A stretch of DNA of 64,000 nucleotides, from NCBI GenBank assembly GCA_004212155.1, contig RXIG01000008.1, positions 1-64,000 on the forward strand, given 5' to 3'. Numbering within the stretch: the stretch's first letter is position 1; each line of letters opens with the position of its first letter. Origin of the DNA: an archaeon. GTDB taxonomy: Archaea; Methanobacteriota_B; Thermococci; Methanofastidiosales; NM3. The notes beneath the pieces were generated by a model. That model made no database searches. It was not told the DNA's origin and saw nothing but the letters and a program-made list of their open reading frames with translations. Position numbers and translations under genes: made by a program. Positions 1 through 64,000 of the stretch are shown in pieces.

Positions 1-80
1 AACGACTCGGCCTCGTCGCCTTTGAGCTCCTTTTGCTCTGTCTTTCCATTAGGATATGAAACAACTAACTTGACTTCCAT
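1..80 (-). CDS. rps6e: 30S ribosomal protein S6e, 5' part only (runs off window)
   Basis: ATG at 80 directly after infB stop; reads MEVKLVVSYPNGKTEQKELKGDEAES, S6e-like; infB-rps6e order is conserved in archaea. Confidence 0.75.
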   Translation of the reverse strand, partial: MEVKLVVSYPNGKTEQKELKGDEAES

Positions 81-1835
81 TTACCCACCCCATAACAATG
101 TTTTCTTTTTCAATTTTGATAAGAATGATACGACTTCCTCCTCTTCTGGAGCAAGTTCTATCTCTTTGAGCCTTTCGATGTTCGAATTGGGCATGTCGAT
201 ATATAAAACTTCGCCTTCCTCTATCTGCCGCCCCACGGTGGGGCCCTCGATGGAGACGGCTACCTGCTTGCCCGCGGTCGCGACCTTGAGGAACTCGTCC
301 CCTTCCTTGATGCCCTTGATCTTGCCGACCTTCGTGCCGTCCCCCTTGATGATGGCCCGATTGGGCTCGATGCGCCCTGCAAGGACCTCGACGCCCACGA
401 TGGCGGGCTTGGCCTTGCGAAACACCATCTGCGGAAGGAGCATGAACTTGCCAGGATAGATGAGCCCCATCTTCTTGCGCTCCTCCTCCTCGCGCTTCAT
501 GCGCTCCAGAAGCTCCTCGTAGTCCTCGAGCAGCTTGTAGATGATGTCCGAGCGGATCACCGGGATGTCGGCGCGGTCGGCCATCTCCTGGATCTCCTCG
601 CTCACCGAGACGTTGAACGCGAGGATCACCGCGTCGTAGATATTCTTTTCGGCAACGGAGACCGCCTCGATGACGTCTTTTTTCTGTACGTCGCCGATAT
701 CGGCGTTGCGTATCGGAATCTCCTTGCGCCTCAACGTGCCCACGATCGCCTCGAGGCTCCCGAGCGTGTCGGCCTTCACGATGAGGCCGGTGGTGTCGCG
801 CGCGATCCTGAACTTGCGTATCTCGGCCATGATCGTCGAGCGCGCTTGGTCGATGTCCTCGGTGGCCGACATGAGCGGCGAGCCGGCAAGCACGTCGTCA
901 AGCCCCGGTGCCGCGATCTTGATGCCCGCGGCGCTTGGGACCTCGTCCACGGTCTCGAAGCGATAGCGCGGGTCGCGTATCTCCTCGAGCGCGCGTGGCT
1001 TGAGCAGCGCGCGCACCTTCGTCTGGACGATGCCGTTCCTGCCGCCGAGCACGATGATGTCGCCAGCGTGCAGCGTGCCGTCGGAGATGATGACGTCGAT
1101 GGTGGTGCCAAAGCCGGTCGTCTCCTTGACCTCGAGGACGGTGCCCTTGGCTGGTCCATCGATCGAGACGTTGAGGCGCCGTTCGAGATAACGCTGGGAG
1201 AGTCCAGCAAGCAGCATCATGATCTCGGCCACGCCCACACCCTGTATAGCCGATGCGGGCACGAGGGCGATCGACTTCGTGAAGTCCTTGATCAGGTCGA
1301 ACCGCTGGGACTCGAACCCGTTGTCATACAGCTGGCCCATGATCTCATACATCTTGTTGTCGATGGCGCGGCGCACGCCCTCGTCCTGCGCCCGGTAGGT
1401 GCGCATGAACGAGTTGTCGCCGATGGGCTTCCATCCCCGTACGCGGTCGACCTTGTTGAGGACGACAAAAAACGGCGTCTTGAACTGCTTGAGGATGGTG
1501 AGCGACTCGATGGTCTGGGGCTGCAGGCCCTCGTTGATGTCGATGATGAGAACGGCGATGTCCGCAAGGCTGCCGCCGCGGGAACGAAGCGTCGTGAACG
1601 CCTCGTGGCCCGGCGTGTCGATAAACAGCAGCCCCGGGATGGTGAGCGTGAGATTCTTCACAAGGTCGCCGCACTGTTCCTTCACGACCTCGATGGGCAC
1701 CTCGGTGGCGCCGATGTGCTGCGTGATGCCGCCCGCTTCGTGGCTGACGACCTTGGTCCCCCTGATGCGGTCAAGGAGGGTCGTCTTGCCATGGTCGACG
1801 TGACCAAGCACTGCAACGATAGGCTGGCGGATCAC
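81..1835 (-). CDS. infB: Translation initiation factor aIF5B (IF-2)
   Basis: IRQPIVAVLGHVDHGKTT, DTPGHEAF, NKVD motifs; start placed at the GTG after SD GAGGTGA. Confidence 0.97.
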   Translation of the reverse strand: MIRQPIVAVLGHVDHGKTTLLDRIRGTKVVSHEAGGITQHIGATEVPIEVVKEQCGDLVKNLTLTIPGLLFIDTPGHEAFTTLRSRGGSLADIAVLIIDINEGLQPQTIESLTILKQFKTPFFVVLNKVDRVRGWKPIGDNSFMRTYRAQDEGVRRAIDNKMYEIMGQLYDNGFESQRFDLIKDFTKSIALVPASAIQGVGVAEIMMLLAGLSQRYLERRLNVSIDGPAKGTVLEVKETTGFGTTIDVIISDGTLHAGDIIVLGGRNGIVQTKVRALLKPRALEEIRDPRYRFETVDEVPSAAGIKIAAPGLDDVLAGSPLMSATEDIDQARSTIMAEIRKFRIARDTTGLIVKADTLGSLEAIVGTLRRKEIPIRNADIGDVQKKDVIEAVSVAEKNIYDAVILAFNVSVSEEIQEMADRADIPVIRSDIIYKLLEDYEELLERMKREEEERKKMGLIYPGKFMLLPQMVFRKAKPAIVGVEVLAGRIEPNRAIIKGDGTKVGKIKGIKEGDEFLKVATAGKQVAVSIEGPTVGRQIEEGEVLYIDMPNSNIERLKEIELAPEEEEVVSFLSKLKKKTLLWGG

Positions 1836-1853
1836 ACACTTCACCTCGGGAGA

Positions 1854-2303
1854 TCAGAGCGTTTTGGCGTCATCGTAGTCCAAGAGCTCCTCGTCCGAGA
1901 AGAAGAGGCCCATCTCTCGCTTGGCAGACTCGGGCGAGTCCGACGCGTGTATCGTGTTGTACATGTTGTCGCCCTTGATGAATCCGAGGTCGCCGCGGAT
2001 CGTGCCGGGTTCCGACTTGAGCGGATGCGTGGCGCCGGCGAGCTTTCGCGTCACGGTGATGGCGTCCTCGCCCTCGACGACGCCAACGAGCACCGGCGAC
2101 ATGCATATGTAGTCGACGAGCGAGTCGAAAAACGACTTTCCCACGTGCTCGGCGTAGTGGCGCTCTGCCAGCGCGCGGTCGAACTGGATGAGTTTCATCG
2201 CCACGAAGCGGTAGCCCTTCTGCTCGAAACGGGAGATGACGTCTCCCATGCGGCCGCGGAGCACCGCGTCCGGTTTGAGAATTATGAGTGTGCGTTCGAT
2301 CAT
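1854..2303 (-). CDS. ndk: Nucleoside diphosphate kinase
   Basis: ERTLIILKPDAV, PGTIRGD, NTIHASDS. Confidence 0.97.
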   Translation of the reverse strand: MIERTLIILKPDAVLRGRMGDVISRFEQKGYRFVAMKLIQFDRALAERHYAEHVGKSFFDSLVDYICMSPVLVGVVEGEDAITVTRKLAGATHPLKSEPGTIRGDLGFIKGDNMYNTIHASDSPESAKREMGLFFSDEELLDYDDAKTL

Positions 2304-2316
2304 GCTACCGCGCCCC

Positions 2317-2520
2317 TTACTGCTTGAGCCTCTGCTCTTTCTCTTGGCGGTATTTTTCCGTCCAGCGGGTCGTTCGCGCCTTGCGCTTCAGGGAGATCTG
2401 GTTCTTCTCGCACTTCTTCGAGCAGAAGTGGAAGATGGTCCCATCCTTTCTCACGTACATGGTGCCGGTACCCGGCTCGATTGGTTCTCCACAGAACGTA
2501 CATTCTATTCGTCGCGGCAT
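2317..2520 (-). CDS. rpl24e: 50S ribosomal protein L24e
   Basis: CTFCGEPIEPGTGTMYVRKDG..FCSKKC; operon context. Confidence 0.96.
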   Translation of the reverse strand: MPRRIECTFCGEPIEPGTGTMYVRKDGTIFHFCSKKCEKNQISLKRKARTTRWTEKYRQEKEQRLKQ

Positions 2521-2525
2521 GATCA

Positions 2526-2744
2526 TCACCTAGGCGTTCGTATCTCTTTGGCCTCTCGGTCCGTCTCGCGCAGCATGAGCACGTCGCCCGGACGCACGGG
2601 GCCCTTGATGTTTCTCGTAAGTATGCGTCCCTTGTCGTTGCCATCGAGGACCTTGCACTTCACCTGGAATATCTCCCCGGTGACACCGGTCCTTGAGACG
2701 ATGTCGATGACCTCTGCAGGTATTCCTCTGTCTTCGTCTGCCAT
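2526..2744 (-). CDS. rps28e: 30S ribosomal protein S28e
   Basis: [36 protein letters not shown]. Confidence 0.96.
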
Positions 2745-2749
2745 GCGTA

Positions 2750-3106
2750 TCACTTGAACTCATTGACTTTCGTGACGATTTCGGCGACGAGGGTCTTTGA
2801 CTTGCCTTCCTTGACGATGCTCGTGGCAGCCGTCGGCACCTCGATGCCCGTGGCCTGGCCCAGCTCGTCCTTTCGCGGGACGAAGATGTAGGGCACCTTC
2901 TTCTCATCGCACAGGTAGGGGATGTGCGCGACGATCTCCTCGGGCGAGACATCCTCGGCGATGAGCACGAGCTTGGCGGTCCCTCGCTCGATATACTTCG
3001 TCGTCTCGTTCGTTCCCTTCGTTACCTTTCCGGTGTCTCGTGCAAGCTCCAAGGCCTCGTATGCCTTCTCGACAAGTTCCTTGGGCACGTCAAACTTTTT
3101 CAACAT
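2750..3106 (-). CDS. rpl7ae: 50S ribosomal protein L7Ae
   Basis: [30 protein letters not shown]. Confidence 0.97.
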
Positions 3107-3111
3107 GTTAT

Positions 3112-3161
3112 ATCACCTCATCCTTCATTCGGTGGCGTCCGGGCCACCCTCGGTCGATGAT
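3112..3161 (-). promoter_or_regulatory. Tandem (bipartite) kink-turn in the rpl7ae 5' UTR overlapping the SD
   Basis: mRNA AUCAUC-GA-CC-GA-G-GGUGGC-loop-GCCACC-G-AAU-GA-AG-GAU-GA-GGUGAU: two 3-nt bulges, each followed by tandem GA/AG; the outer stem pairs the SD GGUGAU. Confidence 0.75.
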
Positions 3162-3273
3162 TTTCTTTAAAATAGAATCATCTGGCGTAGAAAGGTACGT
3201 ATGCCCGTTTATAAAGATTGTGGTTTTAGGGCCTGGCACGATACTCGTCATAGCGTAGCTACGTTGAATATGT

Positions 3274-3305
3274 GGAAAAAGGAAAATAAAGGCCCCTGAC
3301 GGGGC
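3274..3305 (-). terminator. Hairpin plus U-rich terminator of the 3309..4673 gene
   Basis: GCCCC-GTCA-GGGGC followed by TTTATTTTCCTTTTT on the minus strand just after the stop. Confidence 0.55.
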
Positions 3306-3308
3306 GCA

Positions 3309-4673
3309 TTACAGCAATTGAGAAAGCTCGCCCATGAGCGTGTTCGCCTTTGCGAGCTCGCCGGACGCATATATGGGATTTGCCAGCCCTGTCGCATTTC
3401 CCATGTGCTCCTGGATGCGCTCGATGAGTGAGGTCATCTCATCTGTCGGCTCTGAGGGAAGCTGCGCTGAAAGCTCGTTCCACGCGACAAGAGTGTTGTC
3501 CAACTGCGTACGTACAAGCGGCATGATCGAGACGGGGGACCACGGCGATGCAGGCATGGACTGTCGATACTCGTAGGCACCCATGTCGTACGCCGTGCCT
3601 TGTGGACGTGCAATGCCGAGGATGTCGTCTGTGACGCCGCCAAACGCCGGGCCGCTCGTGTTCGTCCCCGTGTCGATACAGGGTGAATCAGCGCTTAATG
3701 AGACGTCAGCGGGTGCATCGACAAAAAGCGGGTCGACATAGATATTGCCAATTCCGGGTATTATGCTCGAAATATTCGAGTAGGTAACAATCGGGGTGCT
3801 ACCTGTAGCGTTGTGAATACTATTCCAGATGATACAGTTCGTTATAATGGGCGATGATTTGGAGTTGTATATCCCGCTGCCAAATATATCGGTAAACAAA
3901 CTCCCCGTACCATCAATATCTCTAGCGGCTGATGCCATCAATGAGTTATAAGCTATGGTGCAGTTGACAATGATCGGGCTAGACTCCCTGAGGTACATCG
4001 CTGCACCTGAAGAAACGGCGTTGGCATCGCCTGCTCCTGAAGCCTCTGCGAGTGATTGAGCCATGTTTTCTGTGAAGATGCAATTGGTAATGGATACGAT
4101 TGACCATCCGATATACACCCCGCCACCCCGTGCTTCAGCGCTGGCAGATGCAGTATTATTAGTGGCTTTGGCATACGCCGTGTTTTTTGTGAAGATGCAA
4201 TTGGTAATGGTCACAAGAGAATACGAGATGTGCATGCCGCCGCCTTCGGATATGGAGGAAACGGTCGTAGCGATTGAACCAGTGGCCACCGAGGACATCA
4301 TCCCATTGGTGATGGTGAATCCATCGATGGTGATCTCGTAAGTACCGAAGGATGTGGTGTCGGTGTTTGTTATAGTAATAACGGGACCAGTGCTACCCCC
4401 ATCAAGGATGGTCGTTTCGGGCCCAGCTATGCTGACAAGGGAAAACGATTTTTGTAGACTCGCACCATTGATAAAAATATGGCAGTTATCATAAGTTCCC
4501 GGCTGGAAGTATATCGTCCCGCCATCCTCCACATTGGCGATGGCATATCCAATGTCACTCCCAGGGGACACGGTCATATCGGCCGTGACGGACGCAGGGA
4601 GAACGGTAAGAAGCGATGCAAAGAGTAGCAGCGTGACAAGGGCAGAGGAAATATCTTTTCTCATCATATTCAC
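3309..4673 (-). CDS. Secreted right-handed beta-helix / choice-of-anchor-Q-like protein with conserved C-terminal helical domain
   Basis: Signal peptide; repeated GGG.YI..S.V.ITNCIFT.N.A; DPLFVD..SPCIDTG..D..G..RPQG.AYDMGAYEY; C-terminus shared with two other genes. Confidence 0.85.
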   Translation of the reverse strand: MNMMRKDISSALVTLLLFASLLTVLPASVTADMTVSPGSDIGYAIANVEDGGTIYFQPGTYDNCHIFINGASLQKSFSLVSIAGPETTILDGGSTGPVITITNTDTTSFGTYEITIDGFTITNGMMSSVATGSIATTVSSISEGGGMHISYSLVTITNCIFTKNTAYAKATNNTASASAEARGGGVYIGWSIVSITNCIFTENMAQSLAEASGAGDANAVSSGAAMYLRESSPIIVNCTIAYNSLMASAARDIDGTGSLFTDIFGSGIYNSKSSPIITNCIIWNSIHNATGSTPIVTYSNISSIIPGIGNIYVDPLFVDAPADVSLSADSPCIDTGTNTSGPAFGGVTDDILGIARPQGTAYDMGAYEYRQSMPASPWSPVSIMPLVRTQLDNTLVAWNELSAQLPSEPTDEMTSLIERIQEHMGNATGLANPIYASGELAKANTLMGELSQLL

Positions 4674-5076
4674 CAGGGGAAATAAATATAATATTAATAA
4701 TTTTTAACGGCAAATATATAAAAACATATCGTTTTTTGTAATATAATTTCAAATAATTTTACATGAAAAAAGTTATGATTTAAATTTTTTTAATGAAATT
4801 AATTTTTATTACGTTAATAACCCATCCAGCATACATAGGAATTCCATAGGATAAAGGCTCGTTACGTTCATATAAATGACAAAAAAAATTATAAGACTTA
4901 ATGGATAGTGATAGAGAGAGTAGTCACAGCATGGAAGATATATATGTATAATCTACTGAAATTAAGAATATTATTCCTATGGATAATCCATCCATGGTTA
5001 TGTTTTTTATAGTAATAACGATAGTGTTACTTTGGGAGGAACACCTTCAGACGAAGGTGTGAGAGGAGGAATACAT

Positions 5077-6084
5077 ATCGATGCGGATACGCAACTGATC
5101 ACTGCACTGCACGGCGAAGCAACCGACTTCGTACCGGTGACGTCGGTGACACAGACGGCGACACTCGAACAGATGAAGGCATCGGGTGCTGCATGGCCAG
5201 CCGCCCACACCGACCCACACAAGCTCTATATGCTGGCTAACACCTTCAGGTCGCTGACAGGCATACCCGTCATACGCATACCGTTCGAAATCACCCTAGA
5301 AGCGGAGGCGCTTGGATGCGCCCTCAACATGGGAAAGATGGACAAGACCCCGTACGTGAACGAACCAGTCGGGCACTTACCCGATTCGGTCCCGAGAGAT
5401 GCCACGTCGCTGGGGCGGGTCTCCGTCATACTGGAAGCGCTCGACCTTATCGAGCAGAAAGTGCCACATGACGTTCCCGTCGTGGTGGGCGTGACAGGAC
5501 CGTTCACGCTCGCGGGCCATCTCGCGGGGATCGAGAACCTCGTCAAATGGACGCGTACAGACCCTGATACGGTTCAAGAGTATCTCACTTTGGCCACCAC
5601 CTTTCTGAACGATTATCTTGAATCGTTGGGCACGCGATCCGTTGATGTCGTGTCGATACTTGAACCGAGCGCCTCCACAGATATGATAAGCCCTAGCGCA
5701 TTCAAGCGTTTCGTGATGCCAATGCTCAAGGAATTGGCAGATGCGACAGAGACCACCAAGGTGCTCCATATCTGCGGAGACTGTACCCCGATCCTGGAGT
5801 ACATGGCACAAAGCGGATACAGCGGACTAAGCGTCGAATCGGCGGTAAGCGTGAAGAAGGCGCGTCGCATCGTCAAGGAGTCTGTGTCGCTTGTGGGCAA
5901 CATCGACCCCGTGTCGGTGCTGCTACAGGGCGACCATGACACCGTTGCGGAGGCGACGGAGAAGGCCATACTCGAGGGCATCGACGTCGTGGCACCGGGA
6001 TGCGGACTCGCTCCAGCGACACCCACCGAAAACATCGTTACCATGAGAAAGGAAACCGAGCGCATCGTAAACGAATACCAGTAA
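5077..6084 (+). CDS. mtaA: Methylcobalamin:coenzyme M methyltransferase (MtaA/CmuA family)
   Basis: URO-D-like fold motifs VPVTSVTQT, EAEALGC, GPFTLA, LHICG, APGCG; adjacent to mtaCB. Start uncertain (ATC 5077 after GGAGG, or GTG 5059 / TTG 5032). Confidence 0.88.
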   Translation: MDADTQLITALHGEATDFVPVTSVTQTATLEQMKASGAAWPAAHTDPHKLYMLANTFRSLTGIPVIRIPFEITLEAEALGCALNMGKMDKTPYVNEPVGHLPDSVPRDATSLGRVSVILEALDLIEQKVPHDVPVVVGVTGPFTLAGHLAGIENLVKWTRTDPDTVQEYLTLATTFLNDYLESLGTRSVDVVSILEPSASTDMISPSAFKRFVMPMLKELADATETTKVLHICGDCTPILEYMAQSGYSGLSVESAVSVKKARRIVKESVSLVGNIDPVSVLLQGDHDTVAEATEKAILEGIDVVAPGCGLAPATPTENIVTMRKETERIVNEYQ

Positions 6085-6117
6085 AACGCCTCCCGACCAC
6101 CAAAAAGGGGGAGAAAT

Positions 6118-6915
6118 ATGGCGCTCAAGAAGATTAAGGAAAGAAGCATGGCGTTGGACATTGACCCGGACGATATCCTCGTTAGGTACAATGTCCGACT
6201 CGAAAAGGAGATCACGCCAGAGGAGGCGGCAGAAGAGCTCTACCCGGACGACCCTCTCCTCAAGCCGATAGCACAGGCAGTGTTTGTGGGGGACGAGGAA
6301 GGCGTTGTCGCAGGGCTCGAAAAAGCTATTTCTGAGGGAAGAGAACCGCTCAAGCTCATCGATGAGGCGCTCATCGGCGGGATGAACGTCGTCTCCAAGC
6401 TCTACGACGAGGCTGTCATCTACCTGCCCGACGTGATGCTGTCCTCCGACGCGATGCAAAAGGGCATCGAATATTGCAAGTCGAAGGCAACTTCCGACAT
6501 GAAGCCCAAGGGCACGGTCATCTGCCACGTGGCAGAGGGCGACGTACACGACATCGGAAAGACCATCGTCGTGGCGTTGCTGCGGGCCAACGGCTACAAC
6601 GTCGTCGACCTCGGGCGAGACTGTCCCGTCGAGGAGGTCGTCGAGCATGTTGAGAAGGAACGGCCGCTGATGCTCACGGGCACGGCGCTCATGACAACGA
6701 CGATGTATGCCTTCAAGCACATCAACGACAAGCTCAAGGAGAAGAATCTTGCGCTCCCGTTCGTCTGCGGAGGCGGCGCGGTGAATCAGGACTTCGTCTC
6801 GAAGCTCGAGTTTGGCGTCTACGGTGAGGAGGCGCCCCAGGCGCCGAGAATGGCGGCAAGCATACTGTCTGGAGCCACTGTAGAAAAGCTCAGGGAGGAG
6901 TTCCATAAGCATTAG
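6118..6915 (+). CDS. mtaC: Methanol corrinoid protein
   Basis: ILVRYNV..EKE.TPEEAAEELYP N-terminus; B12 motif EGDVHDIGK; TGTALMTTTM. Confidence 0.95.
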   Translation: MALKKIKERSMALDIDPDDILVRYNVRLEKEITPEEAAEELYPDDPLLKPIAQAVFVGDEEGVVAGLEKAISEGREPLKLIDEALIGGMNVVSKLYDEAVIYLPDVMLSSDAMQKGIEYCKSKATSDMKPKGTVICHVAEGDVHDIGKTIVVALLRANGYNVVDLGRDCPVEEVVEHVEKERPLMLTGTALMTTTMYAFKHINDKLKEKNLALPFVCGGGAVNQDFVSKLEFGVYGEEAPQAPRMAASILSGATVEKLREEFHKH

Positions 6916-6927
6916 GGGGTGACATGA

Positions 6928-8313
6928 ATGGTAAAACGATTCACGACCATGGCATATGACGACCCGGACGAGATGACGTTTGGCGTCGCGAAGGAACCTG
7001 TCAAAGCAGGACTCGGCCTCACGATAGGCGATGGGTTCACGACCCCTGAGATCAACTACGCTCCGCGCCCAGAGACCGCATCGTCAAAGGAGAAGCTCGT
7101 TAAGGAGTACAAGAGCATCACCACCGATATCATGGACCGCATGGTGGCCGTCGGATTCCCAGGCGTGGTGCTCGAGACCGAGCACGTGCAGGAGATGACC
7201 AACAATCCCGAATGGGGTGCGGCCGTCGCCCACGCCCAAAAGGAGATCATGGAAAAGTACCATGACGAGTACGGCATCAACTGCGCCCTCAGGCACACGC
7301 CTGGGGACATACGAGAGGACCGCGACTACCTGCGCCTCAGGGAGGACAAGTACGACACGCTCCTCAAGTCGTTCGAGCTGCTGGCAGAAAACGGTGTCGA
7401 CATGCTCTCGATCGAGAGTATGGGCGGAAAGGAGGTCTTCGACCACGCCATACTCCGTGACGACGTGCCCGGCGTCCTGTTCTCCATCGGATGTCTCGGC
7501 GCCATGGACATGGAGTACATCTGGAAGGACATCGTCAACATCGCCAAGAAGCACAATGTCGTACCGGCAGGTGACACGGACTGCGCCCAGGCCAACACGG
7601 CGATGTTCGTCGCAGGCGGTCTCCTTGACAAGAACCTTGCACACACTCTGGCCATCATCGCTCGAGCCATAGCTGCGAGCAGGACGCTTGTCGCATGGGA
7701 ATGCGGCGCCACAGGCCCGAACAAGGACTGCGGTTATGAGGGAACCATCCTCAAGTCGATAGGCGGACGGCCGATAACCCAGGAGGGAAAGACGTCGACG
7801 TGCGCCCACTCGGACGTCATGGGCAACCTCGTCATGCAGTGCTGCGACCTCTGGTCCAACGAGTCGGTCGAGTACCACGGAGAGTTCGGCGGCACATCGG
7901 TGCAGGCGTGGGGCGAGACACTGGCATACGACTGCACCCTCATGAACGTGGCGCTCAAGACAGGCACCGAAAAGACGCTGCGCGACCTGTTCATGCTCTC
8001 GGACAAGTACCGGGACCCGCAGGGCTACGTGCTGGCATATCCCAACGCATGGAAGGTGGGCAGGGCGATAGTCGAGGACGGAGACGACCTCTACCTGCGC
8101 GCCAAGAACGCGGCGCTCGAGACGTGCAACATCCTGGAGGAGGGCGTCAACGAGGGCCTCAAGCTCACGCGTTTCGAGACCAAGGCGCTGCGCGATGCAA
8201 AGATTGCCCTCGAGGGCCTTCCCGACGACCAGGACACATTCATCTCCGAGAGCCTCGACAAGTACAAGAAAGAGGTCAGGGTGTTCGAGCCGAAGCGCAA
8301 CTACGATCTCTGA
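6928..8313 (+). CDS. mtaB: Methanol:corrinoid methyltransferase
   Basis: PEINYAPRPE, ESMGGKE, GDTDCAQANTAM, KDCGYE, CDLWSNES motifs of MtaB. Confidence 0.97.
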   Translation: MVKRFTTMAYDDPDEMTFGVAKEPVKAGLGLTIGDGFTTPEINYAPRPETASSKEKLVKEYKSITTDIMDRMVAVGFPGVVLETEHVQEMTNNPEWGAAVAHAQKEIMEKYHDEYGINCALRHTPGDIREDRDYLRLREDKYDTLLKSFELLAENGVDMLSIESMGGKEVFDHAILRDDVPGVLFSIGCLGAMDMEYIWKDIVNIAKKHNVVPAGDTDCAQANTAMFVAGGLLDKNLAHTLAIIARAIAASRTLVAWECGATGPNKDCGYEGTILKSIGGRPITQEGKTSTCAHSDVMGNLVMQCCDLWSNESVEYHGEFGGTSVQAWGETLAYDCTLMNVALKTGTEKTLRDLFMLSDKYRDPQGYVLAYPNAWKVGRAIVEDGDDLYLRAKNAALETCNILEEGVNEGLKLTRFETKALRDAKIALEGLPDDQDTFISESLDKYKKEVRVFEPKRNYDL

Positions 8314-8318
8314 TCGAC

Positions 8319-8343
8319 CTCTTCTTTTTTTCTTTTTTTATTT
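8319..8343 (+). terminator. Oligo-T terminator after mtaB
   Basis: CTCTTCTTTTTTTCTTTTTTTATTT immediately after the stop. Confidence 0.55.
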
Positions 8344-8399
8344 CGTGACCAATTATTTATGTAACCTTTCAAGAGATAACACCCCAAGGAGGTAATACC

Positions 8400-10019
8400 A
8401 TCAAGGAAGGCATCGCCATCGACCTCGGGACGAGCGGATTTCGGGCTCAGAGGATAGACCTCGGCTCGGGAGCGATCGCCCGTACAGCCATCACGCTTCG
8501 AAACCCCCTTCCGGGCGCGAACGTGATGGACCATCTTCACTTCGCCGTCACATGGGGTCAGGACACAGCGCACGACCTCGTCGTGCAGGCGCTCATGACG
8601 CTTTTCAATACGCTTGGCGCTACGCCCGGCTCGATCGACCGTATCGCCATCTGCGGCAATCCCATACAGCTCTCGCTCTTTCAAGGCATCCCCATCGACG
8701 ACCTTGCCTATGCGGGCGACAAGAAAAAGGAAAAGTACCACATCACAGATCAGGACCGCTCGGCATCCGTGCGCGACGCCGGCGAGATTGCCGGCATGGG
8801 GGCGTTTGAGGGGTGCGAGCTCCGAGTGCCCCCAGCCGTCAAGCACGAGGTTGGTGCCGATGCACTCGCATTGCTCGTGAAGTCGGGCATGCTCGATTCG
8901 TCCGAGATATCGATCGCCACCGACTATGGCACCAACGCGGAGATGGCGCTCAAGGTCGATGATATCATCTACACGGGGTCTGCAGCCGCAGGTCCAGCGC
9001 TCGAAGGCCAGGAGGTCGCATGTGGTACGCTGGCCAAGCCGCGCGTCGTGTCCGACATCGACTTCGAGGACGGCGCTTTCAGGTCGACGGTGCTAAGTGA
9101 TGACATGGACGAGTGCACAGGTGCGCTCTTCAATCCCATCGACGGTGAGATCTACGAGGAAGGCACGATAACCGCGACGGGCATCACCGGGACGGGGGTC
9201 ATCGCTCTCATTAAGGAGGGAATGGAGACCGAGCTCGTCAAACTGCCCCATATCAAGACACGCCACAAGGCGCTGTTGCTCCATGACGACCTCTACTTCG
9301 ACGAGCACGACCTCGTCGAAGCGGGACGCGCCATCGGCGCCATACGAGCCGGGCACGTCACGCTCTGCGATGCCGCCGGCATCGACGTGAAGGACATCGA
9401 GACGGCCTATATGTCGGGCGCGGCAGGCACGTACATGGATGCCGCCAAGGCACATATGGTGGGCCTCCTTCCGTATGCCGTAAGGGACGTCTATCAAATT
9501 GGCAACACATCCCTTGCCCTTGCGCGCGACGTGCTGCTCTCCGAGGACCGGCTCTGGGAGCTCGAGGACGTCGCACGTTCCGTTCGAGGGTCGCACGTGA
9601 TGTTTGCGACCTCGCCCGCGTTCAAGAAGGCATATATCAACGAGCTGTCCTACTGGGAGGAGGGCATGCCGTTTGAGCGCATGCAGACGATGCTCAAGCG
9701 CCGAGGACTGCCCATGGTCGCAGTCCCCACGACGGACCCGAAGGTGCACCGCATCGTCGTCAAGGACATACCAGACCTCGGAACGGAGGGACTCCGGGTG
9801 CTCGAGCGCACCGGCACGCTCCTCACGATGAAGATCGAGGGATGCACGCTGTGCGGCCAATGCGAGGAGGCCTGCACACACGAAGCCATCGAGCTGCGCG
9901 AGGACGGCACGGTAGTGATACGAAGCGACCTCTGCGACGGGTCGCACTGCCAGAAGTGCATACACGCATGCCCCGAGGAGCTGCTCTGCTGGGAGTGCCT
10001 GGAGGTGATGCCGCGATGA
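8400..10019 (+). CDS. ramA: Corrinoid protein reductive activase (RamA/RACE family, C-terminal ferredoxin domain)
   Basis: GIAIDLGTSGFRAQ, RNPLPGANVMDHL, TDYGTNAEMAL, AAAGPALEG, C-terminal CxxCxxCxxxC; start at ATC 8400 after GGAGGT. Confidence 0.92.
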   Translation: MKEGIAIDLGTSGFRAQRIDLGSGAIARTAITLRNPLPGANVMDHLHFAVTWGQDTAHDLVVQALMTLFNTLGATPGSIDRIAICGNPIQLSLFQGIPIDDLAYAGDKKKEKYHITDQDRSASVRDAGEIAGMGAFEGCELRVPPAVKHEVGADALALLVKSGMLDSSEISIATDYGTNAEMALKVDDIIYTGSAAAGPALEGQEVACGTLAKPRVVSDIDFEDGAFRSTVLSDDMDECTGALFNPIDGEIYEEGTITATGITGTGVIALIKEGMETELVKLPHIKTRHKALLLHDDLYFDEHDLVEAGRAIGAIRAGHVTLCDAAGIDVKDIETAYMSGAAGTYMDAAKAHMVGLLPYAVRDVYQIGNTSLALARDVLLSEDRLWELEDVARSVRGSHVMFATSPAFKKAYINELSYWEEGMPFERMQTMLKRRGLPMVAVPTTDPKVHRIVVKDIPDLGTEGLRVLERTGTLLTMKIEGCTLCGQCEEACTHEAIELREDGTVVIRSDLCDGSHCQKCIHACPEELLCWECLEVMPR

Positions 10020-11044
10020 AGGTTGTCATCATCGGCGGCTTCCTTGGCAGCGGGAAGACGACGACAATACTCACGCTCGGGCGGCTGCTTGGCGAGTCGG
10101 GCGAGAGGGTCGCCATCATCGTCAACGAGATAGGTGAGGTGGGCATCGACGGCGACGTCATCACACGCTACGGCTTTGAGACCAAGGAGCTCACCAACGG
10201 GTGCATATGCTGCAGCCTCAAGCGCGACATGAAGTACACGATACACCAGATGCGCGAGGCCTACGACCCGACATATATCCTCATCGAGCCGACGGGCATC
10301 GCGTTCCCGCTCCAGATCAAGGGCGAGATCGCGCGGATGAATATGGACGATGTCGAGTTTTCCCCCATCGTGACGCTCATCGACGGCACACGATTCAAGC
10401 AGCAGATGAAGGAGACGAAGAACTTCTCGCGAAGACAGATAACGGATGCGGAGGTGCTCTGCATCACCAAGGTGGACCTGATGAAGCCGCTCTATGTCCC
10501 CATCATCGAGACGTCGGTGAAGCAGATGAACCCCTCGGCACACTGCATGACGCTCTCCATGGTGACGGGCCAGGGTCTCGACGAGCTCATCGAACGCCTT
10601 GCCGACGAGAGCGTCGACCGGGCAGACGTGGTACTCGACCAGGATTCGATCGGCGCATCGGGCATAGCGACGCATGCACGCTCATATGTCGTCGATGCGC
10701 CAACGCTTGATGAGAAGACGGCAACTCGCTACGTCGCCGACGTGCTGCTGCATGTGCAAAGGAAGGTCGAGGAGCTCAATCCCGACTTCGTCGGGCACGT
10801 CAAGCTTACGCTGCTCCATCCGGACGTATCGCTTCGCGCAAGCATCACCGCTGCTGCGGACGAGCCGTCTATCGGCGCACTCGACGCCGGCCCAAGCGGC
10901 GAGCCGTCGCTGAAGGTGCTCGTTGCTGCAAGCAACGTGCCGTGGGAATCGCTTGCGGAGATCGCCGACGAGGCGGTGTCAAGGGCTGGAGAAAATCACT
11001 GCATCCGCACGACGCATGCCTTGCACCACGGCCATCGTCACTGA
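10016..11044 (+). CDS. CobW/COG0523 family P-loop GTPase (metallochaperone)
   Basis: GGFLGSGKTT, NEIGEVGID, GCICCS, IEPTG, His-rich C-terminus HALHHGHRH; ATGA overlap with ramA. Confidence 0.9.
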   Translation: MKVVIIGGFLGSGKTTTILTLGRLLGESGERVAIIVNEIGEVGIDGDVITRYGFETKELTNGCICCSLKRDMKYTIHQMREAYDPTYILIEPTGIAFPLQIKGEIARMNMDDVEFSPIVTLIDGTRFKQQMKETKNFSRRQITDAEVLCITKVDLMKPLYVPIIETSVKQMNPSAHCMTLSMVTGQGLDELIERLADESVDRADVVLDQDSIGASGIATHARSYVVDAPTLDEKTATRYVADVLLHVQRKVEELNPDFVGHVKLTLLHPDVSLRASITAAADEPSIGALDAGPSGEPSLKVLVAASNVPWESLAEIADEAVSRAGENHCIRTTHALHHGHRH

Positions 11045-11496
11045 CCAGTGTCTGATACTTGTTCGTTCGCCCCCTCATCCTCGAGTGCCTCAAGGTCCTT
11101 TTTCTTGGAATGCCTGTCGAGCACGAAGACCGCCACGAGGGCGATGAGAAGCAAGGGGATGCCATATTTTAAAAACTGGCTCGGTACGCCCTCTGCCCGC
11201 ACGTTGACCTTGTTCGAGAGGTCGGACTCGCCAGACTCATTGAACGCCGCGACCTGGTAGGTGCGTCTGTTGCCCCCCGATATGTCATCGACAAACGATG
11301 TGGTGCCAGGCGGCAGCTGCCTGTAGCGCATGCCGTCGCGATAGAGCCAGAATCCGTCCTCGTTGTCGTTGGGGTCGGTCCACGTGAGGTGCGCCTCTGA
11401 GTCTACAAGCGTCACATCGAGGTCGTCGGGCGCCTCGAGCGGCCCGGTGCTAAGCAGGAGCATGCAGCACATGAGGGCGATAACGGGGTGCATCAT
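11038..11496 (-). CDS. Small membrane-anchored fibronectin type III domain protein
   Basis: Signal peptide, LTWTD..NEDGF.LYRDG..SFVD..YQVAAFN..GES..SN, C-terminal TM helix. Confidence 0.8.
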   Translation of the reverse strand: MMHPVIALMCCMLLLSTGPLEAPDDLDVTLVDSEAHLTWTDPNDNEDGFWLYRDGMRYRQLPPGTTSFVDDISGGNRRTYQVAAFNESGESDLSNKVNVRAEGVPSQFLKYGIPLLLIALVAVFVLDRHSKKKDLEALEDEGANEQVSDTGQ

Positions 11497-11551
11497 CTCT
11501 TGGTTCGAGAAGATGCTATATAATCCTTTGGATGCAAAGAAAAAAGAGAAG

Positions 11552-12910
11552 CTAGATAAGCGATAGAATCTCTTCCATTAACTCAACAGCTTTCATCAAC
11601 TCACTGTTCGCATAGATCATATTCGCTGTGCTTGTTGCATTGCCCATATGTATCGTTATCTGGTCAAGTAGTGATGCAACATCGTCTGATACACCCTCTG
11701 GCAATTGGCCTTGCATTTCAGCAAAGAGTGTATTTGCGCGTGATAGCATCGTGTTTTTCAAAGGGATAAACGAGACCAGGGGGCTTACTTGCGGACGAAT
11801 GGAAATCGTGTCAGTGAATGTATCTGTGGCTCCCGAATCATCAGTGACCCTGAGGGTAACGTCATGAAGGCCAGCTTCCACGTAGTAAAACGTCGTCAAG
11901 GCTCCCGTGTCATCGTACGTACCATCGTCATCCCAATCCCATTCAAAAAGGACTATGGTGCCATCGGAATCACTGGAGGGGGAAGCGTTGAATGTAATCG
12001 TTTGCCCGGCAAGTGGTGATGCCGGCGAGAATGAATACATGGCCTGAGGTCTGGCATTTACAACAACATCCGTACTGTATGTATCGCTGGCACCTTCATC
12101 ATCAGTGATGCGCAACGTGACGGTGTGGGTGCCTGCAGTGGTGAACGTATGGAGTGCTGATGTAGACGTACTAGTATGATCGTAGGTGCCATCATCGTTC
12201 CAATCCCATTCGTAGAGGTCTATCGTTCCGTCGGGGTCGGATGACGAGGACGCATCGAAAGAAACTTCTTGTCCAGTAGCAGGCAGAGTTGGGGCATAAT
12301 CAAAATCAGCGTTGGGGTCTTGATTAATTACAGTTTTGCCAACAACAACGTTGTCAATGATAAAGTACCACACCCATGTACCTTCATTTGTGGAATACCA
12401 GAATTCAATATACACATTGGAAGGGTCTGAATATCCGCTCGGGTCAAACGCCGCTGTGTAATGTTCGCCTCCTGCTGGGTCATCAACAGTCGAATACCAT
12501 AGTTCTTCCTCAAAATATGAGGTTCCTGTGCCGCCAGAATATATAGATATGCTCGCCTCGTCTCCTTCCAAATTAGCCTGGAAGTTCTTGTCTACCGAGA
12601 GTGTAACAGAGGTGAGGCCAGACATATCAATAGAAGGCGTAAACAATCCTACATCATATTTAACGCCAAAGTTGCCGTCGCTATCGGCGATAGCCACATA
12701 ACCGTCACTGTTTGGAGGTAAATTCGAGGATCTATATACGCCTTCCCAATCTCCTGTGCCACTATATATCACTTGGGACCAATTAGAAGGAATTCCACTT
12801 TCAAAGTCTTCCTCTAGCAATGTAGGAGCAGCCGAGCTTTCAAAAGGCATGTATGTAACGGCCAACGAAATAAATAGTATGGAAATTAATATAATGACTT
12901 TATTACGCAC
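11552..12910 (-). CDS. Secreted protein: cleaved-adhesin/jelly-roll-like domain, two PKD domains, conserved C-terminal helical domain
   Basis: EDFESGIPSNW..LFTPSIDMS..IDNV; two FDASSSSD.DG.I..YEWDW.DDG..VTLR.TDD.GA repeats; lower GC than its neighbours. Confidence 0.85.
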   Translation of the reverse strand: MRNKVIILISILFISLAVTYMPFESSAAPTLLEEDFESGIPSNWSQVIYSGTGDWEGVYRSSNLPPNSDGYVAIADSDGNFGVKYDVGLFTPSIDMSGLTSVTLSVDKNFQANLEGDEASISIYSGGTGTSYFEEELWYSTVDDPAGGEHYTAAFDPSGYSDPSNVYIEFWYSTNEGTWVWYFIIDNVVVGKTVINQDPNADFDYAPTLPATGQEVSFDASSSSDPDGTIDLYEWDWNDDGTYDHTSTSTSALHTFTTAGTHTVTLRITDDEGASDTYSTDVVVNARPQAMYSFSPASPLAGQTITFNASPSSDSDGTIVLFEWDWDDDGTYDDTGALTTFYYVEAGLHDVTLRVTDDSGATDTFTDTISIRPQVSPLVSFIPLKNTMLSRANTLFAEMQGQLPEGVSDDVASLLDQITIHMGNATSTANMIYANSELMKAVELMEEILSLI

Positions 12911-13115
12911 GAGTACCACCAAAATGAATACATTATATTTCTAACAATTGTTTTTATAAAATTATTGTATTTAAATATATATTTCATGATTTGAAATGAT
13001 AATTTTAATTATGAATAAACAATGAATGGTGTGAAAAGGCTGATCCTCTTGTAATTTTTTCCAAAAATTATAGATTTCATATATCATATGCATTATCATT
13101 GCACGTTCCGAAGCA

Positions 13116-13607
13116 ATGTGCATGGAACACACCTGCACGCTTGGGGACTTCACATCGTTTCTCAGGGTGACCTGCGGATTCGACTTCGACAACGAACGCC
13201 ACACGTTCGGAGAGCGCATAAAACTGCAAAAATATGTATTTCTGGCCCTTAAGATGGGCATGAACGCCGTCGTGCCGCTCGATTACAGCATGTACATTCG
13301 CGGGCCGTACTCGAGCATGCTCGCAGACATCTACTTCAACGGCAAGGAATGGCACCGCTCGCTCTTTTCCACCGACCGATTCGACGTGGCGCGCTATGTC
13401 AGGGCTCTCTCGGACAGGGACACGCTCTGGCTTGAGGTCGCATCGACGATACTTTTTGTCAACGGGCACACGCTCGCTGCCTACGAGGAGCCGCCGACAC
13501 GCGATATGGCGATCGAGCGCGTACTCGCGCTCAAGAGCTACGATCGGGAGACGGTCGGGCGCATCTACGACGATCTGGTGCATGTTGGGCTCATACAGGC
13601 GAAATAG
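13116..13607 (+). CDS. YwgA/SocA(DUF4065)-like winged-helix protein
   Basis: RIKLQKYVFL..YSMYIRGPYSSMLAD..LEVASTILF motif pattern. Confidence 0.55.
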   Translation: MCMEHTCTLGDFTSFLRVTCGFDFDNERHTFGERIKLQKYVFLALKMGMNAVVPLDYSMYIRGPYSSMLADIYFNGKEWHRSLFSTDRFDVARYVRALSDRDTLWLEVASTILFVNGHTLAAYEEPPTRDMAIERVLALKSYDRETVGRIYDDLVHVGLIQAK

Positions 13608-13669
13608 GCATGCCCAAATCATAAAAAACTATATAAGTAATGAGACCCAATCCCACACTACATTGGATA

Positions 13670-14134
13670 TCACAACAGTGTGATCTCTGACTCCTTTGTG
13701 GTCTTTAGTACGAGGACGGTATGTGTCTTCTCGATGAGCGAATGTGACTGCACGCGCTTGAGGAACGCGTCGAGTTCGCTTCGCGAGGGAAACACTGATA
13801 TCACTACTGCGTCATACTCGCCAGTAACATCATAGATCGTGATGATGTTCTTTTCCTTGCCAAGCTCGTTTGCCACCTCGGGGAACTTCCCCTTGGCGAT
13901 CTTGAGCGTTGTGATGACGACGATGTCATAGCCCAGTGCCTCGTAATCCACCGAGATGGTATAGCGCTTGATGATGCCGCTGTCCTCGAGATGGCGTATC
14001 CTGTTGACCACCGTACCGACGGAGACGCGGGCCTGTGAGGCGAGCGAGCGCACCGGCGTGCGGGCGTCGCGCAGGAGAGCCTGAAGTATGATGCGGTCCG
14101 TTTCGTCAATGCCTTGTGAGTCCATTGGAGTCAT
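13670..14134 (-). CDS. Lrp/AsnC family transcriptional regulator
   Basis: IDETDRIIL..L.RDAR..HTH..RIRHLEDSGII; VTGEYD; divergent from the aconitase operon. Confidence 0.93.
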   Translation of the reverse strand: MTPMDSQGIDETDRIILQALLRDARTPVRSLASQARVSVGTVVNRIRHLEDSGIIKRYTISVDYEALGYDIVVITTLKIAKGKFPEVANELGKEKNIITIYDVTGEYDAVVISVFPSRSELDAFLKRVQSHSLIEKTHTVLVLKTTKESEITLL

Positions 14135-14266
14135 ATTGATTGAACAAATATATAAAATTTTTGTATAAAAATATAAGTAGTTCAAGAAATAACGAAAATT
14201 TTATATATTATAGCAAAAGAGATAGAGATATACTGTACAATGATAATCATAACGTAGGTGATTGCC

Positions 14267-16192
14267 ATATCAAAAAATATTGTTGAGAAAATAATAGACA
14301 AGCATATCGTTGATGAGAGTGAGCACGAGGTCGGCATACGCATCGACCAGACGCTCACCCAGGACGCCACGGGCACCATGGTCTACCTGGAGCTCGAGGC
14401 GATAGACATCGATTCCGTCAAGACGGAGCTTTCAGTAAGCTACGTCGACCACAACACCTTGCAGTGCGGGTACGAGAACGCAGACGACCACCTCTACCTG
14501 CGAACGATCGCCGACCGGTTCGGCGTCATCTATTCACGACCAGGAAACGGCATCTGCCACCAGATGCACCTTGAACGATTCTCATCGCCAACGAAGACGC
14601 TGCTTGGGTCCGACTCCCACACGCCGACGTGTGGGGGCGTCGGGTCGCTTGCCATCGGGGCGGGCGGCATCGACGTCGCTGCGGCCATGGCGGGCGAACC
14701 GTTCTACATGCCCAGGCCCCGCGTCATGAAGGTCGAGCTCACAGGCGAGCTCCCGCCCGAAAGCGAGGCAAAGGACGTCATACTCCACCTCCTCTCGATA
14801 CTGAGCACGAAGGGCAACGTCGGCTACATCGTCGAGTACGGCGGACCCGGCGTCAAGACGCTCTCGGTCCCCGAACGGGCCACGATCTGCAACATGGGTG
14901 CAGAGCTCGGCGTCACGACATCGATCTTTCCATCCGACGAGGTGACCGAGCGATTCTTCGAGGCGCAAAAGCGCGACAAGGACTACCACAAGCTCGTCGC
15001 GGACAAGGGTGCGCGCTACGACAAGACCGTCGCGATCGATCTGTCAAGCATCAAGCCCATGGTGGCACGACCTCACAGTCCCGATAATGTCGCAACAGTC
15101 GCATCGCTTGCGGGAACGCCGCTGCAGCAGGTCTGCATCGGCTCGTGCACCAACTCATCGCTCTATGACATGGTGGTGGCATACCGCACGCTCAAGGGCA
15201 AGCGCGTGCCGCCGGGCACCGACCTCGTCATCGCGCCGGGGTCGAGGCAGGTGGTGCTCACCATGGAAAAGCTCGGGCTGCTCGAGGAGTTCATCGAGTG
15301 CGGGGCGCGCATCATGGAGCCGACGTGCGGATTTTGCATCGGCAACGGCCAGTCGCCTGCAACAGGCGCCAACACGCTTCGCACCAGCAACCGCAACTTC
15401 CACGGCAGGTCGGGGACGACCTCTGCAGACATCTACCTAAGCGGTGTGAGGGTCGCAGCAGCGTCGGCGCTTGCCGGCGCACTTGCCATGCCCCCTAAGA
15501 TCGATGAGGACGATGAGCTGGTTCGCAAGGCGCGTGACCTCTCGGTGCTCGAGATCGACGACTCGATGCTTGTCCATCCCACGGGAAAGGCAGATGTCGT
15601 CAAGGGGCCAAACATCGGACCACCACCACACGGCACACCGCTTGACGGCGACATCAAGGGCGTTGCCACGCTCAAGGTGGGCGACAAGATCACCACCGAC
15701 GACATCATGCCAGCGGGAGAACGGCTCAAGTTCCGCTCGAACATCGCTCGCTACGCAGAGTTCGTCTTCGAGCACGTCGACCCCGACTTCCACGACCGAG
15801 CGCGCGCGAATCGGGATGACGATATCGCAAATTTCATCATCGCGGGCGTCTCGTACGGACAGGGCTCGTCACGCGAGCATGCGGCCATCTGTCCCGCATT
15901 CCTCGGCGTGCGGGCCGTCATCTGCAAGTCGATCGAGCGCATACACCGCGCCAACCTCCTCAACTTCGGCATCGCCCCCCTCACGTTCGCCGATGAACGC
16001 GACTACGGCTACATCGACGAGGGAGACGAGCTCGAGCTCAAGGACGTGCAACGCGGCATGGAGACGGGCGAGTTCACGCTCTACAATCTCACCAAGGACA
16101 AGAAGATAATCCTCGAGGGAGCGTTTTCCGAACGGGAGGTAGACTACCTCAGGGCGGGCGGAAAGCTCCATGCGATAGGGGGCGGTGCGTAA
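14267..16192 (+). CDS. acn: Aconitate hydratase (single-chain, ~640 aa type)
   Basis: [40 protein letters not shown]; start either ATA 14267 or GTG 14258 (the GTG lies inside the SD). Confidence 0.92.
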
Positions 16193-17280
16193 TGGCGTCA
16201 CACGACGTCACGCTGCTCACCGGCGACGGCATCGGCCCCGAGATCGCCGAGGCGACGAGGCGCTGCATCGACGCCACCGGCGTCACGATCAACTGGCACG
16301 TCAAGGAGGCGGGACTGAAGGTCTTCGAGGAGACAGGGGACCCGCTGCCGCCAGATGTCGTCGACACGATACGCAAGACGAAGGTCGCTATCAAGGCGCC
16401 CATAACGACGCCTGTAGGCAAGGGATTCAGGAGCGTCAACGTGCGGCTGCGAAAGGAGCTCGACCTCTATGCATGCCTGCGGCCCTGCAAAAGCTATGCC
16501 GGCGTGAACTCGAAGTTCGACGACATCGACCTCGTCGTCGTGCGTGAGAACACCGAGGACCTCTATGCAGGCATCGAGTTCAAGGAGGGGGAGGGTGCGA
16601 CCCACAGGCTCATCGACACGATCGCCGAGCTCACAGGGGACAGCATCCCTCAGGACTCGGGGATATCGATCAAGCCGATCTCGATCCAGCGCTCCGAGCG
16701 CATCGTGCGCTTCGCGTTCGACTATGCGCGCGAGAACGGCCGCACGAAGGTGACGGCAGTGCACAAGGCAAACATCATGAAGTATTCCGACGGGCTCTTC
16801 CTCGAGGTGGCACGCATGGTGGCAAAGGACTACCCCGACATCGAATTCGAGGACCGCATCGTCGACAACATGTGTATGCAGCTCGTGCAAAAGCCGCAGC
16901 TCTACGACGTGCTCGTGCTGCCAAACCTCTACGGCGACATCGTCTCAGACCTCTGCGCAGGGCTCGTGGGCGGTCTCGGCGTGGCACCCGGCGGCAACAT
17001 CGGGCGCGACATGGCGGTGTTCGAGGCGACCCACGGCTCGGCGCCTAAGTACGCGGGCACGAACAAGGCAAACCCAACGGCACTCATCCTCAGCGGCGTG
17101 CTCATGCTGCGCCACATCGGCGAGCGCGAGGCGGCTGATAAGCTCGAAAGGGCCATCTCGAGCGTCATCAGGGAGAAAAGGGACGTGACCTTTGACCTCA
17201 AGGAGGACCGAAACGACCCCACTGCGGTGGGGACGAGCGAGATGGCAGATGCGATCATCCGCACCATGGAGGCGATATGA
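16192..17280 (+). CDS. icd: Isocitrate dehydrogenase (isocitrate/isopropylmalate DH family)
   Basis: [51 protein letters not shown]; lies between aconitase and citrate synthase. Confidence 0.88.
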
Positions 17281-18620
17281 TGGACTCACTAGAAGATTTG
17301 TATGAATTGGTTGATTTTAACGACAACATCACCCAGGACCTGTATGCGAAGTACAACGTCAAGCGAGGTCTCCGCAATCCGGACGGAAGCGGCGTGCTCG
17401 TGGGGCTCACCAACATCTCAGCGGTGTTTGGGTTCACGAAAAAGGACGAGGATGTCGTCCCCATCGAGGGTGAGCTCTACTACCGCGGATTTTCCATCAA
17501 GGACCTTGTGAAGGGATTCCAGGACGAGGGCAGACATGGTTTTGACGAGAGCGCGTTCCTCGTACTCTTCGGCAAGCTGCCCACACAGGAGGAGCTCGAC
17601 CTCTACACGCAGCGGCTCAAGGCGCTGCGTCCGCTCTACCCGGGATTCAACGAGACGGTGATCATGCGCTACAACTGCAAGAACATCATGAACATGCTCG
17701 GCAGGAGCGTGCTCGCCCTCTACACGTTCGACAACGACCCCGAAAGCATCACCACGAGAAACCTCATGCACCAGTCGATCAATCTCATCGCGAAGTTCCC
17801 GACGATCGTGGCCTACTCGTACCACGCCATGCGCCACAAGTTCTACGACGACAGCCTCGTCGTCCACCATCCGCGCGACGACCTGACGACGGTTGAGAAC
17901 TTCCTCTACATGCTGCGAAAGTCAGGCGACTTCACGCAGCTTGAGGCCGACACGCTCGACCTTGCGCTCATGCTCCACATCGACCACGGCGGCGGCAACA
18001 ACTCGACGTTCACCACCCACGTGGTGAGTTCGAGCGGCACCGACACCTACTCGGCGATCACCGCGGCGATAGGGTCGCTCAAGGGGCCGCTCCACGGCGG
18101 TGCCAACAGGTCGGTCACCGACATGATGGACGACTTCAAGGAGAAGGTCACCGACTGGTCCGACGAGGGCGAGATCGAGGACCACCTCAGAAAGATCCTC
18201 ACCAAGAAGGCGTTTGACAAGTCGGGCAAGGTCTACGGACTCGGCCATGCGGTCTACACGAAGTCGGACCCGCGAGCCGTGATCCTCAAGGACAAGGCGG
18301 CCGAGCTCGCCAAAGAGAAGGACCGTTATGATGAGTTCAAGCTCTACGATACGATCGAGCGGCTCACGCCCGACGTCTTCGAGGACGTCAAGGGGTATCC
18401 GAAGATCATATCGCCCAACGTCGACTTCTACTCCGGATTCGTCTACGACTGCCTCGACATACCGCGCGACGTCTACACGCCGCTCTTCGCGGTGGCACGC
18501 ATCGTCGGATGGTGTGCGCACCGCATCGAGGAGATACGAAACGGCAAGAAGATCATCAGACCCGCATACAAGAACGTCGCGTACTTCAAGAAGTACGTGC
18601 CGCTTACAGAGCGCCTTTGA
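17277..18620 (+). CDS. gltA: Citrate (Si)-synthase
   Basis: [39 protein letters not shown]. Confidence 0.95.
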
Positions 18621-18680
18621 GGCGCCTCCCTTTTCTTTTTCATTTTTATTACTCGCAGGCACACGCCGGATGGCGCGGGG

Positions 18681-19682
18681 TCACATGAAGTGGTCAAACC
18701 CTCCCCGCAGGGGCTCGCGCTTCCCGTCAATGTCAAGGGTCGTTCCCCCGGATCGTGCGGTCACGCGCCCGACGATGGAAAAGTCGCCGAACACTGCCCT
18801 GAGCGCATCTATCTCACGCTCGGGCATGGTGAAGGCGAGCTCGAAGTCCTCACCGCCATAGAGAGCGTAGTCGTAGGCGGATTCATGCAGCGCCTCGGCC
18901 GCCGTGACGGCGGCTGGTGCGAGCGGTATCCTGTCACGGCATATCACGGCGCCTGTATTACTTTGCTCGCAGATGTGGGCCACCTCGCTTGCGAGCCCGT
19001 CGCTGACATCGATCATGGCGTGGGCGTGGGCGGCGATGGCGTGTGCCTCCGCCCTTGTACGCGCCCTTGGTTCGAGATGGCCGCTGCGGTCGCCCTCGAT
19101 GCCTGACATCAGCATCCTCAGGCCCCCCATGCTCTTGCCCAGCGCCCCCGTAACGCAGATGAGGTCGCCTTCTTGCGCCATGGCCCTTGTGCGCAGGAAG
19201 GCGCATTTCACCTCGCCGATGAGCGTGAGATTCAAAACAAGCCTGTCGCCGCGCGTCGTGTCGCCGCCGATGATCGAGAGGCCGTGCCTGCGCGCCGAGG
19301 CGTAGATGCCTTCATAGAGCCTGTCGACAAACGAGAGCGTGGTCTGTGCAGGAAGCGACATCGAGATGATGCCGTGGCGTGGCGCGCCACCCATCGAGAC
19401 GATGTCAGAAACGTTGGACTCGACGAGCTTGCCGCCTATCTGCTCGGGCGTGTACCATTTGTGCGAAAAGTGGTCGTCCTCGACCATCATGTCCGCGGTG
19501 ACCAGGAGGTAGGTGTCATCATCCTTGCGGATGACGGCGCAGTCGTCCCCGACGCCTATGATGACATCGGGGTCGGTGATCTGCTGCGATTCGGTCAGCC
19601 GTTTGATCAGGGCAAACTCCCCACCGATGTCGCCGACCAGGACATCGTCTCCGTCACGCTTTTTGGCCGTCACGTGGCTCAC
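18681..19682 (-). CDS. thiL: Thiamine-monophosphate kinase
   Basis: GEFALI, GDDCA, NVSDI..MG, GGDT, IDVSDGL, GGEDFEL, GFDHF. Confidence 0.95.
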   Translation of the reverse strand: MSHVTAKKRDGDDVLVGDIGGEFALIKRLTESQQITDPDVIIGVGDDCAVIRKDDDTYLLVTADMMVEDDHFSHKWYTPEQIGGKLVESNVSDIVSMGGAPRHGIISMSLPAQTTLSFVDRLYEGIYASARRHGLSIIGGDTTRGDRLVLNLTLIGEVKCAFLRTRAMAQEGDLICVTGALGKSMGGLRMLMSGIEGDRSGHLEPRARTRAEAHAIAAHAHAMIDVSDGLASEVAHICEQSNTGAVICRDRIPLAPAAVTAAEALHESAYDYALYGGEDFELAFTMPEREIDALRAVFGDFSIVGRVTARSGGTTLDIDGKREPLRGGFDHFM

Positions 19683-19829
19683 ACCCCTATCATCGTGGGA
19701 CTCGGCCCTTTTATAATCTGCTGAATTGCCGCATGCGGTACGAAAGAAAAACGAATAAACGGCAAAATATAAACAGATTTTTATGCTCGGGCGTGCATAG
19801 TCTATATCGCACGCAATGTGCAGGGAGGA

Positions 19830-20273
19830 ATGAATTTGTCAGAATTGAAAGACAAGATTGAAAGCTATCTCAAGGATCACGACTACATGACGGTCGCAAC
19901 GGCGGCACCCGATGCCACCCCACGCGCGGCCACCGTCTCCTATGCATGCGAGGGCATGACCATCTACTTCTCGACTGGTCCGTCGACAGAGAAGTACAAA
20001 AACATCGAGTCCAAGCCCGCGGTCGCATGCACGGTCGACGATGACGAGAAGGACTGGAGCAAGATCAAGGGCGTGCAGCTCACGGGATTTGCCACCATCG
20101 TCAGCGACGAGGAGGAACAGAGCGCAGCGTTCGACCTGCTCGCAAGCAAGTTCCCGCAGATGAAGGATATGCCCCCGAAGGTACGACCAAAGATCATCAG
20201 GATCGACCCCAAGGCAGCCTACTTCATCGATAATACGGTATCGTTCGGACACAGGGACAAGGCAGAGTTCTAG
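19830..20273 (+). CDS. Pyridoxamine 5'-phosphate oxidase-like flavin-binding split-barrel protein
   Basis: TVAT...P....V.Y......IYFST...KYKNI..P.VA..KGVQL.G.A. Confidence 0.85.
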   Translation: MNLSELKDKIESYLKDHDYMTVATAAPDATPRAATVSYACEGMTIYFSTGPSTEKYKNIESKPAVACTVDDDEKDWSKIKGVQLTGFATIVSDEEEQSAAFDLLASKFPQMKDMPPKVRPKIIRIDPKAAYFIDNTVSFGHRDKAEF

Positions 20274-20304
20274 ACTCTGCCGCCCTATTTTGATAAAAGC
20301 TATT

Positions 20305-20724
20305 CTACGGTGCTGCTTCCTTTTCAAGCGGCATCGAGATGACGCCGGGCACACCGCGCATCTCGAGATAGTCCATCTCGTCGAGCGGCGGACATGCAAG
20401 GAGAATGTAGTCATCGAAGTTCGAGTAGATGAACACTTCCCAGTCGTCGTCCCAGCTCACGCTGTCGCGCGTCTTCTTGTCGAATCGTATCGTGTTTCGC
20501 TTCGACTTGAGAAGCCGTGCCTTGCCAAGCGCCTGGAGCGACCTGAACCGACGTCCGGTCCAGAACGCGCGCTTGAGCAGAAGCATCGTGTCCGAGAGCT
20601 TGAAGACGGCAAAGATGTCGTCTGTGAGCTCGATCTCCTCGGGCAACGATACCCAACATGCCTTGTCTGAGACCTTCACGTAGGTCGATCCCTCAAATTC
20701 GAACGAGCTGACCGAAAACATCAT
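20305..20724 (-). CDS. Hypothetical protein, possibly two AbrB-like swapped-hairpin modules
   Basis: Host-like codon usage, ATGA overlap with the upstream gene; repeated pattern VSLPEEIEL..FAVFKL.D..LLL and IRFDKKTRD..VFIY..D.ILL. Confidence 0.6.
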   Translation of the reverse strand: MMFSVSSFEFEGSTYVKVSDKACWVSLPEEIELTDDIFAVFKLSDTMLLLKRAFWTGRRFRSLQALGKARLLKSKRNTIRFDKKTRDSVSWDDDWEVFIYSNFDDYILLACPPLDEMDYLEMRGVPGVISMPLEKEAAP

Positions 20725-21029
20725 CGTCCCTCCACGATGTGGTTTAAGCGTACCAGGATGAGATACGAATTGCAGGGCGAAAGCTTGTCCCCCATCGCCT
20801 CGAACATGTCGTCTATCTGCTCCAATAGTTCGTTCCTGTCGACGCTAAACACCGGATTGTCGAGCTTGTCGACGATCTTGTTGATGCAGAAGTCGGCGAT
20901 GTAGTGCTTTTTCATCTTGCGCAGCTTGAGGTAGGTCTGCTTGTCGATGTAGATGGGGTAGTACTCGACCTCCTCCTGCCACTCGATGCGCTGTGGCCCC
21001 TCTTCCCATTTGTTATTGCCGTGTTCCAT
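20721..21029 (-). CDS. Hypothetical protein, possible ribbon-helix-helix N-terminal part
   Basis: SD-like GAGGG upstream; PIYIDKQTYLKLRKMK pattern. Confidence 0.6.
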   Translation of the reverse strand: MEHGNNKWEEGPQRIEWQEEVEYYPIYIDKQTYLKLRKMKKHYIADFCINKIVDKLDNPVFSVDRNELLEQIDDMFEAMGDKLSPCNSYLILVRLNHIVEGR

Positions 21030-21197
21030 CTATGTTCCCTCGATTGCGTAATATCATAAAATCAGTGGCAATTGTCGCCACCTCATTGTGGTAGTATTTA
21101 AACCTTTCGGCACGGTATAATTACTAATTGTAAATTTATCTTGGTATTTTACTTATTTTGAAAAAAGTAAAATATTATAATTTACTAAATGACCAAA

Positions 21198-21851
21198 TTA
21201 GTCTCCCATGAACAACTTCTTGACAAAGGCGACCATGTTGCTCTTGGCAAGCACGAAGAGCCGTGCACCCGGTTCGATGACCGTATCGCCCTTCGGGATG
21301 AGCAGCTTCTCGTCACGGTAGTAGGCGACGACGACGAAGTCCTTGGAGGGGATCTCCTTGAGCTTCTTGTGGGCGACCGCGGAGCGCTCGCCGACGATCA
21401 TCTCGAGGATCTCGGCCTGTCCGCCACCGATGACGGTAAGGTCGATGACATCCGGGCGCATGATGAAGCGTTCGATCGACTGCGCGGCAGTGAGCTCGGG
21501 CGAGACAACGATGGAGACGCCAAGCTTTCGGAATATCTCCGACTTCTGGAAGTCCGCTACACGGGCGATCGTCGTGTTGACCCCGTACTCCTTGGCAAGC
21601 AGGCAACCGGTGAGGTTTGACCCGTCATCGCCCGTCACGGCGACGAACGCGTCGGCCGTGAATATGTTTACCTCCTCGAGGCCGCGGATCGTGGTGCCGT
21701 CGTCGTTGACGACAAGGGCGTCAAGCTCCGCGGATATCTCGGTGGCACGGTCCTTGTCGATCTCGATGACAGTGACCTCATGGCCCCTGTTCACGAGGGA
21801 CTTGGCAAGATTGTTGCCAATCCTGCCACCGCCCATAATGATGATGTACAT
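21198..21851 (-). CDS. trkA: TrkA family potassium uptake protein
   Basis: IIMGGGRIG NAD-binding RCK domain, VTGDDGSN, TrkA-C domain. Confidence 0.93.
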   Translation of the reverse strand: MYIIIMGGGRIGNNLAKSLVNRGHEVTVIEIDKDRATEISAELDALVVNDDGTTIRGLEEVNIFTADAFVAVTGDDGSNLTGCLLAKEYGVNTTIARVADFQKSEIFRKLGVSIVVSPELTAAQSIERFIMRPDVIDLTVIGGGQAEILEMIVGERSAVAHKKLKEIPSKDFVVVAYYRDEKLLIPKGDTVIEPGARLFVLAKSNMVAFVKKLFMGD

Positions 21852-21860
21852 GGTTTCACC

Positions 21861-23621
21861 TTACTCTGAGGTCAGGTCTTCCTTCCCGAGCGCCAGATTG
21901 ATGATGCGGGCATATGTTGGTCGCGTGATAAACACTCCGACGATGATACCTATAATGGTTACGATTGCAAAGCCCCTGAGCACGCCAAGTTGCATGTAGG
22001 CGAGCGGGATCATCGCACATATCGTCGTCGCGGCGGATGCGAAGATGATCGAGAACGCCCGAGAGATGCGCTTGGAAAGGCTCGTCCTGATCTTTGACGT
22101 CGTCGAGGACGGCTCGCCCCGTATGACCTCGTCGGTGATGATCACCATCTGGTCGACGCCCGTACCGAGCGTGGCGAGCACGCCCGCGATCGAGGGCAGG
22201 TCGAGCTGGTGATTGATGACCACGGCCACGCCGAGCACGATGACGGTCTCGCTAAACGCCGTCAGGAGCATCGGCAGCGCCACCTTGGCCTTGCGGTAGC
22301 GAAGTGAGACGATGGCGGCGACCACGAGGAGCGCCCCGACGCCAGCCATCACGATCTGCTTGAGGAAGACGTCGCCGAGAGCGGGCGATGTGTACCCCTT
22401 CGAGACGATGCGCTGCTTGACGGGAAGCGCGCCCGCGTTGAGCTGGATCCAGAGGATACGTGCGCTCTCCTTGGCCTCCTCACCGACGCCGAACTGGGCG
22501 CTCAGGCCCCCGCCGTTCCAATTGCCGCTCTCGATCGCCTGTGCGAACGAGGTCGACAACGGTGCATCGAAGACGATCTGGTCGTCAAGCATCATGACGA
22601 TATAATGCGCGGATGGATTCTCGGTAGCGCCATACAGCTTGGCCTTGTTGGCAAACTCCTCGGCACCATCCTTGGAAAGCGTGAAGGGCACTTCCCACTG
22701 TCTCGTTTGCGAGAGGTTCGTGTAGTGGTCGACGTTCTTGATGGCGTCGCCGGTCACGAGGAGCGCAAGCTCGTCCTGTTCAGGGTCGGTTGCCTGGGAT
22801 GACGAGTTCTTGTCCACGACGATCTTGATCTCGAACTTGCCCTGCTCGGTGATGAGCTCCTCTGCCTGTTCGAGCTCAGTGGCGGCAAACTCCACCTCGA
22901 TATAGCGATTGTCAGAGATCGTCTTGACGGGAATATCGGCAAGACCGAGGTAGTTGAGCTTGGTGGAGAGTATGTCGCGGGTCTCCTGGGTCGTCTGCGG
23001 CGAGACGCGGTTTTGCAGTGCCGTGACCGTTGCGAGGTCACCGAGCTGCTCATCGTACCATTCAAGGAGGTGCTCCTCGAACTCATCGCGCGTCATCTCG
23101 TTTATCATCTGCTCCTCCTCTTCGGTGAGGGAGCGGCGCACCTCGAACCACTCGGCGTCCTCGAACGACACGAGCGTCACCTTGCTGCCATTGGTGATCG
23201 ACGAGAGCAGCTGCGCGTATGCCTGGTTGTCGGTCACCTCGACGGTGAATGTGTTCTCGTCCTCATCAAACGTCGTCGTAGCCCATGTCGTCGCAAGCGT
23301 TATGGCCTCCTTTACTGAAGCGAGGTCGTCCACCGCGTAGGTGATCGTCTCGTCGTCGGATGACACCTTCGTGATGTCGATCTCGGCGCTCTGTTCGATG
23401 AGGTGCTCGACGATGGGGTCTCGTTCACCCTGCAGCTGTACGAGATTTCCCTGCAGCTCAAGGATGATCGTCGAGCCGCCCTCGATCTCGATGCCGAACT
23501 CCAGGTTCGACGAGAATCCGTCGCCCCCGTATGTGGGGCTGATCGCCACGAGCGCGCCGATGAGCACGATGAGCCAGAGCACGATTCGCAGATTTCCCAT
23601 GATCGTCCTCGTGATGTTCAT
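21861..23621 (-). CDS. secD: Protein translocase subunit SecD
   Basis: LEFGIEIEGG, L.AGALP, LDLPSIAG....GTGVDQ..IITDE; ATG overlaps the secF stop. Confidence 0.93.
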   Translation of the reverse strand: MNITRTIMGNLRIVLWLIVLIGALVAISPTYGGDGFSSNLEFGIEIEGGSTIILELQGNLVQLQGERDPIVEHLIEQSAEIDITKVSSDDETITYAVDDLASVKEAITLATTWATTTFDEDENTFTVEVTDNQAYAQLLSSITNGSKVTLVSFEDAEWFEVRRSLTEEEEQMINEMTRDEFEEHLLEWYDEQLGDLATVTALQNRVSPQTTQETRDILSTKLNYLGLADIPVKTISDNRYIEVEFAATELEQAEELITEQGKFEIKIVVDKNSSSQATDPEQDELALLVTGDAIKNVDHYTNLSQTRQWEVPFTLSKDGAEEFANKAKLYGATENPSAHYIVMMLDDQIVFDAPLSTSFAQAIESGNWNGGGLSAQFGVGEEAKESARILWIQLNAGALPVKQRIVSKGYTSPALGDVFLKQIVMAGVGALLVVAAIVSLRYRKAKVALPMLLTAFSETVIVLGVAVVINHQLDLPSIAGVLATLGTGVDQMVIITDEVIRGEPSSTTSKIRTSLSKRISRAFSIIFASAATTICAMIPLAYMQLGVLRGFAIVTIIGIIVGVFITRPTYARIINLALGKEDLTSE

Positions 23622-24511
23622 GCCGAACTCCTCCTCTTGCGTCGTGAGAGCTTCTTGCCCTCCTTGTTCTCGATATACCACATCAGGATGCCAGTGTTTA
23701 ACATCCACGTGTTGATGAGGTCGATGACGAGTGCGAAGATGAGCACGATGGCTATCGAATCGAGCGTCGGGTGTTGCGAGACCGCCCAGAGCACGAACAT
23801 GGCGGCAAGCGTGGTGAGCGTCATCGTGACACCGGTCTTCATCGCGCGTCGCACCTTTTCGTTGAGCTCGCCGCGGCGCTTGATGATCCTGGTCGTCAGG
23901 AGGATGTCCGAGTCGACGGAATACCCGATGACCATGAGCAGCGCGGCGATGGTGCCAAGCGTGAGCGTGATGCCAAGCGCGCTCATGATCGCCACCGTGA
24001 TGATGATGTCCGAGACGGCCGAGAGCACCACCGCAAGGCTTGGCACGGGAGAGCGGAAGACGATGAAGACGATGATCGACATGCCGATGAACGCGAAGAT
24101 GAGCGCCTGGGTCGCCTGTTCCCTGAAGCTGCTGCTCACCGTCGCGTCGAAGACGGAAAATGAGAGGTCGGCCTCCGGGTAATTATCTCTGAAAAACGAT
24201 TCCAGCTCACCCGAGGGGATGCTCGTTGGTGCCTCGACGAAGATGAGGTCCGACTGCAATCCCGGTGCCGGCTTGACCTTGAGCTGGGCCGAGTTGAAAC
24301 GGTCCTGCAGCTCCTGCTGCAGCGCGTCGGCGTCTACCGACAGGTTCGTGATCGTTATCTGTGTACCGCCCTCGAGGTCGGTACCAAGCGTCATGCCGTT
24401 CGTTGCGATTACGATGACAGATAATAGAAGCAATATGAGGGGAAATCCTATCAGAATCCTTCTGTCCCTGCCTGTAATGTTGATCCTATCAATAATCTCA
24501 TCCAGATTCAT
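23618..24511 (-). CDS. secF: Protein translocase subunit SecF
   Basis: LGTDLEGGT, IAALLMVIGYSVDSDILLTTR, NTWMLN. Confidence 0.94.
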   Translation of the reverse strand: MNLDEIIDRINITGRDRRILIGFPLILLLLSVIVIATNGMTLGTDLEGGTQITITNLSVDADALQQELQDRFNSAQLKVKPAPGLQSDLIFVEAPTSIPSGELESFFRDNYPEADLSFSVFDATVSSSFREQATQALIFAFIGMSIIVFIVFRSPVPSLAVVLSAVSDIIITVAIMSALGITLTLGTIAALLMVIGYSVDSDILLTTRIIKRRGELNEKVRRAMKTGVTMTLTTLAAMFVLWAVSQHPTLDSIAIVLIFALVIDLINTWMLNTGILMWYIENKEGKKLSRRKRRSSA

Positions 24512-24714
24512 CAGCTCACCACGTCAGGATCGTCCGTTTGAGGGACCGGTTGAACAGATGGGTTCACCGTTGTAATACCTAAACATCGCATATGGTGCTT
24601 TTTAAACCTATCGACACCCCCGCGGCGCATTATCAGGCACATGTGCGAGGGGCATCATTTCGCGTCGCGGCGCTCATCGATACATTTTAATACCAGTGCG
24701 GAAAGTGAAAGGAT

Positions 24715-25473
24715 ATGCCATTTAAAAAGGGCGACAGGGTGCTTCTCGTCGACGAGAAGGGCAAGAAGTTCATGCTCGATTTGGGCGAGCGCGAGACGCT
24801 CCACACGCACCACGGCATCGTGGACCTTACCGAGATCGAAGGCAAGGAACCGGGATTCGTGGCCGTGACGCATATGAACCGCGAGTTCTCGGTGCTCGAG
24901 CCAACGCTTGTCGACTACCTGCAGAAGATGAAAAAGCTCCCCCAGACGATCCAGCTCAAGGACGCATGCCAGATCATTGCCCACACGGGGCTTTCCAACG
25001 GCAAGCGCGTCGTCGAGGCTGGCGTCGGCTCAGGCGCGCTCACGCTCTTTCTCGCAACGGCTGTGGCGCCCGATGGGCACGTCACATCCTATGAGATACG
25101 CGACGACTTCGCTAATCTCGCACAGAAGAATCTCGACGGCTACGGGGTGACCAACTACACCATACGCCGCCAGGACATCTACGATGGCATCGAGGAGCAC
25201 GACATCGACCTCGTCGCGCTCGACCTCCCCGAACCGCACCGCGTCACCGCCCACGCCCACGAGGCGCTCAAGCACGGCGGGCACCTGTTCTCGTTCTCGC
25301 CCACCATCGAGCAGGTCACGCGACTCTACGACTCGCTCGACAGGGACCTCTGGGTTGAGGTGACGACGATCGAGTGCATCACAAGGGAGTACGAGGTCAA
25401 ACGCACCGGCACGAGACCAAAAACGCTCATGCTGGGGCACACCGGCTACCTCTCATTCGCTCGTAAGAAGTGA
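24715..25473 (+). CDS. trmI: tRNA (adenine-57/58-N1)-methyltransferase
   Basis: HTHHG, VVEAGVGSGALT, YEIRDDF, LDLPEP, HTGYL. Confidence 0.94.
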   Translation: MPFKKGDRVLLVDEKGKKFMLDLGERETLHTHHGIVDLTEIEGKEPGFVAVTHMNREFSVLEPTLVDYLQKMKKLPQTIQLKDACQIIAHTGLSNGKRVVEAGVGSGALTLFLATAVAPDGHVTSYEIRDDFANLAQKNLDGYGVTNYTIRRQDIYDGIEEHDIDLVALDLPEPHRVTAHAHEALKHGGHLFSFSPTIEQVTRLYDSLDRDLWVEVTTIECITREYEVKRTGTRPKTLMLGHTGYLSFARKK

Positions 25474-25478
25474 ACAGC

Positions 25479-26357
25479 ATGGCCTCCGGATACGGGAAAT
25501 GGTATGTCGTGCTCGTCGTGACCATGTTCCTCTGGGCAACGTTCTTTCCCGGGTCAAAGCATCTTACCGAGACGATATCCCCGCTGACGCTCTCGTTCTT
25601 GCGCTACTTCTTCGCCGTCATCGCGCTCGTGCCCTTCTCCCTCACACGGCGAGTCGAACGCGCCGATGTGTCCCGGCTCGTGGGACTCGGCGCGCTGGGC
25701 ATCGCGGGGTTCACGTTCCTGCTCTACAGCGGGCTCGCCCGCTCCACGGCGTCATCGTCCTCGATCATCGTCAACTCCCAGGCCATATTCGTTGCGTTCC
25801 TGTCGCCATGGCTCATCAAGGAGCATTTCACGAAGCGGCGCATCGCTGGCGCACTCGTGGGGGTGGCCGGCCTCGTGCTCGTCATCACGAACGGGGAGTC
25901 GCTTGGAAGCATCGTGTCAGAAGAATACTTTATCGGTGACATGCTGCTCATATGCGCTGCGCTTGCCATGGGCATCTACTCGATATACATGAAGGGCTAC
26001 GTCAGCAAGTACGGGAGCACGACCGCGACGTTCTACACCATGGTCTTCGGCCTTGCCCTGCTCACGCTTGCGCTCGTGGGTTACGGTGCGGCACCAGAGC
26101 TCGGCGACCTTACCGCGCCACAGTGGGCGATCGCCGCATACATCGGGGCCGTTCCCACCGCGCTCGTCTACATCGTGTTCAACTACTCGCTTCGCATCGT
26201 TGGCGTCGTCAATGCCACGGCGTTCAAGCTGCTGATGCCGATCTTTGCCGTCATGCTCTCCATCGCGCTCCTCTCGGAGGAGGCAACTGTCGCGATGCTC
26301 GTGGGGCTTGCGCTCGTGATCGGGGGCATATTCACCATCCAGTCGACGCGCCACTGA
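25479..26357 (+). CDS. EamA/DMT family transporter
   Basis: About 10 TM helices in two EamA repeats. Confidence 0.9.
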   Translation: MASGYGKWYVVLVVTMFLWATFFPGSKHLTETISPLTLSFLRYFFAVIALVPFSLTRRVERADVSRLVGLGALGIAGFTFLLYSGLARSTASSSSIIVNSQAIFVAFLSPWLIKEHFTKRRIAGALVGVAGLVLVITNGESLGSIVSEEYFIGDMLLICAALAMGIYSIYMKGYVSKYGSTTATFYTMVFGLALLTLALVGYGAAPELGDLTAPQWAIAAYIGAVPTALVYIVFNYSLRIVGVVNATAFKLLMPIFAVMLSIALLSEEATVAMLVGLALVIGGIFTIQSTRH

Positions 26358-26450
26358 GCCACATGCTTTGAGATCTGGAGCGAAAAAACGGCCGCACCAT
26401 CTAAGAAAGGTTTAAAAACGTGTCCTGAGTGCTAGTAGGGAGGTTATTAC

Positions 26451-26966
26451 GTGGGTCTCCTTGCAGCAATATGGTTCATCCTGCCCGCCTATGTCGCCAA
26501 CGGCGGCGCGTGCGCCATCCACAACACGAAGCCGGTCGACGGCGGCCGCCTTGCGTGGGACGGCAGGCGCATCGTGGGCGACGGCGTGACGTACGGTGGA
26601 TTTCTCGCCGGAACGTCGCTTGCGATGGCCATGTCGCTTGTCCAGTTCCTCCTTGCCCCCGAATTCTTTCCCATGGCCGATGCTTCATATGCGGATGCGC
26701 TGCTCCTTGGGTTCCTTCTCGGATTCGGAGCGCTCTTTGGCGACATGACCGAGAGCTTCTTCAAGCGAAGGATGGGCATAGCCAGGGGACGGCCCCTTCC
26801 TCTGCTCGACCAGTGGGACTTTCTCATCGGCGCCTTGGTGTTCGCATCTATAATATATATTCCGTCTGTGACAGACATTGTTATCCTCTTTGTCCTAACA
26901 CCCCTTATCCACTACGGCACCAACGTGATGAGCAACAAGGTCGGCTTAAAGGACGTACCGTGGTGA
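26451..26966 (+). CDS. carS: CDP-archaeol synthase
   Basis: WFILPAYVANG, PVDGG...DGRRIVGDG.T, GD..ESFFKRR.G, LDQWDF, GLKDVPW. Confidence 0.94.
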   Translation: MGLLAAIWFILPAYVANGGACAIHNTKPVDGGRLAWDGRRIVGDGVTYGGFLAGTSLAMAMSLVQFLLAPEFFPMADASYADALLLGFLLGFGALFGDMTESFFKRRMGIARGRPLPLLDQWDFLIGALVFASIIYIPSVTDIVILFVLTPLIHYGTNVMSNKVGLKDVPW

Positions 26967-26972
26967 ACGAAT

Positions 26973-27110
26973 ATGGAACGATGTGAGATATGTGGAAAGA
27001 ACGCACACGTGATGCGTGAATGCCTGCTCTGCCAGAGGAAAGTGTGCCCTTCGTGCATACGGAGCAGCGTGGGTGTGTGCATTGAATGCATGCCGGGTAA
27101 GACAAAATAA
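26973..27110 (+). CDS. 45-aa zinc-finger micro-protein with four CxxC motifs (not in ORF track)
   Basis: SD GGTGA; MERCEICGKNAHVMRECLLCQRKVCPSCIRSSVGVCIECMPGKTK. Confidence 0.8.
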   Translation: MERCEICGKNAHVMRECLLCQRKVCPSCIRSSVGVCIECMPGKTK

Positions 27111-27218
27111 TTATTTATAAAGGGGACAGATTCTCTTTTTAAAGACTTTTAAAGGGAAATACTTATAAAAGGATAGAGCATAAAAAGGATAGAGCTTTTT
27201 ACGTAACATCGGTGATTC

Positions 27219-27557
27219 ATGATGGCAATGGTGACATTGGTTAGGTGTGAGAAATGCAAGAAGTGGTACCAGGACGACGAGCTCGATGAGAACGGCATCT
27301 GCGAGACATGTCTGCAAAAGGCGCAGCAGAAGGCCGCAGCAGCCGAGGAAGACGACGACATCAAGCAGCTGTTCCTCAAGTACATCAAGCGCAGTGGCGC
27401 CACGTCTCTTGCGACCCTTGCCAAGAAGTACAAGAGCAAGGCCACTCAGGAAGAGGCTGAAAAGGCACTCGAGGAACTCGAAGCTGAGTCAAAGGTGCAA
27501 AAGAGGGAAAGCAAGAACAAAAAGGGCAAATTTGTCTATGAAATAGTAAAGGAATGA
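27219..27557 (+). CDS. Hypothetical basic protein: N-terminal Zn ribbon and C-terminal winged-helix-like domain
   Basis: CEKC..CETC; IKQLFLKYIK..SLATLAKKY..AEKALEELE..KVQK..GKFVYEI; 4 nt upstream of tbp. Confidence 0.75.
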   Translation: MMAMVTLVRCEKCKKWYQDDELDENGICETCLQKAQQKAAAAEEDDDIKQLFLKYIKRSGATSLATLAKKYKSKATQEEAEKALEELEAESKVQKRESKNKKGKFVYEIVKE

Positions 27558-27561
27558 TTTC

Positions 27562-28128
27562 ATGAGTGAGGAAGATAATTTTCATATTGAATCAAAGATT
27601 GTAAATGTTGTAGTTTCAGCCGATATTCATGCCGACCTTGACCTCAACACCATCACAGCCCGCATAGAGAACACCGAGTTCGAGCCGGAGCAGTTCCCGG
27701 GACTCGTCTACAAGCTCGCCGAACCAAAGACATCGACGCTCGTGTTCTCGACTGGCAAGCTCATCTGCACAGGGGCCAAGTCCGTGTCCGATGCACAGCG
27801 CGCCATACACATCATCATCGATAATCTTCGTAACATCGGGTTCGAGATCAATCAGGAGCCCGACCTCAAATTGCAAAACATGGTAGCGACCGCAAATCTC
27901 GCTGTCGAGCTCGACCTCGAGAATCTCGTCTTCGAACTCGAGAACTGCGAATACGAGCCGGAGCAGTTCCCGGGACTCGTCTACCGCGTCAAGGTGCCCA
28001 AGGTGGCGATCCTCATCTTCAACACGGGTCGTATCGTGTGCGCCGGCGCGAAGAGCAAGGACGATGTCGACAACGGGATCAAAAAGCTCGTCGAGGAGCT
28101 CGAGGACATCGGCATCGAAGTTAGGTGA
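27562..28128 (+). CDS. tbp: TATA-box-binding protein
   Basis: Two repeats of N.VA..EPEQFPGLVY..LIF.TG..C.GAKS. Confidence 0.98.
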   Translation: MSEEDNFHIESKIVNVVVSADIHADLDLNTITARIENTEFEPEQFPGLVYKLAEPKTSTLVFSTGKLICTGAKSVSDAQRAIHIIIDNLRNIGFEINQEPDLKLQNMVATANLAVELDLENLVFELENCEYEPEQFPGLVYRVKVPKVAILIFNTGRIVCAGAKSKDDVDNGIKKLVEELEDIGIEVR

Positions 28129-28132
28129 AACA

Positions 28133-28435
28133 ATGGCACTGCCCAGAAGATACAGAGACTCAAAACAAAAGATCGCAGGCAAGAAATCAAAGAAGAAGCA
28201 ATGCCTCAACATGAGGCGCATTGATGACTTCAAGTACGATCTGGACCAGCTTATTAACGAACTCGACGACAAGAACGCCGCCCAGGTCAAGGGCATGATC
28301 TATGCCAAGGCCACGAAACAAAGCGTCAGGGACGCAAAGAACTACATCAACGAGAAGGAGGAGGAAGGCATCATCCCTTCCGAGGTCGCAAAGAAGCTGA
28401 ATCGACTCCTCTCGCGGTTTAGCACCTACAGATAG
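28133..28435 (+). CDS. Conserved-looking hypothetical basic protein
   Basis: SD GGTGA plus ATG just after the tbp stop; host-like codon usage. Confidence 0.75.
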   Translation: MALPRRYRDSKQKIAGKKSKKKQCLNMRRIDDFKYDLDQLINELDDKNAAQVKGMIYAKATKQSVRDAKNYINEKEEEGIIPSEVAKKLNRLLSRFSTYR

Positions 28436-28466
28436 GTCGTCAGACCCATGACAGGAAGCGAGCACC

Positions 28467-29135
28467 ATGTTTTCGGAGGAGGTAGTCCGTGAGGCCAAGA
28501 GGAAGCGCATACACTACGTCGGCCTCATCATACCCGTTCTCTACTACTTCGTCCTCACGAGGACCGAACTGCTCGTGTTCACCGGGCTTGCGCTCGGCGC
28601 GTTTTTGCTCATCGACTACACCAGGATCTATAACAAGAACAAGTATGTCAGCTACTTCTTCGAGCACGAGAGCTACAACACGTCGATACGCCTCAAGTCC
28701 CTCGACGGGAAACGCGAGATCCAGCGCGACGTCTCCATCCCCACGTTCAAGCCGCTCCTGCGGTCCGAGGAACGCCACACCCTTGGCGGTCAGACCTATT
28801 TCGCGCTCGGCGCGTTCATCTCCATCCTCCTTTTCCCGAAAAACATCGCCATCGCTGCGATGACGGTGCTTGTCATCGGCGACAGCGCGGCGGCGATGAT
28901 CGGCATGACGTTCGGCCGGCACCGCATCTATGGCAAGAAGACGCTCGAGGGATTCCTCGGGTGCCTCGCCGTGAGCACGCTCATCTGCGTGATACTCCTC
29001 ACGCCGCTGGTCGCCATCGCGGGCGGGATCGTTGGCGCCTTGAGCGAGCTCGTGACGTTTCGATTGAACGACAACCTCACCATCCCCATCGCCACGGGGG
29101 CTGCGATGACGGTGGTCAACCACCTCCCGCTCTAG
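28467..29135 (+). CDS. Dolichol/phytol kinase family (CTP-dependent polyprenol kinase) membrane protein
   Basis: KRKRIH, GDSAAAMIG..FGRH, KKTLEG, NDNLTIP. Confidence 0.88.
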   Translation: MFSEEVVREAKRKRIHYVGLIIPVLYYFVLTRTELLVFTGLALGAFLLIDYTRIYNKNKYVSYFFEHESYNTSIRLKSLDGKREIQRDVSIPTFKPLLRSEERHTLGGQTYFALGAFISILLFPKNIAIAAMTVLVIGDSAAAMIGMTFGRHRIYGKKTLEGFLGCLAVSTLICVILLTPLVAIAGGIVGALSELVTFRLNDNLTIPIATGAAMTVVNHLPL

Positions 29136-29195
29136 CCGTTACCGAGACGATCATCCCCCGCAAGGTTTTTATGCTGGATTTGGCATAGTCATAGT

Positions 29196-29789
29196 ATGCC
29201 CAGGAAGCCCTCCAAGTTCAGCGACGAGCAGCTTTTGGAACTCTACGACCAGGGGCTTACCGACCGCGAGATCGCCGAAGGGCTCGGTGTCTCCCAGGCG
29301 GCCGTCAACTACAGGAGGTGCAAGCTGGGCCTCAAGACTAATTTTAAGCGCACCGGCGTCGGGGACAAGATCATCGCCGCATTGTGCAACGAGGGCCTCA
29401 CCGACAAGGAGATCGCATCGGTGCTCGGTGTGACCCAGTCGACCGTCAACTATCGACGCGAACGGCTCGGGCTCAAGTCGAACTACGTGAGGACCAAGTT
29501 CACTGACGAAGATTTTTTAAGGCTCTACCATGAAGGCCTACCAGACAAGGAGATCGCAACGATCCTCCAGGTCACGCCCGCCGCCGTCAACTATCGACGC
29601 GAACGGCTCGGACTGCGCTCCAACAGCACCGCCATCGACATGACGGAGTTTTCGGCCCTCTACTACAAGGGCTACGATGTGGAGCGCATCGCAGATGAGA
29701 TGTCCGTCTCGCTGGCAAAGGTCACCGAGGCCAAGCAGCTCATCGACATGAACGGACACCACGCATTCGCTCGACAGGAAGGAATCTAA
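29196..29789 (+). CDS. Tandem helix-turn-helix repeat protein
   Basis: Three 47-aa repeats LY..GL.D.EIA..L.V...AVNYRR..LGL plus a degenerate fourth. Confidence 0.85.
   Translation: MPRKPSKFSDEQLLELYDQGLTDREIAEGLGVSQAAVNYRRCKLGLKTNFKRTGVGDKIIAALCNEGLTDKEIASVLGVTQSTVNYRRERLGLKSNYVRTKFTDEDFLRLYHEGLPDKEIATILQVTPAAVNYRRERLGLRSNSTAIDMTEFSALYYKGYDVERIADEMSVSLAKVTEAKQLIDMNGHHAFARQEGI
29301..29611 (+). repeat. 141-bp-period internal coding repeat
   Basis: CCGTCAACTA recurs every 141 bp; 29443-29470 and 29584-29611 are identical over 28 bp. Confidence 0.85.
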
Positions 29790-29792
29790 GCA

Positions 29793-31142
29793 ATGGCACT
29801 CGAATCACTCAGCAAGGCCCTCTCCGGTGCCCTGAGCAAGGTCTCACGCTCATCAGTCGTTGACAGGGACGTCATCAAGGAGGTCGTCAAGGACATCCAA
29901 CGCGCCCTTCTCATGGCCGACGTCAACGTCCAGCTCGTCCTCGACGTAACGAAGACGATCGAGAAAAGGGCGCTTGAGGAGAAGGTCCCGCCCGGCGTCT
30001 CCAGAAAGGAGCACATCATCCGCATCGTCTACGAGGAGATCACGAAGTTCCTCGGCGAGACCAGCGAGAAGGTCAACCTCAAGTCCTCGGGCACGAGCGT
30101 GCTGCTCATGGTGGGCATACAGGGGTCGGGCAAGACCACGACCACCGGCAAGCTCGCCCGCTACTTCCAGAAGAAGGGATTCAAGGTCGGCATCGTCTGT
30201 ACCGATACCTGGCGTCCCGGTGCATACTACCAGCTCAAGCAGTATGTCGAACCGGTCAACATCGATGTCTGGGGCGACCCCGACGAGGAGAGCGCGACGC
30301 GCCTCGCCCGCGAGGGTGTCACGCACTTCAAGGAGAAGAAGTACGACATCGTCATCGTCGACACCGCCGGCAGGCACAAGGATGAGACGGGCCTCATCGA
30401 GGAGATGCGCGAGATAGCCGATGCGGTGCATCCCGACGAGACGGTACTCGTCATCGACGGCACGATAGGCCAGCAGGCGCAGCACCAGGCCAAGGCGTTC
30501 AAGCAGGCAACGGAGCTTGGCTCGATCATCATCACGAAGCTCGACGGCTCGGCAAAGGGCGGAGGCGCGCTCTCGGCCGTCGCGGCGACGGGAGCGCCGA
30601 TCAAGTTCATCGGCGAGGGCGAGCGCATCGAGAACATCGAGAAGTTCTCGCCTGAGCAGTTCGTCGCGAAACTGCTGGGATTTGGCGACCTCAAGACGCT
30701 GCTTGACAAGGTCAAGGACGCATCCAAGGAGCAGGAGTTCTCTCAAAAGGACGCCCAGAAGATGCTGTCCGGCAAGTTCACGCTCAAGGACATGTACCAG
30801 CAGCTCGAGATGCTCTCCAACATGGGTCCCATGCAGCAGATATTCCAGATGATCCCCGGCATGGGCGCGAATCTGCCAAGCGAGTTCGTCGAGGCCAGCG
30901 AGGAGAACCTTGCCAAGTACAAGGTGATCATGAACTCGATGACCGAGCGCGAGCTCAAGGACCCCAAGGTCATCCACTTCTCGCGCGTCAAGCGCATCGC
31001 CCGCGGGTCGGGCACATCCCAGGAGGACGTCAAGGGACTGCTCAATCAGTACGATGCGATGAAAAAGATGATGAAACAGATGGGAAAGCGCAAAATGGGC
31101 AAGATGGGCATGCCGGGCATGTTCAAGAACATGAAGTTCTAG
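29793..31142 (+). CDS. srp54: Signal recognition particle protein SRP54
   Basis: GIQGSGKTTT, DTWRPGAY, DTAGRH, TKLDGSAKGGGALS, M-domain RIARGSG. Confidence 0.98.
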   Translation: MALESLSKALSGALSKVSRSSVVDRDVIKEVVKDIQRALLMADVNVQLVLDVTKTIEKRALEEKVPPGVSRKEHIIRIVYEEITKFLGETSEKVNLKSSGTSVLLMVGIQGSGKTTTTGKLARYFQKKGFKVGIVCTDTWRPGAYYQLKQYVEPVNIDVWGDPDEESATRLAREGVTHFKEKKYDIVIVDTAGRHKDETGLIEEMREIADAVHPDETVLVIDGTIGQQAQHQAKAFKQATELGSIIITKLDGSAKGGGALSAVAATGAPIKFIGEGERIENIEKFSPEQFVAKLLGFGDLKTLLDKVKDASKEQEFSQKDAQKMLSGKFTLKDMYQQLEMLSNMGPMQQIFQMIPGMGANLPSEFVEASEENLAKYKVIMNSMTERELKDPKVIHFSRVKRIARGSGTSQEDVKGLLNQYDAMKKMMKQMGKRKMGKMGMPGMFKNMKF

Positions 31143-31345
31143 CGGCGACCCATGTACTCTTCCAGCGAACGCGTCTTTTCGTCGCCGTTCCTCTTACTGT
31201 CCTTTTCCAGGATGATCACGTCCGAGACGACATAGACGCGGTACGCGTCGAGGTGTGAGATGTTGTACTTGTCGCGTATCCTTTTCGGTATGGTGATGCG
31301 CCCCTGCACACCAACGCGGATCCTTTCCTGTTCCTTCGTGTTCAC
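31139..31345 (-). CDS. AbrB/MazE/SpoVT family DNA-binding protein
   Basis: RVGVQGRITIPKRIRDKYNI; GTGA overlap with the ATPase stop. Confidence 0.85.
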   Translation of the reverse strand: MNTKEQERIRVGVQGRITIPKRIRDKYNISHLDAYRVYVVSDVIILEKDSKRNGDEKTRSLEEYMGRR

Positions 31346-32547
31346 GTGCCATCCTCTTCCTGGAGCAGGTCCTTGATGTGCTCGAGAATCTCGTAGTGGC
31401 CCTTCTTCTTGCGCAAAAGGCCCATGGCGGTGAGCTCCTCGAGGTCGGTGTAGACGCGCGTCGGCGCCTCCTTGGTGGACTTGGAGAGCTGTATGTAGGT
31501 CACCGGGCCCCCGTTGAACTCACCGATCATCTCGTCGATGATGGTGCGCAGCTCGGGCGGCACCTTTGACATGTACTCCTCGAGCGAGTTGGGCACTGCG
31601 ACCAGGCGCGTCACGTAGCGCTCGTCGATGAGGTCGACGACAGGGTCGCGGGCAGCGGCGGAGAGCACCGAGTGGAGCATCCGCAACAGCACACGCGGGT
31701 TGCCGTTGGAGACCTTGTTGAGCAGCGTGACGGCCGATGCGTCAAACGGGTAGAGCTCGTCGTAGGTCTCATCAGTGCGCACCTGTCTGAGGCGTTTCTT
31801 GATAAGCTCGAACGCCTTCCTGTCGGTGAGCTGCTCGCACTGGAGCTCTGCATGCAGGCGTATCGTGAACGCGGGGAAGCTGTCCTTCAACTGCTTGTAG
31901 AACTCAGGCGTGCAGGCAAATGCGAAAAGGCACCCCTTCGGCATGTTCGAGATGAATCCGCGCAGCGCCTCGAAGAACTGTATGAGGTCCGACTCGGACG
32001 CGGTCATGATGTTTTCGATCTCGTCCAGGATGAGCGCAGAGAGCTCGTGGCGCCCCATGCCCTCCCTGAGCTGGCGTGCCACGGCCTGGGGGTCGTAGGT
32101 CGCCCTTGTCACGCGGGGGCGCGACGAGACGGGTGGCGGCGGCGCGGGGGCGAACATACGCTTGATGGCTGCAACGAATCCCGTCGCCTGCGGCGGCACC
32201 GCGATCTCCTCTTCGGGATGCAGGGCGTCGAGGAAGCCCTGGGTCACCTGAGCGATGTCGTTGTTGTCGACCTTTTGGAAATGTACGAATCCGCCGGATC
32301 CCTCTACAAGGCTCATGATGCCCTTGAGGCGCTGTGTCTTTCCGGCCCCAAGCTCGCCTACGAGCGAGATGGCAAGCGATGAGCTGTTGTCAACGACCTC
32401 GGAGAGGATCTCTGCAAGCCTGGTATCGATCGTTTGTGAGACGTGGATGTCCTCCACGTTCTCTATGCCTTCGCTTGACAGCGACGTGAATGGATTGCGT
32501 GCAAGTGCGAATCGAGAATAATCAGGAGGATTCGATTGTTCGTACAT
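31342..32547 (-). CDS. AAA+/P-loop ATPase with C-terminal winged helix
   Basis: FALARNPF, GELGAGKT, LILDEIEN, GNPRVLL, C-terminal HTH (YIQLSK..VY.DLEEL..MGLL). Confidence 0.85.
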   Translation of the reverse strand: MYEQSNPPDYSRFALARNPFTSLSSEGIENVEDIHVSQTIDTRLAEILSEVVDNSSSLAISLVGELGAGKTQRLKGIMSLVEGSGGFVHFQKVDNNDIAQVTQGFLDALHPEEEIAVPPQATGFVAAIKRMFAPAPPPPVSSRPRVTRATYDPQAVARQLREGMGRHELSALILDEIENIMTASESDLIQFFEALRGFISNMPKGCLFAFACTPEFYKQLKDSFPAFTIRLHAELQCEQLTDRKAFELIKKRLRQVRTDETYDELYPFDASAVTLLNKVSNGNPRVLLRMLHSVLSAAARDPVVDLIDERYVTRLVAVPNSLEEYMSKVPPELRTIIDEMIGEFNGGPVTYIQLSKSTKEAPTRVYTDLEELTAMGLLRKKKGHYEILEHIKDLLQEEDGT

Positions 32548-32673
32548 TAATACACCTTATTTTTCCTACAGTATAAATTAATATAAATCTTACGTATTTC
32601 AAACGCGATATTACCGAAATCGAGATAGAGAAAGGTTTTTATTCGTAGGAAAATGATTCTTTATGGAATTATC

Positions 32674-33666
32674 ATGAAACGGTCAGCCATCGTCCTCGTG
32701 ATGCTTTTCTTGTGCGTGTCGTGTGCGAGCGCAGGTGCCAGTCCGACCGAGCACGACCTCATCATCGTCAGGGACGACATCCCCATCGAGTACGTCATCG
32801 GCCTCCCCTTCGCATCGGCACACAACATTCCCCTGCTCCAGGTACCAGGCGACGCGCTTGATGCGAACGAGCAAAAACAGCTCGCTGGCTACTACCAGAA
32901 CGGGGCGCGCAGGGTGCTGATACTGGGGGGCGTCGACACGGCGATCTCGGATGCGGTCGAGGAGACCATCCGGGAGATCGGCTACGAGGTGGAGCGAAAA
33001 AGCGGCCTTGCGCGGGAGAACACTGCCGCGCTCTTTGCCATCGAGACGTGGAAGGAGTCGCCGCAAGCCGTCGTGCTCAACGGGTCCGTGGAGGAGTCGT
33101 ACCTCGTCGGGCTGCAGGCGGCCATGCAGCTCTCATGCCCCATACTGCTCACCAACGACACGACGCTGACCTACGACACGAGCAGGGCGCTCGAGTCGCT
33201 CGGGTGCGAGACGGCATATGTCATCGGCTCGACGATCGAGCAGGGCGTCTTTGACGAGCTCGACGCCATGGGCATCAAATACGTGCACATCGGCGAGGAC
33301 ATCGACCCTCACGAGGTCATCGAGCGGCCAGACGACGGTCTCGACCTTCTCTCTCCCGCATCGTTTATCTTCGGGGCGATCATCGGCATCGTCGGGATGT
33401 ATGCGCTGCTTCGATACCGGAGCACGAGGCAGATGCCCGAGGTGCCGCTTTTCGTCCTGACAGAGGATGAGCGCACGGTCGTCAACGCCATCGTGCGCGC
33501 AGGCGGGGAGCTGCGCCAGGACGAGCTGCCCAAGCTCACGAACTATTCGCGCCCCAAGGTCTCCCGCATCGTCAACGACCTGGAGGGAAAACAGATACTC
33601 ATGCGCGAGAAGAAAGGAAAGACTTATAAAGTGAGCATAGCGAAGAAGTTTATCAACAGGAAGTAG
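32674..33666 (+). CDS. Membrane-spanning regulator: cell-wall-binding-2-like ectodomain, TM helix, C-terminal winged HTH
   Basis: Signal peptide; VLILGG..AISD.VE..VERKSG..RE.TA; TM; LTEDE..GGELRQDEL...YSRPKVSRIV.DLE. Confidence 0.8.
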   Translation: MKRSAIVLVMLFLCVSCASAGASPTEHDLIIVRDDIPIEYVIGLPFASAHNIPLLQVPGDALDANEQKQLAGYYQNGARRVLILGGVDTAISDAVEETIREIGYEVERKSGLARENTAALFAIETWKESPQAVVLNGSVEESYLVGLQAAMQLSCPILLTNDTTLTYDTSRALESLGCETAYVIGSTIEQGVFDELDAMGIKYVHIGEDIDPHEVIERPDDGLDLLSPASFIFGAIIGIVGMYALLRYRSTRQMPEVPLFVLTEDERTVVNAIVRAGGELRQDELPKLTNYSRPKVSRIVNDLEGKQILMREKKGKTYKVSIAKKFINRK

Positions 33667-33683
33667 CCTGAGGAGTGAAGTTC

Positions 33684-33839
33684 ATGAAATGTTCTTCTTG
33701 TCATAGAGAGATTACCCCTAAGGAAAAGATGGTCCAGTTCCCGTGCCCCGAATGCGAGGAGACGGTCATTCGGTGTGAGAAGTGCAGGGTGCTTGGTAAT
33801 AAGTATACATGCACGAGCTGCGGGTTCGTCGGACCGTAA
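33684..33839 (+). CDS. HVO_2753/DUF1610-family zinc-finger micro-protein (not in ORF track)
   Basis: MKCSSCHREITPKEKMVQFPCPECEETVIRCEKCRVLGNKYTCTSCGFVGP; conserved position before EF-1 beta. Confidence 0.92.
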   Translation: MKCSSCHREITPKEKMVQFPCPECEETVIRCEKCRVLGNKYTCTSCGFVGP

Positions 33840-33852
33840 GGAGAGATTCACA

Positions 33853-34131
33853 ATGAGCGATTATAACACGGTAGCAACGATAAGGGTCATGCCAGAGGGC
33901 GTGGAGACCGACCTCGAGGCCCTTAAGACGAAGATCCAGGACGCGGTGCCTGGCAACATGAAGATACACAAGATAGAGGAAGAACCAATTGCGTTCGGCC
34001 TCGTGGCGCTCAACGTCATGATCCTCACGTCAGACAAGGAGGGCGGCGACCTCGACCCGGCAGTAGAGGCGTTTGATACCCTCGAGAACGTGAGCGAAGT
34101 AGACATCACCGATGTCAGGCGCCTGCTCTAG
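33853..34131 (+). CDS. ef1b: Elongation factor 1-beta
   Basis: RVMPE.VETDLE..EEPIAFGLVAL. Confidence 0.95.
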   Translation: MSDYNTVATIRVMPEGVETDLEALKTKIQDAVPGNMKIHKIEEEPIAFGLVALNVMILTSDKEGGDLDPAVEAFDTLENVSEVDITDVRRLL

Positions 34132-34142
34132 GCCCGCTTTTC

Positions 34143-35141
34143 TTAGAACCACTGATCGAGCGTCTCTTGTTTGATGACGCTCTCGATTCCCTTTTCCAAT
34201 CGTTCCAGGGCGCGTTCCACGCGTATGTGTGAAAAGTCGCGCTTGTCGCAGAGGAACGACTCGATGCTGTCCGACTGTGGCGACGAGAACGAGAACTCGT
34301 AGTCGTCGGTGACCTTGGGCGAGAGGAAGAGGCCCTTTAGCGTCTCGTCGACGCCATACGATGAGAACGACCCTTCACGAACGACGTCAAGCGCCTTTTT
34401 CGGACCGATGCCCTTGACCCCGAGATTGTAGTCGGTACCCACGAGCAGCGCGACCTCGACGAGCTGCTCGCGCGTGAGCGAGAGCGACTCGAGCACCGCG
34501 GCGAGCTCGACCTGTTCGGGAACGACCTCGCGGTAGACGTTCTTGCCAGGCATCTTGCGCCGGCCCGAGATCGTGACGTTGCGGATCAGCATTGGCGCGC
34601 CGAAGAGCAGCGAATCGTAGTCCTGGGACGCAACTGCGAAGACGCGCTTGTCGGTGCTGCACATGTATGAGGCCTGCGCCTCGCCCTCGGATGGCGCATC
34701 GATGTAGGGGATGCCCATGAAGGTCAGCAGGTCCCGTGCCTCGGCGAGCATGTCAGAGGTGAAGGTAAGCATCTGCTGTGAATACTTGGCATAGTCCTCC
34801 TTCCTGCCCTCGACCTTCGCACGGATGGCCTTCTTCTTGGCCTCGTCCTTGTGCTCTTTGCGTTCGCGCAGCGTGTCGATCTTCTCGCGCGGAGGCGTGC
34901 CGTCAAAGACGTATACGGGACGGATGCCCATCTCGAGCAGATTGATGGAACGATAAAAGAGACCGGAAAGATGTGACGTGGTGCGTCCCTGGGAATCCTT
35001 GAGCACCTCGCCGTCACGCTGGCGTATGATGGCCAGGAACTGGTAGAGCGCATTGAGCGCATCCACCGCCAGCACCTTCCCATGGAGCGCCGCGAAGTCG
35101 ATCTCGGTGCGCGGCACCACATCCTTGAGGTCGACGCCCAT
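34143..35141 (-). CDS. fen: Flap endonuclease 1
   Basis: MGV, DALNALYQFL.IIRQ.DG, APSEGEAQA, SQDYD, GTDYN, PIP box QETLDQWF. Confidence 0.97.
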   Translation of the reverse strand: MGVDLKDVVPRTEIDFAALHGKVLAVDALNALYQFLAIIRQRDGEVLKDSQGRTTSHLSGLFYRSINLLEMGIRPVYVFDGTPPREKIDTLRERKEHKDEAKKKAIRAKVEGRKEDYAKYSQQMLTFTSDMLAEARDLLTFMGIPYIDAPSEGEAQASYMCSTDKRVFAVASQDYDSLLFGAPMLIRNVTISGRRKMPGKNVYREVVPEQVELAAVLESLSLTREQLVEVALLVGTDYNLGVKGIGPKKALDVVREGSFSSYGVDETLKGLFLSPKVTDDYEFSFSSPQSDSIESFLCDKRDFSHIRVERALERLEKGIESVIKQETLDQWF

Positions 35142-35143
35142 GA

Positions 35144-35314
35144 TCACTCATCCGGGCGTACGACGGTAATGGGAAGGACACCCATTTCGAGCTCCTTGAT
35201 CGCTACGCGAATGGAGTCGAAGTCGTCAGTATCAATGAGGATTGGCGCATCCATGGATATCTGCAGGGCCCGTGCGCCTATGACCCGTGCACGCTCGTAT
35301 CTATTCAATCGTAT
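35144..35314 (-). CDS. rpo6: RNA polymerase subunit Rpo6 (RpoK) (not in ORF track)
   Basis: (I)[27 protein letters not shown]...[17 protein letters not shown]; start ATA 35314, alternatives GTG 35323 or TTG 35308. Confidence 0.93.
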
Positions 35315-35542
35315 AGGAATCACCCGGTTTCGTACGTTCTCGGTAAACGATAAGATATAAGAACCTTAATAACGTTACGCATACTGTTTTTAATCATTTC
35401 GGTATCCTTGGGCCATTTCGCACCTTAAAAGCCTTGCGATGGCCGTGAAGTGTAGCCCCGGGGGCACATGATGAGGAGAGGCGGGGACATGCGATGACGC
35501 CTGTCCCCAATTGAGTAAAAAAACTAATTTTTTTGCGAAGAA

Positions 35543-35614
35543 TCACTTCTTTTTTACGTTCTTCTGAGTTGCAGTCGTTTCTTTCTTCTTTTTAGGCGAT
35601 GCCTTAGCTCCCAT
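35543..35614 (-). CDS. Putative 23-aa lysine-rich micro-protein
   Basis: SD GGAGGTG, ATG, MGAKASPKKKKETTATQKNVKKK*; TATA-like TTTATATA about 40 bp upstream. Confidence 0.6.
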   Translation of the reverse strand: MGAKASPKKKKETTATQKNVKKK

Positions 35615-35797
35615 GCACACACCTCCAAATATTATAAGATTAATAACCTATATATAAACTTATCTATTGGTAAATTGCTATTAGAAAAAAAAATAATATT
35701 ATTATATACTTATAATAAAAATATAAATATTAAATAATAAAATAATTAATAAAAATAAATTAAAAAATAATTAATAAAAGAAAAATAAAGAAAAAGA

Positions 35798-37462
35798 TTA
35801 AAGCTCGTTGAATATCTTATCTTCAAGGAGCCTTATCTGTTCATCCACGTAGTCAAGCGTTTCCTTGTCCATGCGGGCAGCAAGCGTGTTGCGGCGGTCG
35901 ACGATCTTCGAGTAGTTCGACACGGCACCTTTCAGGTCCTTGCGTATCGTCTCTGGATCGTAGTGCGCCACTGCCTTGTCAAGACCGTCCACGAGCTTGG
36001 CGGCGTCAGGGTCGCTTGGCGTCGGCGCCGTGCGTCCGGGCGCTACCGGCGTCACGAGCGTTCGCTGTGCACCCTCGCCCCCCTCTGGAGGTCCTGGTGG
36101 CGGCACCGGTGCTGCCTCTCCGTAGAACTCGGGTGGTGGTCCTTCCTCCTCCTCTTCTTCCCTGCGGCGGGCAAGGAGTATGATAAGGATTGCCAGGAGT
36201 AATAGCAACAGCAGCAACCCAAGGAACCACGTCTGCATATACCACGGCGTCCCGTCGTCCTCTTCGCACGACTCGATGCGGTCATCGATCATCTGGACCA
36301 TTGCATCGTCGTCGTAGCTGGCATAGATCTCCCTGGCGTCCTGCCACTTGTTAATGGCGCTCTCGCAGTCGCCCTGGTCGGCAAAGGCATCGCCCTGTTC
36401 GACAAGCTCCTCTGCAAGGCCGTACTTGTCGCACTTTTCCAAGTAGAAGTCGCACTGGGCCACGCCGTCCTCGTCGCCGCACTGCTCATAGAGGGCCCGG
36501 GCTATCTCGAGCTGCGAGCGCGCTTCCTCGCAGTCCTCCTCGTAGACCTCCATGGCCGCCTCGAACGTCTCCTCTGCGAGCGTGCAGGGATCTTCTGCCT
36601 CGGCCACCGTGAAGGTGGTCTGTATGGAGTTATTGTCAATGTTCGAGTCGTACTGGTGCGGATTGAGGTACATCTTGGCGGTTAGGTCGCCAAGCCTGCT
36701 TGCGCCCCAAGAGAGCGTGACGGTCTGTGTGGAGTTCGGTTCGAACGACAACGTCGTCGAAGCGAGGTTGCCCTGTGCGATCTCCGGGATGTAGAAGCCG
36801 AGTATCTTGTCGGGCAGATTCACATCGCCGTCGACGGTCACGTCGACACTGACGTTGACCGTGTCGCCAAGCGCCGGCTCCTCGGGTGTGATGACAAGAT
36901 TTGACAGTATCACGTCGTATGGTTCGAGCACGCGTACCGGAAGGGTCACAGACCTGTCGCCGATCGATGATGTTGCGGTGAACTGGATCTCGTAGAGGCC
37001 CGGAGCCTCGCCCTCGGGTACCGAGACGTCGACGGTGACGGTCTCGCTGTCATTGCCCTCGAGTATGAGCCGGTCCTCAGAGAGCGTCACGTCCCATTCT
37101 GGCGGGCCCATGACGCTGAGATAAATGTTGTTCACGTTCGCCATCTTGAACGAGCTCGCGCTGCCGGTACCTGGCATGCCCATGCCCCCGCCTGTGACGA
37201 AAGAAGACTCACTTGGCGGAGATGGGGGGGGTGGTGGAGTTTCCGTTGGTGGAGATGGCGATGTGGTGGGGGAAGGTGTAGTCGTAGGTTCACCCGTACT
37301 GCTCGTGAGCACGGTTACGTCTATGCTTGTGGAGTACCCTGCATAGACCTGGGCCTCTTCCCCGCTCCACTGTATATATACCTGGAGGTCGGCACCTGCC
37401 ACCATCGCCCCCGAGAGGAGGACGATGAGGACCAGTGCCGCTCCACAGACAGACCGACGCAT
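35798..37462 (-). CDS. Single-pass membrane protein: Pro/Thr linker, Ig-like/CARDB domains, Cys-containing helical repeats, cytoplasmic tail
   Basis: Signal peptide; DSNIDNN CARDB end; TM FLGLLLLLLLLAILIILL followed by RRREEEEEE. Confidence 0.85.
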   Translation of the reverse strand: MRRSVCGAALVLIVLLSGAMVAGADLQVYIQWSGEEAQVYAGYSTSIDVTVLTSSTGEPTTTPSPTTSPSPPTETPPPPPSPPSESSFVTGGGMGMPGTGSASSFKMANVNNIYLSVMGPPEWDVTLSEDRLILEGNDSETVTVDVSVPEGEAPGLYEIQFTATSSIGDRSVTLPVRVLEPYDVILSNLVITPEEPALGDTVNVSVDVTVDGDVNLPDKILGFYIPEIAQGNLASTTLSFEPNSTQTVTLSWGASRLGDLTAKMYLNPHQYDSNIDNNSIQTTFTVAEAEDPCTLAEETFEAAMEVYEEDCEEARSQLEIARALYEQCGDEDGVAQCDFYLEKCDKYGLAEELVEQGDAFADQGDCESAINKWQDAREIYASYDDDAMVQMIDDRIESCEEDDGTPWYMQTWFLGLLLLLLLLAILIILLARRREEEEEEGPPPEFYGEAAPVPPPGPPEGGEGAQRTLVTPVAPGRTAPTPSDPDAAKLVDGLDKAVAHYDPETIRKDLKGAVSNYSKIVDRRNTLAARMDKETLDYVDEQIRLLEDKIFNEL

Positions 37463-37477
37463 CAGGTTCACCGTTGT

Positions 37478-40400
37478 TTAGGAGATTGTGATTGTACAAT
37501 CATCGTCGCAGTATATCCAGTATCCATGCCATGGATTGAACTCATCAAATCCGCTTGCAAATCGCCCACGCGGGTCGTAGAGCTGTGCCTGGTTCGTTGG
37601 CGATCCAGCGACCTCGTCGGGGAGGTACGTCCACATGAGGTTGACCGTTCCTGGCACTGAAGCATCCAATGCCGTTGCGATGTCGTTGTTTGCTGTCAGC
37701 AGGTTGTAGCCTATCAGGCTCCACTGGCCACCGGTGATGTCAATAGAGCGAGAGGTAGTACTCTCTTCTCCTACCACTGTAAGCTCTGCAAGCCCATTTA
37801 GTCGTATCCAGTAGCCGCGGTCATGTTCCGGATATTTCACGGTCGATGACTTTACGCTAGATGTGTCAGGGTAGTCGTAGTATTCGTAGTATTCGTCAGT
37901 GCCATTGTACTGAGCGATCTTGTCCCATGTCGAGTAATCTATGCCACTCGCATAGAGCAGTGCGGGCCATGGCACGTCCTCTGGCACGAGCACGGGGAAC
38001 GACATCATGTACCAGCCAGCCTCAGGGAACGTTAGGTCGGATGATGTGCCAGGTTCGAGTACTAGAGACACAGTATCTGAGTCGCCCACTTCTACCACGA
38101 ACTCAGACGCATCCATTATCATGTCAGCGTCGTTATCCGAGGCACATGCAACATACGTTTCACCATCGCCATCCGTTGGGAGATTGGTAAACGTAGCAAT
38201 ACCTGAACCATTGGTTGCGGCCTCGCCAAAGTATTCGTATACTTGTGTTGATTCATTGAAGTGCCATATCGTCACTAGTGCCCCCACATATGAGCTCGCT
38301 GAATCATCAGTGACAGTGACCTCGAGATCGCCAAATCCTGCAACGCTCATGTCAAGACTGATGTCCTGAGTTATGGTGTCTCCTGGATTAACAACCACGC
38401 CATTCACTACTTCTGTAACGAATCCTAACTTGCTGAATTCGAGATCGTAGGTAGCGTCCGGCAAGTCGTTGACGCTGTATGTACCATCACCAAGTGTGGA
38501 AGCGTAGTACTCGTCCGTTGTAGATGTATTTGTTGCTTTTACTGTTACACCCTGTATGGGGGTCGTACCGTCCATCTGCGTAACTGTACCATTTATGATA
38601 CCAAGCGTAGAGGATGATTCATTGATGGTAGCAGTTATGTAGTAACTATCCCAATCATCGTAATCGAGCGTTACCCATTTGGTGGTTACATCGTAGCCCG
38701 TCTTGGAGAACTTGACGAACCAGGTACCAAGGGGTACGCCCGTTTCATTGTCGTCGTTATCTCCGTCGTAGTTAAGGTCAGCATGCTCCCATCCAGATGT
38801 GTCCCAGTTGCCGCTACTATCAGTCTGTGTAGTGAACCGTGGCGTAGAGAAGTCATCTGGAGAGAACCATTCTACGTCCGCACCTTGAACTGGATTGGAG
38901 CCGTCATCTACACTACCTGTGACATTTACGAAGTAGCGTGACATCGGTATGTCCTGTTCGATGATGTCGCCCTCAGAGATGACGATCGGGTCCTCAATCT
39001 GCCAGTCTTGGTACTCTGGTAGTTCAGTGCCATCCACGATCTGAACACACTGGAGCGTGTACGTTCCAACAGGCAGGCTTGGCACCGAGTAGAACCCGGT
39101 ATCATCGGTGAATGCCTCGAACGTGCCTACGCCATTCTTAACAGCGATGATCTTGGCGTTGATGACCTTGTCGCCCGCATCCTTGACACCATTTCCATTC
39201 ACGTCCTCGAAGACGTATCCGCTTATGGTGTTCGTGAGCTTGTTGAGCGAGTAGTTCATGGTGTTGAGGCCAAGCTCGACGGTCGTGTATTCCTCGTGAG
39301 ACTCGTACCCGGCAGCGTTTACCTCTACGAGGTAGGTCTCATCAGCAGTGAGGCCCTCGAGTATGTAGAATCCGAAGCTATCGGTGTCTTCGGAAACACT
39401 GTCAGCGGTCACACTGGCATTGACGATACCCTCCGTCTTGGGCACGGAGGCATCGACATCATAGTCATTCTCGCCATCTGCATCGAAATATACTTCCCCA
39501 TAAAGATATGCAGAAGTATAAGATGTCGTCTTGTAGAGTGGGAAGTCGATCCACTGGCCACTGCCCTCCACCATGGGTAGATTCCTCTGTATGCCTGGCT
39601 CGTATATTCCTTCATCTGCGAGATCGCCCGCCACGATGGTCATCTTCGTCGTCGAGCTGTTTATCTGTGAAGACACTTCGTTGATAATATAGTATCCAGT
39701 TGAATCGGTCTCGGCCTTGAGCCCCGCGGATGCCACATCGTTGTTGACACCTGAGCCGGGGATATAGACCGGCATGTCAGGGATGCGCTCGTTCTCATCG
39801 ACGACGCCGTTGTTGTTCATGTCCCAGAAGGCGATACCCTCTATCCATGAGTCATACGGTGTCGATGGTGTCGATGGAAGCTCGATCATGACCTGTGTGT
39901 TTGTCGCTTGGTCCCGTGCCACCGTCATGGTGTACTGCTGCGGCGTGGTACCAGTGATCTCTTCCTTTGCGGTCACATGGTAGGTCCTGCCGCCATCGTT
40001 TGGCACATCCATGAAGACGAAGTTGTAATCATCTCCATTTATGTCGTTGTTGGTGGAGCTAGAGCTATAAACTGTGCGACCAAGTCCGGGGATTGATACC
40101 TCGACATTTTCAACTTCCTCGCCTGGCTGATAAGCTGGGTCACTATTATTGTTTCGCCAAACGATACCGTAAAGGTTGTTGTCAGGCATCGTTGTCTCGT
40201 CCCAGAGCGCGAAGTGTTCGGTGACTATCGCCCTGCCTGGGACGACCACATCGTAGCGCTCCTTGGTCACATAATCGGTGGTATTCGGCTCCATGGGTGC
40301 CTGGAGCGTGTAGGTGCCACGGTTGGCCACGAGTACGTACCATCCGTTGCTGTCGGTAACACCCGTTTCCTCATTGGATGGGATATCGTCGTCCATGGCT

Positions 40401-43400
40401 AGCACTTCTATTCCCTCGATGCCATCGTTTGTGGACGAGTCACGGACGTAGCCCATGATAAGCCCTTCCTCCTTCTCGATGAGGAAGTCGACACCGGATG
40501 TGGTGCCTCCGTGCACGATATCCACATCATACACAGCTGCAAGAGAGTAGTCCTGCTTCGTGCATGTCACGGTGTATCCAATGTATGGCAGATTGGAGTA
40601 GAGGCCGTTGATGTAGTAGGCCCCGTTGATGTCGGTCGTGACCTGTCGGCCAGCGATGCTCACGGTGGCATTGCGCACGGGCACATCGATCGTGTCATCG
40701 TAGACACCGTTGTGATTGACGTCCTCGTAGACGTGGCCCTTGAGCGCGCCATCCTTCTCGAGCGTGTAGTCGATGTTGTCGGTCTCGTGGCCAGCCGTCA
40801 CGGGGACGTTGTACTGTATCTGCGAGACGTAAAACGGCTTGCTCGCCTGGATGGCGTAGTTTGCTGGGACGACATCAAGCAGGATCCAGAATCCCTCGAT
40901 GTCGGACCATGTGGCATTGTCGCTGTTTTGTATCCAGACCTCGGTCTCGGCGTTGATGTCGTTGAGCGAGAGCTCGACATCGCCCGATACCGAGCCTGTC
41001 ACCGGCAGCGGATCGGCCTTGTCCATCGGGTATCCGATATCGGTTGTGACATCGTCGAAGTATACCTCTTCATATACTAGTATATTATTACAGAGGAGGT
41101 ATGGCTCCGGGTCGGGCGTATGATTCTTGTAGAGGTCCGGGTCCGGCGCGGGTGGTGACGTGGATTCATACTTCTCGACATCGTAACCGTTGAGCTCTGC
41201 TATGCCCGTGTACCTGTTGATCTCTCGACCAAGGTCGAGCGTGAAGTCCTTCGTTATTGGTACATCGAGTATGGTGTAGTAGCCGGTCGTGTCGGACGTA
41301 GCGGCAAACATGCGCGATAACGACACGTTGGCGTCGGGCAGGGGGATATCCGTTGGCGGATCGTACGTTAGATTATCATCCTTGTCCTCCCAGACGTACC
41401 CCTCGACGCGTCCTGTCTCACGTGTCGGTGATACGTTCTTGGTCACGGTCGACGATATGGTCACGTAGTTGAACTCGTATTCGTACCATGGGTTTCCATA
41501 ATCGTCACCATCATACTTTTGCATGATGAGTAGATGACGCCCTTTGGGTATGGAGTTATCCTCTAGACCCATTTGATCGGCAAAGGCATAGTTCCCGTAA
41601 AAATCACTGTACGTATACCTTAGGGCATCGAGAGGACGCCATGAATTTTCATATCCGGGTGTCCAAAGTATGGACTCATCAACTGGGTCGCCGTCCTCGG
41701 TCACCCTGCCAACAAGTTCGCCCGTCAGGCGCTGCATTTCAACGTTATTGTCAGGATTCTCCTCATCAGCGATTACGCCCATCATTGCGGGTGCGACCCA
41801 CCAGTCGTAATCATCCTTGTAGGCCACCATGTTGTGGTCGCCTGCATCGGCCTTTACGAAGTAGAAGCCGAAATCATCTGAGGTCACTGACGGATATCCA
41901 GGTATCTCGACGGTAACGCCAGAGAGTCCCTCTCCTTCTTCGAACGCGTCTGTACCGTTGGTGTCCTCGTATGCGACGCCTGAAACGTAGCCGTAATTGG
42001 ATACCGTCTCATCAGGGAGTGCGTAGCTGCCCTGGAAGTTGCATACTGACTGAGCGCCGCTCGAGACGGTAATGCCCGTCCTGACGACCACATCGTGTGT
42101 CGTTTCCTCGTAGTCGCCCGCACCGCCATCATCCGCCACGACGGTGTATGAGCCTACAGGCACCTGCACGAACTCGTAGATGCCGCTGTCATCGGTGATG
42201 GCCTCACGGCCGTATGCACGGACGCGTGCGCCCTCGATCGCGGTGTTGCTTCCGCGGTCGTAGACAACGCCCTTGATGATACCCGTCCTTCGAACGATCG
42301 TTATGTCATATGAGTTGTCAAACGATTCGTTTGCTGGCAGCGGCGTGACCGTGAGCGTGTTGGTGTAGTAGTCCGGTTCGTTCGTCTTGACGATCACATC
42401 GTCAACGTAGTAGCATATCGACGAGGATTCGTAGTCGTACACTGAGTAACGCTCGATGTTGATACCCTCAAGCACATACCAGCCATTGACGTCGGTCAGG
42501 GAGGAAATGGTGGTATTTGGTATCGACACTGAAACGTTTTCTACAGGCAGACCATCCTTGTCAAGGATCTGTCCAACGATGAAGCCTGGGTTCTCCTCGA
42601 GCTGGAAGTTGGTCTCCGCGTTGAGATTGGGTATCACCTCGACGCGCTCCTTGGCCGTCTTGTGGTCGAGAAGGCCCTCATATTCGCTTTCCTCAAGCTC
42701 GCAGTCGATCGGTGGGCACGGGTCGGTCACGACGACATCATACTCGCCGTTTGGCACTTCCTCGAAGAAGTAGTACCCTGCCCTGTCGGTCGCCGTTGCA
42801 AGACCGAGGCCCGGCACCTCGACCGTTGCGGCCTCGATCGGGTTGCCGTTCACGTCGGTGACGATGCCCGATATGTAGCCGTTGGTCGGTGTGAGCGGTT
42901 CTGGTGAGAGGTTGAAGTCGGCTGGAACGGGTGTAACGGGTGGACCGGGCTGCACGAACGGACTTAGGGGTCCGCCGTTGAGCCCGAACGCTCCGGAGTC
43001 GTCGTAGTAGAGCACATCGGTCTTGTACCCGTCCTTCTCACAGATCATCGTGTAGCTGCCAGGTGTGACGCCTGTTATCTTATAATACCCATCTGAATCG
43101 GTGATCGCTGAGAGGCCAAGGCCCTTGATCGACACCTCTGCGCCCTCGATGGGCGCGGAGCCGTTCGAGACATGGCCTTCGATCGAACCGAAGTTCTTGC
43201 TTATGGCGAAGTTGATGCCTTCTGTTGTCTGTCCCCGGTAGACACGTACGGCAGTCTTGACCTGCGAGACATACTGGTCCTTGGAGGTCCTGATGTCATA
43301 CGTGTCGGTGGGAAGGCCCTTGAACACGAAGTTTCCGAACTGGTCGGTGCGCACGACGGCATCATCGCCGAGCACATCGGTCGCGAGCGCATGGGTCACG

Positions 43401-43873
43401 TGGTCGAGCGCCTCGACCTTGACGCCTGCGACAGGCGAGCCGGACGTATCGACGACCCGTCCGTAGATCGAGTCCTTGAGATGCATCTCGACCGTCCCTC
43501 CAGCAAGGGCGAGCGTACCGCCGGAGTTGTCGACGTTGTACGACACGGTCTGGAACCCGTCGGCCTTGAACGTGAGGTAGTGAAGCCCATCCCAGTCCAG
43601 GCCGGCAGGAGACCCGGAGAAGACGTCCGTAAACGATCCGTCCCCCGCCGTGGTCGCACCGGCCGATCCGGCATTATCAAGATAGACGCCGATGCCCTCG
43701 AGACCCTCTCCGGAATCGAACTCATCGTTGCCATTGAAGTCGAACCAAACCGCGTCCGCATCCCCTGTGATAGCGTTTGCGGCCTTGGCCGGTTCGGCAT
43801 TAATATATACTAAACTTAGAAGTATTATGGCTCCTATGAAAAGAGACACGCCCTTTTTCATCTTTTCTTTCAT
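37478..43873 (-). CDS. Giant (2131 aa) secreted protein with many carboxypeptidase-regulatory-like / SdrD-B-like repeats
   Basis: Signal peptide; repeated I.G.V.D..G.PI.GA.V...TD..G.Y....VP.G.Y; EDxNxNGxxD Ca-binding-like loops. Confidence 0.88.
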   Translation of the reverse strand: MKEKMKKGVSLFIGAIILLSLVYINAEPAKAANAITGDADAVWFDFNGNDEFDSGEGLEGIGVYLDNAGSAGATTAGDGSFTDVFSGSPAGLDWDGLHYLTFKADGFQTVSYNVDNSGGTLALAGGTVEMHLKDSIYGRVVDTSGSPVAGVKVEALDHVTHALATDVLGDDAVVRTDQFGNFVFKGLPTDTYDIRTSKDQYVSQVKTAVRVYRGQTTEGINFAISKNFGSIEGHVSNGSAPIEGAEVSIKGLGLSAITDSDGYYKITGVTPGSYTMICEKDGYKTDVLYYDDSGAFGLNGGPLSPFVQPGPPVTPVPADFNLSPEPLTPTNGYISGIVTDVNGNPIEAATVEVPGLGLATATDRAGYYFFEEVPNGEYDVVVTDPCPPIDCELEESEYEGLLDHKTAKERVEVIPNLNAETNFQLEENPGFIVGQILDKDGLPVENVSVSIPNTTISSLTDVNGWYVLEGINIERYSVYDYESSSICYYVDDVIVKTNEPDYYTNTLTVTPLPANESFDNSYDITIVRRTGIIKGVVYDRGSNTAIEGARVRAYGREAITDDSGIYEFVQVPVGSYTVVADDGGAGDYEETTHDVVVRTGITVSSGAQSVCNFQGSYALPDETVSNYGYVSGVAYEDTNGTDAFEEGEGLSGVTVEIPGYPSVTSDDFGFYFVKADAGDHNMVAYKDDYDWWVAPAMMGVIADEENPDNNVEMQRLTGELVGRVTEDGDPVDESILWTPGYENSWRPLDALRYTYSDFYGNYAFADQMGLEDNSIPKGRHLLIMQKYDGDDYGNPWYEYEFNYVTISSTVTKNVSPTRETGRVEGYVWEDKDDNLTYDPPTDIPLPDANVSLSRMFAATSDTTGYYTILDVPITKDFTLDLGREINRYTGIAELNGYDVEKYESTSPPAPDPDLYKNHTPDPEPYLLCNNILVYEEVYFDDVTTDIGYPMDKADPLPVTGSVSGDVELSLNDINAETEVWIQNSDNATWSDIEGFWILLDVVPANYAIQASKPFYVSQIQYNVPVTAGHETDNIDYTLEKDGALKGHVYEDVNHNGVYDDTIDVPVRNATVSIAGRQVTTDINGAYYINGLYSNLPYIGYTVTCTKQDYSLAAVYDVDIVHGGTTSGVDFLIEKEEGLIMGYVRDSSTNDGIEGIEVLAMDDDIPSNEETGVTDSNGWYVLVANRGTYTLQAPMEPNTTDYVTKERYDVVVPGRAIVTEHFALWDETTMPDNNLYGIVWRNNNSDPAYQPGEEVENVEVSIPGLGRTVYSSSSTNNDINGDDYNFVFMDVPNDGGRTYHVTAKEEITGTTPQQYTMTVARDQATNTQVMIELPSTPSTPYDSWIEGIAFWDMNNNGVVDENERIPDMPVYIPGSGVNNDVASAGLKAETDSTGYYIINEVSSQINSSTTKMTIVAGDLADEGIYEPGIQRNLPMVEGSGQWIDFPLYKTTSYTSAYLYGEVYFDADGENDYDVDASVPKTEGIVNASVTADSVSEDTDSFGFYILEGLTADETYLVEVNAAGYESHEEYTTVELGLNTMNYSLNKLTNTISGYVFEDVNGNGVKDAGDKVINAKIIAVKNGVGTFEAFTDDTGFYSVPSLPVGTYTLQCVQIVDGTELPEYQDWQIEDPIVISEGDIIEQDIPMSRYFVNVTGSVDDGSNPVQGADVEWFSPDDFSTPRFTTQTDSSGNWDTSGWEHADLNYDGDNDDNETGVPLGTWFVKFSKTGYDVTTKWVTLDYDDWDSYYITATINESSSTLGIINGTVTQMDGTTPIQGVTVKATNTSTTDEYYASTLGDGTYSVNDLPDATYDLEFSKLGFVTEVVNGVVVNPGDTITQDISLDMSVAGFGDLEVTVTDDSASSYVGALVTIWHFNESTQVYEYFGEAATNGSGIATFTNLPTDGDGETYVACASDNDADMIMDASEFVVEVGDSDTVSLVLEPGTSSDLTFPEAGWYMMSFPVLVPEDVPWPALLYASGIDYSTWDKIAQYNGTDEYYEYYDYPDTSSVKSSTVKYPEHDRGYWIRLNGLAELTVVGEESTTSRSIDITGGQWSLIGYNLLTANNDIATALDASVPGTVNLMWTYLPDEVAGSPTNQAQLYDPRGRFASGFDEFNPWHGYWIYCDDDCTITIS

Positions 43874-44106
43874 CTTTCATTTCCTCCCAATTGACGATGT
43901 AGTGCTTGAAAATAGGCAATAATTAGGAATATGTCTACCATCCATTCCTAGGAACTCGTGCATTGCCATACACCATGGTATAAGTAATCATTTATTGAAA
44001 CTTTTCCTTTAAATACTTTTTGCAGAACATTTCGAGTAAATAATGTAAAATAAGTAAAAGTAAGAAAAGTATGCAAAAGAAGTAGGAACGGACGGGCACG
44101 CAGGCC

Positions 44107-45213
44107 TCATTCCTTGCGTTCCACGAGATAGTGGACGAAGAGCTTGAGCATATCCTTCGCTTCACACTCGGGAAGCACCTTCCTTGCCTCCTCCCATGAC
44201 GATATGACGAGCGCATCGGCGATCTCCTTGGCGCTCTCGATCGCACCATGTCGCTCGATGATGCCGATCGCCGCGTCAAGCCTTTCCCTCTCGCGGGTGT
44301 GCTGCGAGAGCGTGTCAAGGAGCGTCTGCGCCTCCTCGGGCGGGGCGCGCTGGAGCGTCTTGATCACGAGCAGCGTGATCTTTCCCTCGGTGATGTCGTT
44401 GCCATACGGCTTTCCGAACCGTTCACGGTCCTCGCCCTTCGTGACGATATCGAGAATGTCGTCCTGGATCTGGAACGCGACGCCGACCGACTCGGCGAAC
44501 CGTCCAAGCACGTTCACCGTTTCGTCATCGGCCCCCGAGAGTACGGCGGCAAGCTTGGCCGACATGCGCGCAAGCGTGCCGGTCTTGTAGGCGCACATCT
44601 GTATGTACTGCTCCTCGGATATGGCGTCCGCGCTTCGCTCGCCCCGGTGCCAAGAGATGTCAAGCGCCTGTCCCAGGTGCACGTTGATCATCTCGGTGGA
44701 GTAGATGTTGTAGGCGCGAACGAGCACGTCGTCGGAAAATCCTGCCTTGTTGTTCACGAAGAGGGCAAGCGGGATGAAGTAGAGCGCGTTGCCGGCGTTG
44801 ATCGCCGTGTCGACGCCAAAGAGGGTGTGCAGGCTCTCCTTTCCGCGGCGCATCTCGGAGCCGTCCTCGATGTCGTCGATGATGATGGTGCCGTTGTGCA
44901 CGAGCTCGACGAGCGCGGCATAGTCGCGCGTCCGGTCCCTGTCGCCGCCAAGGGCGTCAACGATAAGCGTGAAGAGGATGGGGCGCCAGCGCTTGCCGCC
45001 GCGGGAGAGGAAGTCCCAGACGGGGCGGGAGATGCCCATCGTGAGCGATTCGGTATCGTAGCCGTATGCAGGCTTTCCCGAAAGCATGTTGACATAGTCC
45101 TCCGTCATCGCACGGGGAAGGGCCTTTTCGAGTATGAGCTCTATGATCTCCTTTCTAGATTCCAAGAATGACTCAAGGTCGTGGCGTGGCACTGGTCTCA
45201 CCACTACCCCCAT
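44107..45213 (-). CDS. Polyprenyl (geranylgeranyl) diphosphate synthase
   Basis: GGKRWRP, DDIED..RRG, KT, FQIQDDILD, DITEGK. Confidence 0.93.
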   Translation of the reverse strand: MGVVVRPVPRHDLESFLESRKEIIELILEKALPRAMTEDYVNMLSGKPAYGYDTESLTMGISRPVWDFLSRGGKRWRPILFTLIVDALGGDRDRTRDYAALVELVHNGTIIIDDIEDGSEMRRGKESLHTLFGVDTAINAGNALYFIPLALFVNNKAGFSDDVLVRAYNIYSTEMINVHLGQALDISWHRGERSADAISEEQYIQMCAYKTGTLARMSAKLAAVLSGADDETVNVLGRFAESVGVAFQIQDDILDIVTKGEDRERFGKPYGNDITEGKITLLVIKTLQRAPPEEAQTLLDTLSQHTRERERLDAAIGIIERHGAIESAKEIADALVISSWEEARKVLPECEAKDMLKLFVHYLVERKE

Positions 45214-45304
45214 CTCACGACGCGCTTAAATAGTTTGTTTAATGTGGGTCCCGGACGCATGTCGCAATCGACGCCATGGTGAAGACGGTCTCCGTGCCGG
45301 CGCC

Positions 45305-46498
45305 TTACTTCCCCTTGCGAGAGAAGTAGTCGTTTGCCACGCGCTGATAGGCGGTGCGAAACGGCACGCCCTGCCTGACGAGCTCGTACGCCTTCTCGGT
45401 TAGGAAGATCTCCTCGGAGAGGCTCGCCTCGCATGCGGATTCGGACACGGCAAGCGTCGACACGACGCGCCCCATCATCGCAAGCGACGAGCTGACAGTG
45501 TCAAGCGATGAGAAGACGACGCCCTTTGTGAGCTGCACGTCGCGGTGGTAGCCCGAGATGAGATTGTGGGTGACCGTTGCCACCTGCATCTCGTTGCCGA
45601 GGATGACCGAGTAGTAGCCGCGTATGACCTCGAGCGCGTCGGGATTGGTCTTTTGCGGCATGATCGACGATCCGGTGGTCATCGAGGTGTCGATGACGAA
45701 GTAGCCAAGGTCAGGGTGGGAAAACAGTATGAGGTCGCTTGCGAGCCTGTTGAGGTCATACATCACGCTCGAGAGCCCGGAGAGCATGAGCTTTTCATGC
45801 TTAGCCCTGCTGAGCTGCGAGTAGATGCCGTTGACATCGATCGAAGGAAGCCCGAGCTCGTCGGCGACGAGTCGGCGGTCGGTGTGGATGGGAAGGCCGT
45901 ATCCCGCGCCGGTGCCCAGCGGATTGGAGCGGATGAGGCGCAACACGCCCTCGATCGTGATGACACTGTCGGTAAGGACGCCGATATAACCCTGCGCCCA
46001 GTCGCGCACCGTGGTGGGCATGGCCTTTCTCGTATGGGTGTGTCCAGCAAACGACACGTCCCCGCGCGAATCCGCCACATCCTGGAGCGCGCCAATGAGG
46101 TCGAGTATCGAGTCGACGATATGGTGCAGCTCGTCGATGTAGCAGAGGCGAAGCGCGCAGAGCACCTGGTCGTTTCGCGAGCGGCATGTATGGATCTTTC
46201 GTCCCGTGTCGCCGAGGCGCTCCACGAGGAAGCGCTCGATGGCGCTATGGCAGTCCTCGTCGTCGGGCGAGAGCGAAAACGTCCCTTTGAGCGCCATCTC
46301 CCTCAGTTCCACAAGCGCATCGGTAAGCATGGAGAGCTCATTGTCGTCGATGATGCCTGCCGCATTGAGGCCCTTGGCGTGGGCTATCGATGCGACGCAG
46401 TCGTAGGGGAGCAGGCGCTCATCGAGCTTCGCATCGCCCGCGGCCGCAAATGCGGAGGCCGCCTCGTCGTGGGCAACGTCCTTATCCCATAGCTTCAT
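45305..46498 (-). CDS. argH: Argininosuccinate lyase
   Basis: EDCHSAIE, RSRNDQV, GSSIMPQKTNPD, GYHRD. Confidence 0.94.
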   Translation of the reverse strand: MKLWDKDVAHDEAASAFAAAGDAKLDERLLPYDCVASIAHAKGLNAAGIIDDNELSMLTDALVELREMALKGTFSLSPDDEDCHSAIERFLVERLGDTGRKIHTCRSRNDQVLCALRLCYIDELHHIVDSILDLIGALQDVADSRGDVSFAGHTHTRKAMPTTVRDWAQGYIGVLTDSVITIEGVLRLIRSNPLGTGAGYGLPIHTDRRLVADELGLPSIDVNGIYSQLSRAKHEKLMLSGLSSVMYDLNRLASDLILFSHPDLGYFVIDTSMTTGSSIMPQKTNPDALEVIRGYYSVILGNEMQVATVTHNLISGYHRDVQLTKGVVFSSLDTVSSSLAMMGRVVSTLAVSESACEASLSEEIFLTEKAYELVRQGVPFRTAYQRVANDYFSRKGK

Positions 46499-47709
46499 TT
46501 TTTACTACCAGCCTTGAGACGCAATCCGAATATGCGAATAAAACCCTTTGCATCCGTCTGGTCGTAGCCGCCATGCTCGTCCATGGAGGCGATGCCGTTG
46601 TCGTAGCGCGATGAGTCGGAGTGGCGTCCGATGACGTGTGCCGCGCCCTTGTAGATGGCCAGGTCGACGTGGCCGTTCACTGCCTTCTGGCTGTGGCGCA
46701 CCGACTGCATGAGGAAGTCGAACTCGGGCGAGAACCACAGCCCATTGTAGATCAGGCGCCCGATCTCGATGGACATCCACTCCTTGTAGTGCTGCACCTC
46801 CTTGTCGAGCGTGAGCGACTCGAGGTCGCGATGCGCATTGAAGAGTATCGTGCCGCCGGGCGTGACGTAGACGCCGCGCGACTTCATCCCCATGAGGCGG
46901 TTTTCCACCATGTCGACGATGCCCACACCGTGCTTCAGGCCGAGCTCGTTGAGATGATCGAACAGCGCGAGCGGTCCCTCGACGCTCGTGCCGGCCTCGA
47001 TGTCCTCCACCTTCACGGGCGCGCCGCCCTTGAAGTGAATGCGGATGAGGTCGGGCTCGTCGGGCGCATCGAACGGATGGGTCCCCTTCTTGAACATGTC
47101 CTTGTCATACGGTCGTCCGGGGTCCTCGAGCACGCCGGCCTCGTAGCTCGTATGCAAGAGATTCTCATCGATCGAAAACGGTTTTCTCAGGGAAACGGGT
47201 ATCGGTATCTCGCACTTTTCCGCATAGGCGATCATGTCCTTGCGGCCCTTGAACTCGGCAAGCCATTCGGGGTCCTTCCACGGGCTGAGTATCTCGGCCT
47301 CCGGCATGAGCGTCATGTAGGCGAGCTCGAAGCGCGCCTGGTCATTGCCCTTGCCGGTGGCACCGTGGCAAAGCACTCCTGCGCCCTCCTCGCGCGCGAT
47401 GCGCACGTGCTCCTTGGCGATGATGGGGCGTGCGACGGCGGTACCGAGGAGATAAACGTTCTCGTAGACGGCATTGGCAGCGATCGCCTCGTAGACGTAG
47501 TCGGTGAGAAACTCCTCCTTGAGGTCGCTCACATAGACCTTTGATGCGCCGCATGCGCGTGCCTTCTCGGCTATCTGGTCGAAGTCGTCGTGCTGGCCCA
47601 CATCGGCGATGTAGGCGATGACATCATAGCCCTTGTCGATGAGCCAGCGCAGGATCACCGACGTGTCAAGACCGCCACTGTAGGCCAAAACCACCTTGTT
47701 ATAATCCAT
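46495..47709 (-). CDS. argG: Argininosuccinate synthase
   Basis: LAYSGGLDTS, HGATGKGNDQ.RFE, ENRL.GMKSRG. Confidence 0.97.
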   Translation of the reverse strand: MDYNKVVLAYSGGLDTSVILRWLIDKGYDVIAYIADVGQHDDFDQIAEKARACGASKVYVSDLKEEFLTDYVYEAIAANAVYENVYLLGTAVARPIIAKEHVRIAREEGAGVLCHGATGKGNDQARFELAYMTLMPEAEILSPWKDPEWLAEFKGRKDMIAYAEKCEIPIPVSLRKPFSIDENLLHTSYEAGVLEDPGRPYDKDMFKKGTHPFDAPDEPDLIRIHFKGGAPVKVEDIEAGTSVEGPLALFDHLNELGLKHGVGIVDMVENRLMGMKSRGVYVTPGGTILFNAHRDLESLTLDKEVQHYKEWMSIEIGRLIYNGLWFSPEFDFLMQSVRHSQKAVNGHVDLAIYKGAAHVIGRHSDSSRYDNGIASMDEHGGYDQTDAKGFIRIFGLRLKAGSKK

Positions 47710-47867
47710 ATGATCACGTGCGTCGACGTAGCAGACACCTCACTTAAAAGTATCGACCAATTTCAAACTGGCACGCAGGATAAGACGGCCATTTTTGACA
47801 TTTCGATATCAAACGCACGTGTCCTTATAATAACATTTTTATATGATATGATACGAGAAGCCACCAT

Positions 47868-48503
47868 ATGAAGACAACGGCGGAGATCACGAAGGAGTAC
47901 ATCGACACGCACCCGTCGATAAAGGACTGCATCAGCAACAACCTTATCAACTACTCGAAGCTTGCCGAGAAGATCGCGCGGGAAAAGGACATCCAGAAGA
48001 AGACGAGCAAGGACGCGATCATCGTGGCCAGCAGGCGCTACTTCGAGCAGCTCAGGCCAAAACGGTCACACGAGGAGGTCATCATGGACATCCTCTCAAA
48101 GAGCGAGCTTGAGATAAAGAACAAGATCATCGTTTTCATCGTGAAAAAGACCGTTCATCCGCGAACGCTCATATCGCTCGAGGACAAGATCAAGAAGGAG
48201 CAGGACATCTACTACAGCATCGAGGGCTCCACCGCCATCACGCTCATCACGACGGAAAAGCACCGTCAGCTGCTCAGGGACGCGCTGGGCGACGACGCCT
48301 TCAAGTCGTCAGAGGACCTGGCGATGATCACGATAAAGAGCCCGCCTGAGCTCGAGACGACGCCGGGCGTCATCGCACACCTCTACTCGCTCTTCGGCGA
48401 GCACGGCATCAACATATGCGAGACCATGAGCTGCTGGACAAACACGATCTTCATCATCAACGAGGCCGACATCGCCCGTGCGATGCAGTTCCTCAACTTC
48501 TAG
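47868..48503 (+). CDS. ACT-domain regulator (COG2150-like, amino-acid metabolism)
   Basis: LINYSKLA N-terminal helical domain; TPGVIA.LY..F.E.GINI.E.MSC ACT domain; divergent from argG. Confidence 0.8.
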   Translation: MKTTAEITKEYIDTHPSIKDCISNNLINYSKLAEKIAREKDIQKKTSKDAIIVASRRYFEQLRPKRSHEEVIMDILSKSELEIKNKIIVFIVKKTVHPRTLISLEDKIKKEQDIYYSIEGSTAITLITTEKHRQLLRDALGDDAFKSSEDLAMITIKSPPELETTPGVIAHLYSLFGEHGINICETMSCWTNTIFIINEADIARAMQFLNF

Positions 48504-48512
48504 GTGGACACC

Positions 48513-49277
48513 ATGATACTCATCAAGGCAGGCGGGTCGGCGATCACGGACAAGAAGGTGCCCTTCTCGATTAAGGATGAGGCGCTCGCCGAGCTTGCGG
48601 CCGCGCTTCGCGACACGGAAGAAGACGTCGTGCTCTGCCACGGGGGCGGTTCGTTCGGACACCCGCTGGCCGCACGCTACGATGTGTGCGGCGCCATCAC
48701 GTCAAAGACGCAGCGCGAGGGCGTCGCCCGCATCAACGTCGCCATGCGCACGCTCTCAAACAGGGTCTGCGAGGCGCTCAACGAGGGGGGCGTCAACGCG
48801 TTCGCGCTCCAGACAAGCGCGGTGATGACCACGCGCGAGGGCATCATCGACTGGAGCAACGACGACCTGATACGCCAGACCGTGCAGAAGGGATTCGTGC
48901 CGGTGCTCTACGGCGACGCCGTCCATGATGCGGCGCTTTCGTTTTCCATCCTCTCGGGCGACCAGATCATGCTCCATCTCGCACGCACATTTCCCGGAAG
49001 CAGGGCGATCTTCCTAACCGACGTCGGAGGCATCTACACCACCGACCCGAAAGAGGATGCTGATGCGCAACGCATCGACCACGTGACGTTCGGACGCCTG
49101 CCCTTCATCGAGGCGGGCGGGTCGGGCGACGTTACCGGCGGCATGCGGGGCAAGCTCAATGAGATAGCGAGATTTGGGGACGCCGTCGAGATGGTCGACA
49201 TCATCGGGCTCGGCGAGCCGGGCGCGCTGGCGCGCACGCTCAGGGGCGAGCATGTGGGCACGCGCATCACGCGATGA
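48513..49277 (+). CDS. ipk: Isopentenyl phosphate kinase
   Basis: KAGGSAITDK, HGGGSFGH, VPVLYGD, ILSGD, DVTGGM..KL. Confidence 0.92.
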   Translation: MILIKAGGSAITDKKVPFSIKDEALAELAAALRDTEEDVVLCHGGGSFGHPLAARYDVCGAITSKTQREGVARINVAMRTLSNRVCEALNEGGVNAFALQTSAVMTTREGIIDWSNDDLIRQTVQKGFVPVLYGDAVHDAALSFSILSGDQIMLHLARTFPGSRAIFLTDVGGIYTTDPKEDADAQRIDHVTFGRLPFIEAGGSGDVTGGMRGKLNEIARFGDAVEMVDIIGLGEPGALARTLRGEHVGTRITR

Positions 49278-50214
49278 GGCGGATGAGGGCGTACGAGACC
49301 GCGCCCGACAAGAACGGCGTCGCTATCCAACTGCCCACGATGCGCATGATAAAGCGCCTGTTGACCGATGTCGTGCCTTTCGTCAATCCCACCCCTACCA
49401 CGCTTCCTACCGTCGCCTGGCTCAGCGAGACGGGGATGCCTATGAGCGTGCAGGCAAAGACGGTAAACGATGACGAGAACTGGCACACGAACGCCTGCAG
49501 GGGGTCGAGCTGCGTTATCCCCTTCCCGATGGTAAGTATGACGCGCTTTGAGAAGAGGAGCGCACCGATCGCGATGAACAGCGCACCGAGCACGATGGCG
49601 CTCTCGGCGTTCATGACATCCTGGGCCACGAGCGTTCCCACGGCGTTGCCGATGTTGTTTGAGCCGAGCGAGAACGAAACGAGGATGCCAGACCCCGCAA
49701 CGAGTAGCGCAATGAAGCGCTCGTAAGTATACGCCCTTTGTTTGAAGAGGCGTGAGAACACGCCCCTGTAGAAGAAAAACGACAGAAACGACATGGCGGC
49801 TGAGAAGAAAGGAAGCAGCGTCCAGACGACGGCGATGTCAAAGAGCACCGACGAGTTGAGGGCAAGGCCTGTTGCAAGCCCCGTTCCCGCCAGGGCGCCC
49901 ACCACCGACTGCGTTGCCGAGACGGGAAAGCTCAGATACGTTGCTATCGCAACGGCGCTTGCGGCGCACGTGAGTGCGACAGAGAGCGTCAGGAGCTCAA
50001 GCGAGGACGTGTCAAGGAGCCCCCTTCCCACCGTGTCGATCGTGTTGCTTCCCGCAAGGAGCGCACCGGCGACGACGGAGACGCCAGCTAGCGCCGTCGC
50101 CTTGCGGTACGAGAGGATGTTGGCCCCCACCGTCGTACCGATGGCGTTGGCTATGTCGTTTGCCCCGATCGTTGCTGCGATGAACATGCTTGCAGCTATC
50201 AACGCCAGTTCCAT
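49267..50214 (-). CDS. Inorganic phosphate transporter (PiT family)
   Basis: GANDIANA and GSNNIGNA signature repeats; PVS.Q..VG. Confidence 0.92.
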   Translation of the reverse strand: MELALIAASMFIAATIGANDIANAIGTTVGANILSYRKATALAGVSVVAGALLAGSNTIDTVGRGLLDTSSLELLTLSVALTCAASAVAIATYLSFPVSATQSVVGALAGTGLATGLALNSSVLFDIAVVWTLLPFFSAAMSFLSFFFYRGVFSRLFKQRAYTYERFIALLVAGSGILVSFSLGSNNIGNAVGTLVAQDVMNAESAIVLGALFIAIGALLFSKRVILTIGKGITQLDPLQAFVCQFSSSFTVFACTLIGIPVSLSQATVGSVVGVGLTKGTTSVNRRFIMRIVGSWIATPFLSGAVSYALIRLIA

Positions 50215-50392
50215 GGAGATCCCGTCCTTACCTACAATGGCGGACAGATACATAAATATTGTGAGCGCTTTGCCATACTTCGCCGCGCATATGAGAGAGG
50301 TCGGGGCGAGAACGCATGTGTCGACACCCCACGGGAAAAACAAATACAAATATATATAAACATGCCGCGCAAGACATTTCTTGGTGATTATA

Positions 50393-51082
50393 ATGGAACA
50401 AGGGAAAGATTTTGATTACGAAGTATTGAAGAGTCCGGCATACACCTTGCTGCAGGTCAACCTCAAGAGCGGCCAGTCCATCAAGGCGGAGGCGGGTGCC
50501 ATGGTCTCGATGTCTGCCAACTGCACCGTGCAAACGGGTATGCAGGGAGGCATGTTCGGTGCGTTCAAGCGCAAGGCGCTTGGAGGCGAGTCGTTCTTCC
50601 AGAACACGTTCACGGCTGAGAACGGCCCGGGCGAGATCACGCTGGCACCAGGGTATCCAGGCGACATACAGTGCATCCCGATGGAAGGCGAAAGGTGGAT
50701 GATGCAGTCGGGAGCGTTCCTTGCATCGACCCCCGACATGACACTTGACACCAAGTTCCAGGGGCTGCGGGGCATGGTATCGCGCGAGGGGCTCTTCTTC
50801 CTCAAGGCGGAAGGCAGGGGCGACCTCTTCGTCTCGGCGTTTGGCGCGCTCATCAAGCGCGAGCTTGCCGGCGAGATGATCATCGACACCGGGCACCTCG
50901 TGGGATTCTCCGAATCCATCGACTACGAGGTCAAAAAGATCGGGGGGCTCAAGTCGACGTTCCTCTCGGGTGAAGGGCTCGTGCTCAAGCTCAAAGGGCA
51001 CGGCAACGTCTACCTGCAGACGAGGAACCCGACGGCGTTTGGCAGCTGGCTCGTTCCGTTCCTTCCCAACAAGAATCAGTAA
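50393..51082 (+). CDS. AIM24 / TIGR00266 family protein
   Basis: AEAGAMVSM, GGESFF.N.F, EGLF, IDTGHLV, SGEGLV. Confidence 0.92.
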   Translation: MEQGKDFDYEVLKSPAYTLLQVNLKSGQSIKAEAGAMVSMSANCTVQTGMQGGMFGAFKRKALGGESFFQNTFTAENGPGEITLAPGYPGDIQCIPMEGERWMMQSGAFLASTPDMTLDTKFQGLRGMVSREGLFFLKAEGRGDLFVSAFGALIKRELAGEMIIDTGHLVGFSESIDYEVKKIGGLKSTFLSGEGLVLKLKGHGNVYLQTRNPTAFGSWLVPFLPNKNQ

Positions 51083-51118
51083 GTCACCAGATGGTGACTC
51101 TCTTTTTTCTTCTGTTTT
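51082..51118 (+). terminator. Hairpin plus T-tract terminator
   Basis: AGTCACC-AGAT-GGTGACT followed by CTCTTTTTTCTTCTGTTTT. Confidence 0.6.
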
Positions 51119-51564
51119 CAGTTCTCTAATTCATAGATTTTTTTTCTTTCTTAAAACGTAAAATGAAAGAGTAAGATCATTGAAGATTCATTCATATCAA
51201 TTTACATACGTGGACCTAATCAGGGAGGGACTGTCAGTATAGTCACCACAATATTTGACGATGACACAAAACGAAGTGCGTATCGCTTTAAGCCCGTGCA
51301 CATCGGCATCCACCTTTACCTTCCATCGTCTGACAGAATGAAAAAAGCAATATGGCTCGAAGGCAAAAACAACTTTGGTTTCTGCATCAACTAGCGGTCG
51401 TTTGTGAATCGAGCTAAAAATACCGGGACATGAAGGCGTATCATCATTGCAGAGACATTACATTGAGTTTTTATATGAGTCAGGGATAAGTTTTTTAATC
51501 TAATTTTAGTAAATTATATAGTTATTCATAAAAATAAAATAAGTATTATTTGGGGTGATAAATA

Positions 51565-53787
51565 ATGAAACGAATTAATATTATTTTCTCTTATGCTTTT
51601 ATTTTCATTCTGCTATCTGCTTTGTTCGCTTTCTCGCCTGTTTCAGCAGCCGCAACGATAACACTCTCGCCCAGCGGGGGAGATGATACTGCGGCGATCC
51701 ATGCTGCCATAGACGACATCGATGAAGGGGGTACAATATATTTTGAAGGCGGCACCTTCTACGCCAACATCGTGATCAATGATCCTGGGAAGTCATTCTC
51801 GCTCGTGGGCGCCGGTGCGGGCTCTACCATACTTGATGGTGAAGACAACGGTTCCATCCTTCGTATCGAATACACGGGCGATTGCGCTGTTACGGTTGAG
51901 GGATTCACCATTACCAATGGAAGCGGCACGATAGATAATGATTATAGCTTTAATATGAATGGTGGTGGAATATACATCTATCAATCAAAAGCCGTCGTAT
52001 CCAACTGCATTTTCATTGAAAATTATACAAATTCATACGGTGGTGGACTATACTCCCACGAATCAGACGTAGCCCTGAACAACTGCACGTTCGAGGATAA
52101 TACAGCGGGGAGTTATGGCGGTGGCATTGATATCGACTATTCATCCACTATTGTTAACAACTGTACGTTCTTGAACAATGATAGTGGCGATTATGCGGGA
52201 GGAATGGATATTTACTACTCGAAAGCCACGGTCACTAACAGCACGTTCGAGAATAATTACGCTGACTACGGTGGCGGAGTATATGTTTATGGCATGTATG
52301 AAAACACCACAGAGGGCGCAATTGACACGTCTTTAGCATCATCGTCTGGTAAACGTAGAGATACAGGTTCTGTATACCCCCTGGGCGAAGTGTTGGGTAC
52401 AAACAGCGATGCCGGCAGTGTCTTTACCGATTGTACTTTCAAAGAAAACGATGCTGAATATGGCGGCGGCATGTACAACGATTACGAAGCCATCATTTCA
52501 ATTGCCACCTGCACGTTTGAGGAGAACAGTGCCTATTACAACGGGGGGGGAATTGAAAACTATGATACGTATAGCGTGAACATAGACAACTGCCTGTTCA
52601 CCGGGAACTATACGGAGTCTGGCAACGGCGGCGGCATGCACAACTGTGGCGCCAGCCTCGTCGTGAGCACCTGTATATTCGAGTATAATGTTGCCGAATA
52701 CCAAGGCGGAGGCATGATGAACGGTGACTATTCAGAGCCGATCGTTACTGATTGCATCTTTCGATTCAACGAAGCGTACTACCAAGGTGGTGGGGGCATG
52801 ATGAACGCCGGTGGGGCGGCCCCTCACGTCATCTCTTGCACGTTCACGAACAACTGGGCGGAAAACCGCGGCGGTGGGATGTATAATGCAGGTTCCACAG
52901 GTGCTACGCCCATCGTTACCGATTGCATATTCTCTTACAACGAGGCAGGCTGGCGCGGAGCTGGTATGGATAATCATGGCTACAGCGAACCGTACGTCAC
53001 CAACTGCGTATTTGTTGGAAATGTCGTGATTGGTGAGCCACATTCAAATGCCATTGCTTCGATGGGCGATGAAGTCCCCATGGAAAGTGCCGGGGGCGGC
53101 GGTATGTTCAATGGGTATTCATGCGTGCCGACAGTAATCAATTGCACGTTCACGCAAAACTCCATACCGTACTACAGTTCTGGGGGGACCTATGATGGCG
53201 AGAACGGCGGAGGTGTGAAGTTCAACACATCGTACACATCGACGTTTACCAACTGCGTTATCTGGGGGAACTTCTGCGGTGACAATCCGAACGAAGTCCT
53301 TGATACCAACGGGGACTATGCGCTCATCACGTACTCCAACGTCGGCGGCGGCTGGCCCGGCGAGGGCAACATCGACGCAGACCCGCTCTTTGTCAACGCA
53401 CCAACTGACGTCGCGCTCCGCTCTGGCTCGCCCTGCATCGACGCCGGCACCGACATGAGCCCCGACGTGGTCGACGATATCCTCGGCGTTGCCAGGCCGC
53501 AGTACCGCGCATATGACATGGGTGCCTATGAATATGTGGCAAAGAGCACCTGGTCGCCCGTCTCGATCATGCCACTTGCGCGAACGCAGCTGGCATATGT
53601 CCTTGAGGAATGGAACGCGCTGTCCGAGCAGCTGCCCGAGGAGCCAAGCGACGAGATGACCGAGCTCATCGAGCGCATCCAGGAACATATGGGAAACGCG
53701 ACAGGACTGGCAAATCCAATCTACGCATCTGGCGAGCTTGCAAAGGCGCTCTCGCTCATGGGCGAGCTATCGGCGCTCATGGCATAA
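51565..53787 (+). CDS. Secreted right-handed beta-helix (Pmp-like GGG/FxxN repeats) protein with conserved C-terminal helical domain; paralog of 3309..4673
   Basis: Signal peptide; many C.F..N.A..GGGM.N repeats; DPLFVNAP..SPCIDAG..YDMGAYEY; shared C-terminus. Confidence 0.88.
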   Translation: MKRINIIFSYAFIFILLSALFAFSPVSAAATITLSPSGGDDTAAIHAAIDDIDEGGTIYFEGGTFYANIVINDPGKSFSLVGAGAGSTILDGEDNGSILRIEYTGDCAVTVEGFTITNGSGTIDNDYSFNMNGGGIYIYQSKAVVSNCIFIENYTNSYGGGLYSHESDVALNNCTFEDNTAGSYGGGIDIDYSSTIVNNCTFLNNDSGDYAGGMDIYYSKATVTNSTFENNYADYGGGVYVYGMYENTTEGAIDTSLASSSGKRRDTGSVYPLGEVLGTNSDAGSVFTDCTFKENDAEYGGGMYNDYEAIISIATCTFEENSAYYNGGGIENYDTYSVNIDNCLFTGNYTESGNGGGMHNCGASLVVSTCIFEYNVAEYQGGGMMNGDYSEPIVTDCIFRFNEAYYQGGGGMMNAGGAAPHVISCTFTNNWAENRGGGMYNAGSTGATPIVTDCIFSYNEAGWRGAGMDNHGYSEPYVTNCVFVGNVVIGEPHSNAIASMGDEVPMESAGGGGMFNGYSCVPTVINCTFTQNSIPYYSSGGTYDGENGGGVKFNTSYTSTFTNCVIWGNFCGDNPNEVLDTNGDYALITYSNVGGGWPGEGNIDADPLFVNAPTDVALRSGSPCIDAGTDMSPDVVDDILGVARPQYRAYDMGAYEYVAKSTWSPVSIMPLARTQLAYVLEEWNALSEQLPEEPSDEMTELIERIQEHMGNATGLANPIYASGELAKALSLMGELSALMA

Positions 53788-53796
53788 CGGACCAAC

Positions 53797-53830
53797 GCAG
53801 TCCTTTTGGACTGCTATCTTCTCTTTTATA
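53797..53830 (+). terminator. Hairpin plus T-rich terminator
   Basis: GCAGTCC-TTTT-GGACTGC followed by TATCTTCTCTTTT. Confidence 0.55.
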
Positions 53831-53970
53831 TCTGGTCTTGAAAGATCTGTTTCTTCTTTATCATGCCACTGTATGAATCCAATGTTTTTAAAATGGAAAT
53901 AAAAAGTTCTTCGATAAAAATAAGCATGAAACGACTTTAAAATAAATAAAAAAATATTTTTGTAGAAATA

Positions 53971-54759
53971 TCAATCCTTTTCTATCGCATCGATAAGCGT
54001 GAGCTGGTGCGCGCCGATGCACTTGTTGTAATCGAGCTGCGCCTCGACACCGTAGACGTCGCGGATGTTGTCGGGCGTGAGCACCTCCTCTGACGCACCG
54101 CACGAATGGACGCCGCCGTCCTTGAGCAAGAGCAACCGGTCGCAGTAGCGAAGCGAGAGGTTGAGGTTGTGGGATATGATAATCACGACCATGTTGTGTT
54201 CGACGGCAAGGGAGCGCACGAGCTTCATGACCTCGAACTGGTGATTGATGTCAAGCTGTGACGTGGGCTCGTCGAGGAGGAGGACCCGCGGCTCCTGCGC
54301 GAGCGCGCGGGCGATGATCACGCGTTGAAGCTCGCCGCCTGAAAGTTGCGATATCGGCCGCTCAAAGAGATGATCGATCGATGTGAGCCTCATCGACTCG
54401 CGGACGATCGAGATGTCGTGGGCGCCCTCGCGCTGGAATCGGCCCAGGTGCGGGATGCGCCCCATCATGACGACGTCAAAGACGGAAAACGGGAACGTGA
54501 GCGTCGTCGACTGGGGAACGACGCCAAAGACCCTCGCGATACGGGAACGGTCCCATACCGTGACATCCTCGCCATCGAGCGTGATGGCACCGCCCTGGGG
54601 ACTGAGAACGAGGCGCAGGCACCGAAGCAGCGTCGTCTTGCCCGAGCCGTTGGGGCCAACGATGCCAAACACCTCGCCGCTATGCGCGGAAAACGAGACG
54701 TCGCGCAGCACTTTTTTGGTGGGAAACGAGAAGTTGAGGGACGAGACTGAAAGTTTCAT
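53971..54759 (-). CDS. Cobalamin/iron-chelate ABC transporter ATPase (BtuD/FepC-like)
   Basis: GPNGSGKTT, LSGGE.QR, LLLDEPT. Confidence 0.92.
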   Translation of the reverse strand: MKLSVSSLNFSFPTKKVLRDVSFSAHSGEVFGIVGPNGSGKTTLLRCLRLVLSPQGGAITLDGEDVTVWDRSRIARVFGVVPQSTTLTFPFSVFDVVMMGRIPHLGRFQREGAHDISIVRESMRLTSIDHLFERPISQLSGGELQRVIIARALAQEPRVLLLDEPTSQLDINHQFEVMKLVRSLAVEHNMVVIIISHNLNLSLRYCDRLLLLKDGGVHSCGASEEVLTPDNIRDVYGVEAQLDYNKCIGAHQLTLIDAIEKD

Positions 54760-54762
54760 TTT

Positions 54763-55824
54763 TTACCACCCCATGCGCTCCTTGCGCTTTCGCAGGAGAT
54801 AAAGGAAGAACGGCACGCCGAAAAGCGACGTGATGATGCCGACGGGAAGCTCGGCAGGCATGATGATCGTGCGCGCCAGCGTGTCGGTGAGGATCAAAAA
54901 GATCCCGCCAACCAAGACGGAGGCGGGGATGAGGATCTTGTGGTCGGGCCCGACGAAGATGCGGGCGATGTGGGGGATGATGAGGCCGACAAAGCCGATG
55001 ACGCCCGAGACGGCAACGCAGGCGCCCACGGTAAACGCGGTGAGCACGAGTATGATACGCTTGGTCGATTCGACCTTGATGCCGAGGTCGGTCGCGTTCT
55101 CCTCGCCAAGCAGCATGGCGTTGAGCTCGCGGGAGAGCACGTAGAAGAGCGGGACAGCGACGACTATGAGGGGAAGCGTCACCGCGACCTTGTCCCACGT
55201 CGACGCCCAGAGCCCGCCCATCATCCAGAAGACGATGCGCTCGAGCTGCTGGTCGGCAAAGTAGAGCATGAGGGAGACGAGGGCCGAGAAGAACGACGAG
55301 AGCGCGATGCCTGAAAGGAGGAGCGTCTCTGTTGGCACCTTGTTGTTGACCCGCGATATCATGTAGACGAAAAAGACGGTAAGCGTCGCGAAAAGAAACG
55401 CGAAGAACGGCAGGAAGATATAGGCAAGACCGAGATTGACAGCAAGAGCCGCACCGAACGCGCCCCCCGATGAGAGGCCGCAGACGTAAGGGGACGCCAT
55501 GGGATTGCGAAAGAGACCCTGCATGGCACATCCTGAGACGGCCAGGCCCATCCCGACAAGCATACCGAGCAGCACGCGCGGGAGGCGGACGTCCATCACG
55601 ATGGAAGTGTACGAGTGGGGCCACGTCTGCATGACAGAGTCGCCCACGCGCGGTATCTGCATCCAGAAGATGTGCAGGATCGTTGACGGCGAGATCGATA
55701 CCGGTCCGACCATGATGCCGAGGACTGCAACGGCGAACAAAGAAAGGATGAGGCCCACCATGACGGTGAGCCGATACATCCGTACGCTATGGAAGTACGC
55801 TTCGATATCCTGCATCACGTTCAC
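54763..55824 (-). CDS. Cobalamin/iron-chelate ABC transporter permease (BtuC/FecCD)
   Basis: RLPRV, Q.LFRNPMASP, LGEE.A..LG, GVIGFVGLIIPH. Confidence 0.93.
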   Translation of the reverse strand: MNVMQDIEAYFHSVRMYRLTVMVGLILSLFAVAVLGIMVGPVSISPSTILHIFWMQIPRVGDSVMQTWPHSYTSIVMDVRLPRVLLGMLVGMGLAVSGCAMQGLFRNPMASPYVCGLSSGGAFGAALAVNLGLAYIFLPFFAFLFATLTVFFVYMISRVNNKVPTETLLLSGIALSSFFSALVSLMLYFADQQLERIVFWMMGGLWASTWDKVAVTLPLIVVAVPLFYVLSRELNAMLLGEENATDLGIKVESTKRIILVLTAFTVGACVAVSGVIGFVGLIIPHIARIFVGPDHKILIPASVLVGGIFLILTDTLARTIIMPAELPVGIITSLFGVPFFLYLLRKRKERMGW

Positions 55825-57116
55825 TCGAAGTACTCAGGATAAAACCATTTCGCCAGCTGCTCGAGCCCGAGCACGAGACGGGGGTTCGATGTGACCATGT
55901 CGCTCTCGACGGCATAGACCCTGTCGTTGGCAACAGCGGATATCTGGTCCCATCCGCTGCGCGCCTTGATCTCCTCGACGGATGCGCCATACGAGAGCAC
56001 TACGATGACGTCGGGGTCCTCCTGGATGATCCACTCGCTTGAGAGCACCGGGTAGCGCGACTCCTCGTCTGCTGCGATGTTGATGCCGCCTGCCATCTCG
56101 ATGAGCTCGCCGGTGAACGTGTCGGCGTTGAGGCTCTTGAACGGTTGGGACGTCTCGTAGAAGACCGTGGGTCGGTCCTCGACAGGGATCGTGTCCACGT
56201 AGTCGGTGATCTCCGATATGCGCGCCTGCATGTCGCCGATGACTTCCTGTGCGTTCTCCTCGAAGCCAAGGATCGTGCCGAAGAGCCCGATCTCATCGTA
56301 GATGTCGCTGACCGAGGCGGGATTTATCGCCATCACGTTGATGCCGCGCTGCTCGATGTTCTCGATGGCATCGCCGTAGAAGTACCATATGACGACGAGG
56401 TCGGGCTCGAGCTCGATGAGCTTTTCCATGTCAAGCGACGACCCGCTCCCGAGATTAGGAAGGCTGGCGACCTCCTCGGGGTACGTGCTGTACTTGTCGA
56501 CGCCGACGACCTTCTCGCCCGCACCGATGGCAAACATCACCTCTGTGGCGGAGCTTGCAAGCGACACCACGCGCTCGGGCACCTTCCCTATGGTGACCTC
56601 GCGGCCGGCGCCGTCCTCGAACGTGTAGTCGATATAGGTCTCCTCGATCGAAGGCGGCACGAGGACCGCATCGATCACGTGGAGCGTGCCGTTGGTGCAT
56701 TCAATGTCCTGTTCGGTAACAGAGGCCCCCCCTATGGAGAGCGAGCCTGCGGCATTGACCTCGATGTCCTCGCCCTGCAGCGTGGCAAGCGTCTGGGACT
56801 GTGAGATCTTGGATGCCGAGTACGACCCTTCAAGCACGTGATACGTCAATATCTGTTCCAGGAGCGCCGGGTCGGACGCATAGCGCTCGTCTAGAGACTC
56901 GAGCGCGTCGTTGCTTGGCGCAAGAAGGGTGTAGTCTCCCTCCTCGCCAAACACATCATAGAGTCCTGCGGACGTGAGCGCGTCAACGAGCATCGAGAGC
57001 TGCGGGCGCTCCTCGAGCTCATCGGCGATGGTCGTATCGGGGCCGCCCCCGATGCATCCGCCGACAAGTCCCGTCAAGAGGACGATAAGCAAACCAAGTG
57101 TTACAAACTTTTTCAT
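55821..57116 (-). CDS. Lipoprotein substrate-binding protein (BtuF-like) with N-terminal fasciclin (FAS1) domain
   Basis: Lipobox LVGGC; YTLLAPSNDA..ILTYHV..NGTLHVIDAVLVP (FAS1); D..GREV..PERVVSL..EKLIELEPDLV (class III SBP). Confidence 0.9.
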   Translation of the reverse strand: MKKFVTLGLLIVLLTGLVGGCIGGGPDTTIADELEERPQLSMLVDALTSAGLYDVFGEEGDYTLLAPSNDALESLDERYASDPALLEQILTYHVLEGSYSASKISQSQTLATLQGEDIEVNAAGSLSIGGASVTEQDIECTNGTLHVIDAVLVPPSIEETYIDYTFEDGAGREVTIGKVPERVVSLASSATEVMFAIGAGEKVVGVDKYSTYPEEVASLPNLGSGSSLDMEKLIELEPDLVVIWYFYGDAIENIEQRGINVMAINPASVSDIYDEIGLFGTILGFEENAQEVIGDMQARISEITDYVDTIPVEDRPTVFYETSQPFKSLNADTFTGELIEMAGGINIAADEESRYPVLSSEWIIQEDPDVIVVLSYGASVEEIKARSGWDQISAVANDRVYAVESDMVTSNPRLVLGLEQLAKWFYPEYFE

Positions 57117-57393
57117 TGATGTTACCTCCTTGTGATTCATAACACCTTTTGGATACAATATAAATATTTTTCTCAATGGATATGCCATTTTATGGTAAAT
57201 AGTAACACAAAACAAACTAGTTGTTTCAAATAGTAACAAGATTTTGAGAATAATAAATATGAGGGCAGATTCAGCTAATAATATAAAAAGTAACACAAAA
57301 TATAATATTAAAAATAAAACGTGACACGAAGTCGGATGCATGCGCCGCATAGACGATGGCAAGATTTATGTGGTTGCACTGCGAATGTGTGCC

Positions 57394-58248
57394 ATGAACG
57401 TGCTCTTCTGCGGAAACATGAATCACGACATCATACTCGTGGTCCCGCGCTTCCCCGAGTTTCACGAGAAGCTCTCAGTGGAAACGTACTACGAGGGCGA
57501 GGGCGGGTCGGCTGCCAACACGTGCTGGTGGTATGCGGGCCTCGGCGGGAGTGCGCGCATGTGCGGAGCCGTCGGACAGGACGCGCGGGGGGATGCCTGC
57601 GTGCGTTCGCTCGCACACAATGGCGTCGACACGAGCCATGTCGTGCGGGCAGATGCGCCCACCGGTCTCGCCGTCGCCATGTCGTGCGGGCAGGACAAGC
57701 GCATGGTCAAGGTGAACGGCGCCAACGACCATGTGCGCTGCACGCGCGAGGCACTCGGGGACGTCGGCCACCTTCATCTCTCATCGGTGGCAAGAGACGT
57801 GGCAAACGAGGCGATGCGCCTCGCCCGCGACGCGGGCGCCACCGTATCGTGGGACCCTTCGGAGCGTCTCTACGAGGACCTGCTGCCGCTTGTCGACATC
57901 CTCTTCATCAACGAGGACGACCATGCGCGGATGAATGCGAAAGGACACCTGCCTCCGACAGTGGTCGTCACGAAAAATGAAGGTGGCTGTGTCATCAACG
58001 ACACGACCGATGTCCCCTCATACGGATCGGACGCCGTCGACACCACGGGCGCGGGGGATGCGTTCGACGCAGGCTATCTCCACGCACTCCATGCGGGCTG
58101 TGATCCCTGGGAATGTGGCATGTGGGGCGTCGTTTGCGCATCGTTTAATGTCGCGCGCATCGGCGCACGCGACGGGTTCTCAAGCAGGGACGACATCAGC
58201 GCCACCGCACGGCGCATGATCAGGGGCCTGCGTGCATCATCTCGTTGA
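57394..58248 (+). CDS. PfkB family carbohydrate/nucleoside kinase
   Basis: GGSAAN, GAVGQD..G, DTTGAGDAFDAG. Confidence 0.92.
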   Translation: MNVLFCGNMNHDIILVVPRFPEFHEKLSVETYYEGEGGSAANTCWWYAGLGGSARMCGAVGQDARGDACVRSLAHNGVDTSHVVRADAPTGLAVAMSCGQDKRMVKVNGANDHVRCTREALGDVGHLHLSSVARDVANEAMRLARDAGATVSWDPSERLYEDLLPLVDILFINEDDHARMNAKGHLPPTVVVTKNEGGCVINDTTDVPSYGSDAVDTTGAGDAFDAGYLHALHAGCDPWECGMWGVVCASFNVARIGARDGFSSRDDISATARRMIRGLRASSR

Positions 58249-58699
58249 AATCGTCGAATCGTTCGAAGTGCTTGATCGCTGTGAGCTCGGCGTCGAGCAG
58301 ATGGAAGTGTGACGCCTCCATCTCGGAGAGGTAGCGCAGCAGCGCGCTTTCCTCAGCTCCCTCCACCACCTCGGCAAGCGAAGCGTAGAATCTGCGAGCC
58401 GCGTCCTCGCCGCCCTTGGCGAGCTCAAAAAGCTCTGAGAGCGACTTCTCGGGGTCGAAGGCAAGCGATGGAAGCTCGAGCGACTCCATGCGTTCGCTCG
58501 ACACTGTGGCCGAGACGCCCTTTCGCTTCATGAGCGCGGCGATGGCGTTCTTGTGGCGCCCTTCCTCCTCGGCGAGCCCGGCGATCTGCTCCTTCAAAAA
58601 GTACTGGTCCGTCTTGTTCTTGAGGTGAAGGTAGAACGTCTGCGCTTCAGCCTCCGATGTAATAGCGATCTGCAAAATATCCTTTACCGTATATCCCAT
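58220..58699 (-). CDS. Ferritin-like / rubrerythrin-family di-iron protein
   Basis: AI.SE..A..FY, EEGRH, E..A..FY, MEASH. Confidence 0.88.
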   Translation of the reverse strand: MGYTVKDILQIAITSEAEAQTFYLHLKNKTDQYFLKEQIAGLAEEEGRHKNAIAALMKRKGVSATVSSERMESLELPSLAFDPEKSLSELFELAKGGEDAARRFYASLAEVVEGAEESALLRYLSEMEASHFHLLDAELTAIKHFERFDDFNEMMHAGP

Positions 58700-58707
58700 T
58701 TGTTCAC

Positions 58708-59880
58708 CTACCTGTCGAAAAATCCCTTTGGCGTGAGCGGTGACATCCTCCTCAACCGGTCCACGACCGGCGGCAGCTTCTCCAGGAGGAAGTCGATATC
58801 GTCATCGGTGGTCAAGCGGCCCATGTTGAACTGGACCGACCCGTGCGCCTCCTCGTTGGACTGGCCGATCGCCGAGAGCACGTGCGACGCCGAGAGAGTC
58901 TTCGAAGAGCATGCGGAGCCTGTGGATGCGGCGATGCCGTAATTGGAAAGCGAGAGCAGCATCGCTTCTCCCTCTATGTAGTCGAAGAGGAAGTTGACGT
59001 TGTTTGGCACGCGCTGCTGCCTGTCGCCGTTGAGGTGCGTGTCGGGAATGGCCTCGAAGGCGCCGTCGATGAGCTTCGTCTGAAGGTGCGAGAGGTGCGC
59101 GATGTCGCGTGTAAGGCGCCTTTGCGCAAGCTCTGCCGCAGCGCCCATGCCCACGATGCCAGCCACGTTCTCGGTGCCGGAGCGAATGCCCCATTCCTGT
59201 CCGCCGCCATGCATCACCGGCTCGATGCGCACGCCGCGCCTGATGTAGAGCGCGCCCATGCCCTTGGGACCGTAGATATCATTTGACGAAAGCGTGATCA
59301 GGTCGGCACCGCAGTCATTGGCATCGACGAGGATGCGCCCCACGGCAGCGGTCGCATCGGTATGAACGGGGATGTTGCGCTCATGCGCCCGCTCGGCGAT
59401 CTCCTTGATGGGCTGCACGGTGCCTATCTCGTTGTTTGCAAACATTACCGATACGAGGACCGTCTCTTCGGTCATGGCATCCGCCACTGCATCTGCATCG
59501 ACGATGCCGTTTGGCTCCACCGGCACGCGGGTCACCTCGAATCCCTCCTTTTCCAACGCCTTGAGCGGCGTGTGGACGGCCCAGTGCTCGATGTTGGTGG
59601 TCACGATATGGGTGCCGCGCCTCCTTGCGCGGCGTGCCACGCCCTTGAGGGCGAGGTTGTTCGATTCGGTGGCCCCCGACGTGAAGACGACCTTGTCGCC
59701 CTCGCCGGCACCAACAAACGACACGACCTGAGCGCGTGCGGCCTCGACCGCTTCGCGCACTGCATCGCCGTATTCGTGCAGTGAGGAGGGGTTACCAAAA
59801 TGAGTGGTAAAGAAGGGCTTCATGGCCTCGAAGACCTGTTCGTCGACAGGCATGCCGGCCCCGTAGTCGAAGTAGAGCAT
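58708..59880 (-). CDS. iscS: Cysteine desulfurase (IscS/NifS type)
   Basis: GNPSSLH, FTSGATESNN, ANNEIG, RSGTEN, STGSACSS. The usual HK PLP-lysine site reads SSNDIYGPKG. Confidence 0.88.
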   Translation of the reverse strand: MLYFDYGAGMPVDEQVFEAMKPFFTTHFGNPSSLHEYGDAVREAVEAARAQVVSFVGAGEGDKVVFTSGATESNNLALKGVARRARRRGTHIVTTNIEHWAVHTPLKALEKEGFEVTRVPVEPNGIVDADAVADAMTEETVLVSVMFANNEIGTVQPIKEIAERAHERNIPVHTDATAAVGRILVDANDCGADLITLSSNDIYGPKGMGALYIRRGVRIEPVMHGGGQEWGIRSGTENVAGIVGMGAAAELAQRRLTRDIAHLSHLQTKLIDGAFEAIPDTHLNGDRQQRVPNNVNFLFDYIEGEAMLLSLSNYGIAASTGSACSSKTLSASHVLSAIGQSNEEAHGSVQFNMGRLTTDDDIDFLLEKLPPVVDRLRRMSPLTPKGFFDR

Positions 59881-59888
59881 GGTATCAC

Positions 59889-60248
59889 CTAGAAGTATAG
59901 CGTGCCGTCGGCCTCGAGGACAAGCTTGTTGAGCGTAGCGGCGCCGACGATCTCGACGTCGTCGCGAAGCGATCCCTTCTCGAGTCCGAGAAGCTGTGCC
60001 GACTGTTCACAGGCATAAAGCGTCACGCCTGCGTCGACGGCCTGCTGTATCACGTCGGAGAGCGCGGGGAACGAACCCATGCGGACAAATGCCGCCTCGC
60101 CCTTCTGGACGATGGTGAGTCCCTTGATGAGGAAGTATATCGTTGCGTCGACGCCCATGGCCTGGGCGGTCGTGGCGAGGATGAACGGCGCGTAGGTGCG
60201 CTCGGGGGTGTCGATGCCGCTTGTCTGCACGTAGAGCAGCTTCTTCAT
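59889..60248 (-). CDS. DsrE/DsrF-like protein
   Basis: PER.YAPF.LA..A.AM, GVTLYACEQS, IVGAATL. Confidence 0.88.
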   Translation of the reverse strand: MKKLLYVQTSGIDTPERTYAPFILATTAQAMGVDATIYFLIKGLTIVQKGEAAFVRMGSFPALSDVIQQAVDAGVTLYACEQSAQLLGLEKGSLRDDVEIVGAATLNKLVLEADGTLYF

Positions 60249-60481
60249 TTTTCACCGCCCCGCTTGCGGATGACAAACTCCCAGTGGTCATCCTTCTCGG
60301 CAGTCGAGACGAGCTCGTTGCCTGATATGTCGGCCCACGACTCGACGTCGCGCGGCGCCGACGGGTCGTCTGCTCGCAACACGACCGTGTCGCCTTCCTC
60401 GATCCTTTTTATCGCCTGGCCCAGTCTCACGATGGGCTCGGGACAGAACAATCCAATCGCATCGATCTCTTCAGTCGCTAT
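60245..60481 (-). CDS. tusA: TusA/SirA-family sulfur carrier
   Basis: (I)ATEEIDAIGLFCPEPIV..ADDPSA..DV.SW...GNEL; start at ATA 60481 after GGAGG. Confidence 0.88.
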   Translation of the reverse strand: MATEEIDAIGLFCPEPIVRLGQAIKRIEEGDTVVLRADDPSAPRDVESWADISGNELVSTAEKDDHWEFVIRKRGGEK

Positions 60482-60804
60482 GGGAATTCCTCCTTGAGCT
60501 TGCTGCACTCGGCCCATGGGACGCCATGCGGGCATACCTCCTGGTCCCGGTGCATGAGACAGTACATCACACAGATGATGGGCACCATCTTGAGTGAGTA
60601 CAATCGTTGCTTGCCGCACTTCTTGCAGTCGACCACCTCGACCTGGCGCAGCTTGGCGAGCTGATGGGACGTCGCAGAAATCGACATGCCAAGCTCGTGC
60701 GACAGTTCGGTGACGGTACGCGGCTCCTTCCACAGCATGCGTATGATCCGTAACCTGTTTTCGTCCGAGAGTGAGGAGAAAAATGAACCAAGTTCCCGCT
60801 CCAT
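60478..60804 (-). CDS. ArsR/SmtB family repressor with Cys-rich C-terminus
   Basis: FSSLSDENRLRII..L..TVTELS....S.SATSHQL.KLR..G.QRLYSL. Confidence 0.9.
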   Translation of the reverse strand: MERELGSFFSSLSDENRLRIIRMLWKEPRTVTELSHELGMSISATSHQLAKLRQVEVVDCKKCGKQRLYSLKMVPIICVMYCLMHRDQEVCPHGVPWAECSKLKEEFP

Positions 60805-60807
60805 ACA

Positions 60808-60847
60808 GTTGAATGAACTTTCAAATATAAATAAGTTTCTATTCAAC
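60808..60847. promoter_or_regulatory. Inverted repeat straddling the TATA box of the ArsR operon (putative operator)
   Basis: GTTGAATGAACTT ... AAGTTTCTATTCAAC flanks ATATAAAT (TTTATAT on the minus strand). Confidence 0.6.
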
Positions 60848-60991
60848 GAACTTATTGGGATTTTTGTCGAATTCATCCTTGCACGCTCGACAACAAAAGT
60901 AGAAAACCGTGTCATTGAACGTGCTTTTGTGCTTGACGGTCTTCGGGTCCACATCCATCTTGCAAACAGGGTCTATCGCCATGATACCGCC

Positions 60992-61486
60992 TCACCCCTG
61001 CGGGAAGCTGTACTCGTCCCACATGAACCATCGGCCCGTGTCGTCGAGGTAGCTGCGCGTCTCATCGAGGATCTCGTAATGGCGCTCCTCCTCGTAGGCG
61101 AGCTGCTCGAAGATCCGCTTCATCTTGGAGTCGTCCTGGTCGGCGGCCATCTGCTTGTAATGCTTGTAGCCCTTGCGTTCCATATCGAGGGCCATCTCGA
61201 GCGCCTCGCGGTCGCTGGCCTTGTCTGAGACCGCATCAGAGGCGGCAGAGACCTCGCTGAATATCGTTGCCAGTTCCCGCTTGGGGTCGACGAACGCGAG
61301 GTCGTCCAAGCATACGTCCTCCTCGCATGATAGCTTTTCAAGGAATGCAAGATGGCGTTTCTCATCCTCGACAAGCGAGAGGAACATCTTCTTCCCCAGC
61401 TCGTCCTTTGTCTTTTCGGCTGCCTTAGAATAGAATTCTATACCGTCCTTTTCGGTCTTTATGGCAATCTCAATAGCTTCGTTCAT
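60992..61486 (-). CDS. Ferritin-like / rubrerythrin-family di-iron protein
   Basis: AIKTEKDGIEFY, EDEKRH, MERKGYKHY, EEERH. Confidence 0.9.
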   Translation of the reverse strand: MNEAIEIAIKTEKDGIEFYSKAAEKTKDELGKKMFLSLVEDEKRHLAFLEKLSCEEDVCLDDLAFVDPKRELATIFSEVSAASDAVSDKASDREALEMALDMERKGYKHYKQMAADQDDSKMKRIFEQLAYEEERHYEILDETRSYLDDTGRWFMWDEYSFPQG

Positions 61487-61502
61487 CTAAATCCTCCCTA
61501 GA

Positions 61503-63848
61503 TTATGTATCCTTTCCACGTATTTTAACGTTTCGAAGCAGGAGCGAGTTGGTCACCACAGACACCGATGACAGCGACATGGCAAGCGCCGCGAACTCCG
61601 GGCGCATGGTGACGCCCACCGACGAGAACAGTCCCGCGGCGACCGGAATCATGACAACATTGTAGACGAGCGCCCAGAACATGTTCTGGCGGATCTTGCC
61701 ATAGATCCTTTTGGAAAGCGAAAACGCGCCCACGACGTCCCGGAGGTCGTTTCGTACGAGCACGATGTCGCCTGACTCGATGGCGATGTCGGACCCCGAG
61801 CCGATGGCGATGCCCGCGTCGGCCTGTATGAGCGCCGGCGCATCGTTGATGCCGTCGCCCACCATGGCCACGCGCTCGCCGCGCTTTTGTAGCGCCTCGA
61901 TCTCGTGCGCCTTGTCCTCCGGGAGTACGTTTGATATCACGTCGCCAATGCCGATCGAGCCTGCGATCGAGCGCGCCGTGGTCTCGTTGTCCCCGGTAAG
62001 CATGATTACCGTGATGCCCATGCCCTTGAGCTCATCGACGACCGCGCGCGCCTCGGGCTTGACCGTGTCGGCGACAACGACCCATCCGAGGAACGCATCA
62101 CCGCGTGCCAGATAGATGACGCTTTTGCCCTCGCGCTCATGCGACGAGGCCTCATCGGTGACGGAGACATCATGCTCCTCGAGGAATCGCCTGTTGCCCA
62201 GGTAGTGCACGGCGCCGTCGATGGTGGCGACCACGCCCTTGCCGGGTACGGTGTCAAAGTCGGTGACCTCGCGTCCGTCCAGCCCCAGCTCGTCTGCCTT
62301 GGCGACGATCGCGTCGGCCAGGGGGTGTGACGCCTTGCGCTCGATGGAGGCCGCCGTCCCGAGCGCCTCGTCGGATGAATGCGATGTGACGCGCGGCGTG
62401 CCGAGTGTCAGCGTTCCCGTCTTGTCAAAGACCACGGTGGTCGCCGCATGGACCGTCTCGAGCGCCTCGCCGCTCTTGATCAGGATGCCGTTTGTCGCGC
62501 CGACGCCCGTTCCCACGGTAATGGCGGTGGGCGTGGCAAGCCCCAGCGCGCAGGGGCACGCCACGACGAGCACGGCGATCATCGTGGTAAGCGAGAAGAA
62601 AAACGTCGCATCGAAGGCGAGGTACCAGAGCGCAAGCGAGAGCACCGCTATCGATGCGACAACGGGGACGAAGTAGGCGGCGACCCGGTCGGCGAACCGC
62701 TGTATGGGGGGCTTTGACGCCTGCGCCCTCTCCACGAACGCCACGATCTGCGAGAGCAGCGCGTCGGCGCCCACCTTCGTTGCCCTCACGCGTATGAATC
62801 CGTTCTTGTTGATGGTGGCGCCATAGACCTCGCTTCCCTCCGACTTCTCCTGGGGGATCGGCTCGCCGGTGAGCATCGACTCGTCGATGGTGGAGTAGCC
62901 CTCGGCGACCACGCCGTCGACAGGCACCTTCTCCCCGGGACGAACGATGACGATGTCGCCCTCGCGGATGAACTCAACGGGCATCTCCACCTCGGTGCCG
63001 TCGCGCTCGACGACCGCATACTTGGCCTGGAGCGCAACGAGCTTTTGCAGCGCCTGGGACGTCTTGCCCTTGGCAATCGACTCCATCATCTTGCCGAAGA
63101 TGACAAAGGTGAATATCATCGCCGTCGTCTCGTAGAAGAGTGGGCCGTCGTAGAAGAACGTCGAACCCACCGAGTAGAGGTATGCTGCCGACGTGCCCAT
63201 GATCACGAGCACGTCCATGTTGGCCGATGCGTTGCGAAGCGAGTAATAGGCGCCACGGTAGAACGAGCTGCCGGAGATGAACTGCACCGGCGTCGTCATG
63301 AGGAAGAGCACGAGCGCCTTTGACGGCACGTCGAAGAAATGTGTGATGAGTATGATGGGGATCGAGAGCGCCAGGGTGAAGGCAAAGAGATTGCGAAACG
63401 GCGCATGCTCTGCGGCGCGTTCGCTTTGCCTTTTCGTGACAACAGAGTATCCGAGATCCTCGATGGTGGCGGCGATCGCATCCATCGACGTGACGAGCGG
63501 GTCATAGGACACGAACGCCTTTCCCGTCGAGACGTTGACGGTCGCCGTACCGACGCCGTCAAGCTTTGCGAGTCCCTCCTCGATGGAGCGGGCGCAGTTG
63601 GCGCAGTGCATGCCCTCGACTGCGAGGACCGCCTGGTCCTTGCCGACACCGTAGCCCTGCTGGCGTATCACCTCGGCGAGCTCTGCGCCGCTGACACGCT
63701 CGTCGTCATAGGTCACGGTCGCCGTGTTGAGCGAGAGATTGAGCGTCGCCTCGAGGACGCCCTCTGTATCATTGAGGCGTGCCTCGATGGAGCGGGCGCA
63801 GTTGGCGCAGTGCATGCCTGTTATCGGAACGGTCACGGTACGATTCAT
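61503..63848 (-). CDS. copA: Copper-translocating P1B-type ATPase
   Basis: Two GMHCANC metal-binding domains, [29 protein letters not shown] and MSLSS motifs. Confidence 0.95.
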
Positions 63849-63872
63849 CAGACAACACCTGTTGCGTTGACG

Positions 63873-64000
63873 TTAACCATGGAAGTACTCCGTGCCGGTA
63901 TGGGGCTCGTGGTACTCCTTTCCGGGTATGCCCACCGCATCGGCCCTGCACTGTCTGCAGAGGCGAAACTGCGGAAGGTATCGTTCGGCCTCCTCGCGTG
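63873..64000 (-). CDS. C-terminal end of a NifB-family radical SAM protein (partial)
   Basis: REEAERYLPQFRLCRQCRADAVGIPGK..EYFHG*; the CRQCRADA.G motif is characteristic of NifB. Confidence 0.75.
   Translation of the reverse strand, partial: REEAERYLPQFRLCRQCRADAVGIPGKEYHEPHTGTEYFHG

Follow-up and report, generated by a model that had tools for sequence, protein, structure and literature searches.

Three exported proteins and their common C-terminal domain

In this study, we analysed a 64,000-nucleotide stretch of archaeal DNA (the window) and confirmed in it three open reading frames (ORFs), as earlier described, whose products begin with a signal peptide and end in a common C-terminal domain (CTD) (Table 1). 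A gap-free comparison reproduced the likeness on which the original prediction was based: the CTDs of the two beta-helix proteins are identical at 62 of 77 positions, including an identical run of 28 residues, and the CTD of the PKD protein (456 aa) shares 33 of 77 residues with either of them. A profile built from the three copies scored the window CTDs at E-values of 1e-44 to 1e-47, far above chance. The passenger of the PKD protein had been called unrelated to the beta-helices, in agreement with which Pfam identified two PKD domains there and no family in the N-terminal part. The choice-of-anchor Q domain, recognized by NCBIfam in both beta-helix proteins at 43.9 and 42.7 bits (curated cut-off 25), gave no match in the PKD protein. 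The three proteins had also been said to lack a C-terminal transmembrane (TM) helix, a sorting motif and a lipobox, and hydrophobicity, Cys and NCBIfam checks bore this out: in each protein the signal-peptide-like segment at the N-terminus is the sole strongly hydrophobic stretch, no hydrophobic or TM helix lies at any of the three C-termini, no Cys occurs near the end of the signal peptides, and no NCBIfam sorting-signal model matched.

Table 1. Position and composition of the CTD proteins and their parts in the window
Feature	Position	Strand	Description
454 aa ORF	3309..4673	-	Signal peptide, right-handed beta-helix passenger, choice-of-anchor Q domain, CTD
CTD copy 1	3312..3557	-	Residues 373-454, up to the last residue; profile E 1e-47
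Choice-of-anchor Q domain (NF041518)	3567..3707	-	Directly N-terminal to CTD copy 1; NCBIfam match, 46.8 bits at a cut-off of 25
456 aa ORF	11552..12922	-	Signal peptide, N-terminal domain without family, two PKD domains, CTD
CTD copy 2	11555..11803	-	Residues 374-456; profile E 9e-45
740 aa ORF	51565..53787	+	Signal peptide, beta-helix with PMP-type repeats, choice-of-anchor Q domain, CTD
Choice-of-anchor Q domain	53407..53535	+	Directly N-terminal to CTD copy 3; NCBIfam match
CTD copy 3	53539..53784	+	Residues 659-740; profile match, AlphaFold2 model

Fold, family and passengers of the CTD

AlphaFold2 modelled CTD copy 3 as a compact three-helix bundle (mean pLDDT 87.4, pTM 0.74), with helices at positions 10-29, 37-55 and 59-80 of the 81-residue construct. 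The CTD alignment contains no internal duplication. With a mean net charge of -6.9, the domain is strongly acidic and so unlikely to bind lipid directly; a docking partner would have to offer a basic or cation-bridged site, and none was seen. Cys occurs both towards the end of helix 1 and in the C-terminal tail in 63 family members and at neither site in 81, with only two members having one of the pair; this co-occurrence suggests a disulfide staple, which is in keeping with an extracytoplasmic location. The N-A-T sequon, which the original prediction described as kept, is indeed present in all three window copies, but at the same position it occurs in only 9 of the 13 copies of this genome and 37 of the 146 members of the family. 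C-termini of CTD proteins read ...LSQLL, ...LSLI and ...SALMA. Passenger and CTD are joined by a linker of roughly 5-8 residues; a surface tether would be expected to be longer, which counts against docking.

No known domain matched the CTD significantly in Pfam, NCBIfam, PDB sequences or Foldseek, as had been foreseen, and the family is uncatalogued. Pfam searches with 13 CTDs at E<=10 returned sub-threshold noise only (e.g., PilO and DUF5667), and NCBIfam gave no significant match. Foldseek yielded no match at E<=0.001 among 297 in the PDB, the best being generic three-helix bundles, and the profile search of PDB sequences found nothing below E 0.006, with low-scoring repeat matches at the top. 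In the ESM Atlas the top score was 0.83, under the useful range. A Trx-TPR-TM protein (C8:3727-5064) whose gene adjoins the S-layer gene was considered as a CTD homologue and rejected, its helical repeats having an hhalign probability of 1.6%. No description of the CTD was found in the full texts searched.

The 1.49 Mb genome carries 13 clear CTD copies at E<=0.002, all of which stop within 0-9 residues of the C-terminus, and a weak 14th copy. Ten of the 13 have a signal-peptide-like N-terminal segment; of the others, a contig end interrupts one and two are truncated. No conserved neighbour was found at 14 loci, a point against docking, the genes being scattered among housekeeping genes. Among 1.84 billion protein representatives there are 179 matches in all, and 143 of the best 150 of them have the CTD at the C-terminus. 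Four of these 150 (P0011, P0026, P0068 and P0144), long repeat proteins sharing only a short helix-3-like motif, were dropped as chance matches, and the family statistics refer to 146 members. Counts of this kind, taken over related genomes and clustered metagenome proteins, are not independent. The expectation of a strictly C-terminal domain held for most proteins but not for two of the 146 members, in which the CTD precedes a chagasin-type inhibitor domain. The CTD is therefore a folded module rather than a signal bound to the terminus, and these two members together with stand-alone proteins of about 105-125 aa, consisting of a signal peptide and a CTD, indicate that the terminal position is not obligatory.

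Searches within its GTDB phylum found the CTD in no order other than that of the window, Methanofastidiosales. A six-frame search of 97 sister-family genomes at E<=0.001 gave no match, and no protein among the best 150 of the 179 matches is longer than 1081 aa. At the level of these searches, the suggested link to the helical C-terminal extension of Thermococcales pyrolysin is not supported. A related-locus search with one CTD alignment had a sister MAG as its sole match; a homologue search with longer proteins gave 21 matches, all named as hypothetical or by passenger. The named carriers are labelled Candidatus Methanofastidiosa. Judged from these sequence searches, the family appears to occur almost only in this one uncultured methanogen group.

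Pfam analysis of 109 of the best 150 CTD proteins revealed extracytoplasmic passenger types only, most commonly Beta_helix (34), NosD (17) and PMP (11), together with PKD, DUF11, InhA-MAM, peptidases C1/S8/C11/C14, Big_1/invasin, CARDB and chagasin I42. A lectin-like passenger was read by eye in a sister genus. The many copies, C-terminal on signal-peptide proteins with such varied passengers, are what a portable tag, as originally proposed, would be expected to give. The CTD is found both on a papain-type protease and on chagasin-type inhibitors, as expected if it co-localizes proteins. Orthologues of the InhA-like passenger with another anchor were not found, all being CTD-bearing or truncated. 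A solute-binding passenger was discarded as an argument for tethering, the sole SBP_bac_5 match being partial and in a 919-aa protein.

The position following the choice-of-anchor Q domain

In one report (10.1101/2023.03.06.531300), 'choice-of-anchor' domains are those of surface proteins bearing one of several alternative anchors, their usual partners being PGF-CTERM/archaeosortase A and the C-terminal domains of T9SS. In both beta-helix proteins of the window, the CTD directly follows choice_anch_Q of NCBIfam. We inspected 25 of 60 choice_anch_Q matches in the order Methanofastidiosales: 12 of the 25 loci run on into a CTD, six, in sister genomes, continue instead with a 127-aa module, and one continues with a divergent Cys-rich helical tail. 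The 127-aa module aligns with the C-terminal end of the S-layer protein of the present genome (32% over 76 aa, E 5e-6), and the same S-layer end domain also terminates a non-S-layer 869-aa ORF of this genome (C5:19345-21954). Profile searches revealed no counterpart of the CTD inside S-layer proteins, of which this genome has paralogues at C8:979-3648 and C22:407-2290. That the CTD and the S-layer end domain share one slot fits the envelope role of the attachment tag originally proposed; the attachment itself and the existence of a receptor are inferred.

Proposed envelope docking and its alternatives

Given the copy number, the terminal position, the passengers and the slot after choice-of-anchor Q that the CTD shares with the S-layer end domain, surface docking is the best reading. 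The roughly 80-residue CTD is, in this reading, an independently folding, acidic three-helix bundle that Methanofastidiosa append as a portable module to many Sec-exported proteins. It would most likely hold its carriers non-covalently at the cell envelope, probably by docking onto a surface component present in abundance, for example the S-layer protein or a partner anchored in the membrane, and would replace a transmembrane, lipid or archaeosortase anchor. We regard a portable module for non-covalent docking onto an envelope component as having about an even chance of being correct; CTD proteins may instead be released into the medium.

Several known systems resemble the CTD in part. Like SLH (PF00395), it is a helix-rich terminal module on many unrelated secreted proteins, with presumed non-covalent attachment to the envelope. 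However, PF00395 matched neither the 13 CTDs (E<=10) nor the full proteins (E<=1), SLH is a tandem triplet of repeats of about 55 aa whereas each protein has a single three-helix CTD unit, and the CTD is archaeal and restricted to one order, unlike the SLH of Gram-positive surface proteins; to our knowledge, no cell-wall polymer is known in the CTD lineage. Dockerins (PF00404) of cellulosomes are likewise C-terminal tags of about 70-80 residues on enzymes, and some cellulosomal serpins bear them, as the CTD is borne by proteases and inhibitors; but PF00404 did not match, and the CTD alignment has no duplicated calcium-binding loops. No cohesin-like repeated receptor was found, and the CTD loci inspected showed no conserved neighbour. 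The S-layer end domain (PF05124 S_layer_C region, Methanococcales/Thermococcales-type) occupies the same place after choice_anch_Q in sister genomes, although its sequence bears no resemblance to the CTD, which is predicted to be all-helical. PGF-CTERM/archaeosortase A signals and the C-terminal domains of T9SS also terminate varied surface proteins. The CTD has neither the PGF motif nor the TM helix that, with a basic tail, make up the former, and archaeosortase ArtA (TIGR04125) had no match in this 89.8% complete genome, control genomes matching as expected. The T9SS domain is a beta-sandwich, unlike the all-helical prediction for the CTD, and no NCBIfam or Pfam model linked the two.

A more specific, dockerin-like arrangement, in which one helical tag directs about a tenth of the secretome to a single S-layer-associated receptor, is conceivable but on balance doubtful; it would cover adhesin-like beta-helices, lectin-like proteins, proteases and inhibitors, with Cys-stapled and Cys-free versions of the tag. 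About 120 secreted and membrane proteins are predicted in this genome. We think it unlikely that the CTD is an assembly domain, bundling homo- or heterotypically so that its carriers form multimers or one common extracellular complex, instead of attaching to the envelope. Helical bundles often oligomerize, beta-helix proteins, the commonest passengers, are often multimeric, the small proteins of signal peptide and CTD could co-assemble, and 27 of the 146 members have an odd number of Cys, two in the tail against one in helix 1, so that one may be free to bond with another molecule; nevertheless, PKD arrays, proteases, inhibitors and lectin-like domains are unlikely to need one oligomeric state, and AlphaFold2 closes a single chain into the bundle with high confidence.

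The conserved, partly polar stripe of Q47, H49, N52, N58 (99%), Y61, E65 and K68 would suit a module that binds a ligand or adheres to something outside the cell (a partner cell, mineral or polymer), comparable to Gram-positive three-helix modules, as would a weak Foldseek likeness (probability 0.15-0.30, E>2) to CbpA-N and factor-H-binding three-helix fragments. Such a role is nonetheless rather improbable, given that the likenesses seen by Foldseek lack significance and are generic, that adhesin-type domains are already among the passengers, and that a slot also used by an S-layer-derived domain suggests a target on the cell itself, in its envelope. Secreted enzymes can have their terminal extensions processed, and the short linker to the beta-helix would also fit a folding aid, stabilizing cap or pro-domain that, once outside the cell, is cut off or has no further function. 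We consider this very unlikely, since a single CTD serves unrelated folds, also occurs alone or before an inhibitor domain, and is separated from its passengers by no cleavage motif conserved in the alignment.

Methanofastidiosa are uncultured methyl-reducing methanogens, and no description of their cell surface was found in the literature searched. The CTD provides a sequence handle for predicting which of their proteins gather at the surface or close to it, and it merits an entry in domain databases because its carriers are now named only by their passengers. A labelled recombinant CTD could be used to probe binding, and perhaps to sort cells, in enrichments. The dockerin-like arrangement, if true, would give archaea their own equivalent of SLH or cohesin-dockerin display, with an unrelated fold. 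The CTD is also a candidate for a new fold family among the few mechanisms of surface display known in archaea.

A C-terminal domain common to three secreted proteins

Three proteins encoded in the window end in a helical domain of about 80 residues (CTD). Gap-free comparison of the translated coordinates reproduced the 62 identities in 77 positions and the run of 28 identical residues originally counted between the tails of the two beta-helix proteins. Pfam also found the two predicted PKD domains in the third, 456-aa protein, whose tail shares 33 of 77 residues with that of each beta-helix protein; the alignment of the three copies contains 33 invariant columns. In a check for already characterised domains, the last ~80 residues of all three proteins matched nothing in Pfam (2025 copy) or NCBIfam (release 20), and no description of the CTD was found in a full-text literature search of main texts. 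The resemblance to pyrolysin suggested in the original prediction gained no support, and none of the 97 genomes of the large sister family f5 has a match.

AlphaFold2 run on an alignment of 13 copies from the window's own genome predicted a three-helix bundle (helices 10–29, 37–55 and 59–80; mean pLDDT 87.4, pTM 0.74). Foldseek against the PDB gave 0 of 297 matches at E ≤ 0.001, the nearest being generic or designed bundles, and nothing above noise came from searching PDB sequences with the profile or from scanning the 13 tails against Pfam. Across 146 family members, the most conserved positions are P6, P11, L17, L31-P32, A53, N58 (99%), A62, L66, A69 and L80, while Q47, H49, N52, Y61, E65 and K68 form a partly polar stripe. 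The domain is acidic (mean net charge −6.9). The N-A-T sequon, first taken as common to the copies, occupies the same position in 9 of the 13 own-genome copies and does not hold across the family (37 of 146 members). Two subtypes occur, one stopping at helix 3 and the other adding a short Cys-containing tail. Cysteines towards the end of helix 1 and in the tail are both present in 63 members, both absent in 81 and single in 2, a count that overstates independence because the sequences are related; this pattern suggests a disulfide staple.

Range and passengers of the family

When 1.84 billion protein representatives were searched exhaustively with the profile, 179 proteins reached E ≤ 0.001, 132 of them E ≤ 1e-10. 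The family is described from the best 150 of the 179 matches, less four long repeat proteins with only a short motif match, leaving 146. In 143 of these 146 the CTD lies within 13 residues of the C-terminus; in two it precedes an I42 inhibitor domain of chagasin type, and the remaining protein is fragmentary. An N-terminal hydrophobic segment is present in 77 of the 125 Met-initiated members; the other 48 start within beta-helix repeats or within the CTD and look like truncated gene calls. Pfam analysis of 109 members revealed Beta_helix (34), NosD (17) and PMP repeats (11), together with PKD, DUF11, InhA-type MAM, peptidases C1, S8, C11 and C14, Big_1/invasin, CARDB, the I42 inhibitor and others, all extracytoplasmic types.

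In the window's own genome (1.49 Mb, 28 contigs, 89.8% complete), the profile of the three window copies found 13 ORFs at E ≤ 0.002, in all of which the match ends 0–9 residues before the stop codon. Many near-terminal copies on varied passengers were recovered both here and among the wider proteins, as the original prediction had anticipated. A broader profile added a weak 14th copy (E 0.0016, residues 972–1031 of 1049). A signal-peptide-like hydrophobic segment is found at the N-terminus of 10 of the 13. A further copy is interrupted by a contig boundary, and its N-terminal half, signal peptide included, appears to lie at a contig terminus elsewhere; contig C8 ends in the same PKD-protein sequence with which C7 begins, so the two probably form one CTD gene. 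On contig C10 the remaining two lie head to head without their N-terminal parts (signal peptide and beta-helix start are missing from both). This arrangement stems either from a rearrangement or from a join made in assembling the MAG, and the inverted similarity detected there was short and at paralogue level only. The Pfam scan of this genome covered the three window proteins; judged by reading the sequences, the passengers of the 13 vary widely and include beta-helices, PKD arrays, an HExxH metalloprotease and unassigned domains, and one copy is a 121-aa protein of signal peptide and CTD alone.

The CTD genes of this genome are dispersed among housekeeping genes and have no recurring neighbour. 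A 152-aa ORF, separated by 55 nt from the PKD-CTD gene on its downstream side, encodes a signal peptide, a C-terminal TM helix and a weak, below-cut-off fibronectin-III-like match. Four further window ORFs (350, 265, 461 and 498 aa) resemble, on visual reading, a set of corrinoid methyltransferase genes together with an iron-sulfur activator.

A six-frame search of 133 genomes of the GTDB phylum matched 6 of 6 genomes of the window's own family f1 (8–18 matches per genome), 6 of 6 of f2 (1–11), 11 of 17 of f3 (1–3, weaker), 1 of 4 of f4 (weak) and 0 of 2 of f6. In f3 a single match recurs in frames of ~345–395 aa, for example as the divergent copy ending a 373-aa secreted protein whose passenger, judged by eye, resembles a C-type-lectin-like domain. 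Several matches in relatives contain one in-frame TAG, which could indicate pseudogenes or another reading of TAG. Of ten clusters checked, four contain named records, every one labelled Candidatus Methanofastidiosa, with protein names reflecting the passenger only; the sister MAG is labelled 'Methanomicrobia archaeon'.

Coordinates of the CTD proteins and related features
Feature	Location	Strand	Remarks
CTD ORF, 454 aa	3309-4673	-	beta-helix; signal-peptide-like N-terminus
CTD ORF, 456 aa	11552-12922	-	two PKD (Pfam); signal-peptide-like N-terminus
CTD ORF, 740 aa	51565-53787	+	PMP-type beta-helix repeats (Pfam); signal-peptide-like N-terminus
152-aa ORF	11038-11496	-	same strand as PKD-CTD gene
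Run of four ORFs	5032-10019	+	
2131-aa ORF	37478-43873	-	
PKD protein, 3' open	G000 C8:54715-55659		own genome
PKD protein, 5' open	G000 C7:1-504		own genome
Head-to-head CTD gene	C10:33514-34341	-	locus L004
Head-to-head CTD gene	C10:34563-35306	+	locus L004
In-frame TAG match	G002:C32:14024-14239		relative
In-frame TAG match	G005:C149:2379-2603		relative
127-aa module after choice_anch_Q, in place of CTD	L037:1120-1500	-	f2
Similar 127-aa-module loci	L040, L041, L044, L051, L060		f2
Cys-rich helical tail, 95 aa, after choice_anch_Q	L038:1160-1444	-	G009, f4
869-aa ORF	C5:19345-21954		own genome
S-layer gene and downstream gene	L061:1-2835 = G000 C8:2227-5061		outside window

The position after the choice-of-anchor Q domain

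In both beta-helix proteins of the window the CTD directly follows choice_anch_Q (NF041518; 43.9 and 42.7 bits, cut-off 25). As used in 10.1101/2023.03.06.531300, 'choice-of-anchor' is the name for domains in surface proteins whose terminal anchor is one of several alternatives. Among the 25 loci inspected of 60 choice_anch_Q matches in the order, the next element is the CTD in 12, a 127-aa module in 6 (all f2), a divergent Cys-rich helical tail in 1 (f4), and something else or nothing in 6. The 127-aa module, alpha/beta-looking, is 32% identical over 76 aa (E 5e-6) to the C-terminal end of the own-genome S-layer protein and scores narrowly short of the PF05124 (S_layer_C) threshold; an end module of this kind also terminates an 869-aa own-genome ORF that does not encode an S-layer protein. 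The f4 tail looks like a divergent CTD relative, and the family may be wider than the counts because this tail escapes the profile. A signal-peptide-bearing window protein of 2131 aa has a terminal tail rich in Trp, Tyr and Cys that resembles, by eye, the 90-aa non-helical tail following choice_anch_Q at locus L053; the two are possibly a third portable end module. Other secreted proteins of the own genome have lipobox-like signals or C-terminal TM helices as anchors, and no archaeosortase was found in this 89.8% complete genome.

Possible function of the domain

Beyond the observed family, position, predicted fold, passenger range and shared slot, we give an about even chance to the CTD being a docking tag by which secreted proteins of varied kinds are retained at the envelope. 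Its attachment would be non-covalent, either to the S-layer or to a partner anchored in the membrane, both the binding and the receptor being putative. That the CTD is instead an assembly or oligomerisation domain seems unlikely; an outward-facing ligand-binding module is rather more doubtful, and a folding aid or pro-domain is hardly to be expected.

For the docking reading, a single candidate receptor was considered, a 445-aa protein whose gene lies on the same strand as the S-layer gene (889 aa, PF05124), 79 nt downstream of it, an order kept in 5 of the 5 f1 genomes where the flank was long enough. From a signal peptide the protein runs through a thioredoxin-like CSHC (CxxC) domain and about five TPR-like hairpins to a TM helix and an acidic tail, and it shows no homology to the CTD. 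Its role may be that of a membrane stalk, or else of a thiol oxidoreductase serving the Cys-rich S-layer outside the cytoplasm.

In its proposed working the CTD resembles SLH, dockerin and S-layer-end modules, but by membership tests it belongs to none of them. Lineage-specific C-terminal surface modules are an already known kind, of which the CTD is a newly recognised example.

Follow-up and report, generated by a model that had tools for sequence, protein, structure and literature searches.

Archaeal translation is described in reviews, in the sections available, as starting at AUG, GUG and UUG (PMC7531240). The window, a 64-kb stretch of DNA from a metagenome-assembled archaeal genome (G000; 1.49 Mb, with its own set of 1429 genes), contains conserved genes that raise the question of whether other codons also serve. 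In five of these, a preliminary description placed an isoleucine codon, ATA or ATC, shortly after a Shine–Dalgarno (SD) sequence. Are these codons start sites? Judged by sequence comparison, the near-cognate codons AUA, AUC and AUU are probably real translation start sites, as is CUG at other places in the genome. This reading is built on the observed positions, spacing, conservation and enrichment of the codons. In the proposed mechanism, an SD of GGAGG or GGUGAU type would pair with the 3′ end of 16S rRNA, and this pairing would put the codon 4–5 nt further on into the P site. Initiator Met-tRNA would be accepted there despite one mismatch, so that a protein starting with methionine would be made, less efficiently than from AUG. 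Ribosome initiation at these codons, methionine insertion and reduced output are predicted.

Five sites in the window

An exact string search finds each of the five non-canonical SD-plus-codon strings once in the window, where they had been reported (table 1). Four canonical comparison motifs (trkA, iscS, mtaB and rpl7ae) are likewise present once each. The five genes carry the Pfam domains URO-D (MtaA/MtbA-type), RACo (RamA), aconitase family, RNA_pol_Rpb6 and TusA. Scanning the 64-kb window with Rfam and for tRNAs gave no matches.

Table 1. Near-cognate start sites, SD sequences and coding sequences (CDS) in the window.
Feature	Position	Strand	Sequence or remark
mtaA-like site	ATC 5077	+	GGAGGAATACAT-ATC; string match, unique in window
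mtaA SD	5065..5072	+	GGAGGAAT, 6 contiguous matches to anti-SD complement
mtaA-like (URO-D family) CDS	5077..6084	+	read from ATC 5077; same ATC in G001
ramA site	ATC 8400	+	GGAGGTAATACC-ATC; string match, unique in window
ramA SD	8388..8395	+	GGAGGTAA, 7 contiguous matches, AGGAGGT
ramA (RACo-type corrinoid reductive activase) CDS	8400..10019	+	read from ATC 8400
aconitase-family site	ATA 14267	+	GGTGATTGCC-ATA; string match, unique in window
aconitase-family SD	14256..14262	+	AGGTGAT
aconitase-family CDS	14267..16192	+	read from ATA 14267
rpo6 site	ATA 35314	-	GGTGATTCCT-ATA; string match, unique in window
rpo6 SD	35324-35320	-	GGTGA
rpo6/rpoK CDS	35144..35314	-	56 codons + stop, read from ATA 35314
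tusA site	ATA 60481	-	GGAGGAATTCCC-ATA; string match, unique in window
tusA SD	60493-60486	-	GGAGGAAT
tusA-like CDS	60245..60481	-	read from ATA 60481

As the preliminary description had proposed, ramA alone of the five has no plausible canonical alternative. Reading in frame, no canonical codon occurs before GTG 8523 (codon 42), which is past the DLGTSG ATPase motif. Canonical in-frame codons lie close to the other four sites. In mtaA, a GTG at 5059 is situated six codons upstream, with no SD at usable spacing. The aconitase-family gene has a GTG (14258) three codons upstream of its ATA, within the SD and immediately after an in-frame TAG. In rpo6, a GTG within the SD precedes the ATA by three codons and a TTG follows two codons downstream. 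The closest canonical codons in frame with tusA are nine upstream and 10 downstream.

The isoleucine codons were said to stand where the first methionine belongs, and orthologues of ramA, the aconitase-family gene, rpo6 and tusA bear this out with ATG, TTG or GTG at the aligned codon. Sister genomes do switch codons: ATG, TTG or GTG alternates with ATA or ATC at the aligned site, and SD spacing stays the same. G001, a second species of the same genus whose genome was assembled independently, retains the ATC of both ramA and mtaA; its aconitase-family gene and rpo6 retain ATA. (i) In ramA, ATG occupies the aligned codon in 14 orthologues of genus g5 and lies one codon upstream in two of genus g2. 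In G001 an in-frame stop lies eight codons upstream of the ATC, with no canonical codon between. Independently annotated, a public NCBI protein, P0001, is 97% identical to this RamA and 539 aa long; its N-terminus, MTEGIAIDLG, fits a start at ATC as in G001. (ii) In mtaA, the homologues' ATG lies 0–3 codons upstream of the ATC position. (iii) Outside the genus, every aconitase-family orthologue whose sequence covers the N-terminus has ATG (21 of 21). The codon is TTG in G002, where the SD's GTG is out of frame. (iv) Both tusA orthologues in the family have ATG at the aligned codon, behind GGAGG. (v) In rpo6, ATA is found in four of seven genomes of G000's family, f1, including G002 and G006; G004 has ACG, and G003 and G005 have ATG. 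The codon is TTG at 16 g5 loci and GTG at three g7 loci. The SD's GTG is out of frame in G002, G004 and G006, and in G006 the ATA is preceded, five codons upstream, by an in-frame stop; the interval contains no canonical codon. Weak starts are found on rpoK repeatedly, in different lineages.

Assembly or sequencing errors, or decaying pseudogenes, could in principle produce such codons in a draft of 28 contigs that is 89.8% complete. Sequencing error is contradicted, however, because the independently assembled sister species keeps the same codons; the flanks there carry substitutions, and the codons recur in other genera. The reading frames are conserved and uninterrupted, and rpo6 and atpD (see below) are core genes, so that this explanation is most improbable. 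Public contigs from related oil-field and subsurface populations (at most 0.36 of sampled words shared) show no difference at three start codons in 40 of 595 difference rows, which neither confirms nor contradicts the codons.

Near-cognate codons across the genome

Five further well-supported cases were found in G000 independently of the earlier list: a purP-like gene (ATC), atpD (CTG), a lipoprotein gene (ATC), a LigD-phosphoesterase gene (LigD_N; ATC) and a PanK-like gene (ATT). For all but the LigD_N gene, the aligned codon is ATG, TTG or GTG in orthologues. The purP-like gene has ATA in all five other f1 genomes that include the N-terminus, hence ATA or ATC in six of six, across genera; ATG is present in 23 of 23 orthologues from other families. 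In seven of seven f1 genomes, atpD has CTG at a distance of 13 nt from the SD anchor, the following codon being different in all seven; in G009 the corresponding codon is ATG. The lipoprotein gene has ATC in G000 and G001, ATG in G002, and TTG in G004 and G006. The PanK-like ATT is replaced by ATG in G002, G003 and G006; an in-frame GTG lies inside its SD three codons upstream. In the LigD_N gene the next canonical codon is 34 codons downstream, and no orthologue was found in the five f1 genomes searched.

Might a nearby in-frame canonical codon be the real start, and the ATA, ATC or ATT an ordinary isoleucine codon? In G000 an in-frame GTG or TTG lies within 2–10 codons of the site in mtaA, the aconitase-family gene, rpo6, tusA and the PanK-like gene, so that for each of these genes taken singly a canonical start keeps some probability. 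These include the GTGs upstream of all but tusA, the TTG downstream in rpo6 and a TTG candidate in tusA, and the resulting N-terminal lengths would be within the homologues' range. Those GTGs, however, form part of the SD, and no other SD precedes them at usable spacing. Relatives place ATG or TTG at the same distance after the same SD, and in them the GTG is in another frame or has an in-frame stop after it. No usable canonical start exists in frame for ramA, purP, atpD and the LigD_N gene, nor for rpo6 in G006 and the lipoprotein gene in G001; to ramA, purP, atpD, the LigD_N gene and the lipoprotein gene the explanation is inapplicable. We regard it as quite improbable.

Two genes begin before the preceding gene has ended, an arrangement in which termination–reinitiation coupling might operate and the identity of the restart codon would matter little. 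The ATA of tusA overlaps the TAG stop of the upstream frame (ATAG), and its orthologues have the classic ATGA overlap. The atpD CTG is situated within the 3′ end of atpB, whose stop follows about 20 nt later. Against this, both genes also have a well-placed SD. Coupling cannot explain the other nine sites because they follow intergenic regions, which are AT-rich and in several cases carry TATA-like boxes. Overall, coupling is an unlikely explanation.

Initiation at near-cognate codons positioned by the SD predicts a characteristic spacing. ATG starts in G000 peak 13–15 nt from the SD anchor, and all eleven near-cognate sites lie 13 or 14 nt from it, with 5–8 contiguous SD matches. The candidate list was chosen for SD presence, so the statement that these codons always follow a strong SD is partly circular. 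Some searches were abandoned. A whole-genome SD scan with 5-mers was overwhelmed by coding-region matches and was replaced by a gene-based scan. A plain codon table at SD-optimal spacing was also set aside: ATH codons at 13–15 nt are not clearly above those at 10–12 nt, where ATH and CTG are as frequent, and many ATC codons at the optimal spacing are spacer codons with ATG directly after. Because this table is noisy, a contrast with offsets of 16–21 nt and control genomes was needed. Eight sites were rejected since ATG stands directly before or after the near-cognate codon. A PurF-like gene (C28:10873) has its true start at an upstream ATG giving MCG. The G002 orthologue of an amino-acid permease (C1:60759) aligns from residue 8, and translation probably begins at an ATG ten codons downstream.

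The enrichment test uses SDs with six or more matching bases and compares in-frame codons 13–15 nt from the anchor with those at the control offsets, contrasting ATH plus CTG with the remaining non-canonical codons (one-sided Fisher). In G000, ATA, ATC, ATT and CTG account for 24 of 108 non-canonical codons at the optimal spacing and 35 of 565 at control offsets (odds ratio 4.3, p=1.5e-6). The genome-wide excess that the preliminary description called for is therefore present, with CTG included. G008, from sister family f3 of the same order (750 genes), gives an odds ratio of 3.1 (p=0.004). Its candidates are real domain N-termini: AA_kinase (ATA), NTP_transferase (ATC), RadB-like (ATT) and ThiF (ATA). 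No enrichment is detected in G034, a Thermococcales-like control (803 genes; odds ratio 0.8), or in G007, from a third family (327 genes; odds ratio 0.7), a sample too small to show absence, in which about 1–2 strict cases are expected from the strict rates of G000 and G008. Under a strict criterion, which requires canonical codons to be absent as far as 10 codons beyond the coding onset, 11 of 1411 G000 genes qualify; five of the 11 are preceded by an SD, and in four of those the codon at 13 nt is ATC or CTG.

The near-cognate habit thus appears to be a trait of f1 and a sister family rather than of G000 alone. The proposal that these codons serve as SD-positioned starts throughout the lineage is supported by each comparison made here (position, conservation, enrichment and independent annotation), and it extends to CTG, ATT and a sister family; its term ‘routine’ is too strong for about 0.7–1% of genes. 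The long-held sites (atpD CTG, purP ATA/ATC and rpo6 ATA/TTG/GTG) fit selection for low or stoichiometric expression. Sites that flip between ATG, TTG, ATA and ATC in close species fit tolerance of weak starts.

Initiation factors and the initiator tRNA

The preliminary description raised reduced aIF1/aIF2 fidelity as a possible cause, but nothing seen in the initiation machinery accounts for the near-cognate starts: aIF1 and the initiator tRNA look intact, and the substitutions seen do not track both families with near-cognate starts. The aIF1 loop-1 motif RRRFGK is kept throughout the order. Strand beta-1 has T/S in f1 versus Y/F in other families, and two f1 genera have a basic C-terminal tail. 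aIF1A scores 36–57 bits against Pfam in f1 and 70–88 bits in all 34 genomes of other families, and is present in two copies in four of six f1 genomes; it looks divergent in f1 only. The initiator tRNA has C33 in seven of seven f1 and five of five f2 genomes from which it was extracted. C33 is ruled out as the cause, as its presence does not track near-cognate starts, none of which were seen in the f2 sample. The sole initiator-type tRNA in G000 (A1:U72, three G:C pairs) has the anticodon CAT. An initiator-like tRNA with an Ile or Leu anticodon was not found among the 33 tRNAs of this incomplete assembly; tRNA-Ile(GAT) is an ordinary elongator.

In Escherichia coli, the start of infC works within a feedback loop that runs through the fidelity factor. 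Unlike infC, the aIF1 gene here lacks a weak start, being ATG in 23 of 23 genomes of the order examined, and infC-type autoregulation of the fidelity factor is therefore not indicated.

A change in a trans-acting component (aIF1, aIF1A, aIF2 or initiator tRNA) might nevertheless have relaxed stringency globally, so that near-cognate starts drift neutrally. This idea extends the reading of the codons as start sites and is compatible with it. Codons turn over quickly at the same site (aconitase-family ATA/ATA/TTG/ATG, lipoprotein ATC/ATC/ATG/TTG/TTG, rpo6 ATA/ACG/ATG), the genes affected have unrelated functions, and enrichment occurs in two families and is absent from the Thermococcales-like control. 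The low-scoring, duplicated aIF1A, the aIF1 changes and C33 point the same way. However, no factor change tracks the trait: G008 has near-cognate starts, yet its aIF1A is normal (77 bits), its initiator tRNA has U33 and its aIF1 beta-1 has F. C33 without near-cognate starts in f2 and the order-wide conservation of loop-1 also argue against it. The atpD CTG and purP ATA, held across three genera, look like selection rather than drift, and only about 1% of genes are involved. Global relaxation is accordingly a possibility that we hold with some doubt. In its broadest form, this order of uncultured Thermococci-class archaea would have evolved a measurably looser start-codon checkpoint from lineage-specific initiation-factor changes, such as the divergent, duplicated f1 aIF1A. 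SD-positioned AUA, AUC, AUU and CUG would then be regular starts for about 1% of genes, including RNA polymerase subunit K, A-type ATPase subunit D and PurP. We offer this version tentatively.

Comparison with known systems

A literature search found no paper on conserved AUA, AUC, AUU or CUG main-ORF starts in archaea, nor on start codons in this lineage. The closest parallel is bacterial. According to the available text of one report, AUU and AUA starts are conserved in Staphylococcus aureus and Bacillus (infC, cvfC1, ccpN and citZ), and in S. aureus such starts, preceded by extended SDs, yield about 10% of the output obtained from AUG (PMC13009471). As there, the near-cognate codon occupies the position of the first methionine behind a strong SD at fixed short spacing, and the weak codon is conserved among relatives; reduced output is expected in both, and was measured only in the bacteria. 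Those systems use IF3 and fMet-tRNA and involve four genes, whereas this archaeal lineage has eukaryote-type aIF1, aIF1A and aIF2 and at least 10 genes in 1.49 Mb, CTG and ATC included. E. coli infC and pcnB have AUU starts, as listed in the references and discussion of the same report (PMC13009471). A weak start that limits translation of a specific gene is likewise proposed here.

Among archaea, ribosome profiling of Haloferax volcanii placed about 30% of putative alternative initiation sites at AUG near-cognates, which the authors, in the text available, set aside to limit false positives (PMC7261190). Near-cognate putative starts are thus common to both archaea; those of H. volcanii are alternative or internal, whereas those described here are predicted to be conserved main starts of core genes. 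Haloarchaea are also largely leaderless, unlike the SD-positioned starts considered here. In the accessible part of a further source, aIF1 is described as discriminating against codons other than AUG, and eIF1 as policing near-cognate initiation in eukaryotes (PMC6237735). The core machinery (e/aIF1, e/aIF1A, e/aIF2 and Met-tRNAi) is homologous, and single-mismatch codons are involved in both cases. Eukaryotes rely on scanning and Kozak context, whereas here the SD positions the codon.

If the sites are used, start selection by the eukaryote-shared aIF1/aIF1A/aIF2 core would, in some archaeal lineages, be less strict than has been assumed, and natural factor variants would become available for probing what sets stringency. 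Weak start codons would be an archaeal tool for setting subunit ratios, for instance one D per three B in the ATPase. Gene finders restricted to ATG, GTG and TTG would truncate or lose such genes in archaeal metagenome-assembled genomes. Called from canonical codons, RamA would lose its ATPase phosphate-binding motif, and PurP and the LigD_N protein would lose 34–55 residues; mis-called genes would distort metabolic reconstructions of methanogen-related lineages.

Several other positions in G000 are candidate near-cognate starts. A ThiN gene (C5:11737) has ATC, and its orthologues align from residue 1. The remainder are an MscS gene (C10:94341) and sites at C17:11411, C7:30136, C24:9334 and C9:77836.

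Proposed start codons of the five window genes in related genomes

Five genes of the window had been proposed to start at ATA or ATC behind a Shine–Dalgarno (SD) site: mtaA, ramA, an aconitase-family gene, rpo6 and tusA. Each SD–spacer–codon string occurs once in the window and its coordinate is correct; the four canonical strings used for comparison likewise occur once each. Pfam assigns the products to URO-D (MtaA/MtbA type), RACo (RamA), the aconitase family, Rpb6 (Rpo6/RpoK) and TusA, with domain onset at most a few residues from the proposed start in all five. As claimed, ramA is the sole case without a canonical codon (ATG, GTG or TTG) close by: the first in-frame one is a GTG at codon 42, past the DLGTSG motif. 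In mtaA, an in-frame GTG lies six codons upstream of the ATC. In the aconitase gene and rpo6, an in-frame GTG forms part of the GGTGA motif itself; for rpo6 there is additionally a TTG two codons after the ATA. The canonical codons of tusA lie nine codons upstream and 10 downstream of the ATA.

Each gene was searched in 40 relatives, which are phylogenetically non-independent, and the DNA was read around aligned N-termini. Below, G000 is the genome carrying the window, G001–G006 belong to the same family (f1), f2–f4 are other families of the order, and g1, g2, g5 and g7 are genera. The proposal that the near-cognate codon occupies the Met1 position holds for ramA, the aconitase gene, tusA and rpo6, where canonical starts of orthologues align. 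For mtaA the ATC is shared with G001, and more distant homologues have their ATG 0–3 codons upstream. Switching of the start codon at one site between related genomes, a pattern suggested earlier as worth seeking, is seen in the aconitase gene (ATA, TTG, ATG), rpo6 (ATA, ACG, ATG) and tusA (ATA, ATG). No tusA orthologue was found in G001 or G002 in this search.

Proposed start codons in G000 and in relatives
Gene	G000	Named relatives	Other orthologues
mtaA	ATC	G001 ATC	more distant homologues: ATG 0–3 codons upstream
ramA	ATC	G001 ATC	14 in g5: ATG at aligned codon; two in g2: ATG one codon upstream
aconitase family	ATA	G001 ATA; G002 TTG	outside genus: ATG in 21/21 with N-terminus, behind the same GGTG motif
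rpo6	ATA	G001, G002, G006 ATA; G004 ACG; G003, G005 ATG	16 g5 loci TTG; three g7 loci GTG
tusA	ATA	G003, G005 ATG behind GGAGG	
purP-like	GGTGGTAAT-ATC; next canonical codon 55 codons downstream		f1: ATA four bases after GGTGA in 5/5 other genomes with N-terminus; other families: ATG, 23 orthologues
LigD-phosphoesterase gene	GGTGATCCG-ATC; next canonical codon 34 codons downstream		
atpD	AGGAGG-N7-CTG; next canonical codon 37 codons downstream	G009 ATG, same codon	f1: CTG in 7/7 including G000, following codon different in each; g5: start two codons later
lipoprotein	ATC	G001 ATC; G002 ATG; G004, G006 TTG	
PanK-like	ATT	G002, G003, G006 ATG	

In several relatives the nearby canonical codons are unavailable. 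The G001 ramA has an in-frame stop eight codons upstream, with no canonical codon between the stop and the ATC. In the G002 aconitase gene, a spacer one base shorter puts the GTG of the SD out of frame. The corresponding GTG is also out of frame in the rpo6 genes of G002, G004 and G006, and in G006 no canonical codon is usable, given an in-frame stop five codons before the ATA. Sequencing error as the source of the codons is ruled out by G001, a separate species (protein identity 95–98%) that was assembled independently and carries substitutions in the flanks.

Smaller observations accompany these sites. The rpo6 of G004 (locus L095) reads GGTGA-TTCA-ACG, a second-position near-cognate at an SD-defined start where its sisters have ATA or ATG. 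The ATA of tusA shares bases with the preceding stop codon (ATAG); in G003 and G005 (loci L122 and L123) the overlap is the usual ATGA, which indicates that start and stop changed together. RamA N-termini from Methanosarcinales read MRTGIAIDLG and MKQGIAIDLG. Besides G001, the best database matches of RamA are Methanosarcinales proteins (58–62% identity); orthologues within its own order are 41–49% identical.

Genome-wide scan and control genomes

The whole 1.49-Mb G000 assembly was scanned with a purpose-built, simple hexamer-based gene caller (1429–1444 genes). The claimed spacing of 4–6 nt after GGTGA is matched by ATG starts with an SD of at least six matching bases, which peak 13–15 nt from the SD anchor. 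A screen independent of the earlier list, for genes in which the coding signal extends upstream past the first canonical codon, returned ramA and three new genes: purP-like, a LigD-phosphoesterase gene and atpD. A stricter filter leaves 11 of the 1411 genes, those with no canonical codon as far as ten codons beyond the onset of coding. An SD is present in five of the 11; in four of these, ATC or CTG lies at 13 nt. A looser list adds a lipoprotein gene with ATC, which read from that codon gives a KKRLLL signal peptide, and a PanK/Fumble-like ATPase with ATT. Orthologues settle most of the newly found genes as putative near-cognate starts. In G000, ten cases are well supported and about six more are candidates, roughly 0.7–1% of genes, from a list biased to sites having an SD.

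For enrichment, ATA, ATC, ATT and CTG were contrasted with other non-canonical in-frame codons near gene starts, at SDs of at least six matching bases. The genome-wide enrichment at SD-optimal spacing, named earlier as a check, is present in G000, and is not seen in the first 800 kb of the Thermococcales-like control G034.

Near-cognate versus other non-canonical codons at optimal (13–15 nt) and control (16–21 nt) offsets from the SD anchor
Genome	Sample	Optimal	Control	Odds ratio	p
G000 (f1)	whole assembly, 1429 genes	24 vs 84	35 vs 530	4.3	1.5e-6
G008 (f3, GC 35%)	first 800 kb, 750 genes	13 vs 47	24 vs 268	3.1	0.004
G007 (f2)	400 kb, 327 genes; too small to indicate absence	2 vs 29	13 vs 134	0.7	n.s.
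G034 (same class)	first 800 kb, 803 genes	7 vs 89	57 vs 564	0.8	n.s.

Orphan cases in G008, of the sister family, sit behind GGTGAT plus 3 nt, and their Pfam domains start at residues 1–12 in each: an amino-acid kinase (ATA), an NTP-transferase (ATC), a RadB-like ATPase (ATT) and a ThiF protein (ATA). Together with the enrichment in G008, these cases place the near-cognate habit in at least two of the order's families (f1 and f3). Among SD-positioned canonical starts, TTG is frequent in the near-cognate genomes (20/96 in G008, 17/187 in G000) and rare in the controls (9/242 in G034, 0/47 in G007). The aIF1 of G034 begins VPRIV, resembling the MVP start of Pyrococcus abyssi aIF1 (PMC6237735).

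Initiation machinery

The preliminary description had pointed to aIF1, aIF2 and initiator tRNA as places where substitution or loss might be found. Loop 1 of aIF1 is conserved and the initiator tRNA is canonical; one factor, aIF1A, is low-scoring in f1 only. aIF1 was found in 40 of 41 genomes, with the loop-1 motif RRRFGK across the whole order; in Pyrococcus, aIF1 residues R31, Y32 and K34 contact the 30S subunit and mRNA (PMC6237735). In strand beta-1, just before loop 1, all f1 genomes have T/S, and other families Y/F. In g1 and g2, aIF1 is lengthened at its C-terminus by a basic tail with an RKRR-like end. The aIF1 gene starts at ATG, so that an infC-like feedback is not indicated.

The initiator tRNA has A1:U72, three G:C pairs and anticodon CAT, and tRNA-Ile is an ordinary elongator. 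C33 (anticodon loop CCCAUAA) is present in the initiator tRNA of 7/7 f1 and 5/5 f2 genomes extracted, and the usual U33 in 10/10 from f3, f4 and the Thermococcales-like f5. C33 occurs in some eukaryotic initiator tRNAs; its distribution across f1–f5 does not follow the near-cognate trait, and it is rejected as the cause.

Both aIF2 alpha and beta are present. In the G000 assembly (89.8% complete), neither Pfam nor a G008 protein query recovered aIF1A, and searches of G000 and G001 (77% complete) returned no bona fide aIF2-gamma; both factors are present in G002–G006. The missing factors are probably assembly gaps. aIF1A (PF01176) scores 36–57 bits in f1 (G001–G006) versus 70–88 bits in all 34 other-family genomes, and occurs in two copies in four of the six f1 genomes (G002–G005). 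This apparently divergent aIF1A is the sole factor-level lead and cannot account for G008.

Coordinates of features (C, contigs of G000; L, locus handles)
Feature	Location	Strand	Remarks
aIF5B	window 81–1850	-	first complete gene; 590 aa; GHVDHGKTT P-loop; ordinary GTG/ATG-type start region
methyltransferase operon	window 5077–10019		mtaA-like, two genes between, ramA
first canonical codon of ramA	window 8523		GTG
tusA start/stop overlap	window 60478–60481	-	ATAG
aIF1	C14:12603–12812		also loci L219–L248
eIF2-gamma-like paralogue	C14:35011–35955	+	315 aa; EF-Tu domain 2 and eIF2-gamma C-terminal domain, no recognisable GTPase P-loop; weak counterparts in G001, G004–G006
initiator tRNA	C17:61006–61082; L329:101–177		relatives: L330–L359

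Probable weak starts, known systems and the ramA record

The best reading is that the near-cognate sites are probably real but weak start codons, at which the SD would place the codon in the P site. Two patterns coexist. Long-held codons, such as the CTG of atpD, the ATA or ATC of purP and the ATA, TTG or GTG of rpo6 order-wide, suggest selected low or stoichiometric output. The atpD start sits within the 3' end of atpB, and the ATPase requires a single D subunit for every three B subunits. Rapid switching among ATG, TTG, ATA and ATC in sister species suggests tolerance of weak starts.

Reviews list AUG, GUG and UUG as archaeal start codons (PMC7531240), and near-cognate candidate sites seen in Haloferax ribosome profiling were set aside by the authors (PMC7261190). 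Literature searches listed no paper on near-cognate codons as conserved main starts in archaea, and none on this lineage. The nearest published parallel comes from bacteria: in Staphylococcus aureus, conserved AUU and AUA starts lie behind extended SDs, with output about 10% of AUG (PMC13009471).

The methyltransferase operon may have been horizontally acquired, in which case the ATC start of ramA would postdate the transfer. A public NCBI protein (P0001), 97% identical to the G000 RamA, is 539 aa long with N-terminus MTEGIAIDLG, in agreement with initiation at the ATC that G001 carries; isolated near-cognate calls are thus already in public records, uncommented.
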